Shown here in pieces: positions 1 to 64,000 of a DNA stretch of 64,000 nucleotides. The DNA lies in assembly GCA_004556965.1 (NCBI GenBank), contig SFFE01000008.1, forward strand, positions 10,077 through 74,076, written 5' to 3'. The notes below the pieces were generated by a model. That model was not told the DNA's origin. It ran no database searches and saw nothing but the letters and a program-made list of their open reading frames with translations. Both the position numbers and the translations under genes were made by a program. How positions within the stretch are numbered: the first letter of the stretch is position 1; the number at the start of each line of letters is the position of its first letter. The stretch is from Clostridiales bacterium. GTDB taxonomy: Bacteria > Bacillota > Clostridia > Oscillospirales > Oscillospiraceae.

Positions 1-2
1 TG

Positions 3-821
3 TATGTATCCGGAAAGATCGTTAAGGATACTCGGCCTGTCTCTATTGGAAATGCAGATATCTATCCAATTCCATTCTTCAATCGGGACGAAGTCATTGC
101 CTTCTACCCAGATAAGAAATCTGAAATCCCCTCACAAGAGGCGGCTACAAAAGTTCTCTGTGACCACATCCGAGAGTCGATGGATCCCTCACGGGTAAAC
201 ATCATCGTCTCACATGCGTTTATCACTTCGGCAGAACTCTCGGATTCAGATCGCGCAGCTCAGGTCGGGCAAGCGACTTCTGTATCTAAAGATGTTTTTG
301 ACGGGTTCGACTACGTCGCACTCGGACATATCCACAAGCCACAGGCAATCACGGAAACGATAAGATATTCCGGTTCCCCTATCAAGTATTCCTTCGGTGC
401 TGAGGAAACTCAGGTCAAACAGGTTCTTATATACGATACGAACTCAAAAGAGATCACATCGGTCGCACTCAATATGCTTCATGACAGGAAGAGTCTTTCC
501 GGGACTTATGAAGAAATCAGTGTAATGGACAGTATTGAGAACTGCTACCTGAAGGTCACTGTTACAGACAGAATCGCCAGTTTGGAACTGCTTTCAGAAC
601 TCAGGGAAAAGTTTCCATGTATCCTGGAACTCTATGGAATGGCTTATGAAGGTTCGGGTGCTGAGACAAGCATCACGATTGACGAGCTTACCAAGCTCGA
701 TGAGACGGATATTATGATACGCTTTCTTGAGGAGCAGTATCATTTCACCCCGAGCAAGGATCAGATCAATCTCTACAAAGAAGTAGTAAAGAGCATTGGA
801 GAGGAGGCGGACTTGGGATGA
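3..821 (+). CDS. sbcD: SbcD/Mre11-family nuclease, C-terminal part (5' end upstream of window)
   Basis: Frame 3 is open from nt 3 into ORF 180..821. DYVALGHIHKPQ phosphoesterase block. ATGA overlap with the downstream sbcC start. Confidence 0.85.
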   Translation, partial: YVSGKIVKDTRPVSIGNADIYPIPFFNRDEVIAFYPDKKSEIPSQEAATKVLCDHIRESMDPSRVNIIVSHAFITSAELSDSDRAAQVGQATSVSKDVFDGFDYVALGHIHKPQAITETIRYSGSPIKYSFGAEETQVKQVLIYDTNSKEITSVALNMLHDRKSLSGTYEEISVMDSIENCYLKVTVTDRIASLELLSELREKFPCILELYGMAYEGSGAETSITIDELTKLDETDIMIRFLEEQYHFTPSKDQINLYKEVVKSIGEEADLG

Positions 822-3475
822 AACCGATCTCTGTACGATTCAAATGCTTCGGTCCTTATATGGAAGAACAGACTGTAGATTTCGAGAAACTTAGCAACAA
901 TGGGATATTCCTTATTTGTGGAGAAACTGGATCAGGTAAAACCACCATCCTAGACGCGATCTGCTATGCTCTGTTTGGCAAATCCAGCGGTGGTCTCCGG
1001 CAGGGAATCGAAGTGATGCGCTGTAAATCGGCAAAAAAGGCGGATAAGACCATTGTAGAATACATTTTTGAATGCAATGGAAACAGATACAGATTCCATC
1101 GTGAGTTGAGGTATGGCACGAAGAATCTGATAGAGGAAGATGGGTGTGAGATACTCCAAAATGACGAGTTTGTACCCATATTTCAGAATCCGAAGGCGAC
1201 CGTTGTAAACAAAAAAGCCGAGGAAATCCTCGGCCTCACGTATGATCAGTTCTGCCAGGTCGTTATGCTCCCCCAGGGTAAATTCGAAAGATTGCTTGTT
1301 TCCAATTCAGAGGAGAAGGAAAAAATCCTTACTAGCCTTTTTCACGCAGACAAGTGGAATTACATTGTCCTTGGTGTAAAGGCAAAAGTTGACGAGAAAA
1401 CTAAGCGTCTGGAAAAAGAACTGGCAGATATACAAGGCCAGTTGCGTGTTTACGCATGCACTTCTGTCGATGAGTTGAAAGAAAGAATCGCTGCTTTGGA
1501 AGAAGAGGTTGATTCTCTCACAACGGATGTTCAGAATGCAGAACAGCTCAAGCTACAAACGACAAAGGCTTACGAAGACGCCATAAAAGACAATGAGGTT
1601 TTCACTGCGCTGGAAGACTGCCGCAAAAAATTAGAATCGTTCAAACAGCAGGCAGAAGAGTTTAGTCGTAGACGAAACTCTTTGAAGCTGTCTGAAGCAG
1701 CAGATGCCATCCGGGAGATATATACAGCATATTCCGGTGAAAAAGATAATGCTGATACTGCCAAGCAGGATTTAGAAGATGCAGAGGTTGCCCTGTCTGA
1801 AGCCGAGAGATCGGATAAAGCCGCTCGAAAGGCAAAAGAACTGCATGATGCCGGTAGGGCTTCCTATGAAGCAGATAAAGAATCTCTCATCAGGCTCAAG
1901 GACGCTAGAGGGGTTTATGCCGGAATAGGCGAAAAGAAAAAAGCGGCGGAGGATGCCGCTAAAGAGGAAAAGAAAAAGAAAAAAAAGGCCGATGACGCAA
2001 AAAAAGCGTATGAAACTGCTCGTGGTCAATGGGAGAAAGCCAAGACGGCAAACGATGATGCTGTTGGAGCCTACCTTGATGTAAGCAAGAAGTATGCGGC
2101 AAACATTGCAGGGAACTTAGCTTCTAAGCTTGAGGATGGAACCCCATGCCCTGTCTGCGGAAGCACACAGCATCCTGCTCCAGCAGTGCTTCCTGAAGGT
2201 GTTTCGGTATCCGAGGATGATGTAGAAACCGCCAACCAAGCAATGCAGAACACAAGTGAGACGCTCACTACTGCTAAGACTGTGATGGATGATGCGGAGG
2301 GCAAAAACTCGAATGCTGCAGAGGCCTTTGCTGCAGCCCAAAGTGCCCTGATCGCCGCAAAGACTGCATATGAGCTTTCGCTTGAGAACACTTTCGAGGG
2401 TATCGATGATTCGAAATCTTTGGAAGCTGAGATCAAAAAGGTTGAGGGCAGAATATCTGCCTTTGAGCAGGCAGAAAAAACCGTAGCAGACGGCATCAAC
2501 GCTGCTACATCCGCGCTTAGTGCTGCAAAGCAGCGAAAAACTGATGCTCTCTCAAAAGAGTCATCTGCGAGAGAGAAGATGGTCGCTGAAGCCAAAAAGT
2601 GGGCCGCGGCGCTCGCTAAAAAAGGTTTCTCGGATGAAGCGGCGTTTGTGGCCTCATTGAAGGACAAAGAAATCCTTGTTTCGGAGCGAAGTGCGATTGC
2701 AACCTATGATGCTGATCTAAGAACCGCACAAAAGGCCTTTGATGAACAGCAAAAGAAGACCGATGGCCTCGTAGCCCCGGAAATGAAGGCATTGCAGGAT
2801 GCTAAAACGCACGCTGAGAGTGCCTGGAAAGAGGAAAATGATACTCTCACCACTGCTTCTCAAAAATCAAAGGATATGCAGAAGCTGTATGAGTCACTTT
2901 CTAAGCGCTGGGAGAAGTATCAGGTTGAAAAAACAATTGCCGATTCAAATACCGATTTTGCGAGAAAACTTAACTCCAGCACGGGACTGAGTCTGCAGCG
3001 ATATGTGCTTGGAATCATGTTAACATCCATCACAGTCGCGGCGAATCAACTCTTAAAGACTGTCCGCGGTGGCAGATACCAGCTTTATAGACGCTATGAG
3101 TCATCCGGCAGAGCCCTCAAAGCAGGTCTTGAGCTTGACGTGTTGGATACAAGTAACGGTGAAAAGCGAAGTGTTACAACGCTTTCTGGTGGAGAAAAGT
3201 TCCTCCTGGCTTTGAGCCTTGCCATTGGTCTATCGACTGTTGTGCAAGCACAGAGCGGCGGTACAAGACTGGACGCAATGTTCATCGATGAAGGCTTTGG
3301 ATCCCTTGATTCTGAATGCATTAATGACGCTATGAGTATTCTCCAGGGCATTCAGAAAAGCCATGGTTTAGTTGGAATCATCTCCCACGTTGAGAAACTA
3401 TCTGAGATCATTCCGACAAGGCTTGAAGTCGTTACTTCGGCCGATGGAAACCACATCAAGCCTATAATTGCCTGA
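818..3475 (+). CDS. sbcC: SbcC/Rad50-family ATPase
   Basis: 885 aa. N-terminal Walker A GETGSGKTT, long central coiled coil with CPVCG zinc-hook-like motif, C-terminal LSGGEKF signature and DEGFGSLD Walker B. Confidence 0.88.
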   Translation: MKPISVRFKCFGPYMEEQTVDFEKLSNNGIFLICGETGSGKTTILDAICYALFGKSSGGLRQGIEVMRCKSAKKADKTIVEYIFECNGNRYRFHRELRYGTKNLIEEDGCEILQNDEFVPIFQNPKATVVNKKAEEILGLTYDQFCQVVMLPQGKFERLLVSNSEEKEKILTSLFHADKWNYIVLGVKAKVDEKTKRLEKELADIQGQLRVYACTSVDELKERIAALEEEVDSLTTDVQNAEQLKLQTTKAYEDAIKDNEVFTALEDCRKKLESFKQQAEEFSRRRNSLKLSEAADAIREIYTAYSGEKDNADTAKQDLEDAEVALSEAERSDKAARKAKELHDAGRASYEADKESLIRLKDARGVYAGIGEKKKAAEDAAKEEKKKKKKADDAKKAYETARGQWEKAKTANDDAVGAYLDVSKKYAANIAGNLASKLEDGTPCPVCGSTQHPAPAVLPEGVSVSEDDVETANQAMQNTSETLTTAKTVMDDAEGKNSNAAEAFAAAQSALIAAKTAYELSLENTFEGIDDSKSLEAEIKKVEGRISAFEQAEKTVADGINAATSALSAAKQRKTDALSKESSAREKMVAEAKKWAAALAKKGFSDEAAFVASLKDKEILVSERSAIATYDADLRTAQKAFDEQQKKTDGLVAPEMKALQDAKTHAESAWKEENDTLTTASQKSKDMQKLYESLSKRWEKYQVEKTIADSNTDFARKLNSSTGLSLQRYVLGIMLTSITVAANQLLKTVRGGRYQLYRRYESSGRALKAGLELDVLDTSNGEKRSVTTLSGGEKFLLALSLAIGLSTVVQAQSGGTRLDAMFIDEGFGSLDSECINDAMSILQGIQKSHGLVGIISHVEKLSEIIPTRLEVVTSADGNHIKPIIA

Positions 3476-3959
3476 CAGCTTGATAACGCATCTGAGCAAG
3501 AACGTGTTTAGTTGTTTCTATATTTTCAATGCCGGAGAATCAGGCATTTCTACAGGAAAAAAAGAATTAAAAAGGCTTATCACATTGACGAAGGAAACCG
3601 ATTCGGCTTATTTGGAAAAGCGAAACATTCCGGAAACTATGCCCCGACCGGTGCATATGATTTCTCCGAGTGGAAGGACTGCTTTGACGATGATATCTGA
3701 TCAATATACGAGCACCTTCATGAAGACTTGCTGTACACGAACGAGAAGCAAGAATTTGCAGTTGCTGTACAGACCTTCGAAAAAATCAGCGCACTGTTTG
3801 CCGATATTGGAGAATAAACCATTAAAGACTTTTAATGAGGCCGCATTGGGGCTGTCCCCGATGCGGCCTCGTGCTATATAATCCCCATGAAGGAGGTGAT
3901 GCCTATGATTGTCCTTGCCTGATTTGGAAATCAAATAAAGATAAAGGAGGAAAAATACC

Positions 3960-5441
3960 ATGATTTCCAAAGACCAGTTTTTAGAGCTAAAGCACCTGAA
4001 ATCACTGGGTGTACCCACAACGACGATCGCAAAGAAAATCGGAATATCCGTGCCGAACGCCAACAAGTGGCTGCGGCTGGACGAGGAAGCCTTCGAGAAT
4101 TACCTACGGAACAACACGCCGTATCTCGAACAGTACCGCGCCTTCATCATCAGCATCCTGAAAATCTGCCCACAGACGCCGGCAACCAATATCATGTATC
4201 GGATCAAGGACCAGTTTCCGGACTTCAACTGCAAGAAAACGACCTTCTTCAGATACGTGAAAGATCTGCGGGAGCAGACCGGCTACATTAAGCCATCGGA
4301 ACGTCCCACATCCTTCCGCGAGGAAACCCCGCCGGGCTATGAGGCGCAAGTGGACTTCGGGCAGTTCAAAATGAAGGACATGTACGACCGCAACATCCGT
4401 GTGTACTTCTTCTGCATGGTGCTGTCATACAGTCGGATGCGCTTCGTGTATTTCAGCCGTGAACCTTTCCGTACAAAGACCGCCCTTGACGCCCACAAGT
4501 TTGCCTTCCGGTATTTTGGCGGCAGAACACAGACAATCCTATATGACCAGGATAGGCTGTTTGTTATCAGCGAAAAGTACGGCAATATCATACTGGTGCC
4601 GGAGTTTGAAGACTTTGTACGTAAGGCCGGTTTTAGCGTTGTACTCTGCCACAAGAGCGACCCGCAGACGAAAGGCAAGGTTGAGAGCTTCGTTCGCTAT
4701 GTAAAAGAAGGCTTTTTGCAGGGCAGGCTGTATACCGGTATAGATTCCTTGAACAGCGCGGCATTGGAGTGGCTGGATAAGGAGTGCAACGGGACTACCC
4801 ATGAGCGCACACGGAAAGCGCCGAGGGAATTGTTCCGGGAGGAATCCAAACATCTGACCAAAGTACAGACCGAGGATACTGAGGTGGCGATCCGCGCGGT
4901 ATCGGACAAGCACGCTGTTATATACGATTGGAGCAAATATGAGCTGCCACATTCCCGTGTGAAACAGTATGACACGATACGCATAGAAGAAAACGACGGC
5001 CTGCTTATGTTCTACAAAGCAGACACCGGCGAGCTGATCCACAAGTGCCGCAAATCCGCTGAAGAAGGCGGAGACATTCCATACAAAGACGATGCAATAG
5101 ACATGGAAACGGTTGGAGAAAACGCATTGCGCCGTGTATTCGATGATGTGGAAGACATCGAGAGTTTCATCGCCATGCTCCGTGAACAGAACGGCAGGTA
5201 TGCAAATTCACAGATGAACAAAATAGTCTCGTTGGCGAAGGTATACACCGTCGATCAAGTGGAATCTGCCATACTGTATTGTATCAGGGTGAAGAAATGC
5301 TCACTCAATGAGGTTCAGGCATATTTGCTTTACCGCTACGGCCTCGGCATGGCGAAACGAAAGATGACGGAAAGCACGTTTTATCACTGCAAAAAGCGTG
5401 CGGAAGAAATTGCGGAGGAACAGAATGGCAGACTTGATTGA
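3960..5441 (+). CDS. istA: IS21-family transposase IstA
   Basis: 493 aa with N-terminal HTH and a DDE-type integrase core (YEAQVDFG...). AGGAGG RBS upstream. Followed by an overlapping istB. Confidence 0.85.
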   Translation: MISKDQFLELKHLKSLGVPTTTIAKKIGISVPNANKWLRLDEEAFENYLRNNTPYLEQYRAFIISILKICPQTPATNIMYRIKDQFPDFNCKKTTFFRYVKDLREQTGYIKPSERPTSFREETPPGYEAQVDFGQFKMKDMYDRNIRVYFFCMVLSYSRMRFVYFSREPFRTKTALDAHKFAFRYFGGRTQTILYDQDRLFVISEKYGNIILVPEFEDFVRKAGFSVVLCHKSDPQTKGKVESFVRYVKEGFLQGRLYTGIDSLNSAALEWLDKECNGTTHERTRKAPRELFREESKHLTKVQTEDTEVAIRAVSDKHAVIYDWSKYELPHSRVKQYDTIRIEENDGLLMFYKADTGELIHKCRKSAEEGGDIPYKDDAIDMETVGENALRRVFDDVEDIESFIAMLREQNGRYANSQMNKIVSLAKVYTVDQVESAILYCIRVKKCSLNEVQAYLLYRYGLGMAKRKMTESTFYHCKKRAEEIAEEQNGRLD

Positions 5442-6102
5442 ACTATACGAAAAAGCACGGCTGCTGAACCTACAAAACCTCGCACACGGAAAGATCGACC
5501 TGAATCAAGAGACTGTGTCCAACATAGATTATCTGGATTACATCCTGAGTCAGGAACTGGAGCTGCGCAGACAGGCAGCCATAAAGCGTCACACCAATGC
5601 AAGCAGATTGCCGAAAAAGGATTTCAATCCGTCGAGGCTCAAGCCCGGTATCGCGTGGCAGGTGGAGCAACTCGAAAACATGCAGTGGATCGACGAAGGG
5701 CAGAACCTTGTTATCATCGGGAAATGCGATACAGGAAAAACCACACTGGCAGCGCATATAGGCCAGATCGCCCTGCGGAAGAAAGAGACTGTCTATTACT
5801 GCAACATCGAAGAATTCCTGCGCGTCATCAAGAACAAGGACAAGTCCCGCAAAACGGAGATCATATACCGTTATATGCTGGACTGCTCAGTCATTATCAT
5901 CGACGATGTAATGTATGCCAACATCATGCCGGAGGACTTACCGCTATTTTACCGTGCAGTCAGCTTCCTCAATGAAGAACGAAGCCTTATTATCATTACG
6001 AACCGCGAACTGTCCGGCTGGATCAACGCGGCGGAAGACACACATCTGATGCAGACCTTAGTGGATCGCATAACAGCAAACAGCCAGATCGTCAGGCTGT
6101 AA
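5425..6102 (+). CDS. istB: IS21-family ATP-binding helper IstB
   Basis: Walker A GKCDTGKTT and Walker B IIIDDV. GGAGGAACAGA RBS before the ATG at 5425. Overlaps the istA 3' end. Confidence 0.85.
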   Translation: MADLIELYEKARLLNLQNLAHGKIDLNQETVSNIDYLDYILSQELELRRQAAIKRHTNASRLPKKDFNPSRLKPGIAWQVEQLENMQWIDEGQNLVIIGKCDTGKTTLAAHIGQIALRKKETVYYCNIEEFLRVIKNKDKSRKTEIIYRYMLDCSVIIIDDVMYANIMPEDLPLFYRAVSFLNEERSLIIITNRELSGWINAAEDTHLMQTLVDRITANSQIVRL

Positions 6103-6275
6103 ACAAAACGGAGCTAAAGTGTCCGTTGGCCAAATAAGAATGAACGAATAAACTTGAAAACAATATCTTCGAATGAAGATTGAAAATATAGGGGTATAAC
6201 CATTCCCAATGATTTTTGAAAACCCTTAACTTATCCGTAACGTTTTAGCCAGGGGGTAGGGGGATGTAAATCTCC

Positions 6276-6875
6276 ATGCCTTTTCTATGTGGGAACGGCG
6301 CGGGGTCATTTACGAAAAATCGGGAAATCAAGAGATGGGGCTGCGCAAACCGCATCGTAAACGGAAGAGCAGTATGCGATAGTCATCATGTAAACGAAGA
6401 CGTCCTGTATGCCACCTACCACGCAGCCGTGGAAGCCATGATTGAGGATGCCGGAGCGCTCCTTGAAGTGATCCAGACTGAGACTGAGGTGGAGATGCAG
6501 CCCCGCAACAAAGCGGCAATGGACGAAGTGGAGCGGCAGATTATCGAGCTACAGGAGCGGGTGCTCGACCTGCACAAGCAGAAACGGGCGATGAAAATCA
6601 GCGACGCCTACTACAACGCGCAGGTAAACGACTACAGCCAGCAGCTCGGAGCGCTGGAGTCCCGGAAGCAGGCTCTCCAGACAGCGGACGCCCGGTATGC
6701 CACAGTGAGGATGTGGCTGGCAGACTTCCGGCAGCACATGCAGGAAGGCGACGCCACCGACGACAGGGACGGCAGCATCATGAAGACGCTGGTCGAGGCC
6801 ATCATCGTGTGGGACGACCGCATCGAGGTGCGCTTCAAGTGCGGAGCCACGGTTGAGCAGAAATATGTAGAATGA
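6276..6875 (+). pseudogene. C-terminal fragment of a large serine recombinase (second half of zinc ribbon plus coiled coil); catalytic domain missing
   Basis: The W-C-x8-G-x3-C ribbon half followed by a coiled-coil region resembles TnpX/TndX-type recombinase C-termini. The frame is closed by TAA 6 nt upstream, directly at the IS21 edge. Confidence 0.65.
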
Positions 6876-7097
6876 ACGACGCCCTCGGCAGCCGGAGCAA
6901 TAAACCGGCAGCCGAGGGTGTTTTTTCGTTGTGTTTGAGATTTTGTAGATGTTTTCAGCGTTTACCCGTGGTACAGGCCACAGCCGGAACCGGCAGCTCA
7001 AAGCGCATTTCCGACAAATATCCATCGACTTTGAACCCGTACTTGAACCCGACGCAGCAGCATGGTACAATACCGGCAGCGGAAGGACGGTGGCACG

Positions 7098-7277
7098 ATG
7101 GACACAACGAACCAAGCGGCGTGGGAGACTCTGACCCCGGAGGAAAAGCGCAGGGCTCTCTACGACCGGCAGGTGGCCACCCTGAAGACCTTCCATGAAC
7201 ACGGCGTGATCACGCAGGCGCAACACGACAAGAGTCTGCACGACCTGACCGTGAAGATGGGCTACGCAGACGAATAA
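7098..7277 (+). CDS. small hypothetical protein of the kind found downstream of serine recombinases in Firmicutes mobile elements
   Basis: 59-aa ORF with a GGAAGGA RBS. Assignment is by position only. Confidence 0.45.
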   Translation: MDTTNQAAWETLTPEEKRRALYDRQVATLKTFHEHGVITQAQHDKSLHDLTVKMGYADE

Positions 7278-7870
7278 AGGCTTTTACTGGTGTACTTTTG
7301 GGGCAAATTACCTACCCCTACGCACCGTTTGGGGCAAATACAGCATGATAAATGCCGAATTTGTCTACCAGACAGATCCGGCATTTTTCATGTTTATGGA
7401 GGCTAAATACCTGGTTTCCCTGTAATATCAACGAAAAGTTACTCCCGCACTGTCAAAAAGAACGTGCGGGAGCTCTTTTTATGGTCAAATAGTTCAGATT
7501 TTTTAGGCACCTTTTGGTTCATAATAGCTCTGCAGAAGTCTCGCTTTAAGTAAGAGGCAGAAGGCTTCGAACCCATAAATGCCGTTAGACGAATCAACAT
7601 ATGCTCTGATAATGTGCATGAAAGTAAGGCGTTTTATTTTTCAGTCAGTTTTATCAAAAAGCCTGGTTTGCGGCTGCTAGCACCGAATATTGAGGCGGCG
7701 ATTGCAAGAGGAGTGCTGGATCTCCTCAGCGACTGTACGCCGACCGAGTTCATTATTCTGTATGAGAACATGGCTTCGCTGAAGAAGCTGCTCCGCGACC
7801 ACGTGTAAAAGCAACAGCCGGTGATAGGCCCAAAGGCTTATCACCGGCTATGTTTATAACGCTAGGGTTA

Positions 7871-8452
7871 TTATGATTGTGTCAGATTTCCAAGATATCC
7901 GATGATGTTGTCGCTGATCTCGCCGGTCAGCGCACCATTGTAGTTGCAGATAAAGGTCCCGGCAATGAGGATCATCATCGCCTCGGCCTCGCGGTGCCCG
8001 ACCTCCGGACCGTAAATTGCCACGAGACACTGCTCCATGGTCTCGCGCCACTCGCGAAACTCTCCTTTGACCAGATCCGCGACCGCGTCGCTGTAGTGCG
8101 CCAGCACATAGGTCTGGGTCGTGGCGTTGGGACGCTTCTCCTCGGGATCGCCCTTGGCCACATAGGCCATGAAAGCGTTCATGTAGGCGAGGTTACTCTC
8201 ATAGTCAGCGCGCGGATGTGTCGCAAACCAGGCCTTGCATTTCTCGGTCATATAGTCCTTGGTATAGCGCAGATAGCTCACGACCAGATCGTCCCGGCTT
8301 TCAAAATAGTGCAGGAGCTTGGGATGCGACATCCCGGCCTCCTCCGCAATATCCCGCAGGGTGATCTTCGTCATGGGCTTTTTCTCGATGCAGCGTTCAA
8401 AGGCCATCAGGATCTCCATCCGGACGGCTTCTTTATCAACGATCAAAGGCAT
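7871..8452 (-). CDS. TetR/AcrR-family transcriptional regulator
   Basis: N-terminal HTH block ITLRDIAEEAGMSHPKLLHYF. 193 aa. Last gene of the minus-strand metal cassette. Confidence 0.85.
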   Translation of the reverse strand: MPLIVDKEAVRMEILMAFERCIEKKPMTKITLRDIAEEAGMSHPKLLHYFESRDDLVVSYLRYTKDYMTEKCKAWFATHPRADYESNLAYMNAFMAYVAKGDPEEKRPNATTQTYVLAHYSDAVADLVKGEFREWRETMEQCLVAIYGPEVGHREAEAMMILIAGTFICNYNGALTGEISDNIIGYLGNLTQS

Positions 8453-8486
8453 AGGAATCCCTCGCTTTCGGGAGAATTATAACGAA

Positions 8487-9437
8487 TTATCCGCGCAAAA
8501 GCAAGAGACCGCCGATCAGCATTTTCAGTCCCATGGACGTGACAAGTACAGCGCCGAGCTTGCGCAGATATTTTGTCCAGCCGCGCGGCAGCAGAGCGCC
8601 CAGCGAGGCAAAAAGAAGCATCAGCGGTACGGTGCCCAGCCCGAAGGCGAGCATCAGGAGAGCGCCGTTTCCTGCTCTGCCGGAGGACATGACGCAGAGC
8701 CAAGCGGCGTATAGAGCGCCGCACGGCATGAGGCCGGTCAGCAGACCGACCAGCAGCGGCATTTGACGCTGGAGATTGTCGGGCAGGCGGCAGGCTGCGT
8801 TCTGTTCCCCGGGGAGGGAGGGGAGCGCAGGCAGCAGACCCCACATATTTAAGCCCAGCAGGGCAACAACGAGTCCCAGCATGGTGAAAAGCATTGACTT
8901 CATGCTGAGCGTATACGTCAGCACTGTGCCCAGTGCGCCGAACACGGCGCCAAGCGCCGTGTAAGAGGCTGCGCGCCCGCCGTTGTAAGCGAGCGCCGCG
9001 CCGAACAGCGCCTTTTGTCCTTCGCGTCCGCGGCAGGCGGAGAGTAAAATGCCGCCGCACATGCCGAGACAGTGGGGACTGGTCGAGAGACCGACCAGAA
9101 ACAGCGCGCCGAAGCTTGCGCCGCCGATCTCGGGCGAAGCCCCGCCCCAACGTAGCAGCAGCCAGACCAGCAGGACAGTAAGGGCAGCACAGCCCAAGTC
9201 CAGGAAACGCTCGGTACGGCTGCGTTCTCCGGTCTCATAACCGAGTGACTTGATCCGCTTCTCCAGTTCATCCAGCGTGACAAGCGCGGAATCATAGCTG
9301 ATTTCAGCCAGTGCCTTGCGGTAGCTGACGGTCGCTTTGACAACTCCCTTAGTCCGCAGCAGCATCCCGGATACCTCGTCGGTGCAGCTACGGCAGATCA
9401 TGCCGCGGATCCTGATTTCACAGCGTTCTGGTTTCAT
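8487..9437 (-). CDS. HMA (CxxC) metal-binding domain fused to a multi-pass TauE/DsbD_2-like membrane protein
   Basis: N-terminal GMICRSC ferredoxin-like HMA motif followed by about 6-7 hydrophobic helices. Overlaps the ATPase stop by 20 nt. Confidence 0.75.
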   Translation of the reverse strand: MKPERCEIRIRGMICRSCTDEVSGMLLRTKGVVKATVSYRKALAEISYDSALVTLDELEKRIKSLGYETGERSRTERFLDLGCAALTVLLVWLLLRWGGASPEIGGASFGALFLVGLSTSPHCLGMCGGILLSACRGREGQKALFGAALAYNGGRAASYTALGAVFGALGTVLTYTLSMKSMLFTMLGLVVALLGLNMWGLLPALPSLPGEQNAACRLPDNLQRQMPLLVGLLTGLMPCGALYAAWLCVMSSGRAGNGALLMLAFGLGTVPLMLLFASLGALLPRGWTKYLRKLGAVLVTSMGLKMLIGGLLLLRG

Positions 9438-11061
9438 CCGATTCCTCCGTCTTGTTCAGCCGCAGCGAGTGCAGCAAAATGCCGTTGGACGAGAGCGTCA
9501 TGGCTGCCGCGGCGATGGAGGGATTTACGATCCCACAGGCCGCGACGGGAATGCAGATCAGATTATAGAACAGCGCCCAGCACAGATTCTGCCGCACCGT
9601 CCTGCGGGCAGTTCCGGCGAGCCGCAGCGCCTGCGGCACCCGCCCGATGCGCCCGCCGGGCAGCACCGCGTCGGCACACTCAATGGCAATGTCTGTTCCC
9701 GTGCCCATCGCGATCGCAAGATCCGCTTCCGCCATGGCCGGGGCGTCGTTGATCCCGTCGCCCACCATGGCGACGCGGCGGCCCTCGTTTTTCAAGCGTG
9801 TGATCTGTGCGGCCTTTTCCTCCGGCTTCACCTCGAAGAGAACATTCTCGATTCCGCACTCTCCTGAAATGCGGGTTGCCGTTTCTTCCTTGTCGCCGGA
9901 GATCATCCAGACCTCCAGCCCCAATGCCTTACAGGCGTCGACAGCGCTTTTCGCGTCTTCGCGCAGCGGATCTTTGATCCCCGGCTCTACACGGCCTTCG
10001 GTCAGGGTTCCGGTTTTGTCGAATACGACCGTATCAATGCTCCAAGCCTTTTCCATGGCCGAAGCTCCTTTGAAGAGGATCCCCAGCTCCGCCGCCCGTC
10101 CGGAAGCCGTCATCAAGGCTGCGGGCGTGGCGAGACCCAGTGCGCAGGGACAGGCGATCACCAGCACGCCGCAGACCGTCGAGACCGCTTTTCCCCAGTC
10201 ACCGGGAGCGAGCAGGAAAAACCACAGTGCAAAGACCAGCGCCGCAAGCGCGATAACAGATGGGACGAAGATCGTGGCGATCCGATCCGCAAAGCGCTGC
10301 ACGGGAGCTTTTTCACTCTGCGCGCGGCGTACAAAGGCCGCCATTTGCTGCAGAGTCGAATCCTCGCCAACTGAGGTCGCCGTGTAAGTGACTTTGCCCT
10401 CGCGGTCAAGCGTACCGCCGGTGATGCTGTCGCCCGGCCTCTTTTCCACAGGGAGGCTCTCGCCGGTCAGCAGCGACTCGTCCACCAGGCAGCTTCCCTC
10501 AAAGATCTTCCCATCGGCGGGAATCCGTTCGCCGGGGCGAAGCAGGATCGTGTCACCGGAGACGATCTCTGCGGCGTCGATCTCGGTCTCGACTCCATCC
10601 CGCAGCACGATCGCGGTCTTGGGCTGCAGGCGCAGGAGACTTCGCACCGCCTCGCCGCTCTGGTAGATCGCCACGGATTCCAGATAGCGGCCGAACAGCA
10701 GCAGCGAGATCAGCACGCCGTCGCAGAGATAATAGAGCTTGATGTTCTCCGTCACGGTGAACACGACGACCGTGCTGTAAACATAGATCGCCGTGGTGGA
10801 GAGCGCCACCAGCAGATCCATGCCAAGGCTGCGGCTTTTCAGCCCTCGGATCGCGTTTCGGATAAAATACAAGCCCGGACCGAACTGCAGCACCGTCGCC
10901 AGCACAAACTGGAAGCGCGGCGGCAGATCCCAGAGAAGCGGCATGCTCAGCGCGGTGGAGACGATCAGCAGCCGGAGCAGGCGGAAACGTTGTTTCAGCT
11001 CCTCCGCCTCATCCCCGAATACCTCACAGCCGCACCCGAGGACTACGCTCTCCTTATCCAA
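9418..11061 (-). CDS. P1B-1 (Cu+/Ag+-type) heavy-metal P-type ATPase lacking an N-terminal metal-binding domain
   Basis: CPC in a TM helix (IACPCALG), DKTGT phosphorylation site, GDGINDAP hinge, N-x6-YN-x4-P and MTLSS signatures. Only 547 aa. Confidence 0.85.
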   Translation of the reverse strand: MDKESVVLGCGCEVFGDEAEELKQRFRLLRLLIVSTALSMPLLWDLPPRFQFVLATVLQFGPGLYFIRNAIRGLKSRSLGMDLLVALSTTAIYVYSTVVVFTVTENIKLYYLCDGVLISLLLFGRYLESVAIYQSGEAVRSLLRLQPKTAIVLRDGVETEIDAAEIVSGDTILLRPGERIPADGKIFEGSCLVDESLLTGESLPVEKRPGDSITGGTLDREGKVTYTATSVGEDSTLQQMAAFVRRAQSEKAPVQRFADRIATIFVPSVIALAALVFALWFFLLAPGDWGKAVSTVCGVLVIACPCALGLATPAALMTASGRAAELGILFKGASAMEKAWSIDTVVFDKTGTLTEGRVEPGIKDPLREDAKSAVDACKALGLEVWMISGDKEETATRISGECGIENVLFEVKPEEKAAQITRLKNEGRRVAMVGDGINDAPAMAEADLAIAMGTGTDIAIECADAVLPGGRIGRVPQALRLAGTARRTVRQNLCWALFYNLICIPVAACGIVNPSIAAAAMTLSSNGILLHSLRLNKTEESDETRTL

Positions 11062-11560
11062 GCTGTGCTTCCTTCTTCAGTCTGCGCCAGTGTTTAAAGC
11101 CAATTACTGCGCAGGGCACGCAGCAGGGGACCATATGGAACAGCAGCACCCAGCTGAGCCAGTCGACGCCCTGATAGAAATTGCCTTGATATTCCACGCC
11201 TTTCATCAGTGCAAAGTAGGAAAAATTCCACACTCCCCACAAACCGGTGGCAGAACCAAAAAGATGCAGGCCCAGGAAGGAAGCGGGCGTAAAGATGCCA
11301 CCGATTGCCCCAACGAGAGTAGCGGACATGCGGCGGGATTTGGCGAGGAAAATTGTGATGACAGGGAAGATGTACACGGTGAGATTCAGCGCCCAGATTG
11401 CGAGTGGGATATGGTAGCCCCAGTTGAGTGCCTGGCGGATGTGGTCGCCGTCGTGAATCAGCACGGCGATGACCATGACGATCCCGCAGATGAACATGGT
11501 ATGGGCGGTTTTTTCGTCCAGCTTCTTATCGAGCATGGCGGCGGTCTGTTTGTCGGACAT
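11054..11560 (-). CDS. hypothetical 4-5 TM membrane protein with C-terminal CC-x-PC motif
   Basis: First gene of the cassette. GAGAGGGG RBS before the ATG at 11560. Contains HDGDH and VPCCVPC motifs. Confidence 0.6.
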   Translation of the reverse strand: MSDKQTAAMLDKKLDEKTAHTMFICGIVMVIAVLIHDGDHIRQALNWGYHIPLAIWALNLTVYIFPVITIFLAKSRRMSATLVGAIGGIFTPASFLGLHLFGSATGLWGVWNFSYFALMKGVEYQGNFYQGVDWLSWVLLFHMVPCCVPCAVIGFKHWRRLKKEAQLG

Positions 11561-11583
11561 GGAAAAAGCCCCTCTCATTTAAA

Positions 11584-11648
11584 TTACCTTTTGGTTATTA
11601 TTGACCAATTGGTAATTATAAAATATCATCGAGGAACCCCAATGTCAA
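11584..11648 (-). promoter_or_regulatory. sigma-A-type promoter (TTGACA-17-TATTTT) followed by two adjacent ACC-N4-GGT palindromes (candidate TetR operator)
   Basis: Minus strand reads TTGACAttggggttcctcgatgaTATTTTataatTACCAATTGGTCAATAATAACCAAAAGGTAA, immediately upstream of the cassette RBS. Confidence 0.55.
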
Positions 11649-11970
11649 GGGAAAGACATAAGAAAAGGCAGGACAAATATGTCCTGCGCAGACACCGTTT
11701 GGTGCAAATACCCTTCCCTGGACACCGTTTGGTGCAACACAGACAGAGAAAGGCTCATCCATTTGGATGGGTCTTTTTCATTTGTATAGAATCTCTATGT
11801 TCTTTGGTTTCTTCACAGCTGGTGCGATCTGCTTGCACGATGATTGCTGGCTTTCACCACAAAGCAGCTGCCCCTGCAGGAAAACCGAAAATCCCGCTTT
11901 CCATTCTGGAAAAGCTATGCTATAATTGCCTTGCCAAATTCTTTTTAGCTATACGGAGGAGGAAACGAAT

Positions 11971-12159
11971 ATGACAATTGCAGAAATTCGCGCACTTGGC
12001 CTGATGGAAGAGGCCATTGCAGAACTCAGCGGCGGCGATGACAAGGCTGAGATTGTCCGTGCAAGCTTGATTTGTCCGCTTTGCGGCATGGCGGAGACCG
12101 TCTGGTACTGTCCGGCCACGGACAAGCATGTCTGCGTGGATTGCCACTACGTTTGGTGA
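11971..12159 (+). CDS. small Cys-rich (zinc-ribbon-like) hypothetical protein
   Basis: 62 aa with GGAGGAGG RBS. CPLCG...CVDCH motifs. Confidence 0.5.
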   Translation: MTIAEIRALGLMEEAIAELSGGDDKAEIVRASLICPLCGMAETVWYCPATDKHVCVDCHYVW

Positions 12160-12404
12160 AAATAATGGGGCTACCCAAAACGGGGCAGCCCTAAAACAAC
12201 GAAAATTAACGGTAACAGCTCTATGAAATGGTACATAGACGTTTTACACGATCCAGTAACGAGATTTTATACCCATTTTCATACCTGCTTGACAGAAAAA
12301 GCCCATCCATTCGGATGAGTTTTTTTGTTGCGCATTCCGATTTGACATGTAAACAGGCGCCCAGCCGACCGGCTGGACGCCTCGCGATATTTGTGGTGTT
12401 CAGA

Positions 12405-13818
12405 TCATTTGGTAATCTGGAAAGAGCGGGTGAGCGGCGCAGCCTGATAGTTGCCGCCCAGCGTGACGACGGTCACGGTGTAACGACCCGGCTCCGTGGG
12501 AGCGGTCGTTGTACTGGAATAGATGCGGAAGCTGCTGGTGATGCCGGAGTAGAGGTAGTGGATGTTGCTCTGATTTATGGAACTGCCTGCTGCGGAATTG
12601 AGCGCATCGATCAGACCGCTCAGCAGCGCTCGCAGCTCACCGACGGTCATACCCTCCTGCATCATTTGGGTCAGGGTCTTGCCGTCATTGAATGCGGCGA
12701 CAATCGTATCGAGAATATTCAGCGCGGCAGAATCCGTGAGACGTGCGGGCAACTGAACGTAAACACATGCGTCGACATTGCTGGTCAGACCGACATAAAT
12801 CGTGTAAATGTCAATTGCGGGATCGTTGGGATCGAGCGTGACAAAGCCCTCAGGAATTGCCTCGTCCGCATAGATGCTGGTGGAGTGAACGGAGACCTTC
12901 ACGGTCGCTTTTTTCACGGTAACAGTGCCTTCCACGTCATTTGCCGGACGGTACTCTGCGTTGCCCTTGTAAGTGATGCGCACCTGCTGCCCGCCCGCAC
13001 CCATCTGGGGATAGGAAACGAGAACAATCCGGCCGCTTTCAATGGAAATCCAGTTGCGTGTTGCGCCAGTGACGCTGTCAACGGCATAGTATTCAAACGT
13101 AAAATCGTCGATGGAAGCGTCTGCGGGAAGGGTAGCGGCGCTCCAGTCGATGGCGTTTTGGAACAGATCCTGCTTCATTACTTCGGGTTCCATGTTGTAT
13201 GTAATTGCTGCGCCCTCTTTGAAAACGATATGGCTTGCAATGCGGTTGTCCGTGACGGTGACCATGACCGTGGAGGAGCCGGGCTTATACTCCGTGGTGC
13301 CGTTCCAGGAGAAACGGATTTTCCACGTGCCGGGACCGAATGCATTTGCGCCGCCCTTATCCAGAGACGACCAGATGTTGCTGACCCCGTCAACACTGAT
13401 GGGGTTTGCGTCATATTGAATCGTGACGTCGTCGAACGTCTGCTCCGGTTCGGTGGACTCCAGCACGGCGTCGAAGATGGCTTGCTCAACTTCAGCATAG
13501 TTGTAGCTCAGATCGTCGTTGAATACCATGCCGACTTCGTAGGGGTCTTTCTTCAGCGTGTATGCCACATCCGACCGGCCAACCACGTTGACGTCGACCT
13601 CGGCAGAGACGGCGAAGTGGGTGTCATCGCCGGCGTAGGAGACGCGGATCTTCTGCGTTCCCTCGGTCATGGCAGGGTAGGTGAATGTGCGCTTGGCGCC
13701 TTCCAGAGCCGCCCAATCCTGCACCAGACCGGCTTTGTTGGCGACGAGCGCATCAAACAGGATCTGCTTGCCCTGCTCTTTACTTGCATCTGCGGGAATG
13801 ACCGCTGTGCCGCTTTAC
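12405..13818 (-). pseudogene. C-terminal fragment of a large Ig-like-repeat surface protein (no start codon, no signal peptide)
   Basis: The frame is open up to a TAA at 13816-13818 with no ATG near it. Beta-rich repeated TVTV/KVSV segments. AT-rich junction directly upstream. Confidence 0.6.
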
Positions 13819-13913
13819 AGCAAAAAATCAATTAAAATTACTATAATTCCAATAAAAATACAAAATCAGAGCGTATCAAAAATTTTTGGGTATTGGAATT
13901 CAATGGAGAACTG

Positions 13914-13946
13914 GAAGACAGAAAGCGCCCTGAACCGGTTACCGGT
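13914..13946 (-). terminator. rho-independent terminator downstream of ireB
   Basis: 15-bp stem AGCGCCCCGAACCGG/CCGGTTCAGGGCGCT followed by TTTCTGTCTT on the minus strand. Confidence 0.7.
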
Positions 13947-13971
13947 TCGGGGCGCTTGGCGTGTGGGGTGA

Positions 13972-14214
13972 TTACTTGCCCAGATAACTTGTCAGAAGCT
14001 CCTGCAGAAGCTCGTCCCGGTCGAGACGGCAAATCAGGCTCCGGGCGTTGTTGTAGTTGGTGATGTAGGTTGGGTCCTCGGAGAGGATATAGCCGACCAA
14101 CTGGTTGATGGGATTGTAGCCTTTGACAACAAGGGAATTGTACACGGAAGAAAGGATTTCTTTCATCTCGGCTTTGTTGTCGATGGCCGTAAATTTTCTG
14201 GTGACATCTTCCAT
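13972..14214 (-). CDS. ireB: IreB-family regulatory phosphoprotein (UPF0297)
   Basis: [44 protein letters not shown] matches the conserved IreB/YrzL core. Start taken at MEDVTRKF. Confidence 0.85.
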
Positions 14215-14322
14215 GCGTCTGACCTCCCTTTTCTTTGATCTTGTGTTCATTATACCAAAAAACACAAGTCTGTAAAGACAAAATCTTACGATTCACGGAA
14301 AAATTTTCACCATATTTTGTGG

Positions 14323-16704
14323 TCAGCGCATAGAAGCGTTGAACGTTTCTTTTAGTGCGGCGAGTACGGCGCTCATGGTCTCGTCCGCGTGCTCATCCGT
14401 CAGCGTCTGATCGTCGGCACGCAGCTCGAGGGAGAACGCGACGCTCTTCATCCCGGCGGGGATGGGCGCGCCGGTGTACACGTCGAACAGCTCACAGCGC
14501 TTGAGATGCTGTCCGCCCGCGCCGAGAATACAGGCTTCCAGCTTAGCCACGGGGATGGCCGCGTCGCAGACGACGGCGATGTCGCGCGTGACGGCCGGAA
14601 AACGCGGCAGCGGCACATAGACCGGCGTGGCGCCTCTGGCGTCGAGAATGGCGTCGAGCTTCAGCTCGGCGGTGTACAGCTCTGCGTCCACGCCGTAATT
14701 CGCGGCGACGCTCGGATGGATCTGACCGATCACGCCCAGCTCCGTCTCACCGGCAAACACCTTCGCGCAGCGGCCGGGGTGGTAGGACGGATTCGTGCTG
14801 TCGGCCTCAAAGGAGACGTCTTCCACGCGCAGCCCGCCGAGGATGCTCTCCACCGCGCCCTTGAGCTTGAAGAAGTTCATGTCGCTGCCGTAAGCGCCGA
14901 GACAAAGCATCTTCGGCTCGTCGGCCATTCCGTCTTCCCGCGCAAAATAGACCTTACCCAACTCGTAGAGCTTGACGGACTTGTTGCGGTAGTTATAGTT
15001 GCGCGTCAAAATCTCCAGCATGGAGGGGAGGACGGTCGTGCGCATGATGGAGGTGTCCTCGCCCAAGGGATTCAGGATCTTCATCGAATTGCGCAGCGGG
15101 GAACCCGCCGGAAGCGCGATCTTGTCGTAGTACGAGGGGCTGATGAAAGAGTAGGTGATGATCTCGTTGTAGCCCAGTGTGCGGGCGAGACTGCCGAGCC
15201 TGCGCTCGGCGTTCTGGCGGTCGGTGTAGCCGCCGCTCGTGGTCTGGCCGCGCATGAGCGTGTTCGGGATGTTGTTGTAGCCATAAAAGCGGGCGACCTC
15301 CTCCGCAATGTCGGAGTAATGCTCCACGTCGCCGCGCCAGGAGGGAACGATGATCGTGTCGCCGTCGAGCCCGAAGCCGAGCGCCAGAAGGATGCGGCGC
15401 ATCTCCGCCTCGCTCACGTCGGTGCCGAGCAGGCCGTTGACCTTTTCCGGCTCCAGCTTTACGGTGGTCGGCGTGAACGGCTTCGGCATCACGTCGATGA
15501 CGCCCTGCATCACCTCGCCGCAGCCGAGCAGCTCCACAAGCTCGCACGCGCGATCCACGGCGGCCATGGTGTTCATGGGGTCAAGCCCCTTTTCAAAGCG
15601 GCCGGACGCCTCGGTGCGCATGCCGAGCGCGGTGGCGGTGCGGCGGACGGACGGGCCGTTGAAGTTTGCGCTCTCAAACACGACCATGGCGGTGTCGCCT
15701 TCGATCTCGGAGTTCGCGCCGCCCATGACGCCGGCGACGGCGACCGGCTTCTGCTCGTCGCAGATGCACAGCATGCTCGGCGTCAGCTTGCGGGCGTTGC
15801 CGTCGAGCGTCTGGATGGTCTCGCCCTCGCGCGCGTTGCGGATGATGATCTGCTTGCCGTCGATGCAGGAGAAATCGAACGCGTGCATCGGCTGGCCGTA
15901 TTCCAGCATGACATAGTTTGTGATGTCCACGATGTTGTTGATCGGGCGCACGCCGCTGTTGCGCAGACGCTCGCGCATCCACGCCGGGGAGGGCGCGATT
16001 TTGACGTTGCGCACCATGCGCGCGGTGTAGCGCGGGCAAAGCTCCGGCGCGTCGATGCGGATGCTGACGTGGTTGGAGATGTCGTCCTCGCAGCCCTTGA
16101 CCACGGGCGTGTGCAGCTTGAGCGGCTGGCTGAACGTGACGGCGGCCTCGCGGGCGAGACCGATGACGGACAGGCAGTCCGGGCGGTTCGGCGTGATTTC
16201 AAACTCGATCACATGGTCGTCCGCACCGATGACGGCGGCGATATCGTCGCCGGGCTGCACGCCATCCTCCTGCATAATCCACAATCCGTCCTCAATGCCG
16301 TACGAATAATCGTGCAGGGTCAGACCCAGTTCCTTGAGAGAGCAGATCATGCCGTTGGATTCCTCGCCGCGCAGCACGCCGGCATGGATCTCGACGCCGC
16401 CGGGCAGCACGGAGCCATCGAGCGCGATGGGCACCATGTCGCCGACCTTCTGGTTCTGCGCGCCGGTGACGATCTGGATGGGAGCGTCCCGCCCCACGTC
16501 CACCTGACAGACCCACATGTGGTCGGAATTCGTGTGGCGCACCATTTCAATAATTCTGCCTGCGACAACGTTCTGAATGCCGTCGTGCAGGTTTTCATAC
16601 GTCTCAACCTTGGAGCCGGAGAGCGTCATTGCCTCGGAAAATTCCCGATCGCCGGTTGCGGAGCAATCCACAAACTCGTTGAGCCATTTTCTGCTTAAAA
16701 TCAT
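14323..16704 (-). CDS. pheT: phenylalanine--tRNA ligase beta subunit
   Basis: 793 aa with tRNA-binding, B3/4, B5 and FDX-ACB architecture. Immediately downstream of pheS. Confidence 0.95.
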   Translation of the reverse strand: MILSRKWLNEFVDCSATGDREFSEAMTLSGSKVETYENLHDGIQNVVAGRIIEMVRHTNSDHMWVCQVDVGRDAPIQIVTGAQNQKVGDMVPIALDGSVLPGGVEIHAGVLRGEESNGMICSLKELGLTLHDYSYGIEDGLWIMQEDGVQPGDDIAAVIGADDHVIEFEITPNRPDCLSVIGLAREAAVTFSQPLKLHTPVVKGCEDDISNHVSIRIDAPELCPRYTARMVRNVKIAPSPAWMRERLRNSGVRPINNIVDITNYVMLEYGQPMHAFDFSCIDGKQIIIRNAREGETIQTLDGNARKLTPSMLCICDEQKPVAVAGVMGGANSEIEGDTAMVVFESANFNGPSVRRTATALGMRTEASGRFEKGLDPMNTMAAVDRACELVELLGCGEVMQGVIDVMPKPFTPTTVKLEPEKVNGLLGTDVSEAEMRRILLALGFGLDGDTIIVPSWRGDVEHYSDIAEEVARFYGYNNIPNTLMRGQTTSGGYTDRQNAERRLGSLARTLGYNEIITYSFISPSYYDKIALPAGSPLRNSMKILNPLGEDTSIMRTTVLPSMLEILTRNYNYRNKSVKLYELGKVYFAREDGMADEPKMLCLGAYGSDMNFFKLKGAVESILGGLRVEDVSFEADSTNPSYHPGRCAKVFAGETELGVIGQIHPSVAANYGVDAELYTAELKLDAILDARGATPVYVPLPRFPAVTRDIAVVCDAAIPVAKLEACILGAGGQHLKRCELFDVYTGAPIPAGMKSVAFSLELRADDQTLTDEHADETMSAVLAALKETFNASMR

Positions 16705-16722
16705 GTCGTTCTCTCTCCTTTC

Positions 16723-17748
16723 TCAGAACTGCTGCAGGAAGCGCACGTCGTTTTCGAAGATCAGGCGCAGGTCACTGATCTTGAACCGGCGCATGGCCAG
16801 ACGCTCCAGCCCCATGCCGAATGCCCAGCCGGAGTACACGTTCGTGTCGATGCCGCAGCCCTCAAGCACCTTGGGGTGCACCATGCCGGCGCCGAGGATC
16901 TCGATCCAGCCCTCGCCCTTGCAGGTGGGGCAGCCCTTGCCGCCGCACTTGTGGCACTGCACGTCCATCTCGCACGACGGCTCGGTGAACGGGAAGTGGT
17001 GCGGGCGGAAGCGGGTGACGGTGTCCTCGCCGTAGAGCTTTTTCACCACGGTGTTGAGCGTGCCCTTCAGGTCCGCCATCGTGACGCCCTTGTCGATGAC
17101 CATGCCCTCAATCTGGTGGAACATGGGCGAGTGCGTGGCGTCCACCTCGTCCTTGCGGTAGACGCGGCCGGGCGCGACCATGCGGATCGGGAGCGGTTTC
17201 GTCTCCATTGCGCGCACCTGAATCGGCGAGGTCTGCGTGCGCAGCAGGATGCTGCTGTCCTCGGTGAGATAGAACGTATCCGACCATTCGCGGGCGGGGT
17301 GCCCCTCGTCGGTGTTCAGCTTGGTGAAGTTATAATCGGCCTTTTCGATTTCGGGGCCTTCAAGAATCTCAAAGCCCATGCCGATGAAAATTTCCTTGAT
17401 CTCGTCCAGCACCACGTACATCGGGTGCTTGTGACCGATCTCATTGTGCTCGCCGGGCATCGTCACGTCGAGCGTCTCGGCCTTGAGCCGGCGCTCCATC
17501 ATGAGATCGCTCAGCGCCTTGCGGCGGGTGTCGATGGCCTCCTCCAGCTCGGCACGCACCTGATTGGCGAGCTGCCCCATCGCGGGGCGCTCCTCGGCGG
17601 AGAGCTTGCCCATCTGCTTGAGGATCTTGGTCAGCTCACCCTTTTTCCCGAGGTATTTGACCCGGAGACTTTCGAGCGCTTCCGCGTCCTGCGCCTGCAA
17701 AATGGCGTTGACGGAGACCTCCCGAAGCTCCTGCAGCATTTTTTTCAT
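16723..17748 (-). CDS. pheS: phenylalanine--tRNA ligase alpha subunit
   Basis: 341 aa with class II aaRS motifs (FRPHHFPFTEPS, GWAFGMGLERLAM). Confidence 0.95.
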   Translation of the reverse strand: MKKMLQELREVSVNAILQAQDAEALESLRVKYLGKKGELTKILKQMGKLSAEERPAMGQLANQVRAELEEAIDTRRKALSDLMMERRLKAETLDVTMPGEHNEIGHKHPMYVVLDEIKEIFIGMGFEILEGPEIEKADYNFTKLNTDEGHPAREWSDTFYLTEDSSILLRTQTSPIQVRAMETKPLPIRMVAPGRVYRKDEVDATHSPMFHQIEGMVIDKGVTMADLKGTLNTVVKKLYGEDTVTRFRPHHFPFTEPSCEMDVQCHKCGGKGCPTCKGEGWIEILGAGMVHPKVLEGCGIDTNVYSGWAFGMGLERLAMRRFKISDLRLIFENDVRFLQQF

Positions 17749-17769
17749 GCGAACAACTCCTTCGTTGAT

Positions 17770-18010
17770 GAATTATAATGTCAGGACCGCAAAAAAAAAT
17801 CCTCTCATCCCGAACACAGGGACGAAAGGCATTCTTCCGCGGTACCACCCGAATTCGGCGCCAGGCGCCGCACTCTTTCTGCTGTAACGGGCAGACCCGC
17901 CGGGGATTGGCCGGCGCTCACGGGCGAACGAAGCACGTTTCTCGCAGGGCGCTTTCAGCCGGTGACGCCCCTCTCTGCTGCGGAACCTTGGTGCTATTTT
18001 CCCGATCAAC
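17770..18010 (-). promoter_or_regulatory. T-box leader (Phe) with terminator/antiterminator
   Basis: Minus strand carries AGAGAG, candidate UUC specifier codons and the T-box AATTCGGGTGGTACCGCGG (17837-17855). An 11-bp terminator stem plus U9 lies at 17791-17829. Confidence 0.85.
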
Positions 18011-18131
18011 GCAATACAATTGTTAACAACGCTATACTTATATCACATTTCTTCGGCGAAATCAATGAAAAAGGTGAATAAAATTTGACGCATGGCGACA
18101 GAAAAGTTATAATGGTTCATCAACGACATTT

Positions 18132-19001
18132 GTGTTTTCGGGGGCGAGCGCCATGAACGGCAGCGGACAAGGGGAGTTTTTTCTCCCGAAGCGCCGGCTC
18201 GACACGCACAAGGGCGACTATGGCCGCCTGCTCATCATCGGCGGCAGCGTGGGCTATACCGGCGCGCCGACGCTCTGCGCCAGAGCCGCCGTGCGCAGCG
18301 GAGCGGGGCTGGTGTATCTGGGTGTTCCGGCGGATATCTACGCCATCACGGCGGTGAAAAACGACGAGGCGATGCCGTTTCCGCTCGCATGTGAGGACGG
18401 GAAGCTCTCCGCCGCAGCGGTGGACGCGATCCTGGAGCGGCTGGCGGCATGCGATGTGTGCGTGATCGGCCCCGGTCTCGGCCGGAGCGACGCGCTGACG
18501 GCGCTCGTCCGGCGTGTGGTGCGGGAGTCCGGAATTCCCATCGTCGCGGATGCGGACGCGCTGTTTGCGCTCGCGCAGGACACAGCGGTGCTGGATTGTG
18601 CGCGTGCGCCGGTGATTCTGACGCCGCACGAGGGCGAGTTCCGGCGGCTGTACGGGGAGAGCGGCGGCGACCGTGCAGCGGAAGCGTCCCGGTTTGCTGT
18701 GGAGCACGGCTGTACGGTTGTGCGCAAAGGGCCGGAGACGGTCTGCGCCTTTCCAGACGGGGAGACGGTGTGTCTGCGCGTGGGCAACCCCGGCATGGCG
18801 AAAGGCGGCAGCGGCGACGTGCTCGCCGGGATTCTCGGCGCTTTCGTGTGCCAGCTTCCCATGAAGCGCGCGGTGCAGACGGCGGTGTGGGTACACGGCG
18901 CGGCGGGCGACCGCTGCGCAGCGAAGTTTGGCGAATACGCAATGACGCCGGCAGACCTGATCGAGGCGCTGCCGGAGGTCACAAAACCATTGATTCGATA
19001 G
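18132..19001 (+). CDS. nnrD: ADP-dependent NAD(P)H-hydrate dehydratase (YjeF C-terminal family)
   Basis: HKGDYGRLLIIGGS, carbohydrate-kinase fold and GSGDVLAG motif. Confidence 0.85.
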   Translation: MFSGASAMNGSGQGEFFLPKRRLDTHKGDYGRLLIIGGSVGYTGAPTLCARAAVRSGAGLVYLGVPADIYAITAVKNDEAMPFPLACEDGKLSAAAVDAILERLAACDVCVIGPGLGRSDALTALVRRVVRESGIPIVADADALFALAQDTAVLDCARAPVILTPHEGEFRRLYGESGGDRAAEASRFAVEHGCTVVRKGPETVCAFPDGETVCLRVGNPGMAKGGSGDVLAGILGAFVCQLPMKRAVQTAVWVHGAAGDRCAAKFGEYAMTPADLIEALPEVTKPLIR

Positions 19002-19009
19002 GAGGCAGT

Positions 19010-19630
19010 ATGCGGCGAGGATGGATTGCCGCACTGACGATAAGCGCTCTGCTGCTGGCCGGCTGCGGCTCCAGCGGGGCGGAGGAACAATTTGACTGTT
19101 TCCGGCAATCGCTGGAGACTTCCGGCAGCGTCACTGTTACGGCGGAGGTCACGGCGGTGTCGGACGAGGATGTACTGAGCTATACGCTCTCCTGCGCAGA
19201 GGTCGAGGACGGGTACGACATTGCCGTGACCGGGCCGGAACTGCTCTCCGGCGTGCGGGCGCACCTGCGGCAGAACGACGCCACGCTGGAGTTCGACAAC
19301 ATCGTGATCCCCATGGGTTCGCTGAACGACAACGGCCTGTCTCCGCTGACGGCGCTGCCATGCATTCTGGAAGCGGCGCGCAGCGGCTATGCGGATCTGG
19401 TCTGGACGGAGGGCGGCCGGCTCACGGCGCAGCTTGTGCTGGACGATACCACCACGGTGCGTCTGCATCTGAACGATGCGCTCACGCCCGTGTCCGCGGA
19501 GGTCGCGGTGGAGGATGCAACGGTCATACAATGCAGCATCATAACCTGGCAACAGAACGAAAGAGGGACTCAATATGAATCGGACGATCCGAACCTGGGT
19601 GGAGATCAGTCTCAACAATCTGGAACATAA
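19010..19630 (+). CDS. putative lipoprotein
   Basis: Signal peptide with lipobox LLLAGC. AGGAGG RBS. Overlaps the alr start by 56 nt. Confidence 0.6.
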   Translation: MRRGWIAALTISALLLAGCGSSGAEEQFDCFRQSLETSGSVTVTAEVTAVSDEDVLSYTLSCAEVEDGYDIAVTGPELLSGVRAHLRQNDATLEFDNIVIPMGSLNDNGLSPLTALPCILEAARSGYADLVWTEGGRLTAQLVLDDTTTVRLHLNDALTPVSAEVAVEDATVIQCSIITWQQNERGTQYESDDPNLGGDQSQQSGT

Positions 19631-20690
19631 CTATCATGAAATTTGCAGCCGTCTGCCGGAGGGCTGCCAGATGCTCGGCATCTGCAAGGCCAACAGCTAT
19701 GGCCACGGCGCGGTGCGCGTGGCGCAGCGGCTGCAGCAGGCGGGGTGCCACTGGGTGGCCGTCAACTGCTACGACGAGGCGGAGGAGCTGCGCGCCGCCG
19801 GCGTCGGCATGGAGATCCTGATCCTTGGCCCGCAGCCCGCGAACATCGCGGTGGACGTGGCGAATCTGGACGCGACGCAGACGATCGGGTCGCTCGCTTA
19901 CGCGAAGGAGCTGAACCGGTATCTGGAGGGAACCGGCCTGCGTCTGAAGGCGCACATGAAGCTGGAGACCGGCATGGGCCGCACGGGCTTTGACGCATCG
20001 AGCGGCGCGCACATGAACGAGATGCTGGAAACGCTTGCGCTGCCGAATCTGGACATCACCGGCGTGTTCACGCACTTCGCCGTGTCCGACGAGGCGGGCA
20101 ATCCGTATAACGACCTGCAGTTTGCGCGCTTTACGGCGGCGATTGCGGAGATGGAGGCACGCAGCGGCCGGAAATTCAAAATCCGCCATTGCGCGAACAG
20201 CGGCGCTGTGATAAACTATCCTCAGACGTATCTGGACATGGTGCGTCCTGGCCTGCTGCTGTATGGGCTGTTTCCCGGAGAGGAGACGGCCGGGCTCGAC
20301 CTGCGCCCGGCGATGGAGCTGCGCAGCCGCGTGTGCGACATCACGCAGCACCGCGCGGGGGACACCATCAGCTATGGCCGGATGTTTACCTGCGACCGGG
20401 ATATGCGCCTGGCCGTGCTGCCGGTCGGCTATGCCGACGGGCTGCTGCGGTCGCTCTCCGGCAAGGCGGACGTGCTCATCCGCGGGCACCGTGTCCGTCA
20501 GGTCGGCCGCATCTGCATGGATATGTGTATGGTTGACGTGACGGATTATCCCGAAATCCGACCGGGCGACGTGGCGACGGTGTTTGGCCGCGCGCTTTCC
20601 GCGTCCGAGCAGGCGCGCAAGGCGGACACGATTCCGTATGAGCTGCTGTGCGCCGTGTCGCAGCGCGTGCCGCGTGTTTACGTGGATTGA
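19575..20690 (+). CDS. alr: alanine racemase
   Basis: 371 aa. PLP-lysine block GICKANSYGHG and C-terminal beta domain. Confidence 0.92.
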   Translation: MNRTIRTWVEISLNNLEHNYHEICSRLPEGCQMLGICKANSYGHGAVRVAQRLQQAGCHWVAVNCYDEAEELRAAGVGMEILILGPQPANIAVDVANLDATQTIGSLAYAKELNRYLEGTGLRLKAHMKLETGMGRTGFDASSGAHMNEMLETLALPNLDITGVFTHFAVSDEAGNPYNDLQFARFTAAIAEMEARSGRKFKIRHCANSGAVINYPQTYLDMVRPGLLLYGLFPGEETAGLDLRPAMELRSRVCDITQHRAGDTISYGRMFTCDRDMRLAVLPVGYADGLLRSLSGKADVLIRGHRVRQVGRICMDMCMVDVTDYPEIRPGDVATVFGRALSASEQARKADTIPYELLCAVSQRVPRVYVD

Positions 20691-20786
20691 TCCTGTGTGC
20701 ATGTATAATTTTCGCTTCAATGTGTGAGAATAGAATTGCCCTACATAACATGTATGGGGGACTATCCATCATTGGAGATGAACTTC

Positions 20787-21137
20787 ATGAACACCGTAAG
20801 ACGCGGAGACATTTACTTTGCAGATTTAAGCCCGGTCGTCGGCAGTGAGCAGGGGGGCATGCGCCCCGTGCTCATCATCCAGAACGACACCGGAAACCGG
20901 CACAGCCCGACTGTGATCGCAGCGGCGATTACTTCCCAGACCGGGAAGGCGCGCCTGCCGACCCACATTTCCCTTTCCGCAAAGAGCTGCGGTCTGTCGA
21001 GAGACAGTGTCATCCTGCTCGAGCAGGTGCGCACAATCGACAAGTCGCGCCTGCGCGAGCGCATGGGAAGGCTGGACGAACCGATGATGAGCCAGGTGGA
21101 CGGCGCGATTGCCGTCAGCTTCGGTTTGACCCAGTAA
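20787..21137 (+). CDS. mazF: MazF/EndoA (PemK-family) mRNA interferase toxin
   Basis: [30 protein letters not shown]...RLPTHI. In the conserved position after alr. GGAG RBS 9 nt before the ATG at 20787. Confidence 0.88.
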
Positions 21138-21168
21138 CTGCTGTGCCTCCCGGAACAGGAGGAGCAAC

Positions 21169-21648
21169 ATGAAGAAAAAAACAACCGTCATTGTACTGCT
21201 TGCCGTCGTCATTGCCATGCTTGCGGGCGTGGCGGTCTATGCCGCGGCGAATTACGGCACGACGTCTGACCCGCTGGTCGCCATGAGCTATCTCCGCGAC
21301 GTGGTGCAGCCGACGATGATGGATCAGTACGAGGGCGCGCTGAATCGCGCGGTGGATGCGGCGGAGACGGAATTTTCCGAATCGCTTTCGTCCGCGGTCG
21401 GCGCCTATCAGACTGTGATGCTCGCCGCAGGACAGACGCTGCACGGCGAATCCGGGACGGAGATTCTGCTGCGCTCCGGCTCGGCCAACGCGAGCAGCGT
21501 GCTGGTGGACTCCACCGGCGGCAGCACCCTCGCCACCGGCGGCAGCCTGACGGCGAACCATCTGTATCTGGTTCAGGCGGCCGGCCCGGCGGTTCGCGCC
21601 GATGTCGGCGCGGCGCTCATGGTGCGCGGCAGCTATTCGATCGGTTGA
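21169..21648 (+). CDS. membrane-anchored hypothetical protein
   Basis: N-terminal TM helix and GGAGCAAC RBS region. No recognisable motif. Confidence 0.5.
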   Translation: MKKKTTVIVLLAVVIAMLAGVAVYAAANYGTTSDPLVAMSYLRDVVQPTMMDQYEGALNRAVDAAETEFSESLSSAVGAYQTVMLAAGQTLHGESGTEILLRSGSANASSVLVDSTGGSTLATGGSLTANHLYLVQAAGPAVRADVGAALMVRGSYSIG

Positions 21649-21689
21649 ACGGAATAACGCATCACTCCCGCTCATAGACTGGAGCGGGA

Positions 21690-22199
21690 GTGATTTTTAT
21701 GGGTGCAAGCTATCCAATTTTGTATGAGAACAAGCCCATCGGCACGCTGGAAACAGAGCAGGAGGGGCTGATGACCGTGTTCACCGCGGAGTGCGCGGCC
21801 GTGTGCGGCGAAATGCTGCGTCTGGCGGTCTACGGCGAGACGGACAAAGCGTATCTGGGTGTGATGCTGCCCGGCGAGGACGGGAAGCTGCATTTGTGCA
21901 AACGGCTGACCCGGCTGGAGCGGCAGCGTCTGCCGGATCCGATCCTGTTTGCGGCGGATATTTCCTGGGAAATCCCCGAAACGCCGCCCGTTTTGAAAAT
22001 GGAGCAGGCGCGCGTGCAGCCGGAGCCGGACGGCGCGCTGGATGTACTCTGGTTTTCTGCGCCGGACGGCACGCTCTCCACGTTCGACGGACACCGCAGC
22101 CTGATCGCCATCCCGGCGGACGCGCCGCAGCTTCCCCGGGGCGCGGACGGGCTGCGGCGCGAGATCAACGGGCGGCAATACCTTGTTTTTCCGAGATGA
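21690..22199 (+). CDS. hypothetical protein
   Basis: 169-aa ORF with coding-like composition. No motif recognised. Confidence 0.45.
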   Translation: MIFMGASYPILYENKPIGTLETEQEGLMTVFTAECAAVCGEMLRLAVYGETDKAYLGVMLPGEDGKLHLCKRLTRLERQRLPDPILFAADISWEIPETPPVLKMEQARVQPEPDGALDVLWFSAPDGTLSTFDGHRSLIAIPADAPQLPRGADGLRREINGRQYLVFPR

Positions 22200-22261
22200 A
22201 TTGAAATCGAGGAGCGCATGTGGTATACTCGACTTATTCCAACAAAGGAGATGCGCTTGTT

Positions 22262-23566
22262 ATGAGAATGAGCGATTTGATCGTCAAAAAGCGGGACGGC
22301 GGCACGCTGACCACCGAGGAGATCCACTTTATGATAGAGGGTTTCACGAATGGGAGCATTCCGGATTATCAGATGTCCGCCATGACGATGGCCATTTATT
22401 TTCGCGGCATGGATCGCCGGGAAACGCTGGACCTGACCATGGCAATGATGCATAGCGGCGAGACACTCGACCTTTCCGGCATCTCCGGCGTGAAGGCAGA
22501 CAAGCACTCCACCGGCGGCGTGGGCGACAAAACGTCGCTGGTGCTGGTGCCGATGGTGGCGAGCCTGGGCGTCAAAATGGCGAAAATGTCCGGCCGGGGG
22601 CTGGGCCATACGGGCGGCACGCTGGACAAGCTCGAAAGCTTTCCGGGCTTCAACATTCGCATCCCGATGGAGGAATTCCTCCACAATGTCGAGACCGTGG
22701 GCATGGTCATCGCCGGACAGACGGCAGACCTCGACCCGGCGGACAAAAAGCTCTATGCGCTGCGCGACGTGACCGGCACGGTACCGAGCATCCCGCTGAT
22801 CGTCAGCAGCATCATGTCCAAGAAGCTGGCGGCGGGCGCGGATGTCATCGTGCTCGACGTCAAGTGCGGCAGCGGCTCGTTCATGAAAACGGAGGCGGAT
22901 GCGAAGGAGCTTGCAACGGAGATGGTCGAAATCGGCAAGCTGGCCGGGAAGAAGACGGTCGCCGTCATTACGGATATGGACGAACCGCTCGGCAACGCGG
23001 TCGGCAACGCTTTGGAGGTCAAGGAGGCCATTGCCGCGCTCCGGGGCGAGCATCCGGGCGAGCTGGTGGAGCTGTGCCTGACGCTCGGCGCCTGTATTCT
23101 CACGGCGGCGGGGCTCGCACCGGACGACGCTGCTGCCCGCGCCATGCTGGAGGGGACAATCGCGGATGGCTCGGCGCTGAAAAAGCTCGCTGAATTCGTC
23201 GCGGCGCAGGACGGAGACCCGCAGTCGGTGTACGACACGTCGCTGCTGCCGGCGGCACCCGTGCAGATGGAAGTGCCTGCTCCGGCGGCCGGCTACGTCA
23301 GCCACATCGCGGCGAGCGACGTCGGCATGGTGTCGATGCACCTTGGCGGCGGCCGCGCTACGAAGGACAGCGAAATCGACCTTTCCGTCGGTGTTGTGCT
23401 GCACAAGAAGGTCGGCGACAGTGTCGCGGCTGGGGAGTCCCTTGCGACGATCCATGCGGCGGACGAGGTGAGCGCCTGCGCGGCGGTGCAGGAGCTGGCC
23501 GCGTGCTACACGATCACGCCGGAGCAGCCGGAGCACAAGCCGTTCATCAAGGCCATTATCCGATAA
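22262..23566 (+). CDS. pdp: pyrimidine-nucleoside (thymidine) phosphorylase
   Basis: KKRDG..LT.EEI, SAMTMAIYFRGM and HSTGGVGDKTSL motifs. AAAGGAG RBS. Confidence 0.92.
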   Translation: MRMSDLIVKKRDGGTLTTEEIHFMIEGFTNGSIPDYQMSAMTMAIYFRGMDRRETLDLTMAMMHSGETLDLSGISGVKADKHSTGGVGDKTSLVLVPMVASLGVKMAKMSGRGLGHTGGTLDKLESFPGFNIRIPMEEFLHNVETVGMVIAGQTADLDPADKKLYALRDVTGTVPSIPLIVSSIMSKKLAAGADVIVLDVKCGSGSFMKTEADAKELATEMVEIGKLAGKKTVAVITDMDEPLGNAVGNALEVKEAIAALRGEHPGELVELCLTLGACILTAAGLAPDDAAARAMLEGTIADGSALKKLAEFVAAQDGDPQSVYDTSLLPAAPVQMEVPAPAAGYVSHIAASDVGMVSMHLGGGRATKDSEIDLSVGVVLHKKVGDSVAAGESLATIHAADEVSACAAVQELAACYTITPEQPEHKPFIKAIIR

Positions 23567-23619
23567 TGAAATTTCCGGCACGGCTCACGTCATCGTGAGC
23601 CGTGCCGAAGCATATAAAA

Positions 23620-23646
23620 CCGGGGCAGTCTCAAAGACTGCCCCGG
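23620..23646 (-). terminator. terminator of the SGNH hydrolase gene
   Basis: 11-bp stem CCGGGGCAGTC/GACTGCCCCGG followed by TTTTATAT on the minus strand. Confidence 0.65.
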
Positions 23647-23655
23647 TTCTGTCTG

Positions 23656-24480
23656 TCACGGGTATGCGTGTGTCTTCAAATAATCAAGCCACGCCTTGAT
23701 GCCGTCTGCACTCAGGTGCACGCCGTCGCCGTTTTGATAGGCTTCCGGCAAAAAGCCGTCGTCGCCGACGAGTCCGGCTGCGGCGTCGAGATACTTTACG
23801 CCAGCCGCTTCCGCTGCGGACGCGATCCAGCCGTTGACCTTGTTGATGATCTCGTTGGTCACGTCCTCATAGGCATAGTTGGACGCAATGGGCGTGAGCG
23901 AGCTGCAGATGATCTTGGTGTCGGGGCGCTGCTCCTTGATGCCGGCGAGAAGCGTGCTGTATGCTTCCTTGACCTGATCTTCCGTGAGCAGGTTTGCATT
24001 GTCCGAGCCGGGGAAGATGACGAGGTACTTTGGTTTGTTGACCTCGACGATCTCTGAGGCGGGGACGTTGTTGCCGGTCACCGGGGACTTGTACTTGGTT
24101 GTGGCCAGCGTCGCAAGCGGTAGCGCGCTGCTCTCCGGCACCCAGACCTGCTTGCCGCTGTCGCTGCCGGTGAGCAGCGATTCGGATTTGAGCAGCGCGG
24201 TGGAGGAATCGCCGAGGAAGAAGATCTGATCCACATAGGCTGCGCCTGCATCCTCCGTCTGCGCGAGCGCGGCGCTCGACGTGCTGGGGACGATCGGGTT
24301 TGCCAGCGCCGTCGGTGTGGGTGTGGACTCCGCGACCGGCGCCGTCTCAACCGGCGTTTGAGCCTTGCCGCTGTTGCCGGATGCGGATGCGAAAATCACG
24401 GCGAACACCGCCAGAACCAGACAGACGATGATCGCGCCAGACCACAAGGAATACATGGAATTTCGATTCATTTTCTTCAT
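23656..24480 (-). CDS. SGNH/GDSL-family hydrolase with N-terminal membrane anchor
   Basis: FFLGDSS block I and DGVHLS block V. One TM helix. Confidence 0.75.
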   Translation of the reverse strand: MKKMNRNSMYSLWSGAIIVCLVLAVFAVIFASASGNSGKAQTPVETAPVAESTPTPTALANPIVPSTSSAALAQTEDAGAAYVDQIFFLGDSSTALLKSESLLTGSDSGKQVWVPESSALPLATLATTKYKSPVTGNNVPASEIVEVNKPKYLVIFPGSDNANLLTEDQVKEAYSTLLAGIKEQRPDTKIICSSLTPIASNYAYEDVTNEIINKVNGWIASAAEAAGVKYLDAAAGLVGDDGFLPEAYQNGDGVHLSADGIKAWLDYLKTHAYP

Positions 24481-24568
24481 AAGTCATCCTCCTCTCACGG
24501 AAAAGTCTGCATTTTGAACGATTGAACAAAAGAAGCCCTGATGGGCTTCTTTTGTCAAATGCGTCGTA

Positions 24569-26611
24569 TTATTCCTGCTCCGCTTTGGCCTCTTCAATGA
24601 CCTTCTGCTGCACGTTGCCGGGCGCTTCTTCGTAGCGGACGAACTTGCAGGAGAAGGAGCCGCGGCCCTGCGTCATGGAGCGCAGGTCGATGGTGTAAGA
24701 GCTCATCTCCGCCATCGGGACTTCCGCCTCGACCGTCTGCATGCCGTCCTCGGCTGTCATGCCGAGCACGGTACCGCGGCGCTTGGACGAAATGTCGGAC
24801 ATGATGTCGCCGAGGTTCGCGTCCGGGATCGTGACCTTCAGCAGGCCGATCGGCTCGAGGATGGTCGGCTTTGCCTTCGGAATACCGTCCTGATATGCAA
24901 GGCGGGCGGCCGTCTGGAAGGCCATATCGTTGGAGTCGACCGGGTGATAGGAGCCGTCGTACAGCGTGGCCTTCAGGCCGACGAGCGGGTAGCCGGCGAG
25001 CACGCCCTTGGTCACGGCGTTGCGCAGACCCTTTTCCACGGAGGGGAAGAAGTTTTTCGGCACGGAACCGCCGAAGACTTCCTCGGCAAAGATCATGTCG
25101 TCGGACTCGTCCTGCGGCTCAAAGCGGATCCACACGTCGCCGAACTGGCCGGAACCGCCGGACTGCTTCTTGTGGCGGCCGTGTGCTTCGACCTTGCCCT
25201 TGATCTTCTCGCGGTAAGCGACGCGGGCGGGCTTCAGCTCGGTTTCCACGCCGAAGCGGCTCTTGAGCTTCGAGCACAGAACGTCGACCTGAATGTCGCC
25301 GGCGCCGGAGATGACCATCTGGTGGGTCTCGGCGTTGTTTACGAGCGTAAAGGAGATGTCCTCCTCGTTCAGACGTGCAAGACCGGACGCGACCTTGTCG
25401 TCCTGGCCCTTCGTCTTCGGGCTGATGGCCATGGAGTAGCAGGGTTCGGGCAGCTCAATCGCGGGCAGTTCGACCTCGCTCTTGGCGTCGCACACGGTGT
25501 CGCCGGTCTTCCAGTCCATCTTGCCGACGGCAACGATGTCACCACAGCAGGCTTCCTTGACTTCCGTGGTCTTCTTGCCGCAGATGGTGTACATACGGCC
25601 GAGTTTGTCCGTGCTTCTGGCACGGGTGTTGCGCAGGGACAGATCCGAAGTGATCGTGCCGGAGAGCACCTTGATGAAGGAGTACTTGCCGAACTGATCG
25701 GAAATGGTCTTGAACACGAACGCGCAGGGTGCGCCGTTCGGATCGACGGTGAGCGTTTTGCCGTCTGCAGTGGGAACGGCGGGCATCTCAGCCGGGTTGG
25801 GAACATAGTCCACGATCGCCTGCAGCACGGCCTCAGTGCCGATGCCGCTCGCGGCGCTGCCGCACAGGACGGGGATGACGCTGCGGTCCTTCAGGCCGAT
25901 GCGGATGCCCTTGATGGTGTCTTCCTCAGAGAGCATCATGTCTTCAAAGAACTTCTCCATCAGCTCTTCGTCCGCGCCTGCGGCCGTCTCGAACAGGGTC
26001 TCGCGCAGAGCTTCCACCTTATCGGCGTCCGCGGCGGGCACGTCCACCTTGACGGTCTTGTTGCCCTTGGTCTGGTAAGCCACGTTATGCACCAGATCGA
26101 TCACGCCCGTGCCGTCGCTCATCGGCGCGGTCACTGCGCAGACGGTGCTGCCGTACTTTTCCTGCAGCGCGGCGAGAACGGCGTCAAAGTCGCCGTGGTC
26201 TTCGTCGGTCTTGGAAATGTAGAACATGGTGGGCATGTTGGCGTTCTTCAGATACTTCCAGCTGCGCTCGGCGCCGACGGAGATGCCGTCCTTCGCGCTG
26301 CAGAAGATGATGCCCGCCTCAACTGCGCGCAGCGCGCACATGACCTCGCCGGCAAAGTCAAAGAAGCCGGGGCAGTCGAGCACGTTGATCTTGCAGCCGC
26401 CGTAGTTCACCGGGGCGATGCCGGTGGAAATGGTGATCTGGCGCTTGATTTCTTCCGCGTCATAGTCACAGACGGTGTTGCCGTCGGCAACCTTGCCCTG
26501 ACGGTCGATGGCGCCGGTCATGTACAGCATGCTTTCAGCGAACGTGGTTTTGCCGCTGCCGCCGTGCCCGAGCAGGCATACGTTGCGGATGGTCTTGGTT
26601 TCGTAGCTCAT
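24569..26611 (-). CDS. elongation factor G-family GTPase (EF-G paralogue)
   Basis: GHGGSGKTT, DCPG and five-domain EF-G architecture. 680 aa. Confidence 0.85.
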   Translation of the reverse strand: MSYETKTIRNVCLLGHGGSGKTTFAESMLYMTGAIDRQGKVADGNTVCDYDAEEIKRQITISTGIAPVNYGGCKINVLDCPGFFDFAGEVMCALRAVEAGIIFCSAKDGISVGAERSWKYLKNANMPTMFYISKTDEDHGDFDAVLAALQEKYGSTVCAVTAPMSDGTGVIDLVHNVAYQTKGNKTVKVDVPAADADKVEALRETLFETAAGADEELMEKFFEDMMLSEEDTIKGIRIGLKDRSVIPVLCGSAASGIGTEAVLQAIVDYVPNPAEMPAVPTADGKTLTVDPNGAPCAFVFKTISDQFGKYSFIKVLSGTITSDLSLRNTRARSTDKLGRMYTICGKKTTEVKEACCGDIVAVGKMDWKTGDTVCDAKSEVELPAIELPEPCYSMAISPKTKGQDDKVASGLARLNEEDISFTLVNNAETHQMVISGAGDIQVDVLCSKLKSRFGVETELKPARVAYREKIKGKVEAHGRHKKQSGGSGQFGDVWIRFEPQDESDDMIFAEEVFGGSVPKNFFPSVEKGLRNAVTKGVLAGYPLVGLKATLYDGSYHPVDSNDMAFQTAARLAYQDGIPKAKPTILEPIGLLKVTIPDANLGDIMSDISSKRRGTVLGMTAEDGMQTVEAEVPMAEMSSYTIDLRSMTQGRGSFSCKFVRYEEAPGNVQQKVIEEAKAEQE

Positions 26612-26723
26612 GAATTTGTACCTCTCCTTATATCGAAAATAAATCCGAAATGTTCGTGAAAATTCAGATACCCATCAAGTATACACTATTTCAAAACTGA
26701 TGGCAATCATAAATATTATTTCC

Positions 26724-29189
26724 TCAGTGCCGCAGCCCCAAATTGAGCAAAATGACCGGAACCAGCCACAGCAGCAGGTAAGTGAGGAGGTTGCCGACCG
26801 TGGCGGAATCGAACGCGCCCATCGCGCACAGCACAAACATCAGGCCCATGCCGATCGCCGCGCACAGCAGCGCCAGTACCACGCAGATCTGTACAGTCGT
26901 GTACAGCCGCTTGCCGAGACTCGAAACCGTCACAAACGGCCCAAGCCCGTCGCGCGAGACGATGCCGGCGATCTGCGTATAGTCTCCCGGCTCGGCGGCG
27001 GACATGGCATAGCGCTTGGAGTAAGCGGGGAAGTCGAAGCCCTCGGTGGACATTTTGAACTTCTGCCGGAGCATCAGCGGCGTGATGTTGAAATCGCGCA
27101 CGGCAAAGATCGGCTCCAGACTGGAGTGCAGCAGGCTGAACAGCGCGTTCTGCACGGAGGTGACCGCGACGTATTTGATCGTAAAGATGGCGACGAACAC
27201 GCCGTTGATGGACACAAACACCGCGTTTTTGGAGTTGAGCTTCTGCGGCAGACGGATGCCCTTGAGCGACATGAAGCCGGAGTTGCCGACGAGCACCTCC
27301 TCACCATTGACCAGCGCGATGAGACCGCCGCTCTCGTTGCAGGTGAATTCCTCCACGCCCATGAGCGCGCAGTTGTTCTTGCGCATCAGCTCGGAAAACA
27401 CAGGCGCCAGGCAGTTGCCGGAGGCGACGATGACGCTGCCTGCATAGGAGATGACCTTGTCCGGGTATGCGCCCTCCAGAATGCGGATGCTCTCAATGGA
27501 GATGTTGCGCGGCGGAAAAATGTCCTTGTCCGTGACGATCAGGTGCTTGCTCTTGCCAATGTCGCTCACGCCGGACCAGCCCGCGATGGCAGAGCCGCTC
27601 TGGCACAGGCGGCGCGCAACTGTCCGGTACGGCAGCGCAAAGGTGATGATGGCCGCAAACGGCGCGCAGGGCGCGGTGACGGCGGCGAAAATGTGCGCAA
27701 TGTCGGCATAGCGCTTGCTCAGAATCGTGGCGAGCAGGCCGAGCACAAGGGAGATGCCGATGAGATACGGCGCGATGACGGAGTAAATCGCCTCCGCCGG
27801 GCCGGACTCCTCGCTGCGGTGGATAAAGCCCGCCGTGTCCCGTCTGGATTTCAAAATCGTGATGCCGTCCTTGGCAACGTCGCCGTCAGCGGAGACGGCA
27901 TAGGGATCCTTGGCTGAAGCGAGTGCGCGGAACGTCATCTTATAGCCGCGGCAGGTGAGCAGTGCGCTCCAGATGCAGCACGCGACGGCGAACGCGGACA
28001 CGCCGCAGAAGGGGAGACCGCTCTCGCCCGTGCCGCGGATGGCGATCACAACAGCGTCCAGAATGGAGAACACGCAGCTGATGACGACCAGCGATTCCAG
28101 CCCCGGCCGCCTGCGTACCAGCGACAGGATGCCGGACGTGACCACGTCCAGTCCGATGACCATGACGGTGAGCTGCAGGATCAGACACACAAGCGCGGCC
28201 GCGGCGGGGCTGCTCTTCAGCAGACCGAACACCGGAAAGCCGAACGATATGTAGGCGAGCACGGCGCACACGAGCATGGCGACGCGGCAGCGGAAGCGCA
28301 GCGAGCGAATCTGACCGCCGTAGTATTTCGACGCGGTTTCGGCGTCCGGCTCCGGGCCGAGTTCTTCCTCCTCGGCGGCGGAAGCGCGCACCTCGGTGCG
28401 GTGCTGCCGGATGCGGAAGGCGACTACGGCCAGTGCGGAAACAACGGGATTGACCACGGCTTCCCGGAAGCTGCGGTGCGCGGGCGCGGCGGCAGAGTCG
28501 GAAGGCTCGCTGCCCGCGTCTGCGGACGCATACTGCGCATCTCCGCCGTCGTCGAACCCGCCGGCCGCCGTTTCGCCGGAAACCGCGCGGAAAATGAGCG
28601 TCGGCTCGTCCGGCTCATTCACCGGCTCCGGCTCGTCGTCGGGGTACAGTCCCTCCGGTACGACGGGCGGCTCGGACACGGGGATGGACGATTCCTCTTC
28701 GAACGGATCGTTCGTTTCCTCCGGCTGCTCGGTTACTTTGTTGACCCAGTTTTTCAGGCCGTTGAAGCCCTTTTTCGCGAACTGCCTGGCGCTGTCCTTG
28801 GCTTCGTTCCATTTCTGCCGCTCGGCGTCGGTGAAGCGGTCGCGCTCCGGTTTGTATTCGCGCACGTCCGCGTCCTCATCGGGCGCTTCCGGCTCGGCTT
28901 CGTCCTCATCGGGGGCTTCCTCATCGACCCAGTCTTCGTCTTCCGCTTCGTCCCAGTCTTCACCTGTATCGGTCTCGTCTTCAGCGAAGGCGTCCTCCGC
29001 GTCCTCGTCAATCAGCGCGGCGTCCACCGGGCGGGAAGCAAAGCCGGACTGCGGCTTCGGCGCCGGATCGGGCCTGGACGGGTCGTAATCTTTATATTCA
29101 TCCAATATGGATTCGAGCGAAAATTCCTCCGCGTCCAGATCAAACATGTAGTCGTCGTTGGAATGCTCAAATTGGCTCATACGGCTCAA
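26724..29189 (-). CDS. membrane protein resembling a degenerate P-type ATPase, with long acidic N-terminal extension
   Basis: About 240-aa D/E-rich N-terminus, then 6+ TM helices. APCAPF lies where CPC sits, and VTDKDIF lies where DKTGT sits. No GDGxND hinge. Confidence 0.6.
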   Translation of the reverse strand: MSRMSQFEHSNDDYMFDLDAEEFSLESILDEYKDYDPSRPDPAPKPQSGFASRPVDAALIDEDAEDAFAEDETDTGEDWDEAEDEDWVDEEAPDEDEAEPEAPDEDADVREYKPERDRFTDAERQKWNEAKDSARQFAKKGFNGLKNWVNKVTEQPEETNDPFEEESSIPVSEPPVVPEGLYPDDEPEPVNEPDEPTLIFRAVSGETAAGGFDDGGDAQYASADAGSEPSDSAAAPAHRSFREAVVNPVVSALAVVAFRIRQHRTEVRASAAEEEELGPEPDAETASKYYGGQIRSLRFRCRVAMLVCAVLAYISFGFPVFGLLKSSPAAAALVCLILQLTVMVIGLDVVTSGILSLVRRRPGLESLVVISCVFSILDAVVIAIRGTGESGLPFCGVSAFAVACCIWSALLTCRGYKMTFRALASAKDPYAVSADGDVAKDGITILKSRRDTAGFIHRSEESGPAEAIYSVIAPYLIGISLVLGLLATILSKRYADIAHIFAAVTAPCAPFAAIITFALPYRTVARRLCQSGSAIAGWSGVSDIGKSKHLIVTDKDIFPPRNISIESIRILEGAYPDKVISYAGSVIVASGNCLAPVFSELMRKNNCALMGVEEFTCNESGGLIALVNGEEVLVGNSGFMSLKGIRLPQKLNSKNAVFVSINGVFVAIFTIKYVAVTSVQNALFSLLHSSLEPIFAVRDFNITPLMLRQKFKMSTEGFDFPAYSKRYAMSAAEPGDYTQIAGIVSRDGLGPFVTVSSLGKRLYTTVQICVVLALLCAAIGMGLMFVLCAMGAFDSATVGNLLTYLLLWLVPVILLNLGLRH

Positions 29190-29223
29190 CTCCTTATGCG
29201 GTTGGGGGAATCAGATCATTGCT

Positions 29224-29973
29224 TCAGCTTCTCTGGCGCAGAACCTCGTACATCAGCACTGCGGCGGCGGCCGACGCGTTCAGGGACGAGATCTGCCCCT
29301 TGAGCGGGATACTAACCAGAAAGTCGCAGGTTTCGCGCACCAGACGGCCGATACCGTCGCCCTCTGAGCCGATGACGAGGCACACAGGGCCGGTCAGGTC
29401 GGTCTGCCACATGGGGCTTGCGCCCTCCGCCGCTGCGCCATAGACCCAGAGACCGCTTTTTTTCAGCTCGCCGATCGCGGCGGAAAGGTTCGGCACACGG
29501 GCGATGGCGACGTGCTCCACCGCGCCGGCGGAGGTCTTGTCCACCACGGCGGTCAGCCCGGCGCTGCGCCGCTTCGGGATGATGACGCCGTGCGCACCCG
29601 CACATTCCGCCGAGCGGATGATGGCGCCGAGGTTGTGCGGGTCGGAGATCTCGTCGCACACGATGACGAACGGCGGCTCGCCGCGCGCCTGCGCAATGGC
29701 GAGAATGTCCGCCACCGTGCAGTATTCCTTCACGGCGCACAGCGCGATCACGCCCTGATGCGCATGCGTCTGGCTCATCGCGTCCAGCTTCCGTCGGTCG
29801 GCCTCGACCACGACGACGCCCGCACTGCGTGCCTTGGAGGCGATGTGCCCCAGCGTCTGATCCACATCGCCCTTGGCAATGTAAATCTTGTCGATCGTCC
29901 GGCCTGCGCGCAGCGCCTCGATCACGGCGTTGCGGCCTTCAATCAGATCTTCCCGGTTTTCAGATAGTTCCAT
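29224..29973 (-). CDS. rlmB: 23S rRNA (Gm2251) 2'-O-methyltransferase, TrmH/SpoU family
   Basis: SpoU substrate-binding N-domain plus DPHNLGAIIRSA and SLNASAAAAVL motifs. GAGGAA RBS before the ATG at 29973. Confidence 0.85.
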   Translation of the reverse strand: MELSENREDLIEGRNAVIEALRAGRTIDKIYIAKGDVDQTLGHIASKARSAGVVVVEADRRKLDAMSQTHAHQGVIALCAVKEYCTVADILAIAQARGEPPFVIVCDEISDPHNLGAIIRSAECAGAHGVIIPKRRSAGLTAVVDKTSAGAVEHVAIARVPNLSAAIGELKKSGLWVYGAAAEGASPMWQTDLTGPVCLVIGSEGDGIGRLVRETCDFLVSIPLKGQISSLNASAAAAVLMYEVLRQRS

Positions 29974-30129
29974 AAAATGAATTCCTCGTGACATAATAAT
30001 ACAAATAATATCATACCACAGCTTCTCCTATTAAGAAAGTACAAATCTTGAATTCTTCGCAATTTTTTTGTAGACTTTGCGGCTGGAAACGGGTATCATG
30101 AAAACAATCGAATGCTCTGGAGGCTCTTT

Positions 30130-30978
30130 ATGAGAAAATTGATGAATCGAATTGAGCGCTTTTGCTTCCAGCACCCGCGCTTTGGCATCCCGAACCTGAT
30201 GCTGGTGATCGCCATCGGCACCATCGCGGTCTGGGTATTCATGCAGATGGATACGACCGGCAGGATCTATCAGCTCCTGTGCATGTCCGGACAGGCGGTG
30301 CTGCACGGGCAGGTCTGGCGCATCCTCACCTTTGTGTTTCTTCCGGGCGAATCCAACCTGATTTGGTTTATCATTTCACTCTATTTTTACTATTGGATCG
30401 GCTCCTCGCTCGAACGGGAGTGGGGCACCGGCAAGTTCACGATCTACTACCTCAGCGGCATGCTGCTCACGGCTATCTTTGGCGTGCTGCTGTCCCTGCT
30501 CCTCGGCCGGGACGTGGTCGTCAACGCCACGTACCTGAACCTGTCGATGTTCTTTGCGTTTGCGACGCTGTTTCCGGATGTGCAGGTGCTGCTGTTTTTC
30601 ATCATTCCAATCAAAGTAAAGTGGCTGGCCTATATCGACGCGGCTTTGTTTTTGCTCGCGGTAATTACGCTGCCGTTCCCGATTGATCTGCTGCCGGTGG
30701 TGGCGGTGCTGAACTATCTGGTGTTCTGCGGCGACTGGCTGTTTGACTTTCTCCGTCCCAGCCGGGTCCGCCAGCGGCAGAAGACCGTCAACTTCAAGCG
30801 CGAGGCGCGGCGCATCAACCGCGAGCAGAACAGCAAGCCGTACCACCACAAGTGCGCGGTTTGCGGCCGCACGGATGCGGATCATCCGGAGCTGGAGTTC
30901 CGCTACTGCTCCCGCTGCGCGGGCTATCATTGCTTCTGTCAGGATCACATCAACAATCACATCCATTTTACGGAGTAA
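30130..30978 (+). CDS. rhomboid-like membrane protein with C-terminal Cys/His zinc-ribbon tail
   Basis: Multi-TM with WRILTFVFLP and GSSLEREWG blocks. Tail motif CAVCG...CSRCAGYHCFCQDH. Confidence 0.55.
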   Translation: MRKLMNRIERFCFQHPRFGIPNLMLVIAIGTIAVWVFMQMDTTGRIYQLLCMSGQAVLHGQVWRILTFVFLPGESNLIWFIISLYFYYWIGSSLEREWGTGKFTIYYLSGMLLTAIFGVLLSLLLGRDVVVNATYLNLSMFFAFATLFPDVQVLLFFIIPIKVKWLAYIDAALFLLAVITLPFPIDLLPVVAVLNYLVFCGDWLFDFLRPSRVRQRQKTVNFKREARRINREQNSKPYHHKCAVCGRTDADHPELEFRYCSRCAGYHCFCQDHINNHIHFTE

Positions 30979-31008
30979 TTCACTTTCATTGTTACGGGGG
31001 ACACACCC

Positions 31009-32736
31009 ATGAAACTGTTCGGAACCGGCACGGCACAGGCCGGAAAACGGAAACTCGGCATTCCGCCGCGCCTGCTGGCGGAAGGGGCAATTCTGACGGC
31101 GCTGTGTGTGGTGCTGCTGGTGATCGTGGTGAAGCTGTACACCCTTCCGGAGGATGTGCTGCCCGGCGTGGATGCGTTCCTTCAGAATCAGTCCGGCGGG
31201 GCGGACGCACAATTTACGCCCGTCTGCACCGCGCAGACGAACCCGGCGAACCTGATCGCGTCCGCGGAGGTGCTCCTGAACGGAGAGCTGTGCGAGACGT
31301 ATCAGGCGGCGGAGCCGATCACGTTCGGAACAGGTGACACATATACGGACATGGCGGGCATCGTGACGTTCCGCGGCAACAACTTCCGCAGCGGCGCGGC
31401 CTACGGTACCGCCGCGCTGACAGAGAAGAAATTCGGGCAGAAGTGGACGGTCAGTTCCTCGTCCCTGCAGGCGCCGGACGGCGAGGTCTGGACCGGCAGC
31501 GGATGGACGGGGCAGCCTTTGATCGTCACGTGGCCGAAGGCGACCCGGCAGGTGATGAACCTGAAAGACTGGGCCAAAACGCAGGAGACGCTCACTGAGG
31601 TCGTCTATGCGACGATGGATGGGCATGTGTATTTTCTGGAGCTGGAAACGGGGAAGGCCACGCGCGACCCGCTGTTTCTGGGCTTCACGTTCAAGGGCAC
31701 CGGCGCGCTCGACCCGCGCGGGTATCCGATCCTGTACGTCGGCGCGGGCTATAACAGCGCAAAGGGCACAGGGCGCGCCATGGCTGTGAGCCTGATCGAC
31801 GGCTCGGTGCTGTATGAATTCGGCGCGAACGACGGCTTTGCGCTGCGCGCATGGTCCATGTATGATGCGTCCCCACTCGTGGACGCGGAGACGGATCAGC
31901 TCATTTACCCCGGAGAGAACGGCGTGCTGTACATCGTGAAGCTGAATACGCAGTATGACGAGACGGCCGGCACGCTCACGATGTCACCGGACGAGCCGGT
32001 GCGCTGGCGCTATTCCGGTACGCGCACGGGGCAGCAATACTGGGTCGGCATGGAGGCTTCGCCGGTCATCTGGCGGGAGCACCTCATCATCGGCGACAAC
32101 GGCGGCAACCTCATGTGCCTGAACCTCAATACGCTTCAGCTCGTCTGGGTGCAGGACGTGCTCGACGATACGAACTGCACGCCGGTTCTGGAGCTGGAGG
32201 ACGGGCATCCGTATGTGTACGTCAGTACCTCGTTCCACGCGGGCTGGCGCGCGGCAGAAAACTCCACGGCCACCATCCCGGTCTGGAAGATCGACGCCGT
32301 GAACGGCGAGATTGTCTGGCAGACGGACTACACCTGCTACACGCAGTCCGGCGTTTCCGGCGGCGTGCAGGGCACCATTGCGCTGGGCAAAAACAAGCTT
32401 TCGAACCTGATTTTTGTTCCCGTGGCGCGCACGGGAAGCAATGCCAGCGCCGGAAAGCTCGTTGCGCTGGATAAGCAGACCGGCGAGATGGTCTGGGAGT
32501 TTCCGACCGCGGTGTACAGTTGGAGCTCGCCCGTGGACTTTTACGACGCGGAGGGTAACGGCTATCTGATCTACTGTACCTCCGGCGGGTACATGTACCT
32601 GCTCGACGGTGCGACCGGCGAAAAGCTGGACGCGATCGATCTCAACGGCAACATCGAGGCGTCCGCCGCGGTGTTCAACAACACGGTTGTCGTCGGCCAC
32701 CGCTCGCAGAAGATTTTTGGAATTGCGTTGACTTAA
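31009..32736 (+). CDS. PQQ-like beta-propeller repeat protein, membrane anchored
   Basis: N-terminal TM helix. Repeated G.VY/G.LY...D..TG beta-propeller blades. Confidence 0.65.
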   Translation: MKLFGTGTAQAGKRKLGIPPRLLAEGAILTALCVVLLVIVVKLYTLPEDVLPGVDAFLQNQSGGADAQFTPVCTAQTNPANLIASAEVLLNGELCETYQAAEPITFGTGDTYTDMAGIVTFRGNNFRSGAAYGTAALTEKKFGQKWTVSSSSLQAPDGEVWTGSGWTGQPLIVTWPKATRQVMNLKDWAKTQETLTEVVYATMDGHVYFLELETGKATRDPLFLGFTFKGTGALDPRGYPILYVGAGYNSAKGTGRAMAVSLIDGSVLYEFGANDGFALRAWSMYDASPLVDAETDQLIYPGENGVLYIVKLNTQYDETAGTLTMSPDEPVRWRYSGTRTGQQYWVGMEASPVIWREHLIIGDNGGNLMCLNLNTLQLVWVQDVLDDTNCTPVLELEDGHPYVYVSTSFHAGWRAAENSTATIPVWKIDAVNGEIVWQTDYTCYTQSGVSGGVQGTIALGKNKLSNLIFVPVARTGSNASAGKLVALDKQTGEMVWEFPTAVYSWSSPVDFYDAEGNGYLIYCTSGGYMYLLDGATGEKLDAIDLNGNIEASAAVFNNTVVVGHRSQKIFGIALT

Positions 32737-32750
32737 ATCCCGTAAAAATT

Positions 32751-32786
32751 GCCCCGGAGCTCAGCTCCGGGGCGCTGTTGTTTTTG
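32751..32786. terminator. bidirectional terminator between convergent genes
   Basis: GCCCCGGAGC/GCTCCGGGGC stem with T-runs on both strands. Confidence 0.7.
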
Positions 32787-32795
32787 GATTAAAGC

Positions 32796-34025
32796 TCAGA
32801 ACTCCAGGACGCGGCGCATGCGCATCAGCGTCAGGCGGTTGCGGATGGCAGCGGACAGATCCAGCACGTCTTCCTTCAGGGCGGGGTCAATGTGCAGGTC
32901 CTCCAGCCGGTACTTTGCGCCGAGATCGGCATAGAGCTTGCGCAGATCGTCCGCCTGAGGGATGGTGTCCACAATGGCGCGAATCTCGTCCCAGTGATCG
33001 ACGATCTGCTGCGGGTCGAACGTTGCGAGCACGTCGTTCGCGTTCTCCGCAAGGATGACGTCTGCAAGCGGGCCGAACTTTTCCGCCACCCACGCGGGGT
33101 CGAGCGGCTGGAACGCCTTGGCCTTCGGCGTCATGGCGGCCATGCGGTGATATTCCTCAGCGGCGAGAATGGTGCCAACGCCGACGCATTCACCGTGAAT
33201 GCCGGCGGCCTGTTCGAATCTCGGCGGCTTCATTTCCACCAGATGCGCCATCAGGTGTTCCGAGCCGGAGGCGGCGCGGGAGTTGCTGAGCATCTGCATG
33301 GTCAGGCCGCTGATCATCTGCGCGTAGGTCATGGCCTCGATGTCGGCGGGCTTGCCGTCGAGCAGGTCGTGCGCGCAGCGCAGCATGGTGTGCAGCGCGT
33401 CCTCGGCCATCTCCGCCACGCGCTCGCAGTAAAATTCGCCCGTGACGAGGTGGGCGATGCGCCAGTCGGCCAGCGAGACGTACTTGGCCAGAATGTCGCA
33501 GATGCCGCTGGCCATCAGGAAGGCCGGCGCGCCGGAGAGAATATCCAGATCGCAGAGCACCAGCTCCGCAGCATTCATCGGGATCGAGCATTTTTTGCCG
33601 TCGATGATGATGGAGCAGATATTGGCGGTAAACCCGTCGGCGCTCGCCACGGTGGGCACACACACAAACGGAATGCCGAGCTGATACGCGCTGTAGCGCG
33701 CGAAATCCGTGATCGTTCCGGAGCCGACGGACACGAGAAAATCGGGAGATTCCAGCTCCGCCATCATGGCCTCAGTGCGCTCCTTCGTAGTGCTCAGACC
33801 CTTGGCCTCCAGAATGATCTGCTGGTCGGCACGCGGGTGCTCGGCGGTCAGCTTGTAGGTGTTCGTATCATAAATAATCGTGCGGCGGCCGGTCAGGCCG
33901 ATCTCCTTCAGGTACCGATCCATGTTGTTGAAGCAGCCGGATTCGATCACGACCTTTTTCGTAGTGACAGTATGGGTGCGGCCGCAGGAGCAAAGACCGT
34001 CGTATTGGGTGCAGTCGAGAATCAT
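32796..34025 (-). CDS. iron-containing alcohol dehydrogenase family, sn-glycerol-1-phosphate dehydrogenase (AraM/EgsA)-like
   Basis: GSGTITDFAR and SGSEH..AH metal-site blocks. AAGGAAG RBS before the ATG at 34025. The longer ORF to 34577 has no coding support. Confidence 0.7.
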   Translation of the reverse strand: MILDCTQYDGLCSCGRTHTVTTKKVVIESGCFNNMDRYLKEIGLTGRRTIIYDTNTYKLTAEHPRADQQIILEAKGLSTTKERTEAMMAELESPDFLVSVGSGTITDFARYSAYQLGIPFVCVPTVASADGFTANICSIIIDGKKCSIPMNAAELVLCDLDILSGAPAFLMASGICDILAKYVSLADWRIAHLVTGEFYCERVAEMAEDALHTMLRCAHDLLDGKPADIEAMTYAQMISGLTMQMLSNSRAASGSEHLMAHLVEMKPPRFEQAAGIHGECVGVGTILAAEEYHRMAAMTPKAKAFQPLDPAWVAEKFGPLADVILAENANDVLATFDPQQIVDHWDEIRAIVDTIPQADDLRKLYADLGAKYRLEDLHIDPALKEDVLDLSAAIRNRLTLMRMRRVLEF

Positions 34026-34145
34026 AGTGCAAACTTCCTTTCCCTTAAAGACTGGCATTTCTTTTATCAATGTGATAGTATCAGATTTACCCGATAAAAT
34101 CAATTCCAACCATACGCCGAATGGCGGAAAATTGAGGTTTTTTCC

Positions 34146-34961
34146 ATGGAAGAACGCTTGAAAATTGCAATTTTGAATCCGGCGGGAAATGTCACGGCCG
34201 TCGTTTTGTCGGAGATTTCGCCGCAGCGGCGCGCTGCTTTGGCGGAGCGGCTGCTCTCGCTTCCGGAGCTGCACATTGAGCAGGCGGCGTTTCTCGCGCC
34301 GCCGCAGCTTGGCGGGGAAATTCGTCTGGAAATGATGGGAGGCGAATTTTGCGGCAACGCGCTGCGCTGTGCGGGCTATTTTCAGGCGCTGTGCCGCGCT
34401 GAGCAGGGCAAATGCTGCGTTATGGCGGAAATCAGCGGTGCGCCCGGCGTCCTGCCGGTGATGGTGGATACGGCGCAGAATATGGCGTCGACCACGATGC
34501 CGCTGCCGGTATCCGTGGAGACGCTCGCCTGGCCGGAGACAGCGGTGCACCGCGTCGCGTTTGACGGGATTACGCACTATGTCATCGACCGGGCGGAGCC
34601 GGACGACGCGCTCGTACAGCGCGCGATTCAGGACGCGGGGGCGTGCCCCGCTGTCGGCGCCATTTTTCTGAACCGTGCCACCGGCGCCATCCGCCCCATT
34701 GTCTATGTGCGGGAAACCGGCTCGTGCGTGGCGGAGACGAGCTGCGCCTCGGGCAGCACGGCGGCTGCCGTTGTGCTGTCGTCAGATCTGCGCGACGGCA
34801 TCACGGAAATCGGCGTCGGCCAGCCCGGCGGCGATCTGGAGGTCGGTGTGCGCAAGGAGTCGGGGCAGGTAACGGGGCTTTCCATCGGCGGCCCGGTACG
34901 TCTGGAGCAGATCATCGAGCTGCGCATACCGGACGAAGCGTCCGCCTGCCCGCAAGGGTAA
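34146..34961 (+). CDS. DapF-fold epimerase/racemase family protein
   Basis: Both catalytic-Cys blocks are present: GGEFCGNALRC and ETSCASGSTAAA. Confidence 0.65.
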   Translation: MEERLKIAILNPAGNVTAVVLSEISPQRRAALAERLLSLPELHIEQAAFLAPPQLGGEIRLEMMGGEFCGNALRCAGYFQALCRAEQGKCCVMAEISGAPGVLPVMVDTAQNMASTTMPLPVSVETLAWPETAVHRVAFDGITHYVIDRAEPDDALVQRAIQDAGACPAVGAIFLNRATGAIRPIVYVRETGSCVAETSCASGSTAAAVVLSSDLRDGITEIGVGQPGGDLEVGVRKESGQVTGLSIGGPVRLEQIIELRIPDEASACPQG

Positions 34962-35375
34962 AAGCATTGCAAAACGCAGGCAGCCAGCAGGAGCAAGCGC
35001 TCTCTGCTGGCTGCCTGTGCTGGGGGTACTCATCTCACAGGAGTGTTTTTGCTTTGCAGGGTCCTGCTTATTGTGCGCTGCCGCATTTGATGGACTTGAT
35101 TGCATCCTGACGCCAGTGCACTTAGTCTTTTGGACGATACCACTTCTTCATTGCTTTCAAAGATGAAATAACGCAAGCTGCAAAGTGCAGTACGTTCTGA
35201 AACGAAGATTGGATGAGAATCTTGAATTCATTATAACGTCTGCGTCCGGCTTGTCAATATGACGGTGTGGAGCTGTTTTTATGCTGCGAGCAGTTCGAGC
35301 GTCTCCTTTTTGACACCCGGTTTGGTTCGTTTTTTCTGCTTAAACTGCGTATCTTTACGCCGGCTTCGAAGCAAA

Positions 35376-35412
35376 GAAAAGCCCCTGTAACCGTTAAGAT
35401 TACAGGGGCTTT
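35376..35412 (-). terminator. native terminator following the displaced tRNA-Thr 3' end
   Basis: 9-bp stem GCCCCTGTA/TACAGGGGC flanked by A/T runs, directly 3' of the tRNA fragment. Confidence 0.6.
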
Positions 35413-35427
35413 TCCGGTATTCCAATG

Positions 35428-35472
35428 TGGAGCTGCTGGGCAGATTCGAACTGCCGACCTCATCCTTACCAA
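35428..35472 (-). repeat. 45-bp duplicate of the tRNA-Thr 3' half (anticodon loop to CCA); distal att site of the island
   Basis: Identical to 42416-42460. Sequences diverge immediately outside both copies. Confidence 0.9.
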
Positions 35473-35596
35473 TTCTTGCCCCGCCTTTTTTTGCTTGTCG
35501 TATCTTGACGCAGTTTAACACAGATTTTCGTTGATATTACAGTGTTTCCAGGCTGCACGACTGTTTTGCTTTTCGTATCTTGTCACAGCTTGTTAT

Positions 35597-35639
35597 GTAG
35601 TGGTTTTTCGTGTATGTAGTGGTTTTTGTAGTGGTTTTT
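35597..35639 (+). repeat. three direct copies of GTAGTGGTTTTT (candidate integrase arm-type sites, left arm)
   Basis: Copies at 35597-35608, 35616-35627 and 35628-35639. Two more lie at the other island end. Confidence 0.6.
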
Positions 35640-35641
35640 CT

Positions 35642-35868
35642 GGAGCGGCTCACAGACGCACCAGGGCGCGCAGCCGCTCCAGGATCGCGCAGGCCGCCAG
35701 GGCGCAGCCAGAGGCCAGCAGGGTCTCACATGCTGCCGGAGCGGCTCACAGGCGCACCAGGGCGCGCAGCAGCCGCTCCAGGATCACACAGGCCGCCAGG
35801 GCGCAGCCGGAGGCCAGCAGCGTCTCACATGCTGCCGGAGCGGCTCACAGGCGAACCAGGGCGCTCCC
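35642..35868 (+). repeat. tandem repeat array A (family 1: 96 + 99 bp units plus a partial unit)
   Basis: Units start with GGAGCGGCTCACAG at 35642, 35738 and 35837. Each contains GGAGCGGCT...AGCCGCTCC inverted 9-mers. Confidence 0.9.
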
Positions 35869-35900
35869 TGCTGCTATCGGCAGAGAGCGCCCTGTTTTTA
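35857..35900 (+). terminator. hairpin plus T-run closing array A
   Basis: AGGGCGCTC...GAGCGCCCT stem followed by GTTTTTA. Confidence 0.6.
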
Positions 35901-37094
35901 TCATGCCTGTTTTTCTTTCAAAGCCTCCCGGAATACCTCACCCGCGCGCTTTATGCTTTCTTGGTCTGCATGTGTGTACATGCGCAGCGTTACGGCCTTG
36001 TCACTATGCCCCAGCGCCTCCGATACAGATGCAATGTCAGCGCCGTTTGTGATCGCTACAGAGGCGAAAGAATGACGCAGCTTGTGCGGGTGCATACCCT
36101 GCACGCCGTAGCGCTCACCAAACTTGGAAAAGTAGCGCGTAGGGCTTTGCGGGTGCATAGGTTCATAGCTGCCCTGTTTAGTGAACACGTAAACGCTCAC
36201 CGCGCTTTCACTCTGCTGCTGTCTGTGCTGCCGGAGCAGGGGCAGCAGCGCTGCACTAAAATACACTGTGCGCTCCCTTCCGTTTTTGGGGGTATCAAGA
36301 TACACGCCCTTTTCCGGGGTGTAACACAGATTGCCTTTGATGGTAATGGAGCGGCTTTCCATGTCAATATCTTCCCAGCGCAGCGCGCAGCACTCGCCGC
36401 GCCGGATTCCTGTTTCAAGCAGCAGAGAAACATATAACCGCCATTGGAGCGGCTCACCCTCCAGGCATTGCAGGATATAGGAAAGTTCATCAGCCGTGAA
36501 AGCGTCAACCTCACCCCCGGTCTTTTCACCCTTGCGGGGCTTTGGGCGCTCGACCTTGTCCATTGGGTTGCGCGGGATCGCGTCATTTAGATACGCCATT
36601 TTGAAAAACGTTGACAGCAGCGAATAGTGTTTTATAACCGTAGCGTGTGCAAGTCCTTCCCTTTGCATGGAGAGCAGCAGCGCGGAAATATTCGCGGGTG
36701 TAATGTCCGGCATTTTCAGATCCCCTATAGCGGGGTAAATGCGGTTGTTTAGGCATTGCTGCCATACTGTGCGCGTGTTCTCGCTGATAGAAACGGCCTT
36801 TGACGGCATGAAAACGTTTTCCCCGTATTCCTTGAAGGTCTGCACCTTTGCGGCCTCGCGCAGCCGCTCCCGCGCCAATTCCTTTTTATCCTCGCGCCCC
36901 AGGGCAGCGCCTGCCTGCACTTGTCTTTCAAAGTCACGCGCAGCCTTGTTTAATTCGCGCTCGATTGTGCGCTTGCTCCAGCCATCAGCCGGATACCAGC
37001 GCTTGTAAACCTTGGATTTCCCGCGCCCCCGGCTCACGCCGATTTCATAAAACAGGACACCGGATTTAGTGTATTTTTCCCGGATTGATGCCAT
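35901..37094 (-). CDS. int: tyrosine site-specific integrase
   Basis: C-terminal catalytic R..HKLRHSFAS...LGH...Y motifs. GGAGG RBS before the ATG at 37094. Confidence 0.9.
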   Translation of the reverse strand: MASIREKYTKSGVLFYEIGVSRGRGKSKVYKRWYPADGWSKRTIERELNKAARDFERQVQAGAALGREDKKELARERLREAAKVQTFKEYGENVFMPSKAVSISENTRTVWQQCLNNRIYPAIGDLKMPDITPANISALLLSMQREGLAHATVIKHYSLLSTFFKMAYLNDAIPRNPMDKVERPKPRKGEKTGGEVDAFTADELSYILQCLEGEPLQWRLYVSLLLETGIRRGECCALRWEDIDMESRSITIKGNLCYTPEKGVYLDTPKNGRERTVYFSAALLPLLRQHRQQQSESAVSVYVFTKQGSYEPMHPQSPTRYFSKFGERYGVQGMHPHKLRHSFASVAITNGADIASVSEALGHSDKAVTLRMYTHADQESIKRAGEVFREALKEKQA

Positions 37095-37466
37095 ATATTG
37101 AGACCTCCAGAAAGAAAAGATAAAAAAGGGGTATTGACATCGGTCACGATTCAAGTATAATAGACGGCAAAGCAAGATGCAAGATATTTAATCACAATTG
37201 CAGACTTGCGGCGGGAGATTCCCGTACAATCAGAGCCGAGAGCCTTGAGGGCCGAGGGCCTATAATGTTACCACGTTATAGGTATGCCCTAAGGACAACA
37301 ACAAGAGCCAGTGCCTAAGTGCCAGAGCCTATAACGTTCATTGCGTGATAGGTGCAGCTAGGCCAGGCAATTATAAATCCGGCCAGCGCTCCAGCAGCCC
37401 GCGCCACGAACAAAAAACGCTTTGCGTAGTCGTGGTATGGTCGGCATATTGTGAGCGAGAGCCTTT

Positions 37467-37524
37467 GAGCGAGAGCCACTGACAACGCAATGCAGCGTGT
37501 TGTCAGTGGTTCTCGCTCTTTTTG
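37467..37524 (+). terminator. 20-bp-stem hairpin plus T5 immediately upstream of the xis-rep RBS (terminator/attenuator)
   Basis: GAGCGAGAGCCACTGACAAC / GTTGTCAGTGGTTCTCGCTC (one G-U position) followed by TTTTTG. Confidence 0.7.
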
Positions 37525-37557
37525 CGTTCAAACCACTTTGGGAAAGGAGAAATCCGC

Positions 37558-37758
37558 ATGAACAAAGCACCATTCCAGAAAATCACAGAGGCCAGCAAAA
37601 CAACTGGGCTTTCGCAGTCGTTCCTCCGCAAAGGCTGCAAGGCCGGGAGCGTGCCGCATATCGTGAGCGGCAACGTGTATTACATTGATGTGGAGCGGCT
37701 GCTTGAGCGGCTGCGCACGTCGCCGGAGGCGTTCAGCGCCGTGCAAGGGGGTAAATAA
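37558..37758 (+). CDS. xis: excisionase/MerR-like HTH DNA-binding protein
   Basis: 66 aa with HTH block ITEASKTTGLSQSFLRKGCKAG. AAAGGAG RBS. Stop overlaps the rep ATG. Confidence 0.65.
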   Translation: MNKAPFQKITEASKTTGLSQSFLRKGCKAGSVPHIVSGNVYYIDVERLLERLRTSPEAFSAVQGGK

Positions 37759-38504
37759 TGCCCAGGACACGAAAGGTAAAACGAGTGGAGGCGGGGCAGC
37801 TTGTGAAGATCACCACATACACACAAGTCTTTCCACAGGATCAACCGGAGCACCGCGCCGCAAAGGCCAAAGCGACAAACGCCGCCCGGCAGCGCATAAA
37901 CGACAAGTGCTCATATGAAAAGCTGGAGGAGCGGCTATACGCGAATTTCACCAGCGCGGATTATGTCGTTACCCTCACCTATGACGAACAGCACCAGCTC
38001 ACGAAATGGAAGTACATTCGCGCAGCTATGGCGAATTTCCTCAAACGCTTGCGCTATGCGCGCGGAAAGCGCGGGGAGACCTTGCGTTATATCTATGTAA
38101 CGGAGGGGCTGCACGGAGACAAGCGCGTTCATCATCATATGGTTATCAATGCACCCGGCACAGGCGTTGACATTCTGGAAGAGGTCAAAGCCTGCTGGAG
38201 AGAGGGAGCGGTAACAAAAGTGGAGCGGCTTGACATGCTTTCCCTTGGAGCGCTTTCAAAGTATCTCACAAAGGAAAACGTAGAGACCGGGCGCGCCTTT
38301 AAGGGGTCTCATTCCTGGATTGCCTCGCACAATCTGAAAGCGCCAAAGATAACATACGAATTTAACGACATTGGCAAAGTACCATTTGCACCGCCCGGCG
38401 CGCATGTGATCGCCTCCGAAAGCATGAAAACAGACAACGGCTTTGGAAGTTACACATACTTGAAGTATATTCGCGCCGGAGAGCAGCCGCAGGCGAACAC
38501 ATAA
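37758..38504 (+). CDS. rep: HUH-superfamily rolling-circle replication initiator-like protein
   Basis: Motif 1 VVTLTYD, HUH motif HHHMVIN and Tyr motif LSKYLTKE. 248 aa. Paralogue of 55862..56608. Confidence 0.7.
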   Translation: MPRTRKVKRVEAGQLVKITTYTQVFPQDQPEHRAAKAKATNAARQRINDKCSYEKLEERLYANFTSADYVVTLTYDEQHQLTKWKYIRAAMANFLKRLRYARGKRGETLRYIYVTEGLHGDKRVHHHMVINAPGTGVDILEEVKACWREGAVTKVERLDMLSLGALSKYLTKENVETGRAFKGSHSWIASHNLKAPKITYEFNDIGKVPFAPPGAHVIASESMKTDNGFGSYTYLKYIRAGEQPQANT

Positions 38505-38730
38505 CGCCAGCGGAATGAAAGGGCAGAGAGCACGCCGCAGGCATAAAAACGCTATGCCGGAGCGGCTGCCCTGCCGCGCACAATCAAGCCACAGCAGCGG
38601 CTAAATTGTGCAGCTTTCACAAAAAAGTGAATACGCGTTTATAACTTGAAACAAGGTATATCTTTTGGAGGAAGGCCGTCAAAAACGTTGAAATACCAAC
38701 GTTTAGCGGGTATGATTGCACTATGAGCAC

Positions 38731-39130
38731 CGGAGCGGCTTTGCATCAGCTTTTCAGAGGCCAGCGCCGCCGCGCTTGTGCCCAATTCGGACACGCCGGA
38801 GCGCAGCCGCTCCAGGATCGCGCAGAGCGCACAAGGGCGCGCAGCCGCTCCAGGCCGCCCCAGGGGGAGCACCCCTCCCCCGGTCAAGAGGCGCGCTCAT
38901 GCCGCCAGCGCCGATATACCCCCGAAGTATTATTTTTTTCTCATATACGCGGAATAAACAAAGCGCGCAGGCCGCATGTGTGATTCATGCGCGCGTGATC
39001 GCGCAGGCCGTCCAGATCGCACCAGGGAGCGCAGCCGCTCCAGGATCACAGAGGCCGCCAGGGCGCAGCGGAGGCCAGCAGGGTCTCACACGCTGCCGGA
39101 GCGGCTCACAGAGCACAGCAGCCGCTCAAT
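38731..39130 (+). repeat. repeat array B (family 1, degenerate and interrupted)
   Basis: Recognisable unit pieces (GGAGCGGCT, GCAGCCGCTCCAGGATC, GGCCAGCAGGGTCTCACA) at 38731-38875 and 38995-39130. Confidence 0.75.
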
Positions 39131-39157
39131 AGCGGACACAGAAAGAGAGGTTAAACC

Positions 39158-39631
39158 ATGAACGACAAAAAGAAAATCAAAGCGCAGGCTTTCACCCTTG
39201 AGGTTGACGGCAAAAAGAGCACGTACCGCCTCACAAAAACAAGGCCGTCCATGATTCTGTATTTCGAGCACAAAGACGTTTACAGCGACCAGGGCACGAC
39301 AAAATGTGAGCAGCGCAAGGCTGCCGCTTTCCTGGACGCAGCCTTTGCGCACATGGAAGAGATTGCGCCGGAGCACAAGCGCGCGATATTGTCTGATTAT
39401 GGCCTTGTAGAGGTCGAGCAGCAGGCCGCGCCCGTGGAATGGTTGGAGGGGGTCGGAATCATGCCCCGCGTGAAGAATAACCGCATTGTCTGCCCCACTT
39501 GCCAGCGCGTGACGGAGCAGAGAGTAACGCCAGACGCGGAGGCTGACAATTGGCCTTTCGTCTGTCCGTATTGCAACACGGGGCATTATATCAGCTTTAT
39601 TGGGGAAAACGTTGAAGTGCCAGAGCCGTAA
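39158..39631 (+). CDS. hypothetical protein with C-terminal CxxC...CxxC zinc ribbon
   Basis: 157 aa with AGAGAGG RBS. CPTCQ...CPYCN motifs. Confidence 0.6.
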   Translation: MNDKKKIKAQAFTLEVDGKKSTYRLTKTRPSMILYFEHKDVYSDQGTTKCEQRKAAAFLDAAFAHMEEIAPEHKRAILSDYGLVEVEQQAAPVEWLEGVGIMPRVKNNRIVCPTCQRVTEQRVTPDAEADNWPFVCPYCNTGHYISFIGENVEVPEP

Positions 39632-39667
39632 ACAGCGCCCCGCCACCCCTTGAAAAGCCTCGCCCGC

Positions 39668-40115
39668 GCAGCCGCTCCAGGATCGCGCAGGCGCACCAGG
39701 CGCAGCCGGAGGCCAGCAGCGCCTCACATGCTGCCGGAGCGGCTCACAGACGCACCAGGGAGCGCAGCAGCCGCTCCAGGATCGCGCAGGCCGCCAGGGC
39801 GCAGCCGGAGGCCAGCAGGGTCTCACATGCTGCCGGAGGACGCCCAGGGCGCACCAGGGAGCGCAGCAGCCGCTCCAGGATCGCACAGGCCGCCAGACGC
39901 AGCCGGAGGCCAGCAGCGTCTCACGTGCTGCCGGAGGCCACCCAGGGCGCACCAGGGAGCGCAGCAGCCGCTCCAGGATCGCAGAGGCCGCCAGGGAGCA
40001 GCGCAGGCCAGCAGCGCCTCACATGCTGCCGGAGCGGCTCACAGGCGCACCAGGGAGCGCAGCAGCCGCTCAGACCTCCGGTGATTCTCAGGGCGCAGCT
40101 CCGAGCGGCTCACAG
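39668..40115 (+). repeat. repeat array C (four family-1 units of 96/99/98/98 bp plus one family-2 unit)
   Basis: Units start with GCAGC(AGC)CGCTCCAGGATC at 39668, 39764, 39863 and 39961. A family-2 unit starts at 40059. Confidence 0.9.
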
Positions 40116-40128
40116 CATACATAGAGCT

Positions 40129-40290
40129 ATCCCCCCCTTGTTCCTTGCGGAGCACAAGCGGACGGCCCTAGCGGCGGTGTTAGGTATTTCCAAATCCGCT
40201 GAAAAAATTCGCCGGGGGGGGATCGCGCGCGACAGGATAAAACCACGCCCGCGTGCCACGGGTTATATTCGCGCGGGTACACTTAAGGGC
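40129..40290 (+). other. conserved non-coding block homologous to the prophage HNH-terS intergenic region (57217-57378)
   Basis: Shared blocks are ATCCCCCCC, GGCGGTGTTA, GAAAAAtTCG..GGGGnGGGGATCGCnCGCGCGACA, CGCCCGCGnGCCACGGG and TCGCGCGGGnACA. The C-run/G-run helix is conserved. Confidence 0.8.
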
Positions 40291-40384
40291 TGCGCAAACT
40301 ATCCCAAACAGAAGCCGCACTTTTTACACACAAAACGGCCAAGGAAACGCATAAATGATACCGGATTATAGCCAAAATAATGCA

Positions 40385-40898
40385 CCCAGGACGCACGGCA
40401 GCCACGCAGCCGCTCAGACCTCTGGTGATCTCCAGGGCGCAGCTCCGAGCGGCTCACAGAGCCCAGGAGCGGGCCCAGGTTGCATAGCAGCCACGCCCTT
40501 TGGTGATCTCCAGAGCGCAGCTCCGAGCGGCTCACAGAGCCCAGGGCAAGCCCAGGACGCACGGCAGCCGCTCAGCCGCTCAGCCGCTCAGACCTCTGAT
40601 GATCTCCAGGGCGCAGCTCCGAGCGGCTCACAGAGCCCAGGAGCGGGCCCAGGTTGCACAGCAGCCATGCAGCCGCTCAGACCTTCGGTGATTTCCAGGG
40701 CGCAGCTGGAGCGGCTCACAGAGCCCAGGAACGGGCCCAGGACGCACAGCAGCCACGCAGCCGCTCAGACCTCTGGTGATCCTCAGAGCGCAGCTCTGAG
40801 CGGCTCACAGAGCCCAGGAGCGGGCCCAGGAAACACGGCAGCCGCTCAGCCGCTCAGACCTTCGGTGATCCTCGCGGCGCAGCTCCGAGCGGCTCACG
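40385..40898 (+). repeat. repeat array D (family 2, about 6 units of roughly 85-100 bp)
   Basis: Unit consensus is GCAGCCGCTCAGACCTCTGGTGATCTCCAGGGCGCAGCTCCGAGCGGCTCACAGAGCCCAGGAGCGGGCCCAGG. Confidence 0.9.
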
Positions 40899-41016
40899 GC
40901 GGGCCACATGGAAACAAAGTGAAAGACCGAGCCAAAAGCGGCCCGGCCTTTCACGTTTCACTTGTGGTGAGGTGGGTTTTCTGTCTTGCCGTCTCGGTGT
41001 GCCAGCACCGGGCAGC

Positions 41017-41307
41017 TTATTGCGGCAAAGTGCGAGCGACCGAATATAGCGCGGAAGTCGCGTGGTTGAGCTGTTCGGCTGATACGTCAATATCACGCTG
41101 GATTACTGACAGCGCAGCTAAGTACATCGGCAACCGAACCGTGAAGGATTTACGAATGCAGTCAGATTCGGAAGATATTGCGTTGTATGCCTCAAGTTCA
41201 AGGTGTTCACACACTAATGCACACGCTTGGCGCGCTTGGTCTAAGGTGCCTGCAACATTTTCAAATTCGGTTGCATAGTCAAGGGCCGCGTTACGATCTA
41301 TTCCCAT
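41017..41307 (-). CDS. hypothetical protein
   Basis: 96-aa ORF immediately downstream of 41320..41595 on the same strand. Confidence 0.45.
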   Translation of the reverse strand: MGIDRNAALDYATEFENVAGTLDQARQACALVCEHLELEAYNAISSESDCIRKSFTVRLPMYLAALSVIQRDIDVSAEQLNHATSALYSVARTLPQ

Positions 41308-41319
41308 GCTTACACCCCC

Positions 41320-41595
41320 TTACGCCACGCAGAAGCGGCGCACAGTTGCCGTCTTGGTGAAGCGCTCGCACAGCTCCGGTGCTGCCTTGCGCAGAGCGGA
41401 AGCGTCGAGCCTGGTGCTGGTTACGAGCTTCCAGGTAACCTTGTAATCCTTCCCGGCCAGTTCATCGACGGCGGCAGCGCTCATGTACGCCTTAATAGCG
41501 TCCTGGATGGCTGCGATCTCTGCATTGAGTTCTTCGGCCATGCGGCGCAGCTCGCGCAGCTCGTTGACCTTGGCTTGCATTTCATTGTTGCTCAT
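41320..41595 (-). CDS. hypothetical coiled-coil protein common in Firmicutes mobile elements
   Basis: 91 aa with AGGAG RBS. N-terminal heptad-rich helix. Confidence 0.55.
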   Translation of the reverse strand: MSNNEMQAKVNELRELRRMAEELNAEIAAIQDAIKAYMSAAAVDELAGKDYKVTWKLVTSTRLDASALRKAAPELCERFTKTATVRRFCVA

Positions 41596-41731
41596 TGGTA
41601 TAGCTCCTTTCCTGTTCGGTGGGAGTGGCCCGTCTGGAATGTATAAGCTTCAAAGCATTCCCAATTCACCAGTATGTCTGGGCCGCTTGCCGGGGGTTTG
41701 TTCCCGCTCCCTTGATCTGTCTATATATTAC

Positions 41732-41787
41732 TATATCGGGGACGATATATCAATTCGCAGAATAAACAAATATATCGGGGGCAATAT
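41732..41787 (+). promoter_or_regulatory. two TATATCG-N4/5-(C)GATAT/AATAT palindromes upstream of the RHH gene (candidate operator)
   Basis: TATATCGGGGACGATATA at 41732-41749 and TATATCGGGGGCAATAT at 41771-41787. A TATAAT lies at about 41824. Confidence 0.45.
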
Positions 41788-41846
41788 GTGCAATGTGTAT
41801 ATTGTACCCAATATAGCATCGTGGTATAATCAATCGAGGTGATTAT

Positions 41847-42044
41847 ATGCCAGCGAGTAAAGCACAGCAGAAAGCAGTTGCTAAGTATATGGCTGCAAAC
41901 TATGATGAAATCAAGCTAAGAGTGAAAAAAGGAAAACGGGACGAAATCAAAGCCCACGCAGAGCAGCGCGGCGAAAGCGTCAACGCCTTTATAAACCGCG
42001 CCATTGATAGCCAGATGGAGCGCGACAACGAAAGCGCAGAATAG
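41847..42044 (+). CDS. Arc/CopG-type ribbon-helix-helix protein
   Basis: 65 aa. N-terminal beta-strand region, helices and a typical ESVNAFINRAI block. GAGGTG RBS. Confidence 0.65.
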   Translation: MPASKAQQKAVAKYMAANYDEIKLRVKKGKRDEIKAHAEQRGESVNAFINRAIDSQMERDNESAE

Positions 42045-42046
42045 CG

Positions 42047-42273
42047 CGCAGCCGCTCCAGGCGTGATATATTGCGGGGTGTTCTCTGCCGATAGCAGCAG
42101 GGAGCGCCCCGCTTTGCGTGTAGCAGCCGCTCCAGGATCGCGCAGGCCGCCAGGGCGCAGCCGGAGGCCAGCAGGGTCTCACATGCTGCCGGAGCGGCTC
42201 ACAGGGGCACCAGGGCGCGCGCAGCCGCTCCGGGATCACAGAGGCCGCCAGGGCGTGCAGCAGCCGCTCCAGG
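42047..42273 (+). repeat. repeat array E (family 1, about 1.5 units plus an inverted copy of the array-A hairpin sequence)
   Basis: GCAGCCGCTCCAGG motifs. 42083-42108 is the reverse complement of 35860-35885. Confidence 0.8.
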
Positions 42274-42325
42274 CATGAAAAAAGCCGGGGCGGCTTGAGC
42301 CGCTCCGGCGTGTTTTTGGGGGCAT

Positions 42326-42349
42326 GTAGTGGTTTTTGTAGTGGTTTTT
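42326..42349 (+). repeat. two direct copies of GTAGTGGTTTTT (right arm)
   Basis: Copies at 42326-42337 and 42338-42349, in the same orientation as the left-arm copies. Confidence 0.6.
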
Positions 42350-42415
42350 GTGCGGCGTGTCTTTCTGACAGAAAAAGTAAAAACCTCGAATCCGTTGAGA
42401 TTCAAGGCTTTTTTC

Positions 42416-42491
<76 letters not shown>

Positions 42492-42523
42492 ATACAAAGC
42501 CCGCGGAGCGGTTGCTCCGCGGG

Positions 42524-42600
42524 TGGCGACCGAGAAGGGACTTGAACCCTCGACCTCTAGCGTGACAGGCTAGCGTTCTAACCGACTGAACTACTCGGCC
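42524..42600 (-). tRNA. tRNA-Asp (anticodon GUC)
   Basis: Acceptor GGCCGAG/CTCGGTC, anticodon stem CTAGC/GCTAG, loop CTGTCAC, T-loop TTCAAGT, CCA encoded. Confidence 0.88.
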
Positions 42601-42792
42601 TCGTCGCCTCAGCGCTTGACTAATATAGCAAATATTTTAACGCCTGTCAAGCATGTTTTTTCACTTTTTTCTCCGATCCCGTATTTTTCTCCCCGACGCG
42701 CGTTTTCCATCTGACCGAAAAATTTGATTTTGCACTTGCATTTTATGATCCGGTGTGTTATAGTGTTTGAGCAATAAAAAGCGAGGCCATAT

Positions 42793-42868
42793 CCGGGTGT
42801 AGCGCAGTTGGTAGCGTGCTTGAATGGGGTTCAAGAGGCCGGAAGTTCGAATCTTCTCACTCGGACCA
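42793..42868 (+). tRNA. tRNA-Pro (anticodon GGG)
   Basis: Acceptor CCGGGTG/CACTCGG, anticodon stem CTTGA/TCAAG, loop ATGGGGT (G37), T-loop TTCGAAT, CCA encoded. Confidence 0.85.
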
Positions 42869-42874
42869 TAAAAA

Positions 42875-42916
42875 ATCCGCAAATGCATTGATACACGTGC
42901 ATTTGCGGATTTTTTA
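42875..42916 (+). terminator. terminator after tRNA-Pro
   Basis: 13-bp stem ATCCGCAAATGCA/TGCATTTGCGGAT followed by TTTTTT. Confidence 0.8.
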
Positions 42917-42993
42917 TTTATGCGCTGCTGCACAATCATTCTGGCCGGAAATCTTGCGAATAAGATGCCTATTGCTACTATATTGCAACTTGA

Positions 42994-44199
42994 TCACAGC
43001 GCGTCGGTGATCTTCCGAAGATCTTCGTAGCGCACATCCTGATAATCCATGAGCTGCCGTTCCGACGTGTGGCCGATCAGCGCCAGCTTATCCTTCAGCG
43101 GCGCGTCGATGGGCTTGGCCAGCGTGGCGAATGTATGCCGGCAACTGTGCGGCGTCAGCCTGTGCGGAGGCTCGGACAGCGGCTGCACGCCTACCGCGGC
43201 GAGGACATCATAAAAAATGGCTCGATATTTTCGGATCGTCAGCGCATTTCCGTCCGGCCCGCAGAATACTGCGCCGGAGCTTCGGCCGCCGATCAGGCGA
43301 TCGACGATCGGCTGGATCTTCGGCGACACCGTGACGGTACGATTGATGCCGGCCTCCGTCTTGATTCCGCCGATAAAGGCGCGCTCCGTCTGATTGTAGT
43401 CCTCAACGCGCAGCGCGATAAATGCCGACGGCCGGAATCCAAGGTAGCAATGGCAGTAGATATAATCCGCATACGGCACCTTGCCGATTGCCTGGCGGAC
43501 CTTCTCCAGCTCTTCCGCGGACAGGCCTTGCTTGTGCCCGCTGCCGTCGGCGTCGATGCGCAGGAACGACGCCAGATTCGGCTGCCCGGACACATTCTGC
43601 GGCACGTAGCCGCGCGGGATGCCGTACTTGTACACTAGCCCCAGCACGGTTTTCGCGTTCTCCAGCGTCCGGCGGCCGTGCTCGCAGCTATCCATGCACT
43701 CCTGCAGATCGTCGATATCCTGATCCTGCATCGGCACGTCCCAGGCGTCTCGGAACACAGCAAAGCCGGACGCATAGCAATTCATCGTGCTTTTTGATTT
43801 TTTGTGCGTTGGCTGCCAGAGATCATACAGCTCCTTCAGCGTGGTTGCCGTTTTATCCTGCTCCACGGCTGGCGGCTGCTTTGCGTGCTTCGTTGGCCGC
43901 ATGTCCAGCTCCGTTCCGAGGATCGGAAGATAATTCAGCGCGTCGATGCGCCGGACGAAATCCGAGCGCGTCGCGACGATCCGGCGCTTTTTCGGCGGAT
44001 CAGAGCCGGGGATGATCTCGTAGCCCAGTGTTTTCGCCGCGCGATATTTCCCGTTTGGCTGCTTGTATACGCTTCCTTGGCCATTGCCCCTGGACTTCAC
44101 GCCTTTGCGCGCCGGCTTTTTTTGCACCTGCTTTTTGCCGCACAGATTGCAGTACAGGCTTCCATCCGGCAGATCTGCGCCGCATTTTATGCATTGCAT
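42994..44199 (-). CDS. int: tyrosine integrase with N-terminal zinc ribbon
   Basis: MQCIKCG...CNLCG ribbon. C-terminal HSCRHTFAT...IGH...Y catalytic motifs. GGAGCTAAAAGG RBS before the ATG at 44199. Confidence 0.88.
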   Translation of the reverse strand: MQCIKCGADLPDGSLYCNLCGKKQVQKKPARKGVKSRGNGQGSVYKQPNGKYRAAKTLGYEIIPGSDPPKKRRIVATRSDFVRRIDALNYLPILGTELDMRPTKHAKQPPAVEQDKTATTLKELYDLWQPTHKKSKSTMNCYASGFAVFRDAWDVPMQDQDIDDLQECMDSCEHGRRTLENAKTVLGLVYKYGIPRGYVPQNVSGQPNLASFLRIDADGSGHKQGLSAEELEKVRQAIGKVPYADYIYCHCYLGFRPSAFIALRVEDYNQTERAFIGGIKTEAGINRTVTVSPKIQPIVDRLIGGRSSGAVFCGPDGNALTIRKYRAIFYDVLAAVGVQPLSEPPHRLTPHSCRHTFATLAKPIDAPLKDKLALIGHTSERQLMDYQDVRYEDLRKITDAL

Positions 44200-44308
44200 C
44201 CTTTTAGCTCCTATGATATGATAAAAGGGCAGACTACTCCCTTGTGGTGAGGTGGGTTTTCTGTCTTGCCGTCCAGGTGTTGGTAGCGCCTGGGCGGCTT
44301 TTGTTTTT

Positions 44309-44325
44309 GTGTCCAAATTGGACAC
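44309..44325. repeat. 17-bp palindrome GTGTCCAAATTGGACAC, copy 1
   Basis: Perfect 8+1+8 palindrome, intergenic between int and the upstream gene. Confidence 0.95.
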
Positions 44326-44336
44326 GTGAAATTTCT

Positions 44337-44867
44337 TTAGACGTTCTTGTTTTTTCCGTAAAAAATTTTCCCAGCACGTAAGTTTTTGTGATAATAGCAC
44401 GACAACGCGATACCCTTATCTGGATTTACGCACCTTTTCGCGTCGCTGCACTGCTCATACCGGGAGCAGCACCCATATTCCGAAGGATATGATTCGATCT
44501 GCGCTCCGAGTATGGCCTGCAGCGAAGGTATGTATTGATCGATGTCGGGCGCGGAGCTGATAGGAATCCGTATGTAATCTTGATCGGATGGAATTATCTC
44601 TATCTTTGTATCATCCGGCAGCAGCCGAGCATAGTTTTTTGATACGGAAAAATAAGTTTTTGCGCCCTGCATCTTCAGCCTGAAAATCACAGATCGAGTT
44701 CTTCCGAGTGTCACGGAGCCGTAGTTTGATTTTGTATCCGCATAAGCTAGCTGATTCTCATCTACATAGTATTTACTAAGCGTTTCGAGCAGGGACGGCT
44801 CAACCCGCAGATATGCTATTTTCTCAGGTGTCAGAATTTCCATATCGTCAAACGTCATTTGCTCCAC
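44337..44867 (-). CDS. hypothetical protein with C-terminal Cys cluster (CC-x6-C-x6-C...C)
   Basis: 176 aa. Overlaps the 3' end of the exonuclease gene by 20 nt (coupled). Low-G+C segment. Confidence 0.55.
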   Translation of the reverse strand: MEQMTFDDMEILTPEKIAYLRVEPSLLETLSKYYVDENQLAYADTKSNYGSVTLGRTRSVIFRLKMQGAKTYFSVSKNYARLLPDDTKIEIIPSDQDYIRIPISSAPDIDQYIPSLQAILGAQIESYPSEYGCCSRYEQCSDAKRCVNPDKGIALSCYYHKNLRAGKIFYGKNKNV

Positions 44868-45771
44868 AATAGACGCCTCCTTTTGCGAGCGCTAGAAACT
44901 GTTCTTCATCCAAAAATTCGATATTTGCGGTTCCGCTGGCGTTGAGTTGATATGCTTTTTCCTCTTTCGTGCTCAGTCCGTCGTCTCCGACGAGCGCTAT
45001 GTCCTGCATGCCGACCACGAGGTAATCCGTCTTCCGCGAAACGGACGACTTCACGATCGCACCGGAATCAACGGCAATCTGCATTGCTGTCCGCCGCTCA
45101 ATTGATAACTCTCCAGTAAAAACAATATTCTTTCCATACAGAGGGCTAGATGTATCAATGCATTCGACGGATTGATGTATATCAGATGGACGCGCGTATT
45201 TTTTCGTTCTCCTCCGTACCGGATTGAATAATGGGGATTCTTCCGGAATATCGCACACAAAGTACTTCGCGTGGATTGGTATGCCTTTTCCGATGAAGTA
45301 CAACATCAAATTTGCGCAGGATACCGCATCTGACTCAGAATTATGATGGCACTCGCAGCAAATTCCATACTCTGCGCAGAGATCGGTCAACTTCAAATTT
45401 GCGATATGTAATTGCTCGCGCGCGATTGTCATTGTGCAGTAGCATTCTGTTTCGGGCATATCAATCCCATACCGAATGCAAGCTTTTCGCAAAACATTGA
45501 CGTCAAACGCTGCGTTGTGCGCAACAATCGGGAAATTCCAAAAATACGGGATTACCTCTTCCCATACATCCGGGAATGTGGGTGCATCTTGTACTTCTTC
45601 CGGCGTAATGCCGTGAATTTTGATTGCGTGAGGGCTGAACTCGGCTTCCGGATTGATTAAATAATTTAGTTCCCTTACTATTTTCCCATCTTTTACAACT
45701 GCCAAACCGAGTGAGCATGGGGCGCTATTGTCGTAATCTGCAGTTTCAAAATCAAATGCGACAAAGTCCAT
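44848..45771 (-). CDS. DnaQ/DEDDh-type 3'-5' exonuclease fused to a BRCT domain
   Basis: FDFETAD (Exo I), HNAAFD (Exo II), HNSESD (Exo III). C-terminal FTGEL...DYLVVG BRCT block. Confidence 0.8.
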   Translation of the reverse strand: MDFVAFDFETADYDNSAPCSLGLAVVKDGKIVRELNYLINPEAEFSPHAIKIHGITPEEVQDAPTFPDVWEEVIPYFWNFPIVAHNAAFDVNVLRKACIRYGIDMPETECYCTMTIAREQLHIANLKLTDLCAEYGICCECHHNSESDAVSCANLMLYFIGKGIPIHAKYFVCDIPEESPLFNPVRRRTKKYARPSDIHQSVECIDTSSPLYGKNIVFTGELSIERRTAMQIAVDSGAIVKSSVSRKTDYLVVGMQDIALVGDDGLSTKEEKAYQLNASGTANIEFLDEEQFLALAKGGVYCGANDV

Positions 45772-45787
45772 TTGAGGCTCTCTCCTC

Positions 45788-45804
45788 TCTGGTTTACGTG
45801 TCCA
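45788..45804. repeat. 17-bp palindrome GTGTCCAAATTGGACAC, copy 2
   Basis: Lies between the repressor stop (45817) and the exonuclease start (45771). Confidence 0.95.
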
Positions 45805-45816
45805 AATTGGACACAA

Positions 45817-46419
45817 TCACAGCTTTGCCCGCAGCTCGACCACGCGGCCGAGGATCGTCACGGGCAGGCTCTCAATTTCTTCATTGCTATAGTACATTGG
45901 CTCGTAGGCCGGATTGCTGGGTATCAGCGTCACGCCCTGCGGGCTTTTTTTGATGCGCTTGACAGTGGCGTCGTTTCCGTTGACGAGCGCGACCGCAATG
46001 TCGCCGCTGTCCACGTCCGGCTGGCGGCGGACGATCACCACGTCGCCGTCAGAAATTTTCGGCTCCATGCTCTGGCCTTTAATCTGCAGCCCGAAGTATT
46101 CGCCATTTCCGATTTCATCGACGCTGATATCTTCCCAGTCGATTACTTCCTCGATCGCGTCGATCGGGATGCCGGCAGCCACGCGGCCGAGGACGGGGAT
46201 ACGTATGTATTCACCATGCTTTTTTCTCCCCGAAACTCCGCCAAGCAAGTAATCGAGCGTGACATCAAAATAGTCTGCAATCCGCCGATATGTATTGATG
46301 TCGGCTTCATATTTTCCGGTTTCGTATCCCGATAGTGCGGCTTGGCTAACATTTATGTCCTTCGCTAAATCAGCTTGCTTGATACCTTTTTGATTTCGCA
46401 ATTCCCTAATTTTATTCAT
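45817..46419 (-). CDS. LexA/CI-like phage repressor (XRE HTH plus S24 peptidase)
   Basis: HTH block QADLAKDINVSQAALSGYE. Cleavage and catalytic blocks AAG, GQSMEP and VKRI. Confidence 0.88.
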   Translation of the reverse strand: MNKIRELRNQKGIKQADLAKDINVSQAALSGYETGKYEADINTYRRIADYFDVTLDYLLGGVSGRKKHGEYIRIPVLGRVAAGIPIDAIEEVIDWEDISVDEIGNGEYFGLQIKGQSMEPKISDGDVVIVRRQPDVDSGDIAVALVNGNDATVKRIKKSPQGVTLIPSNPAYEPMYYSNEEIESLPVTILGRVVELRAKL

Positions 46420-46422
46420 TTT

Positions 46423-46552
46423 ATCAACTCCGTTGATAACAATCTAATTGATTTTTTATATGATGTAAATATAAAATCAAGAAACTCGAAAAAATATATT
46501 GACATATCAAGAAACTTGATTTAATATAGAATGCGTAATCAATATTATTGAT
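46423..46552. promoter_or_regulatory. lysogeny switch region with four ATCAA-N5-TTGAT-type operators and a TTGACA-17-TAATAT rightward promoter
   Basis: Operators are ATCAACTCCGTTGAT (46423-37), ATCAAGAAACTCGA (46476-89), ATCAAGAAACTTGAT (46506-20) and ATCAATATTATTGAT (46538-52). -35 at 46499-504, -10 at 46522-527. Confidence 0.75.
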
Positions 46553-46762
46553 ATGCCAGGAGGTGATATCTTGGAGGGCATTAAAATCTATCGGCAGAAG
46601 AACGGTATAACACAGGCGGCGCTCGCAAATATCCTCGGCGTTAAGCAGACGACTGTCGCAATGTGGGAAACAAACGGGAGCTACCCGCGAGCTGAAATGT
46701 TACCAGCTATCGCCAAGACGCTTGGCTGCTCCATTGACGCGCTCTATGACGCGCCCGCCTGA
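46553..46762 (+). CDS. Cro-like XRE-family HTH protein
   Basis: ITQAALANILGVKQTTVAMWE HTH. Divergent from the repressor. Confidence 0.75.
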   Translation: MPGGDILEGIKIYRQKNGITQAALANILGVKQTTVAMWETNGSYPRAEMLPAIAKTLGCSIDALYDAPA

Positions 46763-46818
46763 TGATTCCATTTTACCACGCAGTGTAGATAATATTTTTG
46801 GCGCAGGAGGTGAAAATT

Positions 46819-46986
46819 GTGCAAATTCGCATCGAATGCACATCTACCGAAGTTGCCGACCTCGTATCGGGTCTCCAGCTCGTCGTGCGGCAACACGAAT
46901 TATTCAGCAACGAAATCCCAGGCGTTGCAGACAGAGTCTGCGAGATTATTCAGGATCGAAAGCAATCGGGCCAGATTTGGAAATAA
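46819..46986 (+). CDS. small hypothetical phage protein
   Basis: GGAGGTG RBS 7 nt before the GTG at 46819. Confidence 0.4.
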   Translation: MQIRIECTSTEVADLVSGLQLVVRQHELFSNEIPGVADRVCEIIQDRKQSGQIWK

Positions 46987-47022
46987 TCTCAGCCGATATT
47001 TTTGACGCAGGAGGTGATATGC

Positions 47023-47220
47023 ATGGATGATCGCGCCAAAAAAGCAATTGCGGCGATGAAGCGAGGCGCAGACCCCTTGTGCGCGCTGGCTCGCGAAATT
47101 CGGGAAACGAACGATCCGAACGAGGCTTGGGCGCTGTGTGCAACCGGAAAATGGATTGTGCTGCTTTCGGCCTCGATCGGATCAACGGTTCGCTATTCGC
47201 TTGGAAGAGTCAGAGACTAG
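47023..47220 (+). CDS. small hypothetical phage protein
   Basis: GGAGGTG RBS 6 nt before the ATG at 47023. Confidence 0.45.
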   Translation: MDDRAKKAIAAMKRGADPLCALAREIRETNDPNEAWALCATGKWIVLLSASIGSTVRYSLGRVRD

Positions 47221-47411
47221 CTCCAAAGCGGCGGCTCTTGCTCATCGTTGACTATGCCCATGCAATACCGGAAATAGGCGGTATGGGATCCATCTTCCTC
47301 AACTCTCGTGCCGCCTACTATTCCAAGGCAAGTCCAACCGTCCGATAGCATTTGATCGGCCTTCTGGTCGCCTTCAACTTCGCAGACCATATTAAATTCC
47401 GAAAAATCCAT
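47217..47411 (-). CDS. small acidic hypothetical protein, opposite strand to the early operon
   Basis: AAAGGGGGTG RBS 6 nt before the ATG. 64 aa. Confidence 0.5.
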   Translation of the reverse strand: MDFSEFNMVCEVEGDQKADQMLSDGWTCLGIVGGTRVEEDGSHTAYFRYCMGIVNDEQEPPLWS

Positions 47412-47474
47412 TTTTTCACCCCCTTTCGAACGGATTTTACCATGAAAGGGAGGAAATTACAAGGAGGTGACGCC

Positions 47475-47666
47475 ATGAAAGGAATGGCAACCTGCCGCAA
47501 GGCGGCGGGCATGACGCAGGTCGCGTTTGCGGCAGCTATCGGCGTGAGCCAGTCGAGCGTTGCGGCGTGGGAGGCGGGAGTCTCTTACCCCTCCGCGGAC
47601 AAGCTGCCCGTGATCGCCAAGACGCTGGGCTGCTCCATCGACGCGCTGTACGGCGCGCCCGCCTGA
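47475..47666 (+). CDS. XRE-family HTH protein (paralogue of 46553..46762)
   Basis: AAGGAGGTG RBS. MTQVAFAAAIGVSQSSVAAWE. The 3' end and flank are duplicated from the cro-like gene. Confidence 0.7.
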   Translation: MKGMATCRKAAGMTQVAFAAAIGVSQSSVAAWEAGVSYPSADKLPVIAKTLGCSIDALYGAPA

Positions 47667-47701
47667 TGATTCCATTTTACCACGCAAGGAGGTACTGCAC
47701 C

Positions 47702-48154
47702 ATGCAGGATAATTACCGCAACATCTACAAAAGGGCAAGGGAGACTTCCGGGATGACGCAGGAGCGCTTCGCCGAGGCGCTTGGCCTGAGCGTCGAGAGC
47801 GTCCGCCTGTACGAGACAGGGCGCGGTTTGCCGTCCGACGATGTCGTCGTGGACATGATCGCGATCTCCGGCCTGCAGGTGCTCGGCTATCAGCACTTGC
47901 TCAATAAGTCGCGCGTCGCGGCGGAGATTCTGCCGGAGGTGGCGGAGTGCTCGCTGCCGCAGGCGGTGATCCAGCTCATCTGCCGAATCCGCGACTTCGG
48001 CGACCGCCACCGCACCGACGACTTGATGAACATTGCCGCCGACGGCCGCATCGACGACCACGAGCGCGCGCTCTTCGACGAGATCGTCGCCGAGCTGGAT
48101 AGCGTCGTGCAGGCAGCGATGCAGCTCAAATATGCACAAGGAGGACAATTATGA
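47702..48154 (+). CDS. XRE HTH-domain protein with extended C-terminal domain
   Basis: AAGGAGG RBS. MTQERFAEALGLSVESVRLYE. Confidence 0.65.
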   Translation: MQDNYRNIYKRARETSGMTQERFAEALGLSVESVRLYETGRGLPSDDVVVDMIAISGLQVLGYQHLLNKSRVAAEILPEVAECSLPQAVIQLICRIRDFGDRHRTDDLMNIAADGRIDDHERALFDEIVAELDSVVQAAMQLKYAQGGQL

Positions 48155-48369
48155 CGATTGAGGATATCAAGGCAATGGACAAGCCGTATCTGATTCCAAA
48201 GGACGTCGCGCCGCTGCTTGGCTGCGACCCGTACACGATTAATGTCTGCGCAAAGCAATGCCCGGAACGGTTGGGCTTCCCGGTGATCCTGATGGGCAGC
48301 CGCGTCCGCATCCCGCGCGAGGGATTTATCCGCTTTTGGATGGGCGAGACGGTGGTGAAGGCTGTATGA
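48151..48369 (+). CDS. small DNA-binding (excisionase-type HTH) protein
   Basis: 72 aa with the pattern YLIPKDVAPLLG....I......R.PREGFIRFW. ATGA overlap with the previous gene. Confidence 0.5.
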   Translation: MTIEDIKAMDKPYLIPKDVAPLLGCDPYTINVCAKQCPERLGFPVILMGSRVRIPREGFIRFWMGETVVKAV

Positions 48370-48485
48370 GCTTCGCGGGGCATAAAAAAAGAGCCGCACC
48401 CGCGGCAACGGGTACGACTCAACGCCAAGTAATCAGCATCTTTATTTTATCCCATATTCGGGATTTTTGCAAGGGGTGATTTTGA

Positions 48486-49265
48486 ATGGCAACCATTTTC
48501 CGCGTAGAAAAGAGCGCAAATTACACCGTGATGTCCAACTATCACCTCGACGATGCGCGGCTGAGCTTGAAAGCGATCGGGCTGCTATCCAAGATTCTGC
48601 GTATGCCGGACGGCTGGGACTATTCCATAGAGGGGCTCTCGCGCATTTGCCGCGAGGGCAAGGCCGCGATCCGGAGCGCGATTGAGGAGCTGGAGGAGGC
48701 GGGCTACATCGTCCGCCGCCAGACGCACGGAGAGGGCGGCCAGTTTGCTGGGAATGAGTACATCGTGTATGAGCAGCCGCATTTCGATGCTGAAAAATCA
48801 CCGTCGTGCGAAAATCAAACGACGGTAGAAGAATCACCGTCGTGCGGTTTTCCGTCGACGGAAAATCCGTCGTCGGGAAACCCGTCGTCGGAAAACCGCA
48901 CGCAAATAAATACTATCTTAGCAAATACTATACCCCCTAAAGCCCCCCAAGGGGGGCGGCGGCGTCGTGAGCCGAAAAAAGCGCCGGACTGGGAGCCGGA
49001 GCGTTTCGCCGCATTCTGGGCGTACTACCCCAGAGGAGAGTCCAAGCAGGCAGCAATTGCAGCGTGGGACAAGCTGCGCCCGTCCAGTGAGCTGATCGAC
49101 GAGATGGCGCGGGCACTCAAACGGCAAACGCAAACGGAAGAATGGCAGCGCGGCGTCGGCATCCCGTATGCGTCGACCTGGCTCAATCAGCGCCGGTGGG
49201 AAGATGAGCAGCGGGCACCGAATCCGCCCGCGGACGACGAAGGGAGCTTGCCGTTATGGACATGA
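48486..49265 (+). CDS. phage replication initiator/replisome organizer (winged-helix N-domain)
   Basis: N-terminal FRVEK..NYT...N..L.D..LS.KA.GLL block. Immediately upstream of, and overlapping, dnaB. Confidence 0.65.
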   Translation: MATIFRVEKSANYTVMSNYHLDDARLSLKAIGLLSKILRMPDGWDYSIEGLSRICREGKAAIRSAIEELEEAGYIVRRQTHGEGGQFAGNEYIVYEQPHFDAEKSPSCENQTTVEESPSCGFPSTENPSSGNPSSENRTQINTILANTIPPKAPQGGRRRREPKKAPDWEPERFAAFWAYYPRGESKQAAIAAWDKLRPSSELIDEMARALKRQTQTEEWQRGVGIPYASTWLNQRRWEDEQRAPNPPADDEGSLPLWT

Positions 49266-50545
49266 GAGATCACCGCATTCTGGACGCCGAGACCGCCGTA
49301 CTCGGCAGCATCCTGATCGCGCCGGAGATCGTCGGCGAGGCGATGCTGCGGCTGCGCGCAGAGGATTTTCTCGACGCCGAGTACCGCAGCGTGTTTGCGG
49401 CAATCCGCAGACTTTGGCAGCAGAGCCGCCCGGTGGACGCCGTGACGGTGCTGCACCAGCTCGGCGGCGACGCCTACGAGCCGTTTCTTCGGCAGATCAT
49501 GGAGGCGACGCCGACCGCCGCAAACTGGGAGGCCTACGCGGACATCCTCGCCGAGCAGGCGCGTCTTACCCGGATCAAGGCGTCGGCGGTGCAGATCGTA
49601 AATGCAGTGACGCTGGACGATGCGCGCGCCGCGGTCGAGGCGGCCGGCACGCAGCTCTGCGCCCGGCGCGACGCCCGCGCCGTCAGCTTTGCCGATGGCC
49701 TTTCGGACTTTTACCGCCGCCAGGCGGCAGGCAAGGTGCCGAACTACATACCATGGGGCATCCGGCAGCTCGACGAGCAGCTCTATGCAGAGCCGGGGGA
49801 TTTTATCATCCTGGGCGGCTACCCGTCCGCGGGCAAGACGCTGCTAGCAACGCAGTTTGCCTGGCACATGGCATCTACACGCCGGGTCGGATTTTTCTCG
49901 TTGGAAACCAGTCCGGCGAAGATCTTCGACCGCCTGATCTCACAAGTGGCCGAGATCAATTTCACTCGCATCAAGCGGCACACGATGCAGTCGGCGGACT
50001 ATACTGCCGCTGGAAAGCTGGCGTACAACCCGGACGCCGTGCATCTGGATGTGATCAACGCATCCGGCTTTGATGTCGCGGACGTACAGGCGCACGCGCT
50101 GGCCAAGCAGTACGATGTGATTTTTCTGGACTACGTGCAGCTCCTTCGCGCTACCGGAAACACCCGAGTGGAGCAGGTGACCAACATCTCGCTCGCGCTG
50201 CACACGATGGCGCAGCGAACCGGCATCACGATTGTCGCGCTCTCGCAACTCTCCCGCCCGGAGAAGGGCGCGGCCAAGAGCCTCACACCGCAGATGTCCG
50301 ACTTGCGCGAGTCCGGGCAGTTGGAACAGGACGCGGACGCGATCATGATCCTAAAGGCCGCGCCGGACAATATCCGCACACTCTCCATCGTGAAGAACAA
50401 GGAGGGCGAGCGCGGCGCGATCAAGCTAAATTTTGACGCAGCACATCTGACGCTGATGCCGATCTCTGGCCGTGAAGCGCAGGACGACGAGGACGAAGAA
50501 GATTTCCCCAAAATGCAGGCATGGCCGAAGAAGGAGTCGGATTAA
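49256..50545 (+). CDS. dnaB: replicative DNA helicase DnaB
   Basis: N-terminal DnaB domain (AETAVLGSILI), Walker A GGYPSAGKT, Walker B IFLDYVQLL, SQLSR. Confidence 0.88.
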   Translation: MDMRDHRILDAETAVLGSILIAPEIVGEAMLRLRAEDFLDAEYRSVFAAIRRLWQQSRPVDAVTVLHQLGGDAYEPFLRQIMEATPTAANWEAYADILAEQARLTRIKASAVQIVNAVTLDDARAAVEAAGTQLCARRDARAVSFADGLSDFYRRQAAGKVPNYIPWGIRQLDEQLYAEPGDFIILGGYPSAGKTLLATQFAWHMASTRRVGFFSLETSPAKIFDRLISQVAEINFTRIKRHTMQSADYTAAGKLAYNPDAVHLDVINASGFDVADVQAHALAKQYDVIFLDYVQLLRATGNTRVEQVTNISLALHTMAQRTGITIVALSQLSRPEKGAAKSLTPQMSDLRESGQLEQDADAIMILKAAPDNIRTLSIVKNKEGERGAIKLNFDAAHLTLMPISGREAQDDEDEEDFPKMQAWPKKESD

Positions 50546-50808
50546 TGAAAGTAGGAGATAAGATCGGCCATTTGCGGCCTACATTTGGCGCGATCCACGA
50601 CGCCAAAGAGGATCGCCGCACATTCCCGGCAACGGTAGTGTACATTCACCCGGAAGGAAGATTCATCTCGGTCGAATTTGAGCTTCCGCGCGGCCGAAAG
50701 TGCCGCGAGAGCTTTTATTTTGAAAATCGGCAGGGCGCGGCAACGCCCAGAAAGGAAAATGAGCATGAAAGTAATCAGCATCGTAAATCTAAAAGGCGGC
50801 GTCGGTAA
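50545..50808 (+). CDS. hypothetical phage protein
   Basis: AAGGAG RBS. The ATG overlaps the dnaB stop. The 3' end overlaps parA. Confidence 0.4.
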   Translation: MKVGDKIGHLRPTFGAIHDAKEDRRTFPATVVYIHPEGRFISVEFELPRGRKCRESFYFENRQGAATPRKENEHESNQHRKSKRRRR

Positions 50809-51538
50809 AACGGTCACCGCCGTGAACATGGCGGCGATCCTCGCGACCGAGCACAACAAGCGCGTGCTCGTGATCGACGCCGACCCGCAAGCCAATGCGA
50901 CCCGATTTTTCGGCGCGCAGGATGCGCCCGCGACGCTGTGCGACCTGTTTGCCGGGCGCACCACATGCTATGACGACATCGTATGGCAGACGCAGATCGC
51001 GGGTGTGGACATCGCCCCGGCGACGATCGACCTGCTCGCGTTTGATGTCGCTGCCGCCACGGAAGAGCAGGGGATCGTCCGCATGCTCTCCGATCTCTGC
51101 ACCGCAGCCGAGGAGGATAGCGCCTATGACTATGCTATCATCGACTGCCCGCCGGGCTTTACCGCGGTCAGCATTTCCGGCATCGCGGCGAGCGACGACG
51201 TAATCATACCGGCCAAGGTGGACGCCTTTGCGATGTCCGGCATCGACGAGCTGCGGGCGCAGATCGAGGGCGTGCAGCGTGTCGGGCAGGGCATCCGGAT
51301 CGCGGGCGTGCTTGTGACGATGTGGCACAACGCGCCGGTCGTGACGCAGGGCGAGGCGTATCTCAGGAGCCAGTCTGTGCCGGTGTTCGAGACGACGATC
51401 CGCCGCACGGATAAGGTGGACGAGTCCACATTTGCCCGCCAGCCGATCAGTGACTATTCGCGCTGGTGCTCAGCCGCGCGGGACTACCGAGATTTTGTGG
51501 ATGAGTATCTCGCCAAGGAGGTGCGCATCGATGGGTAA
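50759..51538 (+). CDS. parA: ParA/Soj-family partition ATPase
   Basis: Deviant Walker A NLKGGVGKT. DCPP Walker B region. Confidence 0.88.
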   Translation: MSMKVISIVNLKGGVGKTVTAVNMAAILATEHNKRVLVIDADPQANATRFFGAQDAPATLCDLFAGRTTCYDDIVWQTQIAGVDIAPATIDLLAFDVAAATEEQGIVRMLSDLCTAAEEDSAYDYAIIDCPPGFTAVSISGIAASDDVIIPAKVDAFAMSGIDELRAQIEGVQRVGQGIRIAGVLVTMWHNAPVVTQGEAYLRSQSVPVFETTIRRTDKVDESTFARQPISDYSRWCSAARDYRDFVDEYLAKEVRIDG

Positions 51539-52997
51539 GGCGTTCAATCTGGCCGATTTCATGCCCGACGCAAATGTGTCCAAATTGGACACGCCAACAC
51601 GCGAGATCAAGATGATCCCGACGCGCAGCATCTTCCCGAACGATAAAAATTTTTATGATACGTCCAATGTGAGCGATTTGATCGATAGCATCCTGCTGCA
51701 TGGGCTGCTTGATCCGCTGACCGTTCGGCCTGCTGGCGACGGAGAGGGCTACATTATCATCTCCGGACACCGGCGGCACAAGGCCATGATGACGATTCTG
51801 GACGACGCGCTTGCAGAAGATCTCACACCGTTTGAGACGGTGCCGTGCTTCATTTCCGAGCCGCGCGACGAGCTGATGGAGGAGCTGATGCTCATCCAAG
51901 CCAACAGCGCGACGCGCGTGCTGACGTCGGCAGAGCTGGCAAAGCAGGCCGAGAAGATAGAGGAACTGCTTTACCGGCTCAAGGAGCAGGGCTATGAGTT
52001 TCCGGGCCGCATGCGTGATCACGTCGCCAAGGCGTGCAACGTGGCGGCGTCCCGGCTTGGGCGGCTGAAAGTGATCCGCGAGAAGCTGATCCCGGAACTC
52101 TACGAGCGGTTTGGGGGCGGTCTGATCCCGGAGAATGCGGCTTACGATGCGGCGCGGATGCCGGAGCGCGACCAGCAAATTCTCGCGCAGCGGCACAAAA
52201 AGGAAATCACGACGTGGGAAGTGAACAACGTAAAGTCGTGGCTTGAGAATATCAACGCCCTCACGGAGTGCAATTATTCCGATGGCGCTTGCGACCAATA
52301 CGAGGTGCGGAGCGGGATGTATCTCGAAAGAGGATACATCCCCTGCGCTGGGAAATGCTGCATGGATTGCTATAGTCTCGTCACCTGCGATAAGGCCTGC
52401 GCCAAGTGCAAGGAACGCCGAAAAGAGCTGATCGACGAACGCGAGCAGCGCGAGGAGAAGGAGCGAGCCGAACGCGAAGCGCGGAATGCCGAAGCTAAGG
52501 CAAGAGCGGATGCACGCGAGCGGGAAGTTTCGAGGCTCTGGCAGCGTCTCGGCGCGGCGCGTGAGGCAGCACATATTGCCGACGAGACATTTTACAATGA
52601 CGTGCTGGAGTGGTACCTGGACGACGAAGAAATTGAGATTATGCTTGTCCGAGAGAGGGGAGGAATCCCGGAGGATGCTTGGTTCGACGAGCCGTTTTCG
52701 GATAGTGCCGAAGATCTCCGAACGGCGGCCGCCGCGCTGCATTGCACGACGGACTACCTCCTCGGCGTATCAGACGAGCCGCAGCCGTCCAGTGCTGGCC
52801 GCTGGCGCTGCGTGGCGGATGGCGAGCTGCCGGACGAGGGGCAGGCCGTCATTATACTTTTACGATTCTCGCAAAATTCCGCTTGGTCGAGCAACACGTC
52901 CGTGTACCACAACGGCAAATTCCGTTTCACGCAGGATTTGGATATGGAACTTCGCGGCGTGCAGTATTGGATGCCGTCGCCGGAGCTTCCGGAGTAA
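51531..52997 (+). CDS. parB: ParB/Srx-domain protein with long C-terminal extension (Cys cluster, E/R coiled coil, HTH-like DYLLG segment, DUF551-like tail)
   Basis: LLDPLTVRP...ISGHRRHKA ParB box. 8-nt overlap with parA. Confidence 0.8.
   Translation: MGKAFNLADFMPDANVSKLDTPTREIKMIPTRSIFPNDKNFYDTSNVSDLIDSILLHGLLDPLTVRPAGDGEGYIIISGHRRHKAMMTILDDALAEDLTPFETVPCFISEPRDELMEELMLIQANSATRVLTSAELAKQAEKIEELLYRLKEQGYEFPGRMRDHVAKACNVAASRLGRLKVIREKLIPELYERFGGGLIPENAAYDAARMPERDQQILAQRHKKEITTWEVNNVKSWLENINALTECNYSDGACDQYEVRSGMYLERGYIPCAGKCCMDCYSLVTCDKACAKCKERRKELIDEREQREEKERAEREARNAEAKARADAREREVSRLWQRLGAAREAAHIADETFYNDVLEWYLDDEEIEIMLVRERGGIPEDAWFDEPFSDSAEDLRTAAAALHCTTDYLLGVSDEPQPSSAGRWRCVADGELPDEGQAVIILLRFSQNSAWSSNTSVYHNGKFRFTQDLDMELRGVQYWMPSPELPE
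51576..51592. repeat. 17-bp palindrome GTGTCCAAATTGGACAC, copy 3 (inside the parB 5' end)
   Basis: Encodes NVSKLDT of ParB. Confidence 0.95.
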
Positions 52998-53007
52998 AGG
53001 AGTAACT

Positions 53008-54090
53008 ATGGAAATAATTGAAATCACGTCCCAGAAGCAGCTTGACGAGCTGCCGCTTGACTACAACGGAAGAATCTGTATCAAATTCGGCACGCCGGAT
53101 GATCGCGCGATTATTCGGCATCGTTATATATATCCCGTCGAGGCGTTGGAGAACAGCAGCGTCGAGGCGTTGGAGAACAGCAGCGTCGTGGCGCGGGGCA
53201 ACAGCAGCGTCGTGGCGCGGGGCAACAGCAGCGTCGAGGCGTGGGAGAACAGCAGCGTCGTGGCGCTGGATAACAGCAGCGTCGTGGCGCGGGGCAACAG
53301 CAGCGTCGTGGCGTTGGAGAACAGCAGCGTCGAGGCGCGGGGCAACAGCAGCGTCGAGGCGCGGGGCAACAGCAGCGTCGAGGCGCACGGCAACAGTAGC
53401 GTCGTGGCGCGGGGCAACAGCAGCGTCGTGGCGCACGGCAACAGTAGCGTCGTGGCGCGGGGCAACAGCAGCGTCGTGGCGCGGGGCAACAGCAGCGTCG
53501 TGGCGCGGGGCAACAGCAGCGTCGTGGCGCACGGCAACAGCAGCGTCGTGGCGTGGGATAACAGCAGCGTCGTGGCGCGGGGCAACAGCAGCGTCGTGGC
53601 GAGGGGGAATACACGGGTGGTTGCTGCATCTAATGCGGCAGCAATTCAACAATCGGGCAACGCTCTCATCGTACATATGCCGCGCACAATTGCTGAATAT
53701 CTCGAATTTTACGAAATCGAGAACGATGGTGAAACCGCGAAGCTGTACAAAGCCGTGCACAAGATCGACGGCATTTATCGCTCCGACTACACGCCCAGAT
53801 GTACATATGCGCCCGGTGAAACAACGGAGGCAGATGCGCTCGACAAAGACCCGGACGAGACATGCGGTCACGGCATCCACATGGCGCATCTTGATTGGTG
53901 TCTTGATTATGGACGCAATTGGAGCGATCTTGCAATCATTGAGGTCGAAACCGAGACCGACGGCATTATCGTACCCCGGAGCGGAAACGGAAAAGTCCGT
54001 GCCGAGCGGTGCAAAATGATTCGAGAAGTTCCGCTTGAAGAGTGCGGCGTATATGGAAAGATTCTCGCAAAACGGAGGAGCAACGCATGA
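53008..54090 (+). CDS. phage protein built of about 20 tandem 8-residue (V[VE]A[RHWL][GED]NSS) repeats plus a C-terminal globular domain
   Basis: AAAGGAG RBS. The 24-nt DNA period at 53137-53616 is in frame with the flanking non-repetitive N- and C-terminal domains. Confidence 0.75.
   Translation: MEIIEITSQKQLDELPLDYNGRICIKFGTPDDRAIIRHRYIYPVEALENSSVEALENSSVVARGNSSVVARGNSSVEAWENSSVVALDNSSVVARGNSSVVALENSSVEARGNSSVEARGNSSVEAHGNSSVVARGNSSVVAHGNSSVVARGNSSVVARGNSSVVARGNSSVVAHGNSSVVAWDNSSVVARGNSSVVARGNTRVVAASNAAAIQQSGNALIVHMPRTIAEYLEFYEIENDGETAKLYKAVHKIDGIYRSDYTPRCTYAPGETTEADALDKDPDETCGHGIHMAHLDWCLDYGRNWSDLAIIEVETETDGIIVPRSGNGKVRAERCKMIREVPLEECGVYGKILAKRRSNA
53137..53616 (+). repeat. about 20 near-perfect 24-nt tandem repeats (GTCGTGGCGCGGGGCAACAGCAGC consensus)
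   Basis: Direct reading. Variation is confined mainly to codons 2, 4 and 5 of each octad. Confidence 0.95.
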
Positions 54091-54243
54091 GCAAGCTGAA
54101 AAAATCGCTGGACAAGCTCGCATCAATGGCCGTTCTAACACTCGCAGCCACTTGCTCAGCAATCGGCGCGATCTGGTTGCTCGGCGCGGCGTGCAGTATT
54201 GGCTGCCGTCGCCGGAGCTGCCAGAGTAAAGGAGGACGATGAT

Positions 54244-54603
54244 ATGACTTTTTACATAGCTGGAAAAATCACTGGCGATCCGGATTATAAATCAAAATTC
54301 GACGCCATGAAGGGTCGCATTTTGGAAGCTTGGCCTTGGTGTCAGGTTCTGAGCCCGGCCGACAATCCGCAGGGCATGAGCAATGCGGACTACATGCGTC
54401 TTAGCTTTGCGATGATCGACTGCGCTGACGTGGTGATCTTCCTCCCGGATTGGGAAGAAAGCAAGGGCGCGCGGATCGAGAAAGCGTACTGCGAGTATAT
54501 CGAAAAAATCTGCGTGTGTTGGGGCTTGCAGACACCGCTGACTTGCTTCTCGTATTATAAATTAATCGGCGTACAAAAAGGAACGGCGGGTAGCTCCACA
54601 TGA
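54244..54603 (+). CDS. DUF4406 / nucleoside 2-deoxyribosyltransferase-like protein
   Basis: MTFYIAGKITG...DVVIFLPDWEESKGARIE pattern. AAAGGAGG RBS. Confidence 0.6.
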   Translation: MTFYIAGKITGDPDYKSKFDAMKGRILEAWPWCQVLSPADNPQGMSNADYMRLSFAMIDCADVVIFLPDWEESKGARIEKAYCEYIEKICVCWGLQTPLTCFSYYKLIGVQKGTAGSST

Positions 54604-54836
54604 TTGCGCCAATTTACAAATTCTATCGCTCGCGCCGATTTATGTTCAGCGCGAAGCGCATCGAAGCTGGGCGATACGTCCTGTGCATGTTCCTGCCGCG
54701 CTCCGGACAGTGGGCGCCATTTATCGGCGAGCCGGAGCATCAGACGCTGGCTGACGCCAATGCGCGCCTTGATGAACTGGCCAAGATGAATCATTGGAAG
54801 CGATGCGACGCCATGGGGATTTTTTGGAGCCTGTGA
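54600..54836 (+). CDS. hypothetical phage protein
   Basis: ATGA overlap with the preceding gene. 78 aa. Confidence 0.45.
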   Translation: MIAPIYKFYRSRRFMFSAKRIEAGRYVLCMFLPRSGQWAPFIGEPEHQTLADANARLDELAKMNHWKRCDAMGIFWSL

Positions 54837-55090
54837 AAAAATTGAAAAGGGAAGGCGGAGCCCAAGCTCCGTCTTCCCGCGCTTGAAAAATGGGCGGCGC
54901 AATTAGCACCGCCGCCAGATGTGTTTCATCCACAAAATCGGACGATTTCCGGCTCGATACTGCAATCGAATATGTACTGCATCCCATATCACTCCCTCCG
55001 ATGGAAATAATAGCATATAAAGGGATAAAAATCCCGGAAAGATTCCGGAAAGATTAAAGGAGGCGATCAACGATCAATGTAGCATACAAC

Positions 55091-55850
<760 letters not shown>

Positions 55851-55861
55851 GGGGCGACTGA

Positions 55862-56608
55862 TTGGCAAAAACCAAAAAAAAGAAAATCATCGTTGCAGGC
55901 TCTCTTGTGCTGGAGGCGATATATCCGGCGATCAGCGGCAGGGAGGAGCCGAAAGCACGCGCCGCCAAGCGCAAGCTATCATCGGAAGCCCAGCAGCGGA
56001 TGAATCAAAAGTATAGCTATCAAAAGCTGGAACTGATGCTTGCAGCGAACTTTGTACCGGGCGACTTGGTATGCACGATGACTTACGACGATGCGCATCT
56101 GCCCGCCGACCGGAAAGCCGCGGAGGGAAAGCTCAAGTATTTTCGGGCGAAGCTCAAAAAGGATCGTGGCAAGCAGAAAAGCGATATGCGCATGATTTGG
56201 AGCACCGAGCACCGGCACGGAGACGGACGGTGGCACCATCATGTAGTCATCAACGCTACCGGCGACGACTACGATACGATCCTCAAACTCTGGGGGCAGG
56301 GTGAGATCGAGATGCGCCCATTGCGCGCCGACAAGGAGAAAAACTACGAGAGCCTTGCTCGGTACATGGCAAAGGAGGAGCGGGACAAGCTCGGCCAGCG
56401 ATGTTGGAGCTACACCCGCAACTGCAAAAAGCCGGAGATTGAGACTTTCCGCGTGGAATCCGACACGCCGCTGAACCCGCCAAAAGGGTCGATCGTGCTG
56501 GAAAATGCATCGGAGCGTACCCAGTATGCCGAATACAGATATATTAAGTACCTCGCCGCAAAGCCGGTCCGACGCAGGGCGAAGCGCCGAAAGCGACCTC
56601 GCAAGTAG
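55862..56608 (+). CDS. HUH-superfamily Rep-like protein (paralogue of island rep)
   Basis: Motifs VCTMTYD, HHHVVIN and LARYMAKE. 248 aa with a TTG start after a GGGGG RBS. Confidence 0.65.
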   Translation: MAKTKKKKIIVAGSLVLEAIYPAISGREEPKARAAKRKLSSEAQQRMNQKYSYQKLELMLAANFVPGDLVCTMTYDDAHLPADRKAAEGKLKYFRAKLKKDRGKQKSDMRMIWSTEHRHGDGRWHHHVVINATGDDYDTILKLWGQGEIEMRPLRADKEKNYESLARYMAKEERDKLGQRCWSYTRNCKKPEIETFRVESDTPLNPPKGSIVLENASERTQYAEYRYIKYLAAKPVRRRAKRRKRPRK

Positions 56609-56667
56609 CTTTTTATTTATTTTTCTGACTTGAAAATAATATTATTATAGCGACAAAGGAGCTAAAA

Positions 56668-56877
56668 GTGTTGCAAACACAAGAAAAATCGAGTACAATA
56701 AAAGTGCAAGGAGGCCGAGCGATTTGCCCGTCGTGCCATACTAGGACGCAGATCGAGATTCGGCAAGATACAGTCCTGATCAACTATCCGCTGTACTGCA
56801 AAAGATGCAAGCGAACAACGCTTGTGAGATATGGAGAGCCTGAGCCTGAGAGCCTGAGCCAATCGACAATGCATTGA
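56668..56877 (+). CDS. Cys-rich KTR-type zinc-ribbon protein
   Basis: CPSCH...T.I...T.L.N.PLYC.RCK pattern. AAAGGAG RBS with a GTG start. Confidence 0.6.
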   Translation: MLQTQEKSSTIKVQGGRAICPSCHTRTQIEIRQDTVLINYPLYCKRCKRTTLVRYGEPEPESLSQSTMH

Positions 56878-56938
56878 TGTGCATGTTGGTCGGCTCAGGC
56901 TTTTTTGTTTGCTCCGGCCGCCCCGGAGGTGATAGCCC

Positions 56939-57217
56939 GTGACGGCGACCGGGAAAACATTTTCTTACGATTGCGCCCGCTGGAAGCATAAGCGTGCCGC
57001 AATTTTGCGCAGGGACGGCTACATGTGCCGGAACTGCCGACGATACGGACGGCTGACCGAAGCGACGGAAGTGCATCACATCAAGCACGTGGACGAGTAT
57101 CCGGAGCTGGCTTATGTGGATGATAATCTCATCAGCCTGTGCCACGCCTGCCACAATGCGCAGCACCCGGAGAAGGCTGCTGCTTTGAAGCACCCGCGCG
57201 CATATTGCCGCTATTAA
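56939..57217 (+). CDS. HNH endonuclease (terminase-associated type)
   Basis: CRNC...HHI.H......N L..LC..CH..H motif. Immediately upstream of terS. Confidence 0.85.
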   Translation: MTATGKTFSYDCARWKHKRAAILRRDGYMCRNCRRYGRLTEATEVHHIKHVDEYPELAYVDDNLISLCHACHNAQHPEKAAALKHPRAYCRY

Positions 57218-57378
57218 TCCCCCCCCTCTCGTCGACCGCATTGGTCGGCGCTCGTCTTGTGGCGGTGTTAACTCTCTCCAAGCGCGCGGCGAAAAATCGG
57301 GGAGGGGGATCGCACGCGCGACAAAATCAACCCGCGCCCGCGCGCCACGGGATTTTACTCGCGCGGGAACATTAGAGC
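57217..57378 (+). other. structured non-coding block in cos-type position (HNH-terS gap), homologous to island 40129-40290
   Basis: C8...G4AG5 long-range complement. Nested CGCGCGA/TCGCGCG and CCCG/CGGG stems. Confidence 0.75.
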
Positions 57379-57459
57379 AGGCAGCGGACGGCATATTCAC
57401 AAAAACCATCATTTTTTGTGAATAGCGGCCGCGATCCGCGCCGGAAATCTGCAAAAATC

Positions 57460-57476
57460 GTGTCCAATTTGGACAC
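57460..57476. repeat. 17-bp palindrome GTGTCCAATTTGGACAC, copy 4
   Basis: Intergenic, directly upstream of the terS RBS. Confidence 0.95.
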
Positions 57477-57527
57477 GGGAAGGAGGCGCGCTCCATCAGC
57501 AAGCGAGAAGACGACATCCGCGCAAAC

Positions 57528-57881
57528 ATGCGGATTGCCGGAACATACAACGAGGCCTTCGAGCCTGTGATCCGGATGCTGGCCAAAGTCCAGACGGAGC
57601 TGGCGCGCGCCGAAAAGGACTGGCGCGATCCGGAGCTTGGCAACAAGGAGTACGTATCCGAATACACCAACAAGGCCGGCGCGACGAACTTTGTGAAGAA
57701 TCCATACTTTGCGGTGGTGGAAGATCTCCGCCAGGACGTGCTGTCGATCTCTTCGCAGCTCGGCCTGACCCCACAGGGGCAGCGCCGGGTAATGGGCAGC
57801 AATGCCAAGATCAAGCCGCAGGGCAAGTCCAAGTTTGAGACGGCGCTCGCGGCGGCTGCAAAGGCGGCTGGGAAGACGTGA
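57528..57881 (+). CDS. terS: terminase small subunit (P27-family-like)
   Basis: Position and size fit terS. Stop overlaps the terL start. The frame is open upstream to 57426 and a strong GGAAGGAGG at 57478 suggests an earlier non-ATG start. Confidence 0.65.
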
Positions 57882-59638
57882 CGGCACCCATTATCCGCAT
57901 CGGCTCCGGGAAAAATGCGCAGGCGGTCGCGGACTATGTGCAGGGCTGCATCACCGGAAGAATTCCGGCGTGCCCGGAAATCGCGCAGGCGTGCCAGCGA
58001 TTTGCCAACGATCTCAGTGATCCGCGCTGGGACTTCCGCCCACAGGACGCGGAGTACGCCATTGCCCTCATCGAGACGATGCTCTGCCACCAGCAGGGCG
58101 AGCGGCTCGACGCGACGCCGCTGCGCGGCCAGCCGTTCCTGCTGCTGCCGTATCACAAATTCATCGTATACAATCTCCTGGGCTTTTACGTCTCCGGCAC
58201 GCAGGAGCGCCGATTCAAAGAGGCGTTCATCTTCGTACCCCGTAAAAATATTAAGACGACGTTCGCCGCCGCGCTCGCCTGGGCGCTGGCGCTGATCGAG
58301 CGGAAGTCAGGCGCAAAAGTTTACATCGTCGGCGCTGCGCTCCGCCAGGCATTGGAGGCTTTCTCTTTCCTTTCCTACAATGTCCGGCGGCTGGGGCTGA
58401 GCGAGGACGACGACCCAGAGGAGGGGCTGCGGCTCCTGGACAATAACCAGGAGCGCAGCATTTCCGGGGAGATCGGCGACGGCTCAATCTACATCGGCGC
58501 GCTCGCCTCCAACCCGGACGCGCAGGACGCGCTTAACGCCAACATCATCATCGCCGATGAGCTTCATGCCTATAAGTCGCCGAAACAGTACAACGTGCTG
58601 AAGGAGGCAACCAAGGCATACACCAACAAGCTCGTCATCGGCATCACCACCGCTGGCGACCGCGAGAACAGCTTCTGCGGCCACCGCCTGAAATACTGCC
58701 GCAAAATCCTGAACGGCACCGTCACGAGCGCCGACGCCGACGCGCTTTTTATCTACATCGCCTGCGCGCCAGTGGATGAGCACGGCGACGTGGACTACAC
58801 GAATCCGCTGGTGCACCAGCAGGCCAACCCGGCCTATGGCGAGTCCATCCGGCCAAACGACATCATGAACGATGCGCTGCAGGCGCAGAACGACCCGCAG
58901 CAGCGCAAGGACTTTTTTGCGAAATCCCTGAACGTCTACACCACAGCGCTCAAGGCATATTTCAACATCGAGGAATTCCGCGCCAGCGACAGCAAGTACA
59001 ACTGGACGCTTAAGGAGCTGGCCAAGCTGCCCATCAAGTGGTACGGCGGCGCGGACCTCTCCAAGCTGCACGACCTCACCGCGGCTGCATTGTTCGGCAC
59101 CTACCAGGGCGTGGACATCATCGTCCCGCATTGCTGGTTCCCGCGCACCGCAGCGGCGATCAAGGCGGACGAGGATAACATCCCGCTGTTCGGCTGGAAA
59201 GACGACGGGTGGCTCGATATGTGCAACGACAAGTCGATCAACCAGGCTGAGGTCGTCGGCTGGTTCGTGGCCATGCGGAAGATGGGATTTAACATCGTGG
59301 AAGTCGGCCACGACCGGAAATTCTGCCGCGAGTATTTCGGCGGCATGAAAAAGGCGGGCTTTCGCATCATCGATCAGCCGCAGTATTTTTACAAGAAATC
59401 CGAGGGATTCCGGCACATCGAGGCCAGTGCCAAAAATGGAAAGCTGTACTACATGCACGCCGAGCCCTATGAATACTGCGTGGAAAACGTCCGCGCCATC
59501 GAGAAGACGGACGATATGGTGCAGTACGAGAAAGCAGAACCGACTCTGCGCATCGACGTGTTCGACGCCTCCGTTTTTGCGTGCATTCGCGCGCTGGAGA
59601 ACATGGACAAGGGCGGCGCAGAGAAGAGCTGGTACTAA
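57878..59638 (+). CDS. terL: terminase large subunit
   Basis: 586 aa. Walker-type ATPase N-domain and RNaseH-like nuclease C-domain organisation. Syntenic position. Confidence 0.85.
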
Positions 59639-59648
59639 GGAGGAAATT

Positions 59649-60845
59649 ATGAGCAAAAAGAAACGCCGGAGCCGGGACCGCCCGACCAACACCCGCAGCA
59701 CGACGAACGACGCGCTCGGCGCGTGGCTGATCGGTGCTGCGGAATCGCTGGAGGTGAGCGGCTATACCCGAATGAGCGATTGCCCGGAAGTGTCCGCTGG
59801 CGTCGATGCGATCGCCGGACTCGTTGGGAGCATGACCATCCACCTGATGCAAAACGGCGACGGCGGCGACGTCCGCGTCCGCGATGGGCTGGCCGCGAAA
59901 GTGGACATCAGCCCGTACTCCCTCGGCACTCGAAAATCCTTTATCGAGTGGATCGTCCGGACGATGATGACATCCGGTAACGGAAATGCCTTTGTGCTGC
60001 CGGTCTTCGACGGTGGATTTCTGGACGATCTTGTACCAATGCCGGGCGCGTCGGCATATCCGAGCGGTGCCGGGTACGAGGTACAGTGGCGCGGCCGGAC
60101 GTTTGCGCCGGATGAGGTGCTGCACTTTGCGCTGCGCCCGTCCTTGACGGAGCCGTGGCGCGGCACCGGATACCGCGTGCAGCTCCGAGACGTGACCAAG
60201 AATCTTCGACAGGCGAACGCAACGAAGAACGCATTTATGTCTCAGAAATGGAAGCCGTCCGTCATCATCCGCGTGCAGGGCGTGGCGGATGAATTTTCCA
60301 CGAAGGAGGGGCGCGACCGCCTGCTGAACAGCTACATCGACACCGACGAAGCTGGAAAGCCGTGGGTAGTGCCAGCCGACCTGCTGGACGTCCAGCAGGT
60401 GAAACCGCTGACGCTGAACGATCTGGCCATCAACAATGCCGTGACACTGGATAAGCGCACGGTCGCCAGCATCCTCCACGTTCCGGCATTCCTGCTCGGC
60501 GTCGGCGATTTCAACGCCGCGGAGTACAACAACTTTATCCGCACGACTGTGATGCAGTTCGCGCAGATCATCCAGCAGGAGCTGACGAAGAAACTGCTGA
60601 TCGCGCCGGATCGCTATTTCAAGCTCAACGCCAGATCGCTTTATGCCTACGATCTGAAGGAGCTGGAGGAGATCGGCTCTGACATGTATGCCAAGGGCAT
60701 GATGGAGGGCAACGAGGTGCGAGACTGGCTCGGCCTCTCGCCAAAGGCCGGCCTCAATCAGCTCGTGATGCTGGAAAACTATATCCCCGCCGACAAGATC
60801 GGCGACCAGAAAAAACTACTGCAGGGAGGTGATAGCAATGCCTGA
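59649..60845 (+). CDS. phage portal protein (HK97 family)
   Basis: AGGAGG RBS. About 398 aa. Lies between terL and the prohead protease. Confidence 0.8.
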   Translation: MSKKKRRSRDRPTNTRSTTNDALGAWLIGAAESLEVSGYTRMSDCPEVSAGVDAIAGLVGSMTIHLMQNGDGGDVRVRDGLAAKVDISPYSLGTRKSFIEWIVRTMMTSGNGNAFVLPVFDGGFLDDLVPMPGASAYPSGAGYEVQWRGRTFAPDEVLHFALRPSLTEPWRGTGYRVQLRDVTKNLRQANATKNAFMSQKWKPSVIIRVQGVADEFSTKEGRDRLLNSYIDTDEAGKPWVVPADLLDVQQVKPLTLNDLAINNAVTLDKRTVASILHVPAFLLGVGDFNAAEYNNFIRTTVMQFAQIIQQELTKKLLIAPDRYFKLNARSLYAYDLKELEEIGSDMYAKGMMEGNEVRDWLGLSPKAGLNQLVMLENYIPADKIGDQKKLLQGGDSNA

Positions 60846-61425
60846 TAGGATTACCCGCCAGCTCCGGAGCATCCCGCAGAATTTCCAGACGCGCGCGGAC
60901 GGCGACGACCTGTACATTGAGGGATATTTCGCAGTTTTCAACAGCCCCTACGTCCTCTGGGAGGGCGCGGAGGAGATTGTGAAGCAAGGAGCGTTTGCAG
61001 ACACGCTCTCCGGCGACATCCGCTGCCTGATCGACCACGACACCCGGCTTGTGCTTGGGCGCACCACCGTCGGCACGCTCACGCTGCGCGAGGATGAACG
61101 CGGCCTGTGGGGGCAGGTGAAGATCAATCGGGACGACGTGGACGCCATGAATCTCTATGCCCGCGTGCAGCGCGGCGACGTCGATCAGTGCTCGTTCGGC
61201 TTCAATATCGACAAGGAGGCGTTCGTAGACCTCGGCGGCGGAAAGTGCCGCTGGGAGATCGAGAAAGTCACGCTCTTTGAGGTATCCATCGTCACGTTCC
61301 CGGCCTATGAGGAAACTGCGGTAAAGGCGCGCCACGCAGACCTCGCCGAGATCCAGCGCCGGAAGCTGGAGACATGGCGCGCAACCATGAAAAACAAGAT
61401 TGGAGGAAAGAACAATGGCACTTAA
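60838..61425 (+). CDS. HK97-family prohead protease
   Basis: GYFAVFNS...DHD...LGRT...FGF blocks. GGAGGTG RBS. Confidence 0.82.
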   Translation: MPDRITRQLRSIPQNFQTRADGDDLYIEGYFAVFNSPYVLWEGAEEIVKQGAFADTLSGDIRCLIDHDTRLVLGRTTVGTLTLREDERGLWGQVKINRDDVDAMNLYARVQRGDVDQCSFGFNIDKEAFVDLGGGKCRWEIEKVTLFEVSIVTFPAYEETAVKARHADLAEIQRRKLETWRATMKNKIGGKNNGT

Positions 61426-62824
61426 AGTCCTGCGGCTGCGCAAGCGCCTGAATGATCGCACGGCGCAGCTCGAACAGCTCAGAGCTGACGCCGCCGCGCT
61501 GGATGAGCGCGAGGCACAGCTTGAGGCGGACATCGAGTCCGCCGAAACTGTCGAAGATCAGGCCGCGGTCGACGCGGCGATCGACGAATTCAACACGGAC
61601 CGCGACGCAAACGATGCCGCGATCGCAGCGGCGGAGGAAGATATCCGGTCGCTGACCGAGGAGCTCGCCACGGCGGAGGCCGCCGCAAACGAGGCAAGAA
61701 ACAGTAATCCGGCGCAGACCGGACAGGAAAGGAGAAACAATACCATGCCCCAGAATCCCGAAACCCGTACCCGCTTTTTCGGCATGACCGTCCAGCAGCG
61801 CGACGCCTTCATGGCGCGCACGGACATCGCCGATTTCCTCACCCGCGCCCGCGAACTGCTCGGCCAGAACCGCAGCGTCTCCGGCGCAGAGCTTGGCATC
61901 CCGGATGTGATGCTCGATGTCCTTCGCGACAATATGGCCCGCTACTCCAAGCTCATCACCAAAGTGCGTCTGCGCACGGTAAAGGGCAAGGCGCGCCAGA
62001 ACATCATCGGCGAGGTGCCGGAAGGCGTCTGGACGGAGGCGATCGGCGCGCTCAACGAGCTGGAAATGTCCGTGACCCAGATCGAGGTCGACGGCTACAA
62101 AGTCGGCGGCTATATCGCAATCGCCAACAGCTACCTGGAGGACGATGACAACATCGGCCTGGCATCCGAGATCATGGATCAGCTCGGCCAGGCGATCGGC
62201 TATGCGGTGGACAAGGCCATCGTATTTGGCGATGGCAGCAAAAAGCCGGTCGGCATTGCGACACGCCTTGCCGCTGCGGCGCAGCCGGGATGGTGGGGCA
62301 CGCATCAGGGCACATTCAGCAATCTCTCCGCGACGAATGTGCAGACGCTGGATCTTGCCGCAAAGACTGGTGAGGAATTCTTCGCCGCTCTGATCGGTGC
62401 GCTCTCCGTGGCCAGCCCGAAGTATTCGTCCGGAACGCCGACATGGATCATGTCGCGCAAGACGCACATGGATATCGTCGCAAAGGCGCTGACCTTCACC
62501 GCGGCCGGCCCGCTCGTCGCCGGCATGCAGAACACCATGCCCGTGATCGGCGGCGAGATCATCGAGCTGGACTTTGTCGGCGACTACACGATCATCGGCG
62601 GCTACCTCGATCTGTATCTGCTGGCGGAGCGCGCCGGCGCGGCGATCAGCAGCTCGGAGCACGTCCGCTTCACGGACGATCAGACCGTGTTCAAGGGCAC
62701 GGCGCGCTATGACGGCAAGCCCATCCGCGGCGAGGCGTTTGTGGCCGTGCGCTACGACAACACCGCGCCGACCACCAGCGCAGAATTTGCGACTGACTCG
62801 GCGAATGCGGGCTCTGGAAGCTGA
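61415..62824 (+). CDS. HK97-fold major capsid protein with N-terminal coiled-coil delta domain
   Basis: Follows the protease. About 120-aa coiled-coil scaffold region followed by the capsid domain. Confidence 0.82.
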   Translation: MALKVLRLRKRLNDRTAQLEQLRADAAALDEREAQLEADIESAETVEDQAAVDAAIDEFNTDRDANDAAIAAAEEDIRSLTEELATAEAAANEARNSNPAQTGQERRNNTMPQNPETRTRFFGMTVQQRDAFMARTDIADFLTRARELLGQNRSVSGAELGIPDVMLDVLRDNMARYSKLITKVRLRTVKGKARQNIIGEVPEGVWTEAIGALNELEMSVTQIEVDGYKVGGYIAIANSYLEDDDNIGLASEIMDQLGQAIGYAVDKAIVFGDGSKKPVGIATRLAAAAQPGWWGTHQGTFSNLSATNVQTLDLAAKTGEEFFAALIGALSVASPKYSSGTPTWIMSRKTHMDIVAKALTFTAAGPLVAGMQNTMPVIGGEIIELDFVGDYTIIGGYLDLYLLAERAGAAISSSEHVRFTDDQTVFKGTARYDGKPIRGEAFVAVRYDNTAPTTSAEFATDSANAGSGS

Positions 62825-62857
62825 TAATCTTGCCGCGAATCTGGATGAGGAGGCTGC

Positions 62858-63172
62858 ATGATGCTCGAATCATTTGATTATATGCTTTTCGCGATGCTCA
62901 AAGCGAATCTTTCGATTACGACGAAGTCCAAGGACGAGTATCTCGGATTTCTGCTCAATTCCGCCAAGGAGCAGATCAAGCGAGAGGGAATCGTGCTTGG
63001 TGAGACGCTGGAAGATGCGAATCTCATCGTCATGTACGCGGCTTACCTCTTCCGGAAGCGCGCGGATGATATCGGAGCGATGCCCGTAATGCTGCGGTAC
63101 GCCCTGAACAATCGCCTTTTTGCGCAGAAGTGCGCGGTGTCCAAATTTGACACGGAGAGCGCCAATGTTTGA
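62858..63172 (+). CDS. head-tail connector (gp6-like) protein
   Basis: 104 aa in the post-capsid position. Typical YLF.KR....G.P..L...LN pattern. Confidence 0.65.
   Translation: MMLESFDYMLFAMLKANLSITTKSKDEYLGFLLNSAKEQIKREGIVLGETLEDANLIVMYAAYLFRKRADDIGAMPVMLRYALNNRLFAQKCAVSKFDTESANV
63137..63153. repeat. degenerate palindrome copy 5, GTGTCCAAATTTGACAC
   Basis: One half-site changed (GTGTCAAA). Encodes VSKFDT at the connector gene 3' end. Confidence 0.8.
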
Positions 63173-63503
63173 CGACGGATTGCTGCAACTATGCAGCCTG
63201 GACGAAACCGCGGAAAGGGGCGCTATGCCTGCGCCCCGTCTGCGGCCGTTGTGCGAGGCGTACTACGCAACGCGCACCATCGGATACAATCGCTTTTACG
63301 CTGCCATGGGCGCGAATCAGCAGATTGATCTGATTGTGCGGACGTGGTACCTGCCGGAGGCGCGCATTGGCATGTATGCGGTGCTGGAGGATGAGACTCA
63401 GTACCGCATCGACAATGTGCAGCATCTGCTGGACGACGACGGATTGCGCGTCACCGATCTGACGATGAGCAGACTGGAGGATTTTTATGACGTCGCTGAA
63501 TGA
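63165..63503 (+). CDS. phage head-closure / head-tail adaptor protein
   Basis: 112 aa. Overlapping starts and stops within the connector gene series. Confidence 0.6.
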   Translation: MFDDGLLQLCSLDETAERGAMPAPRLRPLCEAYYATRTIGYNRFYAAMGANQQIDLIVRTWYLPEARIGMYAVLEDETQYRIDNVQHLLDDDGLRVTDLTMSRLEDFYDVAE

Positions 63504-63822
63504 GAAACTTCGCGCGGTGCAGACTGCGCTTGCAGCACTGGATATTCCCACCGTGCGGCATTACTACCGCACCGATCTGCAGCCGCCCTATTTGCTGTGG
63601 GCGGAGTCCGGAGAAGGAGAAAGCTACTGGGCGGATAATTCCATTGCTGAGCAAGTGATATCCGGCGACATCGACTATTTCACGCGCACGGAATTCGATC
63701 CTTCCGTCGACGCGATCCAGGAGGCGCTTTTGTCCGCTGCACGCGCCTGGCGGCTGGACAGCGTGGATTACGAGGAAGACACGAATCTGATCCATTATCA
63801 CTGGACGTTCGAGGTGGCGTGA
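63487..63822 (+). CDS. phage structural protein (head-tail joining region), unassigned
   Basis: 111 aa, translationally coupled to its neighbours. Confidence 0.5.
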   Translation: MTSLNEKLRAVQTALAALDIPTVRHYYRTDLQPPYLLWAESGEGESYWADNSIAEQVISGDIDYFTRTEFDPSVDAIQEALLSAARAWRLDSVDYEEDTNLIHYHWTFEVA

Positions 63823-63823
63823 C

Positions 63824-64000
63824 GTGGCCACTTTTGAATTTAAGGGGCTGGAAGAGTACGAGATCAAGCTATCTCGGCTCCAGAGCGCAAAGACGACTCG
63901 CGAGATTGCGGCCAAGGCGATTTACGAGGGGGCCGGCATTGTCACGGACGCGATCCGCGGCAATATCCGGACTTTGCGCGTATCCAGGGACGTACACAAG
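63824..64000 (+). CDS. HK97 gp10-like tail-completion protein, 5' part (runs off window)
   Basis: GTG at 63824 after the previous stop. The open frame VATFEFKGLEEYEIKLSRL... runs to the window end. Confidence 0.5.
   Translation, partial: MATFEFKGLEEYEIKLSRLQSAKTTREIAAKAIYEGAGIVTDAIRGNIRTLRVSRDVHK

Follow-up and report, generated by a model that had tools for sequence, protein, structure and literature searches.

The five repeat arrays of a small integrated element in the window (the 64,000-nucleotide stretch analysed here) have a BIME-like architecture, in which inverted cores alternate and two linkers alternate, and their 8-mer word, GAGCGGCT, marks the whole element clade, coding regions included. 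Both properties go beyond the initial annotation. We tentatively propose that these are amplified cis-site arrays forming a multivalent sink for an element-specific factor and, with similar reserve, that a cis-acting module owned by the clade gave rise to them by recent, unstable tandem amplification. A REP-like role in transcripts and a functionless minisatellite are close rivals of the sink.

The element is a 6,988-bp island (35428-42460) integrated in a tRNA-Thr gene, and its products include an integrase (Int), an Xis-like HTH protein and a HUH rolling-circle Rep (Table 1). Repeats account for 26% of the DNA in this otherwise streamlined-looking 7-kb element. Circle formation is indicated by overlapping contig ends in the related element L004 and by an attP with island DNA on both sides in L001. 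The L004 attP is flanked by the same TGTAGTGGTTTTT repeats as in the window, and L001, which has another Int, has different flanking repeats; its int-attP module is inverted and its arrays keep their orientation. The Cys-rich KTR gene is also array-flanked in L001 and L039, at a different position than in the window, and the L001 homolog of the ribbon-helix-helix (RHH) protein gave a weak RepB-RCR_reg match.

Table 1. Features of the island, in window coordinates (F1 and F2, the two repeat-unit families)
Feature	Position	Strand	Details
attL	35428..35472	.	45-bp direct repeat copying the tRNA-Thr 3' end; identical 45-mer at 42416-42460
TGTAGTGGTTTTT repeats, three copies	35596..35639	+	probably integrase arm-type sites
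Array A, F1 x 2.3	35642..35868	+	TRF 35642-35864, period 99, 92% matches
Hairpin and T-run at end of array A	35857..35900	+	-31.3 kcal/mol, z -6.1; inverted copy 42076-42121
Tyrosine integrase, 397 aa	35901..37094	-	PF00589, E 6.8e-34
Consensus promoter (37134-37161) and long leader upstream of xis-rep	37134..37516	+	repeat units absent
Terminator within xis-rep leader	37469..37516	+	20-bp stem
Xis-like HTH protein, 66 aa	37558..37758	+	weak HTH_17 match
HUH rolling-circle Rep, 248 aa	37758..38504	+	PF23343, E 1.6e-15; phrog_3584, E 1.7e-47
Promoter-like site TTGAAA-17-TATGAT, pointing into array B	38688..38716	+	kept in L001 and L004
Array B, degenerate F1	38731..39130	+	one good unit 39033-39122, fragments, AT-rich insert
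Cys-rich KTR zinc-ribbon gene, between arrays	39158..39631	+	PF14205
Array C, four F1 then partial F2 (40062-40118)	39668..40118	+	TRF 39668-40071, period 98, 4.1 copies
Conserved non-coding block separating C from D	40119..40384	+	83% identity to L001; present in L004
Array D, F2 x 5.8	40385..40901	+	TRF 40385-40897, period 89, double periods 174/177
Terminator of convergent p96/p91 operon, adjoining array D	40919..40954	-
Two small function-unassigned genes, 96 aa and 91 aa	41017..41595	-
RHH (Arc/CopG-like) protein, 65 aa	41847..42044	+	phrog_13890, Arc-like phrog_582
Array E	42047..42273	+	fragment, inverted A-hairpin copy, full F1 unit 42125-42220, partial unit
Terminator made from inverted motif pair	42284..42309	+
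TGTAGTGGTTTTT arm-type repeats, two copies	42325..42349	+
attR	42416..42460	.	3' end of intact tRNA-Thr gene
tRNA-Thr	42416..42491	-

Profile HMMs recovered the two unit families described initially, as eight F1 units (96-99 bp) and seven F2 units, all within the island and on the + strand; the F2 unit, given before as 74 nt, actually has a period of 88-89 bp. Five tandem arrays had been reported. TRF detected tandem repeats in A, C and D (the A units lie at 35672-35768 and 35771-35866 by nhmmer) but not in B and E, which are degenerate, decaying remnants. Array B is 94.8% identical to its L003 counterpart, with flanks at 98.7-99.8%. The switch of array C to F2 in its last unit was borne out, as were the terminator-like hairpins closing A and E, each followed by a T-run (for E, -25.3 kcal/mol, z -4.1), and the view that these are not CRISPR arrays. 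Almost every gap had been thought to contain repeats, but they fill four of the six sizeable gaps, and no units were found in the divergent promoter gaps 37095-37557 and 41596-41846. Arrays occupy 3' and intercistronic gaps only, which also holds for all five L001 arrays.

The units are strictly co-oriented. All 15 in the window and all 23 in relatives (38 units, three element lineages) run in the sense of rep, and the rep-sense strand contains only 7-9% T in both families, so that U-tracts are absent inside the arrays. CCAGG boxes are strand-biased 72:0 in the arrays, with about three CCAGGR boxes per unit, all rep-sense; the arrays show eight-fold enrichment of CCWGG, a sequence that the host group and its mobile elements avoid. 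F1 and F2 align over only about half their length; the motif regions are among the few blocks in common and are the best-conserved part of F2 units. Sites are spaced 30-33/66 bp and 38-39/42-50 bp, out of helical phase, and in array C one copy of the word has disappeared from two of the four full F1 units.

Thermodynamic support for structured repeats was weak. The core stem of 8-9 bp, on which the repeats had been called hairpin-forming, is present, but array C (z -0.6 and -1.3) and a single F2 unit (z +0.6 and -0.2) folded no better than shuffled sequences. A single F1 unit gave z -2.9 and array D z -2.2 and -3.7. The F2 inner stem showed no compensatory variation, its two common polymorphisms being uncorrelated.

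The word itself extends well beyond the arrays. The window contains 32 occurrences of GGAGCGGCT, where 1.07 would be expected, and 30 of them fall inside the island. GAGCGGCT is the top 8-mer in every array-less clade member, with 14 copies in L004, 7 in L060, 11 in L061/L062, 12 in L064 and 14 in L066; the density is 1.3-2.8 per kb, and host and phage DNA give a baseline of 0.18 per kb. The int, xis and rep genes all contain copies, which occur on either strand and in several reading frames. The window int carries three (36349, 36447 and 36862), with the E-P-L site kept in four lineages, and the 3' end of the xis-like gene carries two in frame (37693 and 37705). The word stays at the same codon positions between lineages that share 44-74% identity (for comparison, only 10.8% of conserved degenerate codons were identical in all lineages). 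At the positions of the window arrays, L004 carries single motif sites, and a motif hairpin with a 12-bp stem directly follows rep in L004 and also occurs in L001 (z -7.2).

Profile and pattern searches confined the repeats to this element lineage and three related metagenomic contigs. None were found in the 57 kb of host flanks, in 185,579 species-representative genomes or in IMG/VR, including 80 IMG/VR loci searched for arrays; they are specific to the island and are not a generic REP element scattered genome-wide, and array-less clade members lack them as well. Of the two outcomes named initially as refuting, genome-wide scatter independent of the island and a conserved protein translated through the repeats, neither was obtained. 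Copy number varies. Between 99.9%-identical copies, array C has only 1.1 units in L154 and L155, a three-unit difference, and array D differs by an 11-bp indel from L152, L154 and L155. F2 units retain 80-92% identity between elements that are 70% identical across xis-rep.

In the proposed sink, the module consists of GAGCGGCT in alternating orientation, two alternating linkers and the CCAGGR boxes. Array-less relatives carry the word as 7-14 single sites and as one strong hairpin near rep; in the window lineage, sites within 3' and intercistronic gaps would have been amplified, reaching 15 units in the window. If an element-specific DNA-binding factor recognises the word, the arrays would raise site number about five-fold and could serve as a handcuffing platform or iteron-like sink, first setting a threshold for rolling-circle replication after excision and then limiting it. 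As a side effect, the co-oriented arrays would be substrates for unequal and inter-array homologous recombination, altering copy number and shifting the gene modules in between. Short double-stranded repeats are bound by HUH Reps and other initiators (AAV Rep on GAGC repeats, geminivirus iterons, the pMV158 RepB bind locus), P4 alpha binds an octamer present in ori and in distant crr repeats, and extra site arrays titrate initiators, as for P1 incA and datA.

By elimination only, and with low confidence, we consider the HUH Rep a candidate reader of the word. Motif enrichment follows the island clade and not Rep identity as such, and no enrichment was detected with the phage-borne Rep homologs L063 and L070 (45-46% identical). 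It does not track Int, since L001, whose Int is 50% identical and has other arm repeats, carries the same motif, nor does it follow the Xis-like protein. The latter, suggested previously as a ligand, is unlikely to be one, as homologs with a near-identical recognition helix occur in motif-free islands. Of the other roles raised initially, a packaging stuffer is unsupported, given that the size of relatives spans about 4 to 7 kb and a 295-bp difference separates near-identical copies, and the island contains no partition ATPase to back a centromere. Tight dosage selection is argued against because relatives dispense with arrays and the unit count of array C ranges between 1 and 4 with nothing else altered. 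Units of 88-99 bp with an alternating word are also unlike 17-22-bp, in-phase direct iterons, and double-stranded DNA binding leaves the strict co-orientation, the one-strand T-poverty and the one-strand CCAGG boxes unexplained.

In a close rival reading, to which we give low confidence, the arrays work in the transcript as REP/BIME-like elements. Present in + strand mRNAs, they would block 3'-5' exonucleases, shield upstream cistrons and tune module expression; GC-rich, U-poor hairpins without U-tracts would not terminate, and real terminators close the outermost arrays. The restriction to 3' and intercistronic gaps, never divergent promoter gaps, in the window and in L001 fits this role, as do a conserved promoter firing into B-KTR-C-D, the common sense of every unit and the + strand transcription units, and the contrast between T-poor interiors and the T-runs that end A and E. 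Alternating inverted cores are the BIME layout and count in the same direction (PMC2817692). However, neither the folding of array C and of a single F2 unit nor the uncorrelated F2 inner-stem polymorphisms support RNA structure, array A, being downstream of int on the - strand, would be antisense to the int mRNA, and single copies of the word in coding regions on both strands are left unexplained. The 8-mer itself could be functional and only its amplification into arrays a neutral or selfish by-product, tolerated where harmless and arising from strand slippage or faulty rolling-circle termination and from unequal crossing-over between hairpin-prone sites; to this possibility, too, we give limited credence. 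It accommodates the limitation of arrays to one sublineage, the clean three-unit change and 11-bp indel, the decay of B and E, the loss of the motif from some units and, through purifying selection against harmful positions, the use of insertion-tolerant gaps only. Less easily reconciled with it are the retention of boxes, orientation and extreme T-poverty by two families alignable over about half their length, the identity of F2 across diverged elements, the 26% share of array DNA and the enrichment of an otherwise avoided CCWGG.

Co-orientation also suggests, though we judge it unlikely, single-strand recombination sites: units would fold in the displaced rolling-circle strand, be cut and rejoined by the HUH Rep (RAYT/IS200-like) or the tyrosine recombinase (attC-like), and so be copied to new gaps and move the cassettes between arrays. 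The rep-sense orientation of 38/38 units, even beside the inverted L001 int-attP, a KTR gene bracketed by arrays at three different positions, an encoded HUH nuclease with circles formed, and inverse cores with a variable spacer, as in REPIN and attC layouts, are all compatible with this. But the Rep is a PF23343 replication initiator with no Y1 transposase domain, Int scores 61.7 bits against an integron-integrase cutoff of 265, the cores match neither RYYYAAC/GTTRRRY nor GTAG-tagged REPs, target-site signatures were not found, and ordinary homologous recombination between direct repeats explains module movement and copy-number change equally well. That the repeats encode a low-complexity Ala/Gly/Ser/Pro/Gln-rich protein is highly improbable. 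A 307-codon ORF (40355-41278) spans the whole of array D, and a second ORF crosses the L001 arrays at the equivalent positions; both begin with a similar M-x-x-DYSQN peptide, and F1 is stop-free or nearly so in every + frame; the argument from unit lengths by which the arrays had been called non-coding is therefore insufficient, and the openness is explained by T-poverty. The non-coding reading nevertheless stands: the 11-bp indel in array D shifts the frame (the called ORF goes from 307 to 269 aa and starts elsewhere), consecutive units are read in differing frames, changes between window and L001 at the shared start are mostly non-synonymous, Pfam gave no matches, and the end of the ORF runs antisense into p96, a well-conserved gene.

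Among known systems, BIMEs and REP clusters of Enterobacteria and Pseudomonas (REPINs with RAYT) share short GC-rich inverted cores at regular spacing and in alternating orientation, two alternating linkers, tandem arrangement, extragenic placement at 3' ends or between co-transcribed genes, variable copy number and a HUH-family nuclease encoded nearby. REPs differ in having tens to hundreds of chromosome-wide copies, each a 20-40-bp palindrome tagged GTAG or CGTC, whereas our units are confined to one 7-kb mobile element lineage and their core is an 8-9-mer; the RAYT is a Y1 transposase and not a replication initiator, and BIMEs lack the single orientation and single T-poor strand seen here. 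In P1 incA, F incC and P4 crr (octamer TGTTCACC), a short word is likewise clustered around rep, in both orientations in P4, itself a small tRNA-integrated satellite. There the word is bound by the initiator and extra arrays titrate or handcuff, binding that is putative here; none of those initiators is a HUH rolling-circle nickase, the repeat units measure 8-22 bp, and our word also spreads over coding regions. Integron attC sites and Vibrio cholerae repeats are comparable in length (60-140 bp), inverse cores, similarity within an array, co-orientation, bracketing of mobile gene cassettes and an adjacent tyrosine recombinase, and attC acts as a folded single strand, but the core sequences mismatch, our units are stacked without intervening genes, and in place of IntI there is a phage-type Int that has arm sites and targets a tRNA gene. 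The stoperators of mycobacteriophages L5 and Bxb1 resemble the present case in dozens of copies of one short asymmetric word in a small mobile genome; each stoperator is a single 13-bp site that lies in a short intergenic space, follows the direction of transcription and is bound by the phage repressor, with neither tandem arrays nor inverted pairing. The element, as opposed to its repeats, is most like pSAM2-type elements, for which we know of no comparable repeat arrays: these are small, integrate into tRNA genes by Int/Xis and replicate by a rolling-circle Rep after excision, differing in their actinomycete hosts and conjugation genes.

The tandem repeats of the island, the mobile element integrated in tRNA-Thr, are real and mostly as the initial annotation described them. 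TRF found a period of 99 bp in array A (2.3 copies), 98 bp in array C (4.1 copies) and 89 bp in array D (5.8 copies); arrays B and E, also listed as tandem arrays, are remnants with one good unit and fragments each. Profile HMMs, one per unit family, located eight F1 units (96–99 bp) and seven F2 units in the window, none of them outside the island when all 64 kb were scanned. The five stretches sum to 1,816 bp and make up 26% of the island. The F2 unit had been written as 74 nt and has to be corrected, as the period found is 88–89 bp, while the last unit of array C is F2 as proposed. Arrays A and E are indeed closed by terminator-like elements, strong hairpins followed by T-runs, and array E holds the array-A closing hairpin in inverted copy. 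The repeats had been placed in almost every intergenic gap, which is accurate for four gaps that either follow the 3' end of a gene or separate co-directional genes but not for the two divergent promoter gaps, which are empty. The arrays are restricted to transcribed 3' or intercistronic gaps and are strictly co-oriented.

Features of the island, with positions in the window
Feature	Position	Strand	Remark
Direct repeat, 45 bp	35428-35472 and 42416-42460		second copy is the tRNA-Thr 3' end
tRNA-Thr	42416-42491	-	
TGTAGTGGTTTTT repeats, both island ends	35596-35639 and 42325-42349		
Array A	35642-35868		
Tyrosine integrase (Int), phage-type	35901-37094	-	
Xis-like HTH protein, 66 aa	37558-37758	+	translational coupling to rep
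HUH rolling-circle initiator (Rep)	37758-38504	+	PF23343, phrog_3584
Array B	38731-39130		
KTR zinc-ribbon protein	39158-39631	+	Cys-rich
Array C	39668-40118		
Array D	40385-40901		
Two convergent small genes (p91, p96)	41017-41595	-	
Ribbon-helix-helix (RHH) protein	41847-42044	+	Arc/CopG-like
Array E	42047-42273		

The pair of direct repeats bounds an island of 6,988 bp. Relatives were found assembled as circles or with an attP: the contig ends of L004, a relative that lacks arrays, overlap, and the attP of L001, a relative with arrays, has island DNA on either side. These molecules indicate that the element family excises. Since the TGTAGTGGTTTTT repeats co-vary with integrase type among relatives, they are probably arm-type sites. 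A search with the Rep profile for a relative of solved structure found none by sequence.

Several non-coding regions of the element are also of note. At 37134-37557, a perfect TTGACA-16-TATAAT promoter precedes the xis–rep leader (about 400 nt), which contains a terminator with a 20-bp stem (37469-37516) and resembles a control region of the attenuator or countertranscript type. The region 3' of rep (38600-38730) is kept in L001 (3538-3660) and L004 (3518-3595); it includes a TTGAAA-17-TATGAT promoter (38688-38716) and CTTGAA (38645-38650), which resembles the nick sequence of pC194/phiX174, and is a candidate double-strand origin and promoter. Between arrays C and D lies a conserved block of about 170 nt (C7 ... 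G8ATCGCGCGCGAC ...; 40119-40300, L001 3712-3876, L004 3663-3830) in which three of 34 pairs are compensatory, a count from only three distinct sequences. It may represent a small RNA or an origin for single-strand synthesis.

F1 units are open in all three plus-strand frames because this strand is poor in T (7–9% in both families), and a 307-codon ORF crosses array D. Frames switch between units, however, close copies differ by 11 bp and 295 bp, and no protein family matches, so that the arrays were rightly called non-coding. The 11-bp indel, in array D, alters the called ORF between island copies sharing 99.86% identity over 8 kb, and the 295-bp difference, equal to three units, occurs among copies that are 99.9% identical. 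A protein-coding role is therefore considered highly improbable. The units had also been proposed to form hairpins. The core stem of 8–9 bp is real but its thermodynamic support is modest, with z-scores of -0.6 and -1.3 for array C, -2.2 and -3.7 for array D, -2.9 for one F1 unit and about 0 for one F2 unit. Unit stems showed no covariation, since the core is invariant and the two common inner-stem polymorphisms of F2 are uncorrelated.

All 15 units of the window lie on the rep-sense strand, as do 16 units in L001 and seven in L039, a further relative with arrays. In L001 this orientation is kept even in arrays on both sides of int, within an inverted int–attP module. F1 and F2 can be aligned over only about half of their length. 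CCAGG outnumbers CCTGG by 46 to 0 in the window arrays and by 26 to 0 in L001; CCWGG is about eight-fold enriched in the arrays, entirely as CCAGG on one strand, whereas it is two- to twelve-fold depleted in host flanks, array-less relatives and related phage (L004, L060, L061 and the phage locus L063 were examined). This one-strand constraint is more easily reconciled with a role as RNA or as a single strand than with simple binding of double-stranded DNA. Inspection of the units also revealed GGA, AGGAG and GGAGG; that they might act as a CsrA sponge or a Shine–Dalgarno sponge is an idea.

The core word of the units extends well beyond the arrays. GGAGCGGCT was observed 32 times in the window against 1.07 expected, with 30 of the 32 occurrences in the island; int, xis and rep contain seven of the 8-mer sites. 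Relatives devoid of arrays still have GAGCGGCT as their most frequent 8-mer (14 copies in L004, seven in L060, 11 in L061/L062, 12 in L064 and 14 in L066), at 1.3–2.8 per kb. In this group, DNA of host and phage contains 0.18 per kb, mostly on the sense strand and in frame as Glu-Arg-Leu. This baseline and its strand bias are explained by GAG-CGG-CTN codons, and neighboring 8-mers are equally frequent; in the islands the word is found in several reading frames as well as on both strands. Its codon position is kept in int (E-P-L, antisense), xis (L-E-R-L) and rep between lineages 44–74% identical, although no more than 10.8% of the conserved degenerate codons agree in all of them, so that the DNA sequence itself is under constraint. 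At the positions of the window arrays, L004 has single word sites, and an inverted word pair just 3' of rep forms a hairpin with a 12-bp stem (z -3.7 in L004, -7.2 in L001). Given these single sites and hairpins, the arrays look like amplified pre-existing sites.

The initial annotation proposed a test for co-occurrence of the core with the Rep family. Word enrichment follows the island clade: each of the 11 loci that encode an Xis-like homolog is rich in the motif and each of the 70 Rep-bearing loci that lack one is poor in it, although the two groups overlap in Rep identity. The Xis-like protein is itself an unlikely reader of the word, for homologs that are 58–67% identical, with a near-invariant HTH, occur in word-poor islands (L144-L151) that carry DnaB or Prim-Pol replication modules and 0–3 word copies per 3–12.5 kb. 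Int is also unlikely, because the L001 Int is only 50% identical and has other arm repeats while the word is unchanged. p91/p96, RHH and KTR are not present in every clade member. By elimination, weak evidence points to Rep as a candidate reader. A host Chi-like or uptake-type word, though possible, gains no support from the host flanks, whose 57 kb contain eight copies where 3.8 would be expected; the core contains AGCGG, the B. subtilis Chi. In two unrelated islands that share the Xis-like protein (L146 and L147), GGAGCGGGAC is present as 12–13 copies of GAGCGGG(AC), about six-fold enriched, with most copies on the sense strand; judging from the analogous phage result, this is probably a codon effect.

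We compared the arrays with known repeat classes, and the negative statements of the initial annotation hold. CRISPR consists of 23–55-bp repeats and spacers of similar length, whereas the 88–99-bp units abut with zero unique spacers. As in REP/BIME elements, inverted GC-rich cores alternate in orientation with two alternating linkers in tandem; the strand of GAGCGGCT alternates at spacings of 30–33 and 66 bp in F1 and 38–39 and 42–50 bp in F2. In contrast to REPs, which are dispersed extragenically over the host chromosome, the units are confined to the island within the 64-kb window. A REP is moreover a 20–40-bp imperfect palindrome with a GTAG/CGTC tag, whereas the core here, GAGCGGCT(C), has 8–9 nt and no tag was seen. 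The RAYT (Y1 HUH transposase, PF01797) is missing, the sole HUH protein being the PF23343/phrog_3584 replication initiator. With dispersal, tag and RAYT all failing, the arrays are not members of this class. Nor are they generic genome-wide repeats: a pattern for both families found zero arrays in 185,579 species-representative genomes (only 22 single chance matches in unrelated GC-rich MAGs) and none in IMG/VR, and a single contig, the 1.4-kb L039, among 241 million metagenome records. Plasmid iterons are 17–22-bp direct repeats in helical phase beside the origin, unlike these 88–99-bp units with alternating word orientation and spacing out of phase. Integron attC sites have RYYYAAC/GTTRRRY cores rather than AGCCGCTC / GAGCGGCT, and the island Int scores 61.7 bits against an integron-integrase cutoff of 265, its best families being phage integrases. 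Their form thus excludes the arrays from iterons, attC and CRISPR alike. ToxI-like repeats of type III toxin–antitoxin systems, 34–45-nt RNA repeats upstream of a ToxN-type endoribonuclease, differ in unit size. No island protein matches a Pfam toxin family, and PADLOC gave nothing significant for them (sole match, p91 to LmuB, E 0.0086). At gathering score, Rfam covariance models detected only tRNAs, sub-threshold matches being hairpin noise, and our literature search on the 8-mer and on comparable elements returned nothing relevant. In the way they work, the arrays come closest to BIMEs and to initiator arrays outside the origin, but they belong to neither class.

The arrays are also unstable. 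In L154 and L155, two further assemblies of this same element, array C has 1.1 units against 4.1 in the window, a clean in-register deletion with an identical remainder. This could in principle be an assembly collapse; however, the junction requires just 36 nt of identity at an assembler k of 141, and the two samples are concordant. Compared with L003, another array-bearing relative, the rep stretch (37746-38516) has 88.9% identity and 83 changes, 67 of them in the third position of a codon, whereas its flanks are 99.5–99.8% identical, which indicates that rep alone was recently replaced by recombination. The left part of array B is a divergent patch too. Four of the six patch borders fall within 45 bp of a motif site, which is not significant because sites are so dense. 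Identity between window and L001 is 66% in int, 70% in xis–rep, 80–92% in F2 units and 87% in the right-hand module. The KTR gene is bracketed by arrays in all three lineages (window, L001 and L039) but its place differs, lying upstream of the conserved non-coding block in the window and inside the array-D equivalent in L001. The variable array C, the divergent patches and the KTR shifts mark the arrays as recombination-active module junctions. A packaging stuffer was rejected, because elements vary in size between about 4 and 7 kb and copies that are nearly identical differ in length by 295 bp. Contigs L003, L156 and L157 each end at an array; such arrays break short-read assemblies, and elements of this kind are therefore likely under-counted in gut metagenomes.

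Collectively, the arrays amplify a cis word that is common to the whole clade; they are private to one lineage, non-coding, unstable and BIME-like. The word would be a recognition site, and its amplification would alter the dosage of that site. We tentatively rank first an iteron-like sink for an element factor, perhaps Rep. A REP-like role at the transcript level, with which the one-strand constraint agrees, ranks close behind the sink at similarly low confidence, and we give the same standing to a functionless minisatellite. Single-strand recombination sites, also in keeping with the strand constraint, appear improbable.

Equally speculative, and thought improbable too, is a private REP/BIME-like system in which Rep or Int would act on rep-sense single-stranded hairpins, multiplying units and shuffling bracketed cassettes such as KTR. 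Rolling-circle replication would yield the rep-sense single strand, and the 8-mer would serve as an element-wide self-recognition word. If true, a 7-kb satellite-like element would harbor an integron- or REPIN-like cassette mechanism.

Should an element-encoded protein read the 8-mer, the clade would be a small natural model of an entire mobile genome under the control of a single short word. Genes, gaps and amplified arrays all contain this word, and natural variants with zero, one and four units per array are directly comparable. BIME-like architecture would then be seen to emerge privately on a rolling-circle element of 7 kb encoding an HUH nuclease, which bears on the unsettled origin and spread of REP/BIME-type repeats.

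Directly to the right of the island, a prophage (42793-64000) begins at tRNA-Pro. It encodes a Rep homolog (55862-56608, 35% identity) and, next to it, a KTR-like zinc ribbon (56701-56847), with the terminase region just downstream; L063 is arranged in the same way. The prophage may act as a helper, or be the evolutionary source of the island Rep–KTR module. In L004 (5047-5801), a zeta-toxin-like gene follows the ribbon-helix-helix gene, where the window has array E. Positions 1–8000 of the window have a G+C content of 44–50% compared to about 60% in the remainder, and are possibly another foreign segment.

Follow-up and report, generated by a model that had tools for sequence, protein, structure and literature searches.

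Results

The window, by which we mean the entire 64-kb stretch of DNA analysed here, holds an HK97-like prophage and a small island that shares a short non-coding block with it. The prophage carries, all on the plus strand, genes for a predicted HUH Rep (55862-56608), a Cys_rich_KTR Zn-ribbon protein (56668-56877; Pfam E 1.4e-13) and an HNH endonuclease (56939-57217; Pfam HNH E 6e-11), the exact product of which was found in 36 blocks of the public collection. Beyond the block come terS of the P27/Terminase_4 type (57528-57881) and terL (57878-59638), and then portal, S78 protease and HK97-type major capsid genes, to 62824. This succession of HNH gene, block, terS, terL and HK97-type head module puts the block where an HNH-dependent HK97-like phage would have its cos.

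The island is a unit of 6,988 bp between exact 45-nt direct repeats (100% identical, spacing 6,988 nt): attL (35428-35472) repeats the 3' half of a tRNA-Thr gene, and attR (42416-42460) is formed by the 3' 45 nt of that gene, tRNA-Thr(GGT) (42416-42491, minus strand). The same att core bounds a related island, L028. Two copies of the 12-nt repeat TGTAGTGGTTTT (35615-35639, plus strand) and a second set at 42325-42351 are candidate arm-type sites for the tyrosine integrase, a protein of 397 aa starting MASIREKY (35901-37094, minus strand; Pfam Phage_integrase E 8e-34) whose gene is also present in L028 and in another related island, L025. A putative regulatory stretch (37134-37516, plus strand), made up of a consensus sigma-70 promoter (37134-37161), a leader and a terminator with a 20-bp stem (37469-37516), precedes an operon of a small ORF and a Rep gene. 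The small ORF (37558-37758, plus strand; 66 aa) sits at the position of an excisionase, and an ORF of 65-66 aa precedes Rep in all related islands. The gene that follows (37758-38504, plus strand) encodes a predicted HUH rolling-circle Rep (Pfam PF23343 E 1.6e-15; PHROG 3584, replication initiation protein, E 1.7e-47) with intact TLTYD, HHHMVIN and YLTK motifs and ~35-36% identity to the prophage Rep (E 3e-41). Plasmid relatives of Rep amounted to six weak matches (27-29% identity) on 34-40-kb non-mobilizable records from Clostridium and Paraclostridium, and comparison of Rep and the small ORF with solved structures returned nothing.

Downstream lies a gene for a Cys_rich_KTR Zn-ribbon protein of 157 aa (39158-39631, plus strand; Pfam match), with an ORF 53% identical to it in the related island L026. 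The island copy of the block is flanked by tandem arrays, one of 98-nt units on its left (39668-40071, plus strand; 4.1 copies), to which arrays at 35642-35864, 38801-39127 and 42120-42300 are related, and one of 89-nt units on its right (40385-40897, plus strand; 5.8 copies), the repeats of which also occur in L026. The motif GCAGCCGCTC has 25 copies in the window, 24 of them inside the island. A second short element common to island (40958-41018) and prophage (44238-44300) is 86% identical over 63 nt (E 6e-11). Next to it are two small conserved ORFs of 96 and 91 aa (41017-41595, minus strand), the former of which proved not homologous to the ORF adjoining that element in the prophage, and then an Arc/RHH-like regulator of 65 aa (41847-42044, plus strand; PHROG 13890, Arc-like repressor).

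As the preliminary description had stated, the island has no capsid or terminase genes among the ORFs scanned (the seven longest against Pfam, six against PHROGs), and the same scans recognised no structural or lysis genes. No defence or cargo genes were found with PADLOC and NCBIfam, no repressor or helper-sensing gene was identified in the island, and its largest unassigned ORF is 157 aa. The integrase and the Rep paralogue (36% identical) listed in that description are borne out by these family matches; the xis is not, as the small ORF matched no family in Pfam, PHROGs or NCBIfam and showed no AlpA match. Likewise, the parallel order of Rep, Zn-ribbon ORF and block holds for this island and the phage, and can give way in related islands to Rep, block and KTR or to an arrangement lacking KTR.

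The block occupies 40129-40290 in the island and 57217-57378 in the prophage, where it is touched by the stop of the HNH ORF and lies upstream of terS. In a blastn comparison across the whole window, the two copies are 76% identical over 117 nt (E 3e-18), and no third copy is present: the next-best matches to either one have E >= 0.18. The pattern C6-N30-38-GGCGNNGNTA occurs in both copies and nowhere else in the window, with 0.01 expected. All of the near-identical segments first picked out by eye were recovered, namely ATCCCCCCC, GGCGGTGTTA, GAAAAA(T)TCG..GGGGGATCGC.CGCGCGACA, CGCCCGCG.GCCACGGG and TCGCGCGGG.ACA. They fall into a left half and a right half with different distributions among phages, and we treat the left half as the nicking region.

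The left half consists of a C-run, a 33-nt spacer of variable sequence, the 11-mer (T/C)GGCGGTGTTA and then TCCAA. In the prophage (57219-57281, plus strand) these parts are the C-run at 57219-57226, the spacer at 57227-57259, the 11-mer TGGCGGTGTTA, which would form the cohesive end, at 57260-57270, and TCCAA at 57277-57281. In the island (40131-40193, plus strand) they are the C-run at 40131-40137, a spacer of 33-34 nt, the 11-mer CGGCGGTGTTA at 40172-40182, a predicted cohesive end by homology to mapped phage ends, and TTCCAA at 40188-40193. The distance from C-run to core is 35 nt in the island as against 34 nt in the phage, and the two 11-mer cores agree at 10 of 11 bases.

Evidence that DNA is cut at these positions comes from a set of 80 IMG/VR loci that have related HNH genes. 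In five sister-phage contigs the sequence stops exactly 33 nt past the C-run; a sixth (L131) passes at that very point directly into AGATCGGAAGAGCGTCGTGTAGGGAAAGAGTG, an Illumina adapter, while L132 has an additional AG there and L169 ends at 34 nt. Four other contigs resume at ACTTTTTCCAAC, precisely 11 nt further along, and in a further three adapter sequence (...CTCTTCCGATCT) adjoins the restart base. Contig 014051 (34,066 nt) has both of its ends at the mapped cos positions and is missing the 11-mer. By our own estimate, random breakage would put ~0.01 ends in any given 2-nt window per 80 contigs. For the phage studied here, contigs from three independent metagenome samples (SRR19605716, ERZ28662303 and ERZ940863) start at 57271 (ACTCTCTCCAAG, plus strand), the base homologous to ACTTTTTCCAAC, which makes this its left genome end; such left-end starts are the only contig ends seen for it. 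At its right end (57259) none was seen in the HNH-protein look-up, and among the longest contigs listed all span the gap. The proposed cos position is thus matched by physical ends of sister phages at homologous nucleotides and by three contig starts of this phage. The mapped ends most simply imply an 11-nt cohesive end with a 3' overhang, and we consider it very probable that this phage has its cos in the left half. To our knowledge, the architecture of C-run, fixed 33-nt spacer, 11-mer and TCCAA has not been described before.

Some contig ends were set aside as termini: those of L019 and L076 share a 24-nt overlap at a hairpin and look like assembler breaks, as do the starts of L049 and L050 at 57397, inside a palindrome. 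The recurrent starts at 57271 could also have come from a branch in the de Bruijn graph where mosaic segments meet, and the phage contig L051 diverges within 6 nt of that base.

The left half is present in most of the 80 HNH-anchored loci, and its architecture is shared by cultured phiRg phages of Ruminococcus gnavus, phiRgIBDN1 among them. A prophage of Lawsonibacter faecis (GCA_014287675.1) has its genes in the order Rep, KTR, HNH and terS. Conserved in phages and kept in islands alike are the C-run, its spacing to the core, a GGCG core and TCCA; the spacer sequence varies freely, and TCCAA is found in all islands except L028, which has TCCA. The core allele GGCGGTGTTA is confined to this prophage lineage, this island and the islands L026 and L185, and the allele GGCGTGGGTA is shared by island L028 with L064, L149, L150 and other phages. 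For the core of the type seen in island L181, no helper phage was found.

The right half comprises GAAAAA.TCG, a G-run, ATCGCGCGCGACA, CGCCCGCG.GCCACGGG and TCGCGCGGG.ACA in the island (40201-40281, plus strand) and lies at 57289-57378 (plus strand) in the prophage. It was found only with this type of terS and in islands, and a profile HMM of it, run with --max, matched none of 29 phage loci that combine a same-family Rep with another terS type (L001-L024, L180 and L186-L189). Three phages separate the variables further. L064, a phage without Rep whose HNH protein is 85% and TerS 33% identical, has the left half only; L051, with TerS 90%, TerL 92%, Rep 40% and an HNH-like protein 46% identical, carries the right half alone (91% identical); and L002, with Rep 55% and TerL 23% identical and no terS match, has neither. 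Together with the 29-locus comparison, these cases indicate that the halves track the packaging genes rather than Rep, a correlation between half and neighbouring gene that is confounded by physical linkage. As the right half is absent from same-family Rep loci with another terS, a role in recognition by TerS, akin to that of cosB, is likelier for it than one as Rep origin, and we favour the recognition role by a modest degree on these sequence comparisons. This suggests a testable division of labour, with the nicking part of cos moving together with HNH, and its recognition part together with terS.

Further copies of the block were sought widely. Scans of 185,579 species genomes and of JGI metagenomes gave only chance matches in high-GC organisms outside the Clostridia; for the right half, these were 10 in the species genomes, likewise in high-GC genomes outside the Clostridia, and 16 in the metagenomes, none of which nhmmer confirmed. 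Two exact right-half patterns had no match in IMG/VR, the first being too strict given that L026 and L028 differ in GCGCGACA, and blastn of 55862-57900 against INPHARED found no match. As exact-pattern scans were fruitless, further copies can be reached only through protein look-ups, and all true copies belong to this phage lineage, to L051 and L030, or to the island family.

That family has members in several gut metagenomes, with Reps 93, 74, 51, 50 and 44% identical to that of this island. Islands L026, L028 and L181 have both halves of the block downstream of Rep, the L185 contig includes the left half and breaks off early in the right one, and the L025 contig ends short of the block position; both halves are thus present in all members with enough sequence recovered, despite Rep identities of 44-93%. 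None of the related islands has an HNH or terminase gene, and L028 carries an HTH_3 protein beside int. What follows the block differs: repeats in this island, KTR in L026 and opposite-strand ORFs in L028. In L185, the cos module and its left flank are nearly identical to those of this island, with Rep only 50% identical. No island contig ending at cos was found in these short-read assemblies, in which contigs break in the tandem repeats flanking cos, and none of the contigs found gave contig or read evidence of island DNA cut at cos or in virions. The proposal that the island is a candidate satellite gains from its membership in a conserved family of small elements with int and Rep, throughout which the block appears to be kept.

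Discussion

The interpretation we prefer, with a probability of roughly 0.6, is that the neighbouring HK97-like, HNH-dependent prophage has its cos packaging site in the block and that the island, being a small phage satellite, carries a copy. In the island neither half of the helper's cos is missing, and, judged by sequence, the copy would qualify as a packaging signal for the helper machinery. The satellite reading is suggested by the integrase, the att repeats and the island's own Rep, and by a gene content in which no structural, lysis, terminase or defence gene was recognised. General descriptions of satellites, which call for an integrase with att sites, an own Rep and no capsid, tail, lysis or terminase genes, apply to the ORFs scanned, with the activities of the proteins predicted. 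All of the sequence evidence is compatible with satellite status, and the island probably represents a small phage satellite of a new type; that its cos copy functions and that the island is mobilised in this manner seems to us reasonably likely.

According to this interpretation, induction of the helper would be followed by excision of the island through its own integrase, and the HUH Rep would then drive rolling-circle replication into head-to-tail concatemers of the 6,988-bp unit. The helper's TerS, TerL and HNH proteins would recognise and cut the island cos, with terminase and HNH making one cut 33 nt past the C-run and a second 11 nt beyond it to leave the 11-nt cohesive end, and the right half, between the cut and terS, being recognised by the small terminase as a cosB-like element. 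Because no capsid-remodelling gene is recognisable in the island, about five units would be packed into each helper-size head before the terminal cos cut, a multimer model that we put forward tentatively. A broader proposal, which we regard as doubtful in its full form, is that these islands make up a widespread and undescribed family of minimal satellites (~4-7 kb) of the cos type, which exploit temperate HK97-like phages of gut Oscillospiraceae. Such satellites would have borrowed their HUH Rep from the same phage group and would replicate as a rolling-circle concatemer that the helper terminase cuts at the satellite cos, ~five units to an unmodified head, with the tandem arrays beside cos setting unit length or acting as protein-binding decoys.

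Several known systems provide partial precedents. Satellite P4 carries the cos of its helper P2 and relies on the helper's terminase and capsid. It is 11.6 kb long and encodes the alpha primase-helicase, Sid, Psu and Delta, and gpA of P2 is an HUH rolling-circle protein. The island resembles P4 in carrying its helper's cos and in having a helper with an HUH initiator, as predicted for the prophage Rep; it differs in that alpha, Sid, Psu and Delta have no counterpart in it according to Pfam and PHROGs. As for the site itself, HK97 has a 10-nt, 3' cohesive end. The cos described here is similar to those of HNH-dependent HK97-like phages in lying between the HNH gene and terS and in its short cohesive end, and departs from them in its extra right half, which is limited to one terS type.

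PICIs usually carry a primase/helicase-type replication module. The island shares with cos-type SaPIs and PICIs its chromosomal location, integrase, own replication gene, lack of an own terminase, and a copy of the cos of an HK97-like, HNH-dependent helper. It differs in size (7 kb versus ~14 kb for cos-type SaPIs), in host (Clostridia, Oscillospiraceae) and in replicating through an HUH rolling-circle Rep instead of the usual primase/helicase. The cos-type PICI as usually defined is an element of ~10-15 kb with a capsid-size redirection gene (Ccm, homologous to HK97-fold capsid proteins) and a divergent regulatory module with a repressor beside int and a primase/helicase, whereas this 6,988-bp unit has no capsid-like match in Pfam or PHROGs, no recognisable master repressor and no such module, and tandem arrays flank its cos. 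Cos-type SaPIs such as SaPIbov5 are packaged by virtue of carrying the helper's cos (PMC5052747). For SaPIbov5 and its helpers phi12 and phiSLT, transfer is governed by how closely the island cos resembles that of the helper (PMC5052747; Quiles-Puchalt 2014 as cited in PMC10803314).

The PICMIs (phage-inducible chromosomal minimalist islands) of Vibrionaceae measure ~6 kb and enter unmodified capsids as concatemers of 8 units (PMC10803314), and this mode of packaging serves as a model for how a 7-kb unit might fill a head here. The likeness extends to a minimal gene set, rolling-circle-like replication and concatemers that fill a helper-size head (PMC10803314). PICMIs, however, integrate next to fis with a core of AlpA, integrase and primase, have virulent helpers and show random headful-like ends with no cos or pac identified (PMC10803314), whereas this island lies in tRNA-Thr, has an HUH Rep and no AlpA match, and bears a defined cos matching that of a temperate helper.

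Among other explanations, the one that survives best, albeit as an unlikely one, is that the HUH Rep has its double-strand origin in the block, or at any rate in the right half. Island and phage would then merely have a replicon module of Rep plus origin in common, and the island would be an integrative rolling-circle element that spreads independently of phage packaging. In every element Rep is followed on its own strand by the block (250-400 nt after Rep in L026, L028, L181 and L185), no other non-coding segment is conserved between distant islands if the att flanks are left aside, and the right half forms a GC-rich inverted repeat enclosing AT-rich unpaired stretches, a layout known from many rolling-circle origins. 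RepB-RCR_reg matches, one of them weak, to a 64-aa ORF at the Arc-like position in L026 and the other to a 73-aa ORF in L182, are in keeping with such an element. A double-strand origin should co-occur and diverge with its Rep, however, and the block does not: the 24 loci of the L002 family have Reps 55% identical to that of the prophage and no block, and five others (L180 and L186-L189, with KTR annotated in L180 and L187) have a same-family Rep and no right half. Moreover, the island Rep is ~35% identical to the prophage's while the block is ~76% identical overall and its right half far more conserved, and L051 has exchanged Rep and kept the right half together with terS and terL. Only 3 of the 80 HNH-anchored loci, most of which have the left half, have even a weak Rep match, and physical ends map in that half. 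Given that the islands need a Rep origin and that the block is their only conserved non-coding element, it may nevertheless have a dual role, or its right half an origin role.

Slightly less probable still is that the island is a decaying prophage remnant or recombination product, with the cos copy an unused leftover. Island and adjacent prophage have Rep, KTR and two short non-coding elements in common and lie in the same tRNA cluster, and the island is rich in tandem repeats. Decay is difficult to reconcile with a compact architecture whose intact ORFs and att repeats recur in several samples, or with an order of int, small ORF and Rep unlike that of the phage. The conservation of the cos elements while Rep identity ranges from 44 to 93% points to selection instead, and the near-identical cos module and left flank of L185 beside a Rep of 50% identity imply exchange among active elements.

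We consider it quite improbable that the block is a structured RNA, either a late-operon leader or attenuator or a small RNA, copied by the island for regulation. It does lie upstream of the late operon, its nested inverted repeats are conserved, and a two-sequence RNAalifold run gave apparent compensatory changes in the 5' hairpin. With seven diverse copies, however, the RNAalifold covariation term was +0.9 kcal/mol, Rfam had no relevant match at its gathering thresholds or at E <= 1, the islands have no consistent downstream gene, and physical DNA ends map inside the block. The pairing of C-run and G-run and the nested stems are therefore left without covariation support as an RNA or single-strand fold and make better sense as conserved sites of protein recognition within a bipartite cos. 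Finally, a generic host repeat at many phage-unrelated loci can be dismissed at the sensitivity of the searches run: nothing was found in its favour, the window has just two copies, the genome and metagenome scans gave only chance matches (the metagenome ones failing the block HMM), and the block is confined to one phage lineage and the island family.

Gut Oscillospiraceae are abundant and mostly uncultured. In the literature surveyed, satellite families are described from staphylococci, enterococci, streptococci, E. coli and Vibrionaceae, and the candidates from gut Oscillospiraceae are only unspecified or capsid-forming ones. If the satellite interpretation is correct, very small gene-transfer vehicles, consisting of an integrase, a Rep and a copied cos in 7 kb, ride on common gut prophages and would probably escape detection by tools keyed to capsid, terminase or primase markers. 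The C-run, 33-nt spacer, 11-nt cohesive end and TCCAA also provide a cos signature at nucleotide resolution for a large group of uncultured gut HNH phages, with which genome ends and more satellites can be located.

Results

The block found at 40129-40290 in the tRNA-Thr island and at 57217-57378 in the neighbouring HK97-like prophage aligned (MAFFT) in the segments listed in the preliminary description, and the similarity claimed there is real: in a blastn search of the whole window each copy matched only the other (76% over 117 nt, E 3e-18), the next-best matches having E values of at least 0.18. Its left-part pattern (C6, 30-38 nt, GGCGNNGNTA) occurs in the window only in the two copies, against 0.01 sites expected. 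With only these two window copies, and with IMG/VR, 185,579 species genomes and JGI metagenomes yielding nothing or chance matches only when scanned for its patterns, the block is not a generic repeat. True copies elsewhere were recovered through protein-anchored look-ups, in two settings, phages and islands (L-numbers denote retrieved loci and contigs, mostly from IMG/VR). The window comes from a metagenome-assembled genome of an uncultured member of the Oscillospiraceae, and cluster mates of window proteins are named Oscillospiraceae bacterium. A structured RNA is unlikely, since the block matches no Rfam family and the compensatory changes apparent in a pairwise fold of the two copies were not upheld in a seven-copy alignment (covariation term +0.9 kcal/mol); the C-run, G-run and GC-rich inverted repeats, previously read as a long-range complement and stems, are conserved sequence elements and more plausibly protein-recognition sites.

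The prophage is integrated beside tRNA-Pro and carries, in order, an integrase, replication and partition genes, an HUH rolling-circle replication protein (Rep, 55862-56608), a Cys_rich_KTR Zn-ribbon protein (KTR, 56668-56877), HNH (56939-57217, adjoining the block), the block, terS, terL, portal, protease and capsid. Among 80 IMG/VR loci retrieved with an alignment of HNH homologues, the HNH-terS gap is in most cases laid out in a fixed way: 6-9 consecutive C residues, a variable 33-nt spacer and an 11-mer (e.g. CGGCGGGGGGA or CGGCGTGGGTA), followed by ACTTTTTCCAACTC, a ribosome-binding site and terS. Five contigs of 31-37 kb (L118, L129, L144, L158, L167) stop exactly 33 nt after the C-run; at the same point L131 runs directly into AGATCGGAAGAGCGTCGTGTAGGGAAAGAGTG, Illumina adapter, and L132 has 'AG', while L169 ends at +34 and L139 at +44, including the 11-mer. 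A second scan, for left ends, found four contigs (L196, L242, L245, L258) beginning exactly at ACTTTTTCCAAC and three (L197, L220, L207) in which adapter (...GTGCTCTTCCGATCT) is joined to its first base. Contig 014051, which has both of the mapped ends, is missing the 11-mer. The mapped positions are therefore physical termini of the DNA, bearing an 11-nt cohesive end, most simply a 3' overhang, that end repair removes. The same end geometry recurs in a second Rep-carrying family (L004/L070, L024/L082), and a cultured phage of Ruminococcus gnavus, phiRgIBDN1, has the same cos architecture ahead of its terS. The adapter left on public IMG/VR contigs (L131, L132, L197, L207, L220, L004) is a data-quality flaw, yet it marks true physical DNA termini.

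In the prophage, the C-run (57219-57226) is followed by a spacer to 57259, the 11-mer TGGCGGTGTTA (57260-57270) and a left end at 57271; in the island, the C-run (40131-40137) is followed by CGGCGGTGTTA (40172-40182) and then GGTATTTCCAAA. Three contigs of the prophage lineage from independent samples (L046, L047, L048) begin exactly at 57271, and only this left end was recovered for the lineage. Such recurrent starts could in principle reflect an assembly-graph branch at a mosaic boundary with phages of the L051 type; the sister-phage ends map to homologous bases. We rate the left half as the cos nicking region of the prophage with a probability of roughly 90%, and the cos position proposed for the block is borne out. 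The mosaic breakpoint between the prophage and L051 (57271-57277; L051 3822 onward) lies at most 6 nt from the cos cut, with 84-92% identity to its right and divergence to its left, which suggests module exchange at genome ends.

Near-identical prophage copies occur in many gut samples and one NCBI assembly (L041-L063), and in these, as in phages L051 and L030 (terS 77% identical, block diverged), the block lies between an HNH-type gene and terS. A right-half-only HMM (--max), run over the prophage lineage, the islands and about 200 other loci, matched only the prophage lineage, L051, L030 (weakly) and the islands, the match in island L185, whose contig ends within the right half, being marginal; nothing significant was found in the other ~200 loci, among them 29 Rep-carrying phage loci with other terS types (L001-L024, L180, L186-L189). 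Compared with the prophage, L051 (Rep 40%, HNH 46%, terS 90%, terL 92%) keeps only the C-run of the left half and has a 91% identical right half; L064, which has no Rep (HNH 85%, terS 33%, terL 64%), has the left half and lacks the right; and L002 (Rep 55%, terL 23%, no match for HNH or terS) lacks both. From this pattern and the HMM matches, the right half appears to track terS/terL and the left half HNH, and neither appears to track Rep. Since it follows terS/terL and not Rep, we somewhat favour a cosB-like role for the right half. Within phages the association of halves with genes is confounded by physical linkage, but islands retain both halves without either gene. The main alternative is that the right half is a Rep origin or has a dual role. 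In a Lawsonibacter faecis prophage (L187), direct repeats occupy the equivalent position before terS, which fits a terS-binding region whose form may differ by terS type. In several gut phage lineages that differ in other respects (L001-L024, L030, L051, L180, L186-L189; window 55862-56877), Rep, usually followed by KTR, immediately precedes the HNH/terS packaging module; as a guess, the pair might act as a late rolling-circle switch.

Exact 45-nt att repeats delimit the island (35428-35472 and 42416-42460), the second being the 3' half of tRNA-Thr(GGT), which gives a unit of 6,988 bp. The island encodes an integrase of the tyrosine family, a 66-aa ORF, an HUH rolling-circle Rep (PF23343, PHROG 3584), a 157-aa KTR protein, two small ORFs on the opposite strand and an Arc-like regulator, and tandem arrays with units of 98-99 nt and 89 nt lie on both sides of the block. 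Gene-content searches found no capsid, terminase, lysis or defence gene, in agreement with the preliminary description as regards capsid and terminase, and its Rep is paralogous to the prophage Rep as proposed (36% identity, E 3e-41); the ORF called xis does sit at the excisionase position but has no family match.

Related islands carry a Rep 93% (L025, whose contig stops before the block position), 74% (L026/L027), 51% (L028/L029), 50% (L185) or 44% (L181/L182, chromosomal, beside a tRNA) identical to the island Rep, and L028 starts and ends with the same att core. These islands make up a conserved family in which genes and att sites are intact. In every one for which the recovered sequence suffices, the block is found on the Rep strand, downstream of that gene; the parallel order Rep, Zn-ribbon, block holds for our island and the prophage but not throughout the family, L026 having Rep-block-KTR and L028 lacking KTR. 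Positions retained in island blocks are those conserved among phage cos sites, while the spacer varies freely. Particular 11-mer cores go with particular phage lineages: GGCGGTGTTA is confined to the prophage lineage, this island and two related islands, L026 and L185, and GGCGTGGGTA occurs in island L028, phages L064, L149, L150 and others. An island with a Rep of only 50% identity has a nearly identical cos module and left flank, which implies exchange between islands.

Several further features of the island were observed. GC-rich tandem arrays (35642-35864, 38801-39127, 39668-40071, 40385-40897, 42120-42300) make up about a quarter of it, and 24 of the 25 window copies of GCAGCCGCTC lie inside it, nearly all on the + strand; related islands have the same repeats and their assemblies break at them. 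Length tuning and protein-binding arrays are guesses. The unit at 39692-39804 weakly resembles the opposite strand of a host coding region (18407-18523; 68% over 118 nt, E 5e-6), probably for compositional reasons. A perfect sigma-70 consensus promoter (TTGACA, 16 nt, TATAAT; 37134-37161) is followed about 300 nt on by a terminator with a 20-bp stem (37469-37516), directly before the small-ORF/Rep operon, and the pair could be an attenuation/antitermination switch for island induction. The 12-nt direct repeats TGTAGTGGTTTT, two copies each at 35615-35639 and 42325-42351, just within the island ends, would flank the att core of the excised circle like integrase arm-type sites.

A second non-coding element is common to the island (40958-41018, just downstream of ORF 41017-41307) and the prophage (44238-44300, just upstream of the integrase), with 86% identity over 63 nt, and is also present in L026; its + strand has a terminator-like hairpin and its minus strand a conserved 27-mer, AAGACAGAAAACCCACCTCACCACAAG, and the ORFs beside it in the two elements are not homologous. 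The prophage contains four copies of the palindrome GTGTCCAA(A/T)TTGGACAC, each at an intergenic or operon-start position (44298-44325, 45787-45814, 51565-51592 and, between the cos block and terS, 57449-57476), and the island contains none; a phage regulator probably uses it as its operator. Also between block and terS is a perfect inverted repeat, ATTCACAAAAA / TTTTTGTGAAT (57394-57422), at which metagenome contigs L049 and L050 break, probably an assembler artefact at the palindrome. In prophage ORF 53040-53705 a 24-nt unit is repeated 19 times in tandem and codes for 8-aa repeats (NSSVVARG-like). The N6/N4 methyltransferase region (55091-55850), a single 186-253-aa gene in relatives, is apparently divided here between two ORFs that overlap, and a (GA)n / ERERER run lies near 55200; a frameshift or phase-variable tract is possible.

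Discussion

Terminal cos cleavage in lambda depends on length. Concatemers have a precedent in the PICMIs (PMC10803314). By these analogies, we propose that the island would excise, that Rep-driven rolling-circle replication would generate island concatemers, and that helper TerS/TerL/HNH would cut the island cos, with perhaps five units packaged per head (5 x 6,988 = 34.9 kb, against the 31-37 kb of whole-genome contigs of sister phages). The island resembles the cos-type PICIs and P4 in copying the helper's cos, and the PICMIs in being minimal. It lacks defining features of each: it has no Ccm, Sid or Psu, no primase and no identified master repressor, and its integration is not fis-adjacent. 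In the literature that we found on phage satellites, no such element is described in Oscillospiraceae. The candidate-satellite reading put forward in the preliminary description is consistent with island blocks keeping the positions conserved in phage cos sites and with cores paired to phage lineages. Together with the conservation of the island family, these features are as would be expected for elements dependent on a helper terminase, as the cos-type SaPIs are (PMC5052747).

Follow-up and report, generated by a model that had tools for sequence, protein, structure and literature searches.

Why would a prophage that sits integrated in a bacterial chromosome carry one short palindrome at several widely separated places, and which protein reads it? 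The question arose in a 64,000-nucleotide stretch of DNA from a Clostridiales bacterium (the whole of the stretch analysed here, referred to as the window). The original prediction named the adjacent ParA/ParB pair of the phage as the obvious candidate, with the palindromes as its candidate parS sites. Below, the sites are located and compared with those of other phages and plasmids, and the possible explanations are weighed.

Distribution of the palindrome in the prophage

The palindrome GTGTCCAAWTTGGACAC is present in the window as four exact copies, the centre base being flipped in the fourth, and a fifth copy (GTGTCCAAATTTGACAC) has one mismatch (Table 1). By dinucleotide-preserving shuffling, the chance expectation is 0.00 exact matches, and 0.11 with up to three mismatches; the repetition first noticed over the prophage is confirmed. 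Four of the five positions first given are correct; the second copy lies at 45798-45814 instead of 45788-45804, so the intervals between consecutive sites are 1489, 5778, 5884 and 5677 bp. Two of the spacings originally listed (5884 and 5677 bp) are therefore unchanged, and 5788 bp becomes 5778 bp.

Table 1. Palindrome copies and partition genes in the window
Feature	Position	Strand	Description
Degenerate hybrid copy	38778-38794	.	GTGCCCAATTCGGACAC; left arm C-type, right arm T-type
Site 1	44309-44325	.	exact GTGTCCAAATTGGACAC; intergenic
Site 2	45798-45814	.	exact GTGTCCAAATTGGACAC; intergenic
parA	50759-51538	+	Pfam AAA_31, CbiA, ParA; PHROG 164 ParA-like partition protein, E 7e-60
parB	51531-52997	+	488 aa; ParB_N (CTPase-type) fold
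Site 3	51576-51592	.	exact GTGTCCAAATTGGACAC; within parB, nt 46-62
Site 4	57460-57476	.	exact GTGTCCAATTTGGACAC (centre flipped); intergenic
Site 5	63137-63153	.	GTGTCCAAATTTGACAC; right arm TGACAC

The gene contexts are those originally described. Site 1 occupies the int/cargo boundary: a 176-aa cargo gene ends 12 nt before it, and it precedes the integrase start by ~110 nt. It is abutted by a strong intrinsic terminator on the + strand (44268-44298). Site 2, at the cargo/repressor boundary, is 2 nt past the stop of the gene for a CI-like repressor (45817-46419, - strand); the ATG of an exonuclease-BRCT cargo gene (44848-45771, - strand) comes 26 nt after it. Both positions are also filled in two other loci, L123 (at 2482 and 2912) and L125 (at 4034 and 4830). 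Site 3 covers codons 16-21 of parB (V-S-K-L-D-T), 38 nt past the parA stop, and thus sits at the parA/parB junction. Site 4 lies between the HNH gene (56939-57217) and terS (57528-57881), with its centre 408 nt before the terL start, and the start of the packaging module has a nearby site in 40 of the 50 terL-containing ParB loci, unrelated terL types included. Site 5 falls in the last 11 codons of a head-tail connector-like gene (62858-63172); the next ATG, at 63165, follows 12 nt further on. Equivalents of this site are found in L125 (20753) and, where the gene for the head-tail adaptor ends (3'), in Cormatin (15329), an inducible F. plautii prophage that also has sites in parB and upstream of terS; the GTGTCC..TGACAC arm type is seen in another ParB clade as well. 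Further copies had been anticipated at about 5.8-kb spacing, and in near-identical copies of the prophage on other contigs the next exact site indeed follows 6142 bp past the connector site, inside a Prophage_tail gene.

The ParA/ParB pair

The stop of parA overlaps the start of parB. ParA is a small Walker-type protein of about 257-259 aa without an N-terminal HTH extension. In ParB, CTPase box II reads GHRRHKA, and the HTH consists of a helix (161-169), a turn (170-172) and a recognition helix (173-185) whose first residue is Ala173; a Cys-rich region, a long coiled coil, an XRE-like remnant and a DUF551-like C-terminus follow. Box III has diverged (QANSATRVL versus ENxQRxxL), and neither the canonical ParA-activating LG(R/K)GL peptide nor the canonical C-terminal dimerisation domain was seen in the protein; these points count against the palindromes being loading sites of this ParB. 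Spo0J and Noc are among its phmmer matches, and a structure model (pLDDT 86) superposes on Noc, KorB-KorA and ParB-parS structures with target-normalised TM-scores of 0.68-0.72. Residues 1-23, which include the peptide encoded by site 3, are modelled as a disordered linker (pLDDT <50). In vitro binding of CTP has been demonstrated for a phage ParB of related architecture, a DUF3850 fusion that prophages encode beside parA (PMC12704722).

The site family in phages and plasmids

The pattern GTGTCC-N5-GGACAC was found at 110 sites in 80 ParB-centred viral loci (1.19 Mb), where everted arms, spacings of N3, N4, N6 and N7, and shuffled arms gave no sites at all. The sequence of the 5-bp spacer is free, unlike that of the arms, which together with the strict N5 spacing is kept across elements of 24% to >60% GC; the exact 17-mer is present in more than 120 viral stretches. 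Syntenic integrated prophages have sites at the same boundaries despite drifting spacer sequence, with one site shifted from the 5' end of parB to the 3' end of DnaB. Of the 24 ParB-containing motif loci, 18 have a site within parB, 15-54 nt from its start, or immediately ahead of the gene, as do seven of nine genomic loci encoding a ParB homologue. Copies inside coding sequence occur in parB, the connector gene and the tail gene here, and in terS, tail-fibre and baseplate genes elsewhere.

The family extends to plasmids. The conjugative plasmid pCP13 of Clostridium perfringens has only ParA and ParB in common with the phage (a homologous pair, ParB being 33% identical over 218 aa), and it carries the same arms at nine dispersed places, all of them intergenic (P about 2e-6). 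Two of these flank the parB-PCP03 region, at 1701 in the parA/parB gap and at 3516 after PCP03. Unlike those of the prophage, the pCP13 copies have a GC-rich spacer (CCGGG or CCCGG) and are flanked by A- and T-tracts, so that they resemble bidirectional intrinsic terminators and may have a role at the RNA level there. Motif copies also lie beside parAB in P. sordellii pCS1-5 and C. difficile LIBA6289; a more distant ParB, from a Lactococcus plasmid, has a different HTH and a different palindrome. The published 'putative parS' of the pCP13 family is a different region, of 117 bp, and a mini-replicon carrying parAB of this family was unstable (PMC4459074, PMC8941779).

Covariation of arms and recognition helix

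Where the site overlaps parB, the codons track the DNA and not the peptide. VS[KN]LDT goes with GTGTCC..GGACAC, VP[DE]SGT with GTGCCC..GGGCAC, VSKSDT with ..TGACAC and VSESNT with ..GAACAC, so that the peptide varies (VSKLDT, VPDSGT and VSKSDT, for example); in 66 parB genes the Val codon is always GTG, and 64 of them have at most one arm mismatch.

Among 30 ParB clusters defined at 70% identity, the first residue of the recognition helix tracks arm position 4. With Ala in this place, arms are T-only in all 12 clusters that have such sites (237 T versus 3 C half-sites); with Lys, they are C-only in four clusters, mixed in seven and T in one. Within the Lys clade, each replacement of Lys (Ala in L051 and L153, Gln in L168, Arg in L169) is accompanied by complete or nearly complete loss of C arms. 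The covariation is partly confounded by phylogeny and amounts to about 4-6 independent changes. In the work of Jalal et al. 2020, ParB/Noc specificity was reportedly switched via a few recognition residues, an Ala/Lys exchange included.

Both arm types meet in the degenerate copy GTGCCCAATTCGGACAC, which has two or three mismatches depending on strand. It qualifies the statement that the 42 kb outside the prophage contain no copy, which holds for exact copies. This hybrid lies 270 nt downstream of the REP_ORF2-G2P gene of a separate ~7-kb integrative element, which is bounded by direct repeats, 45 bp long, of the 3' end of tRNA-Thr. It probably belongs to a related element and not to this prophage.

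Alternative explanations

Spreading repressor sites over the genome is a strategy known from phages: in mycobacteriophages the stoperators, and in phiC31 the conserved inverted repeats, are targets of the immunity repressor and match the operator of the immunity promoter. The palindromes might likewise serve a phage DNA-binding protein other than ParB (Cro, the CI-like repressor, or the HTH_31 or HTH_36 protein) as operators from which it silences the prophage at many points. The neighbourhood encodes four HTH proteins, and a repressor-cargo-integrase transcription unit contains sites 1 and 2; as with those repressor sites, many copies of one short site are spread across a temperate phage genome. 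The immunity region of this prophage, however, carries a different motif, as had been noted: ATCAA-N5-TTGAT, whose three exact copies (46423, 46506, 46538) are clustered in the CI/Cro gap, where there is no GTGTCC site. The equivalent gap in L125 has TATCAA-N5 repeats; pCP13, pCS1-5 and LIBA6289 carry the arms without these phage regulators near the sites; and the arm variant follows the ParB recognition helix, with a site anchored at the parA/parB junction. We consider this explanation very improbable.

A role mainly at the level of RNA or recombination, with the palindromes as REP-like hairpins between cistrons, as terminators shaping the transcripts, or as conserved boundaries promoting the swapping of modules (the cargo island, for example) and with ParB as a bystander, is unlikely too, if less so. 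It fits the exclusively intergenic, terminator-like copies of pCP13, the score of site 4 as a terminator on the antisense strand, and the short distance from sites 2 and 5 to the ribosome-binding site that follows each. The cargo slot between sites 1 and 2 varies in content among relatives (exonuclease-BRCT here, bPH_1 in L123, HIRAN in L125), and symmetric arm changes are equally compatible with a preserved RNA hairpin. A generic hairpin would not require the primary arm sequence and strict N5 that are conserved over so wide a range of GC content, though, and copies in the window mostly have no U-tracts, several copies are in coding sequence, the stem is only 6 bp, and no Rfam family matches the palindrome. 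The tie to the ParB helix residue and to the parA/parB junction would also be left unexplained. An RNA effect could nevertheless coexist with ParB binding. As for a chance or hitch-hiking repeat of no function, nothing favours it beyond the small copy number in a single window; it is refuted by the shuffles, which put the number expected by chance at zero, by the many viral stretches with the exact 17-mer, by the absence of the control patterns and by the conservation of positions despite spacer drift.

Proposed mechanism

The palindromes are in our judgement likely to be parS-type sites at which the cognate ParB of the prophage binds and loads; together with the overlapping upstream parA, this ParB would form a ParABS-like module. 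The junction position, the plasmids that share only ParAB, the covariation of helix and arms, and the distinct CI/Cro motif all point to the adjacent ParB as the binder, in agreement with the original prediction. We infer that ParB binds, clamps in a CTP-dependent manner and spreads. Its biological role may be episome positioning and/or long-range regulation of the KorB/BisD kind, and the sequence does not discriminate among the roles first listed (partition, silencing, packaging).

A ParB dimer would read two GTGTCC half-sites, with centres 11 bp apart, across the free 5-bp spacer; contact would be made by the N-terminal end of the recognition helix, placing Ala173 opposite the T at arm position 4. 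Homology to ParB, Noc, KorB and BisD suggests that the dimer, once on its site, would bind CTP, close into a clamp and slide off. At least six sites, no more than ~6 kb apart at module boundaries (int/cargo, cargo/repressor, parA/parB, the start of the packaging operon, the end of the head genes and a tail gene), would load ParB over most of the phage genome. ParA would act on the ParB-DNA complex to position or segregate episomal phage DNA after infection, after excision or during replication. Since the sites are at gene boundaries, ParB clamps may also affect transcription in the style of KorB or BisD. Against the proposal stands the integration of the prophage beside tRNA genes, which gives a partition system no evident task.

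Relation to known systems

KorB of RK2/RP4 is a CTP-dependent sliding clamp and global regulator (PMC11790492; structures 8qa8 and 8qa9). It too is a ParB-family protein encoded beside a ParA (IncC), its OB operators are copies of a short palindrome found throughout the mobile element, both at promoters and elsewhere, and the prophage ParB model superposes on it with a target-normalised TM-score of 0.68. The palindrome and the host phylum are different, and RK2/RP4 is a plasmid whereas the element here is an integrated phage. In the prophage, no clamp-locking partner resembling KorA or TrbA was identified, and the C-terminal half of its ParB, with a Cys-rich region, coiled coil and DUF551-like end, is unlike KorB; any regulation by the prophage protein is putative.

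According to work by Ravin and Lane and by Grigoriev and Lobocka, N15, as also PY54 and phiKO2, has a SopAB system whose four centromere inverted repeats lie at scattered places in the phage genome. Some of the N15 sites are near late-gene promoters, and the sites reportedly affect stability and late gene expression. Here as in N15, a temperate phage has a ParB-type protein with several single palindromic sites dispersed in its genome. The N15 prophage, however, is a linear plasmid with a protelomerase and no integration, whereas the present one has a tyrosine integrase and lies beside tRNA genes; SopB belongs to the type Ia ParB proteins, and SopA carries an N-terminal HTH, unlike the small ParA of the prophage. 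(For a use of N15 SopB, see PMC7205306.)

BisD of ICEclc loads at parS-like bisS sites, spreads over tens of kb and controls promoters of its element (PMC12409273). It resembles the prophage protein, as envisaged here, in being a ParB-like CTP-binding clamp of an integrated mobile element with an extra domain absent from ParB; it differs in having two sites versus six or more here, in being an activator that works with BisC, and in belonging to a Pseudomonas conjugative element and not a phage, and a role for an adjacent ParA is undescribed for BisD. Chromosomal ParB-parS and Noc-NBS of Firmicutes (6sdk, 7nfu, 7ol9, 6t1f) share the N-terminal CTPase fold, the HTH DNA-binding domain and a palindromic site of 16-17 bp, and B. 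subtilis likewise has a parS within spo0J, although the prophage site is at the 5' end of the gene and not the 3' end. Their site sequences (TGTTNCACGTGAAACA, ATTTCCCGGGAAAT) are unrelated to the palindrome, their C-terminal domains differ, and the N-terminal ParA-binding motif of the prophage ParB is not the LG(R/K)GL consensus.

No paper containing the palindrome motif was found in the literature. Judged by sequence, the same pair of ParB and site appears to recur across many phages and plasmids of Clostridia, where it was previously undescribed. The dispersed array, at first called unusual for an integrated phage, is the rule within this ParB family, and such a layout has precedents in RK2 KorB, N15 SopB and ICEclc BisD.

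Distribution of the palindrome in the prophage

Pfam and PHROG scans confirm that the prophage is a temperate siphovirus-type phage adjoining a tRNA cluster. It carries four exact copies of the 17-mer GTGTCCAAWTTGGACAC (sites 1–4, pattern GTGTCC-N5-GGACAC) and one copy with a single mismatch, GTGTCCAAATTTGACAC (site 5). Dinucleotide-preserving shuffles give a chance expectation of 0.00 exact copies, and of 0.11 copies with up to three mismatches. Positions of the sites and the genes around them are collected in the table below.

The original prediction listed five copies. The four exact copies and the degenerate one are all present; the second coordinate, given as 45788, was a 10-nt slip. After correction, the intervals between sites 1–5 are 1489, 5778, 5884 and 5677 bp. 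Further copies had been expected at about 5.8 kb, and in near-identical copies of the prophage the next exact site is indeed found 6142 bp past site 5, in a Prophage_tail gene. The four consecutive intervals of 5778, 5884, 5677 and 6142 bp are strikingly even (CV 0.03, post hoc P ~5e-5). Regular spacing of ~5.8 kb (~5.9 kb) was nevertheless rejected as a rule for the family: intervals in other clades are irregular, from 0.7 to 8.7 kb. The tail region of Cormatin, the prophage of F. plautii YL31, contains 15 kb with no site.

It had also been thought that no copy lay outside the prophage. This needs qualification, as a degenerate copy is present inside another, small integrative element. The view that the CI/Cro operators are a different motif holds: ATCAA-N5-TTGAT occurs three times in the CI/Cro gap, from which the GTGTCC site is absent. 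Rfam matched no family at any of sites 1–5, and the phage collection contained no near-identical DNA.

Palindromes and genes of the prophage and of the neighboring integrative element (window coordinates)
Feature	Position	Strand	Context or match
Site 1	44309		intergenic
Site 2	45798		intergenic
Site 3	51576		parB codons 16–21
Site 4	57460		intergenic, between HNH and terS
Site 5	63137		connector-like gene, last 11 codons
Tyrosine integrase	within 42994–44400, start probably near 44199	-	beside tRNA-Pro
Cargo pair (176-aa protein; DEDDh exonuclease-BRCT)	slot 44337–45771		between sites 1 and 2
CI-like HTH_3 + S24 repressor	45817–46419	-	
Cro	46553–46762		
Two more HTH proteins, then DnaB	after Cro		
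ParA	50759–51538		Pfam AAA_31, CbiA, ParA; PHROG 164, E 7e-60
ParB	51531–52997		Pfam ParB_N
DUF4406, N6/N4 methylase, REP_ORF2-G2P, HNH	downstream of ParB, in that order		
terS, terL, portal, protease, capsid, connector-like gene	downstream of HNH, in that order		
7-kb element: tyrosine integrase	35901–37175	-	
7-kb element: REP_ORF2-G2P homologue	37758–38504		36% identical to that of the prophage
7-kb element: degenerate ParB-site-like palindrome	38778		GTGCCCAATTCGGACAC
7-kb element: Cys_rich_KTR protein	39158–39631		
G+C-rich repeat families D2–D8	35630–35940, 39030–40090, 40399–40973, 42120–42300		

In the cargo slot, the exonuclease-BRCT protein gave a PADLOC match (E 1e-38) with PDC-S48, a candidate defence family, and no family match was found for the 176-aa protein. 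The content of the slot differs in the syntenic integrated relatives (L123 has bPH_1 and L125 a HIRAN protein), with both flanking palindromes kept. Membership of ParAB in a defence system was rejected, as PADLOC did not match ParB and matched ParA only marginally.

Several other repeats and structures lie near the sites. A strong intrinsic terminator on the + strand (in 44238–44298; a 14-bp stem followed by TTTTGTTTTT) abuts site 1, antisense to the integrase gene, and 43 nt over its left half recur with 93% identity at 40958–41000 in the 7-kb element. Between HNH and terS, 37 bp upstream of site 4, there is an AT-rich inverted repeat with 11-bp arms, ATTCACAAAAA-N7-TTTTTGTGAAT (57395–57423); the interval between these two genes is the usual place of cos sites in HNH-dependent phages. 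Downstream of parB, about 27 tandem 24-bp units (53040–53705) are contained in an ORF (52486–54090) with only a weak DUF7666 match. In a 50-nt repeat, family D11 (52953–53002 and 54185–54234, 94% identical), the 3' end of parB, comprising its DUF551-like tail and the next ribosome-binding site, reappears where the following long ORF ends.

The ParA and ParB proteins

The gene for ParA, a Walker-type ATPase, overlaps the start of parB, and the two genes are paired in all syntenic relatives and in the plasmids examined. Pfam, phmmer and AlphaFold place a ParB_N (CTPase) fold ahead of an HTH DNA-binding domain in ParB. Residues 25–169 match Spo0J and Noc by phmmer, and the AlphaFold model (pLDDT 86) matches Noc, ParB and KorB in Foldseek at E-values of 4e-8 to 1e-6. 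The N-terminal 220 residues can be superposed on Noc, KorB-KorA and ParB-parS structures with target-normalised TM-scores of 0.68–0.72. In the model, the HTH consists of a helix (161–169), a turn (170–172) and the recognition helix (173–185). Box II reads GHRRHKA and keeps the GxxRxxA arginines; box III of the CTPase has diverged. CTP binding is reported for a phage fusion of ParB with DUF3850 whose architecture is related (PMC12704722).

The canonical ParA-activating peptide LG(R/K)GL was not found at the N-terminus, which reads MGKAFNLADF. Among 54 homologues, F5 is invariant, L7 nearly so, and positions 3–4 often carry a basic residue; it is possible that a different peptide contacts ParA. 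No canonical C-terminal dimerisation domain was detected, and Pfam gave only a weak DUF551 match beyond ParB_N. The C-terminal half of the model instead contains a Cys-rich region, a 56-residue helix (291–346) and a small beta domain. The Cys-rich segment (about residues 245–290) follows the DNA-binding domain and precedes the coiled coil. It has six Cys invariant in the 54 homologues (C247, C254, C276, C277, C280, C286 and C290); this pattern hints at a metal or Fe-S site, which canonical ParB does not show.

The motif across viral loci

Among the matches listed, the exact 17-mer is present in >120 viral contig stretches, in many contexts that include the 5' ends of parB-like genes. An alignment of 12 diverse ParB homologues was used to gather 80 ParB-centred viral loci (1.19 Mb). 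GTGTCC-N5-GGACAC occurs at 110 sites in these loci, and the everted, N3-, N4-, N6- and N7-spaced, direct-repeat and arm-shuffled-palindrome controls at none. The 5-bp spacer varies freely (AAATT, AAATC, AACTT, GAGTT and others), so that the conserved element comprises the arms and their spacing. The 35 loci that lack an exact site mostly have symmetric variants, GTGCCC-N5-GGGCAC being the commonest; GTGTTC..GAACAC, GTGTCG..CGACAC and GTGTCC..TGACAC are rarer.

ParB is encoded in 15 of the 43 motif loci that span 10 kb or more (1–15 kb of each viral contig was covered), about the number predicted if there is one site per ~6 kb and all such phages encode ParB. A genome-wide scan would be expected to yield ~2000 or more matches by chance (14 specified bases, 596 Gb), and the matches listed are mostly chance singletons in unrelated phyla; where a listed match adjoins a ParB homologue, it is at the 5' end of parB.

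Three local clusters of GTGTCC-N5-GG[AG]CAC-type palindromes were also seen: five copies 27 or 54 bp apart, multiples of 27, in a Microthrixaceae MAG (L242, 3693–3844), three within ~200 bp in a Selenomonas MAG (L272, 5759–5962), and two 84 bp apart in Nostoc (L288, 7425–7525). Homologues of the ParB family described here were not found in the 8 kb covered around any of them.

Site positions in relatives

The integrated relatives, in chromosomal contigs of 140–385 kb, have ParB proteins 86% and 47% identical to that of the window. The boundaries occupied in the window prophage also carry sites in these relatives: those between int and cargo and between cargo and repressor, the region ahead of terS, and the one past the connector. 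For the central site, the 47% clade uses the 3' end of the DnaB gene rather than the 5' end of parB. Cormatin, which resides in the chromosome, is inducible and produces virions (PMC10197239). Its sites lie 64 nt inside parB, 20 nt ahead of terS, within the 3' end of the adaptor gene and at a further gene end. More widely, 18 of the 24 motif loci that contain ParB have a site 15–54 nt into parB or just ahead of it. In 40 of 50 loci a site falls between -1.5 kb and +0.15 kb relative to the start of terL, and some of these loci have a terL unrelated to that of the window; the terL enrichment is modest once counted by clade.

The 18 sites in four annotated genomes are intergenic (10), in the 5' end of parB (3) or at the extreme 3' ends of genes (5). 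This avoidance of gene interiors agrees with a regulatory reading; it could also arise because a 17-bp palindrome is hard to encode inside genes. A sigma-70-like promoter was predicted at none of sites 1, 2 and 4.

The six codons of the site inside parB follow the DNA variant. VS(K/N)LDT is paired with GTGTCC..GGACAC and VP(D/E)SGT with GTGCCC..GGGCAC, the S-to-P and D-to-G replacements being the two symmetric base changes; likewise, VSKSDT is paired with ..TGACAC and VSESNT with ..GAACAC. In 66 parB genes, the Val codon is always GTG, and the arms are perfectly palindromic in 44 and have a single mismatch in 20. This pattern argues that selection in codons 16–21 acts on the DNA, not on the peptide. 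The peptide lies within a disordered N-terminal linker (residues 1–23, pLDDT <50 by AlphaFold), which, as modeled, can be a place that tolerates the palindrome constraint.

Plasmids and covariation with ParB

The C. perfringens plasmid pCP13 has only ParA/ParB in common with the phage, its ParB being 33% identical over 218 aa. In pCP13 (NC_003042.1), GTGTCCCCGGGGGACAC or GTGTCCCCCGGGGACAC occurs at 1701 (in the parA/parB gap), 3516, 18492, 37854, 45174, 45228 and 49934, with one-mismatch copies at 11993 and 13510; the palindromes are intergenic in 9/9 cases (P ~2e-6). Copies also adjoin parAB in P. sordellii pCS1-5 and C. difficile LIBA6289. The Nostoc and Lactococcus plasmid ParBs were rejected as members of the family: they are weak homologues from different subfamilies with their own repeated palindromes, and serve as negative controls. 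The more distant ParB of Lactococcus plasmid pNCDO2118 has a different HTH and a different palindrome, the 18-bp GGGGCTAAATTTAGCCCC, which is present three times (1980, 2208 and 4195), flanks parA/parB, and is likely to be the parS of that subfamily.

Within the family, the first residue of the recognition helix covaries with arm position 4, which is T or C (30 ParB clusters at 70% identity). Where it is Ala, all 12 clusters with such sites have T-only arms (237 T versus 3 C half-sites); where it is Lys, arms are C-only in four clusters, mixed in seven and T in one. Lys forms one large clade in a neighbour-joining tree, and each time it is replaced within this clade (by Ala in L051 and L153, Gln in L168 and Arg in L169), C arms are lost completely or nearly so. 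Pairing Ala with T:A and Lys with C:G is chemically sensible. An Ala/Lys switch between ParB and Noc was reportedly described by Jalal et al. in 2020, and the change in helix residue here can be likened to it. Taken together, co-occurrence, position, covariation and the plasmid controls provide strong indirect support for the palindromes as candidate parS sites of the adjacent ParB.

Possible roles and alternative explanations

By homology, a ParB dimer would bind each palindrome, bind CTP, close and slide. Several loading sites a few kb apart could spread ParB over most of the phage genome, and ParA would then act on the ParB-DNA complex. In an integrated phage, this could plausibly help to position or segregate episomal copies, whether following infection or excision or in the course of replication. 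Long-range transcription control at module boundaries, by analogy with KorB and BisD, is also plausible, and the two roles are not exclusive. The window prophage, its relatives and Cormatin are all integrated in chromosomes. The prophage does not fit the N15 type of plasmid prophage, which is extrachromosomal in the lysogen, lacks an integrase and has a protelomerase or plasmid replicon: a tyrosine integrase lies beside tRNA-Pro, the relatives are contained in chromosomal contigs, and Cormatin is chromosomal.

Dispersed sites could also belong to a repressor, as stoperators and the phiC31 CIR do; this was rejected, since the operator in the immunity region is another motif and the plasmids have the sites without those regulators. 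Terminators or REP-like hairpins were rejected for the window copies, which have a 6-bp stem, an AT-rich loop and no sense-strand U-tract; terminator scoring picked out only site 4, and there only the antisense strand. The pCP13 copies, with their G+C-rich centre and A-tract/T-tract flanks, do have a G+C-rich stem followed by a U-tract and resemble intrinsic terminators that work in both directions. The gene that precedes cpb2, the beta2-toxin gene, is flanked by two of these copies. Symmetric arm changes would keep a hairpin too. Thus the palindromes may have a function at the RNA level, at least in AT-rich plasmids, and this may coexist with ParB binding.

ParB binding can be extended to a more inclusive reading, which we put forward tentatively and consider rather unlikely as a whole. 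A large, uncharacterised family of ParB proteins, encoded by phages, prophages and conjugative plasmids of Clostridia, would use single 17-bp sites a few kb apart to load clamps over the entire element, forming a private ‘chromatin’. This would tune or insulate the cargo-defence slot and the par and late operons, as KorB or BisD might, and hand episomes to ParA. With the site written into the disordered linker of ParB, protein and site would co-evolve; the Ala/Lys switch would set GTGTCC versus GTGCCC, and sites would double as terminators in AT-rich plasmids.

Neighboring elements

An exact 45-bp direct repeat (35428–35472 and 42416–42460) of the 3' part of tRNA-Thr(ggt) delimits the ~7-kb integrative element (35428–42460). 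G+C-rich repeat families D2–D8, ~99 and ~89 bp in length, occupy much of the element and its edges. The element may represent a satellite or what remains of a prophage. Window positions 1–8000 have low GC (45–50%) and encode an SbcC/AAA_23-type ATPase (818–3475) and an rve-family transposase (3960–5441); this region may be another acquired island.

Relation to known systems and significance

The pair resembles ParABS of the small-ParA type in its adjoining genes and in the ParB_N plus HTH architecture, and is unlike it in lacking the LG(R/K)GL peptide and the canonical C-terminal dimerisation domain. KorB-type regulators use operators dispersed over the element and in part placed at promoters; of these traits, dispersal is seen here. 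None of the candidate prophage genes scanned with Pfam matched the families of the clamp-locking co-repressors KorA and TrbA. N15 SopB has dispersed ParB-type sites. So do KorB of RK2 (PMC11790492) and BisD of the integrated ICEclc (PMC12409273), both with long-range control. For pCP13-type plasmids, the published ‘putative parS’ is a different 117-bp region, and putative only (PMC4459074). A 2025 ParB-CTPase survey describes parA-linked phage ParB fusions that bind CTP, and specific DNA sites for them are not discussed in the passages searched (PMC12704722). A full-text literature search found no occurrence of the 17-mer in its phage or pCP13 versions. The palindromes are thus a variant of a known theme in which the site itself is undescribed: a new candidate site and specificity code, as judged from sequence, for a large ParB family of Clostridia phages and plasmids. 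In the window, the host element is an integrated prophage, with one palindrome embedded in parB.

Prophage ParB-CTPases are now known to be common, and their DNA sites and roles are mostly undefined. For one large gut-phage and plasmid family, there is now a predicted site, GTG[T/C]CC-N5-GG[A/G]CAC, with a conserved site map, and a predicted specificity residue, in which Ala at the start of the helix goes with T-only arms and Lys with C or mixed arms. A cultivable model is available in F. plautii YL31 with Cormatin, from the OMM12 consortium, and Hi-C and virome data have already been obtained (PMC10197239). For the C. perfringens toxin plasmids of the pCP13 type, the palindrome is a candidate for the centromere or operator, formerly undefined. 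If ParB coats integrated prophages, long-range control of the KorB/BisD type would reach the temperate phages of a dominant gut clade.
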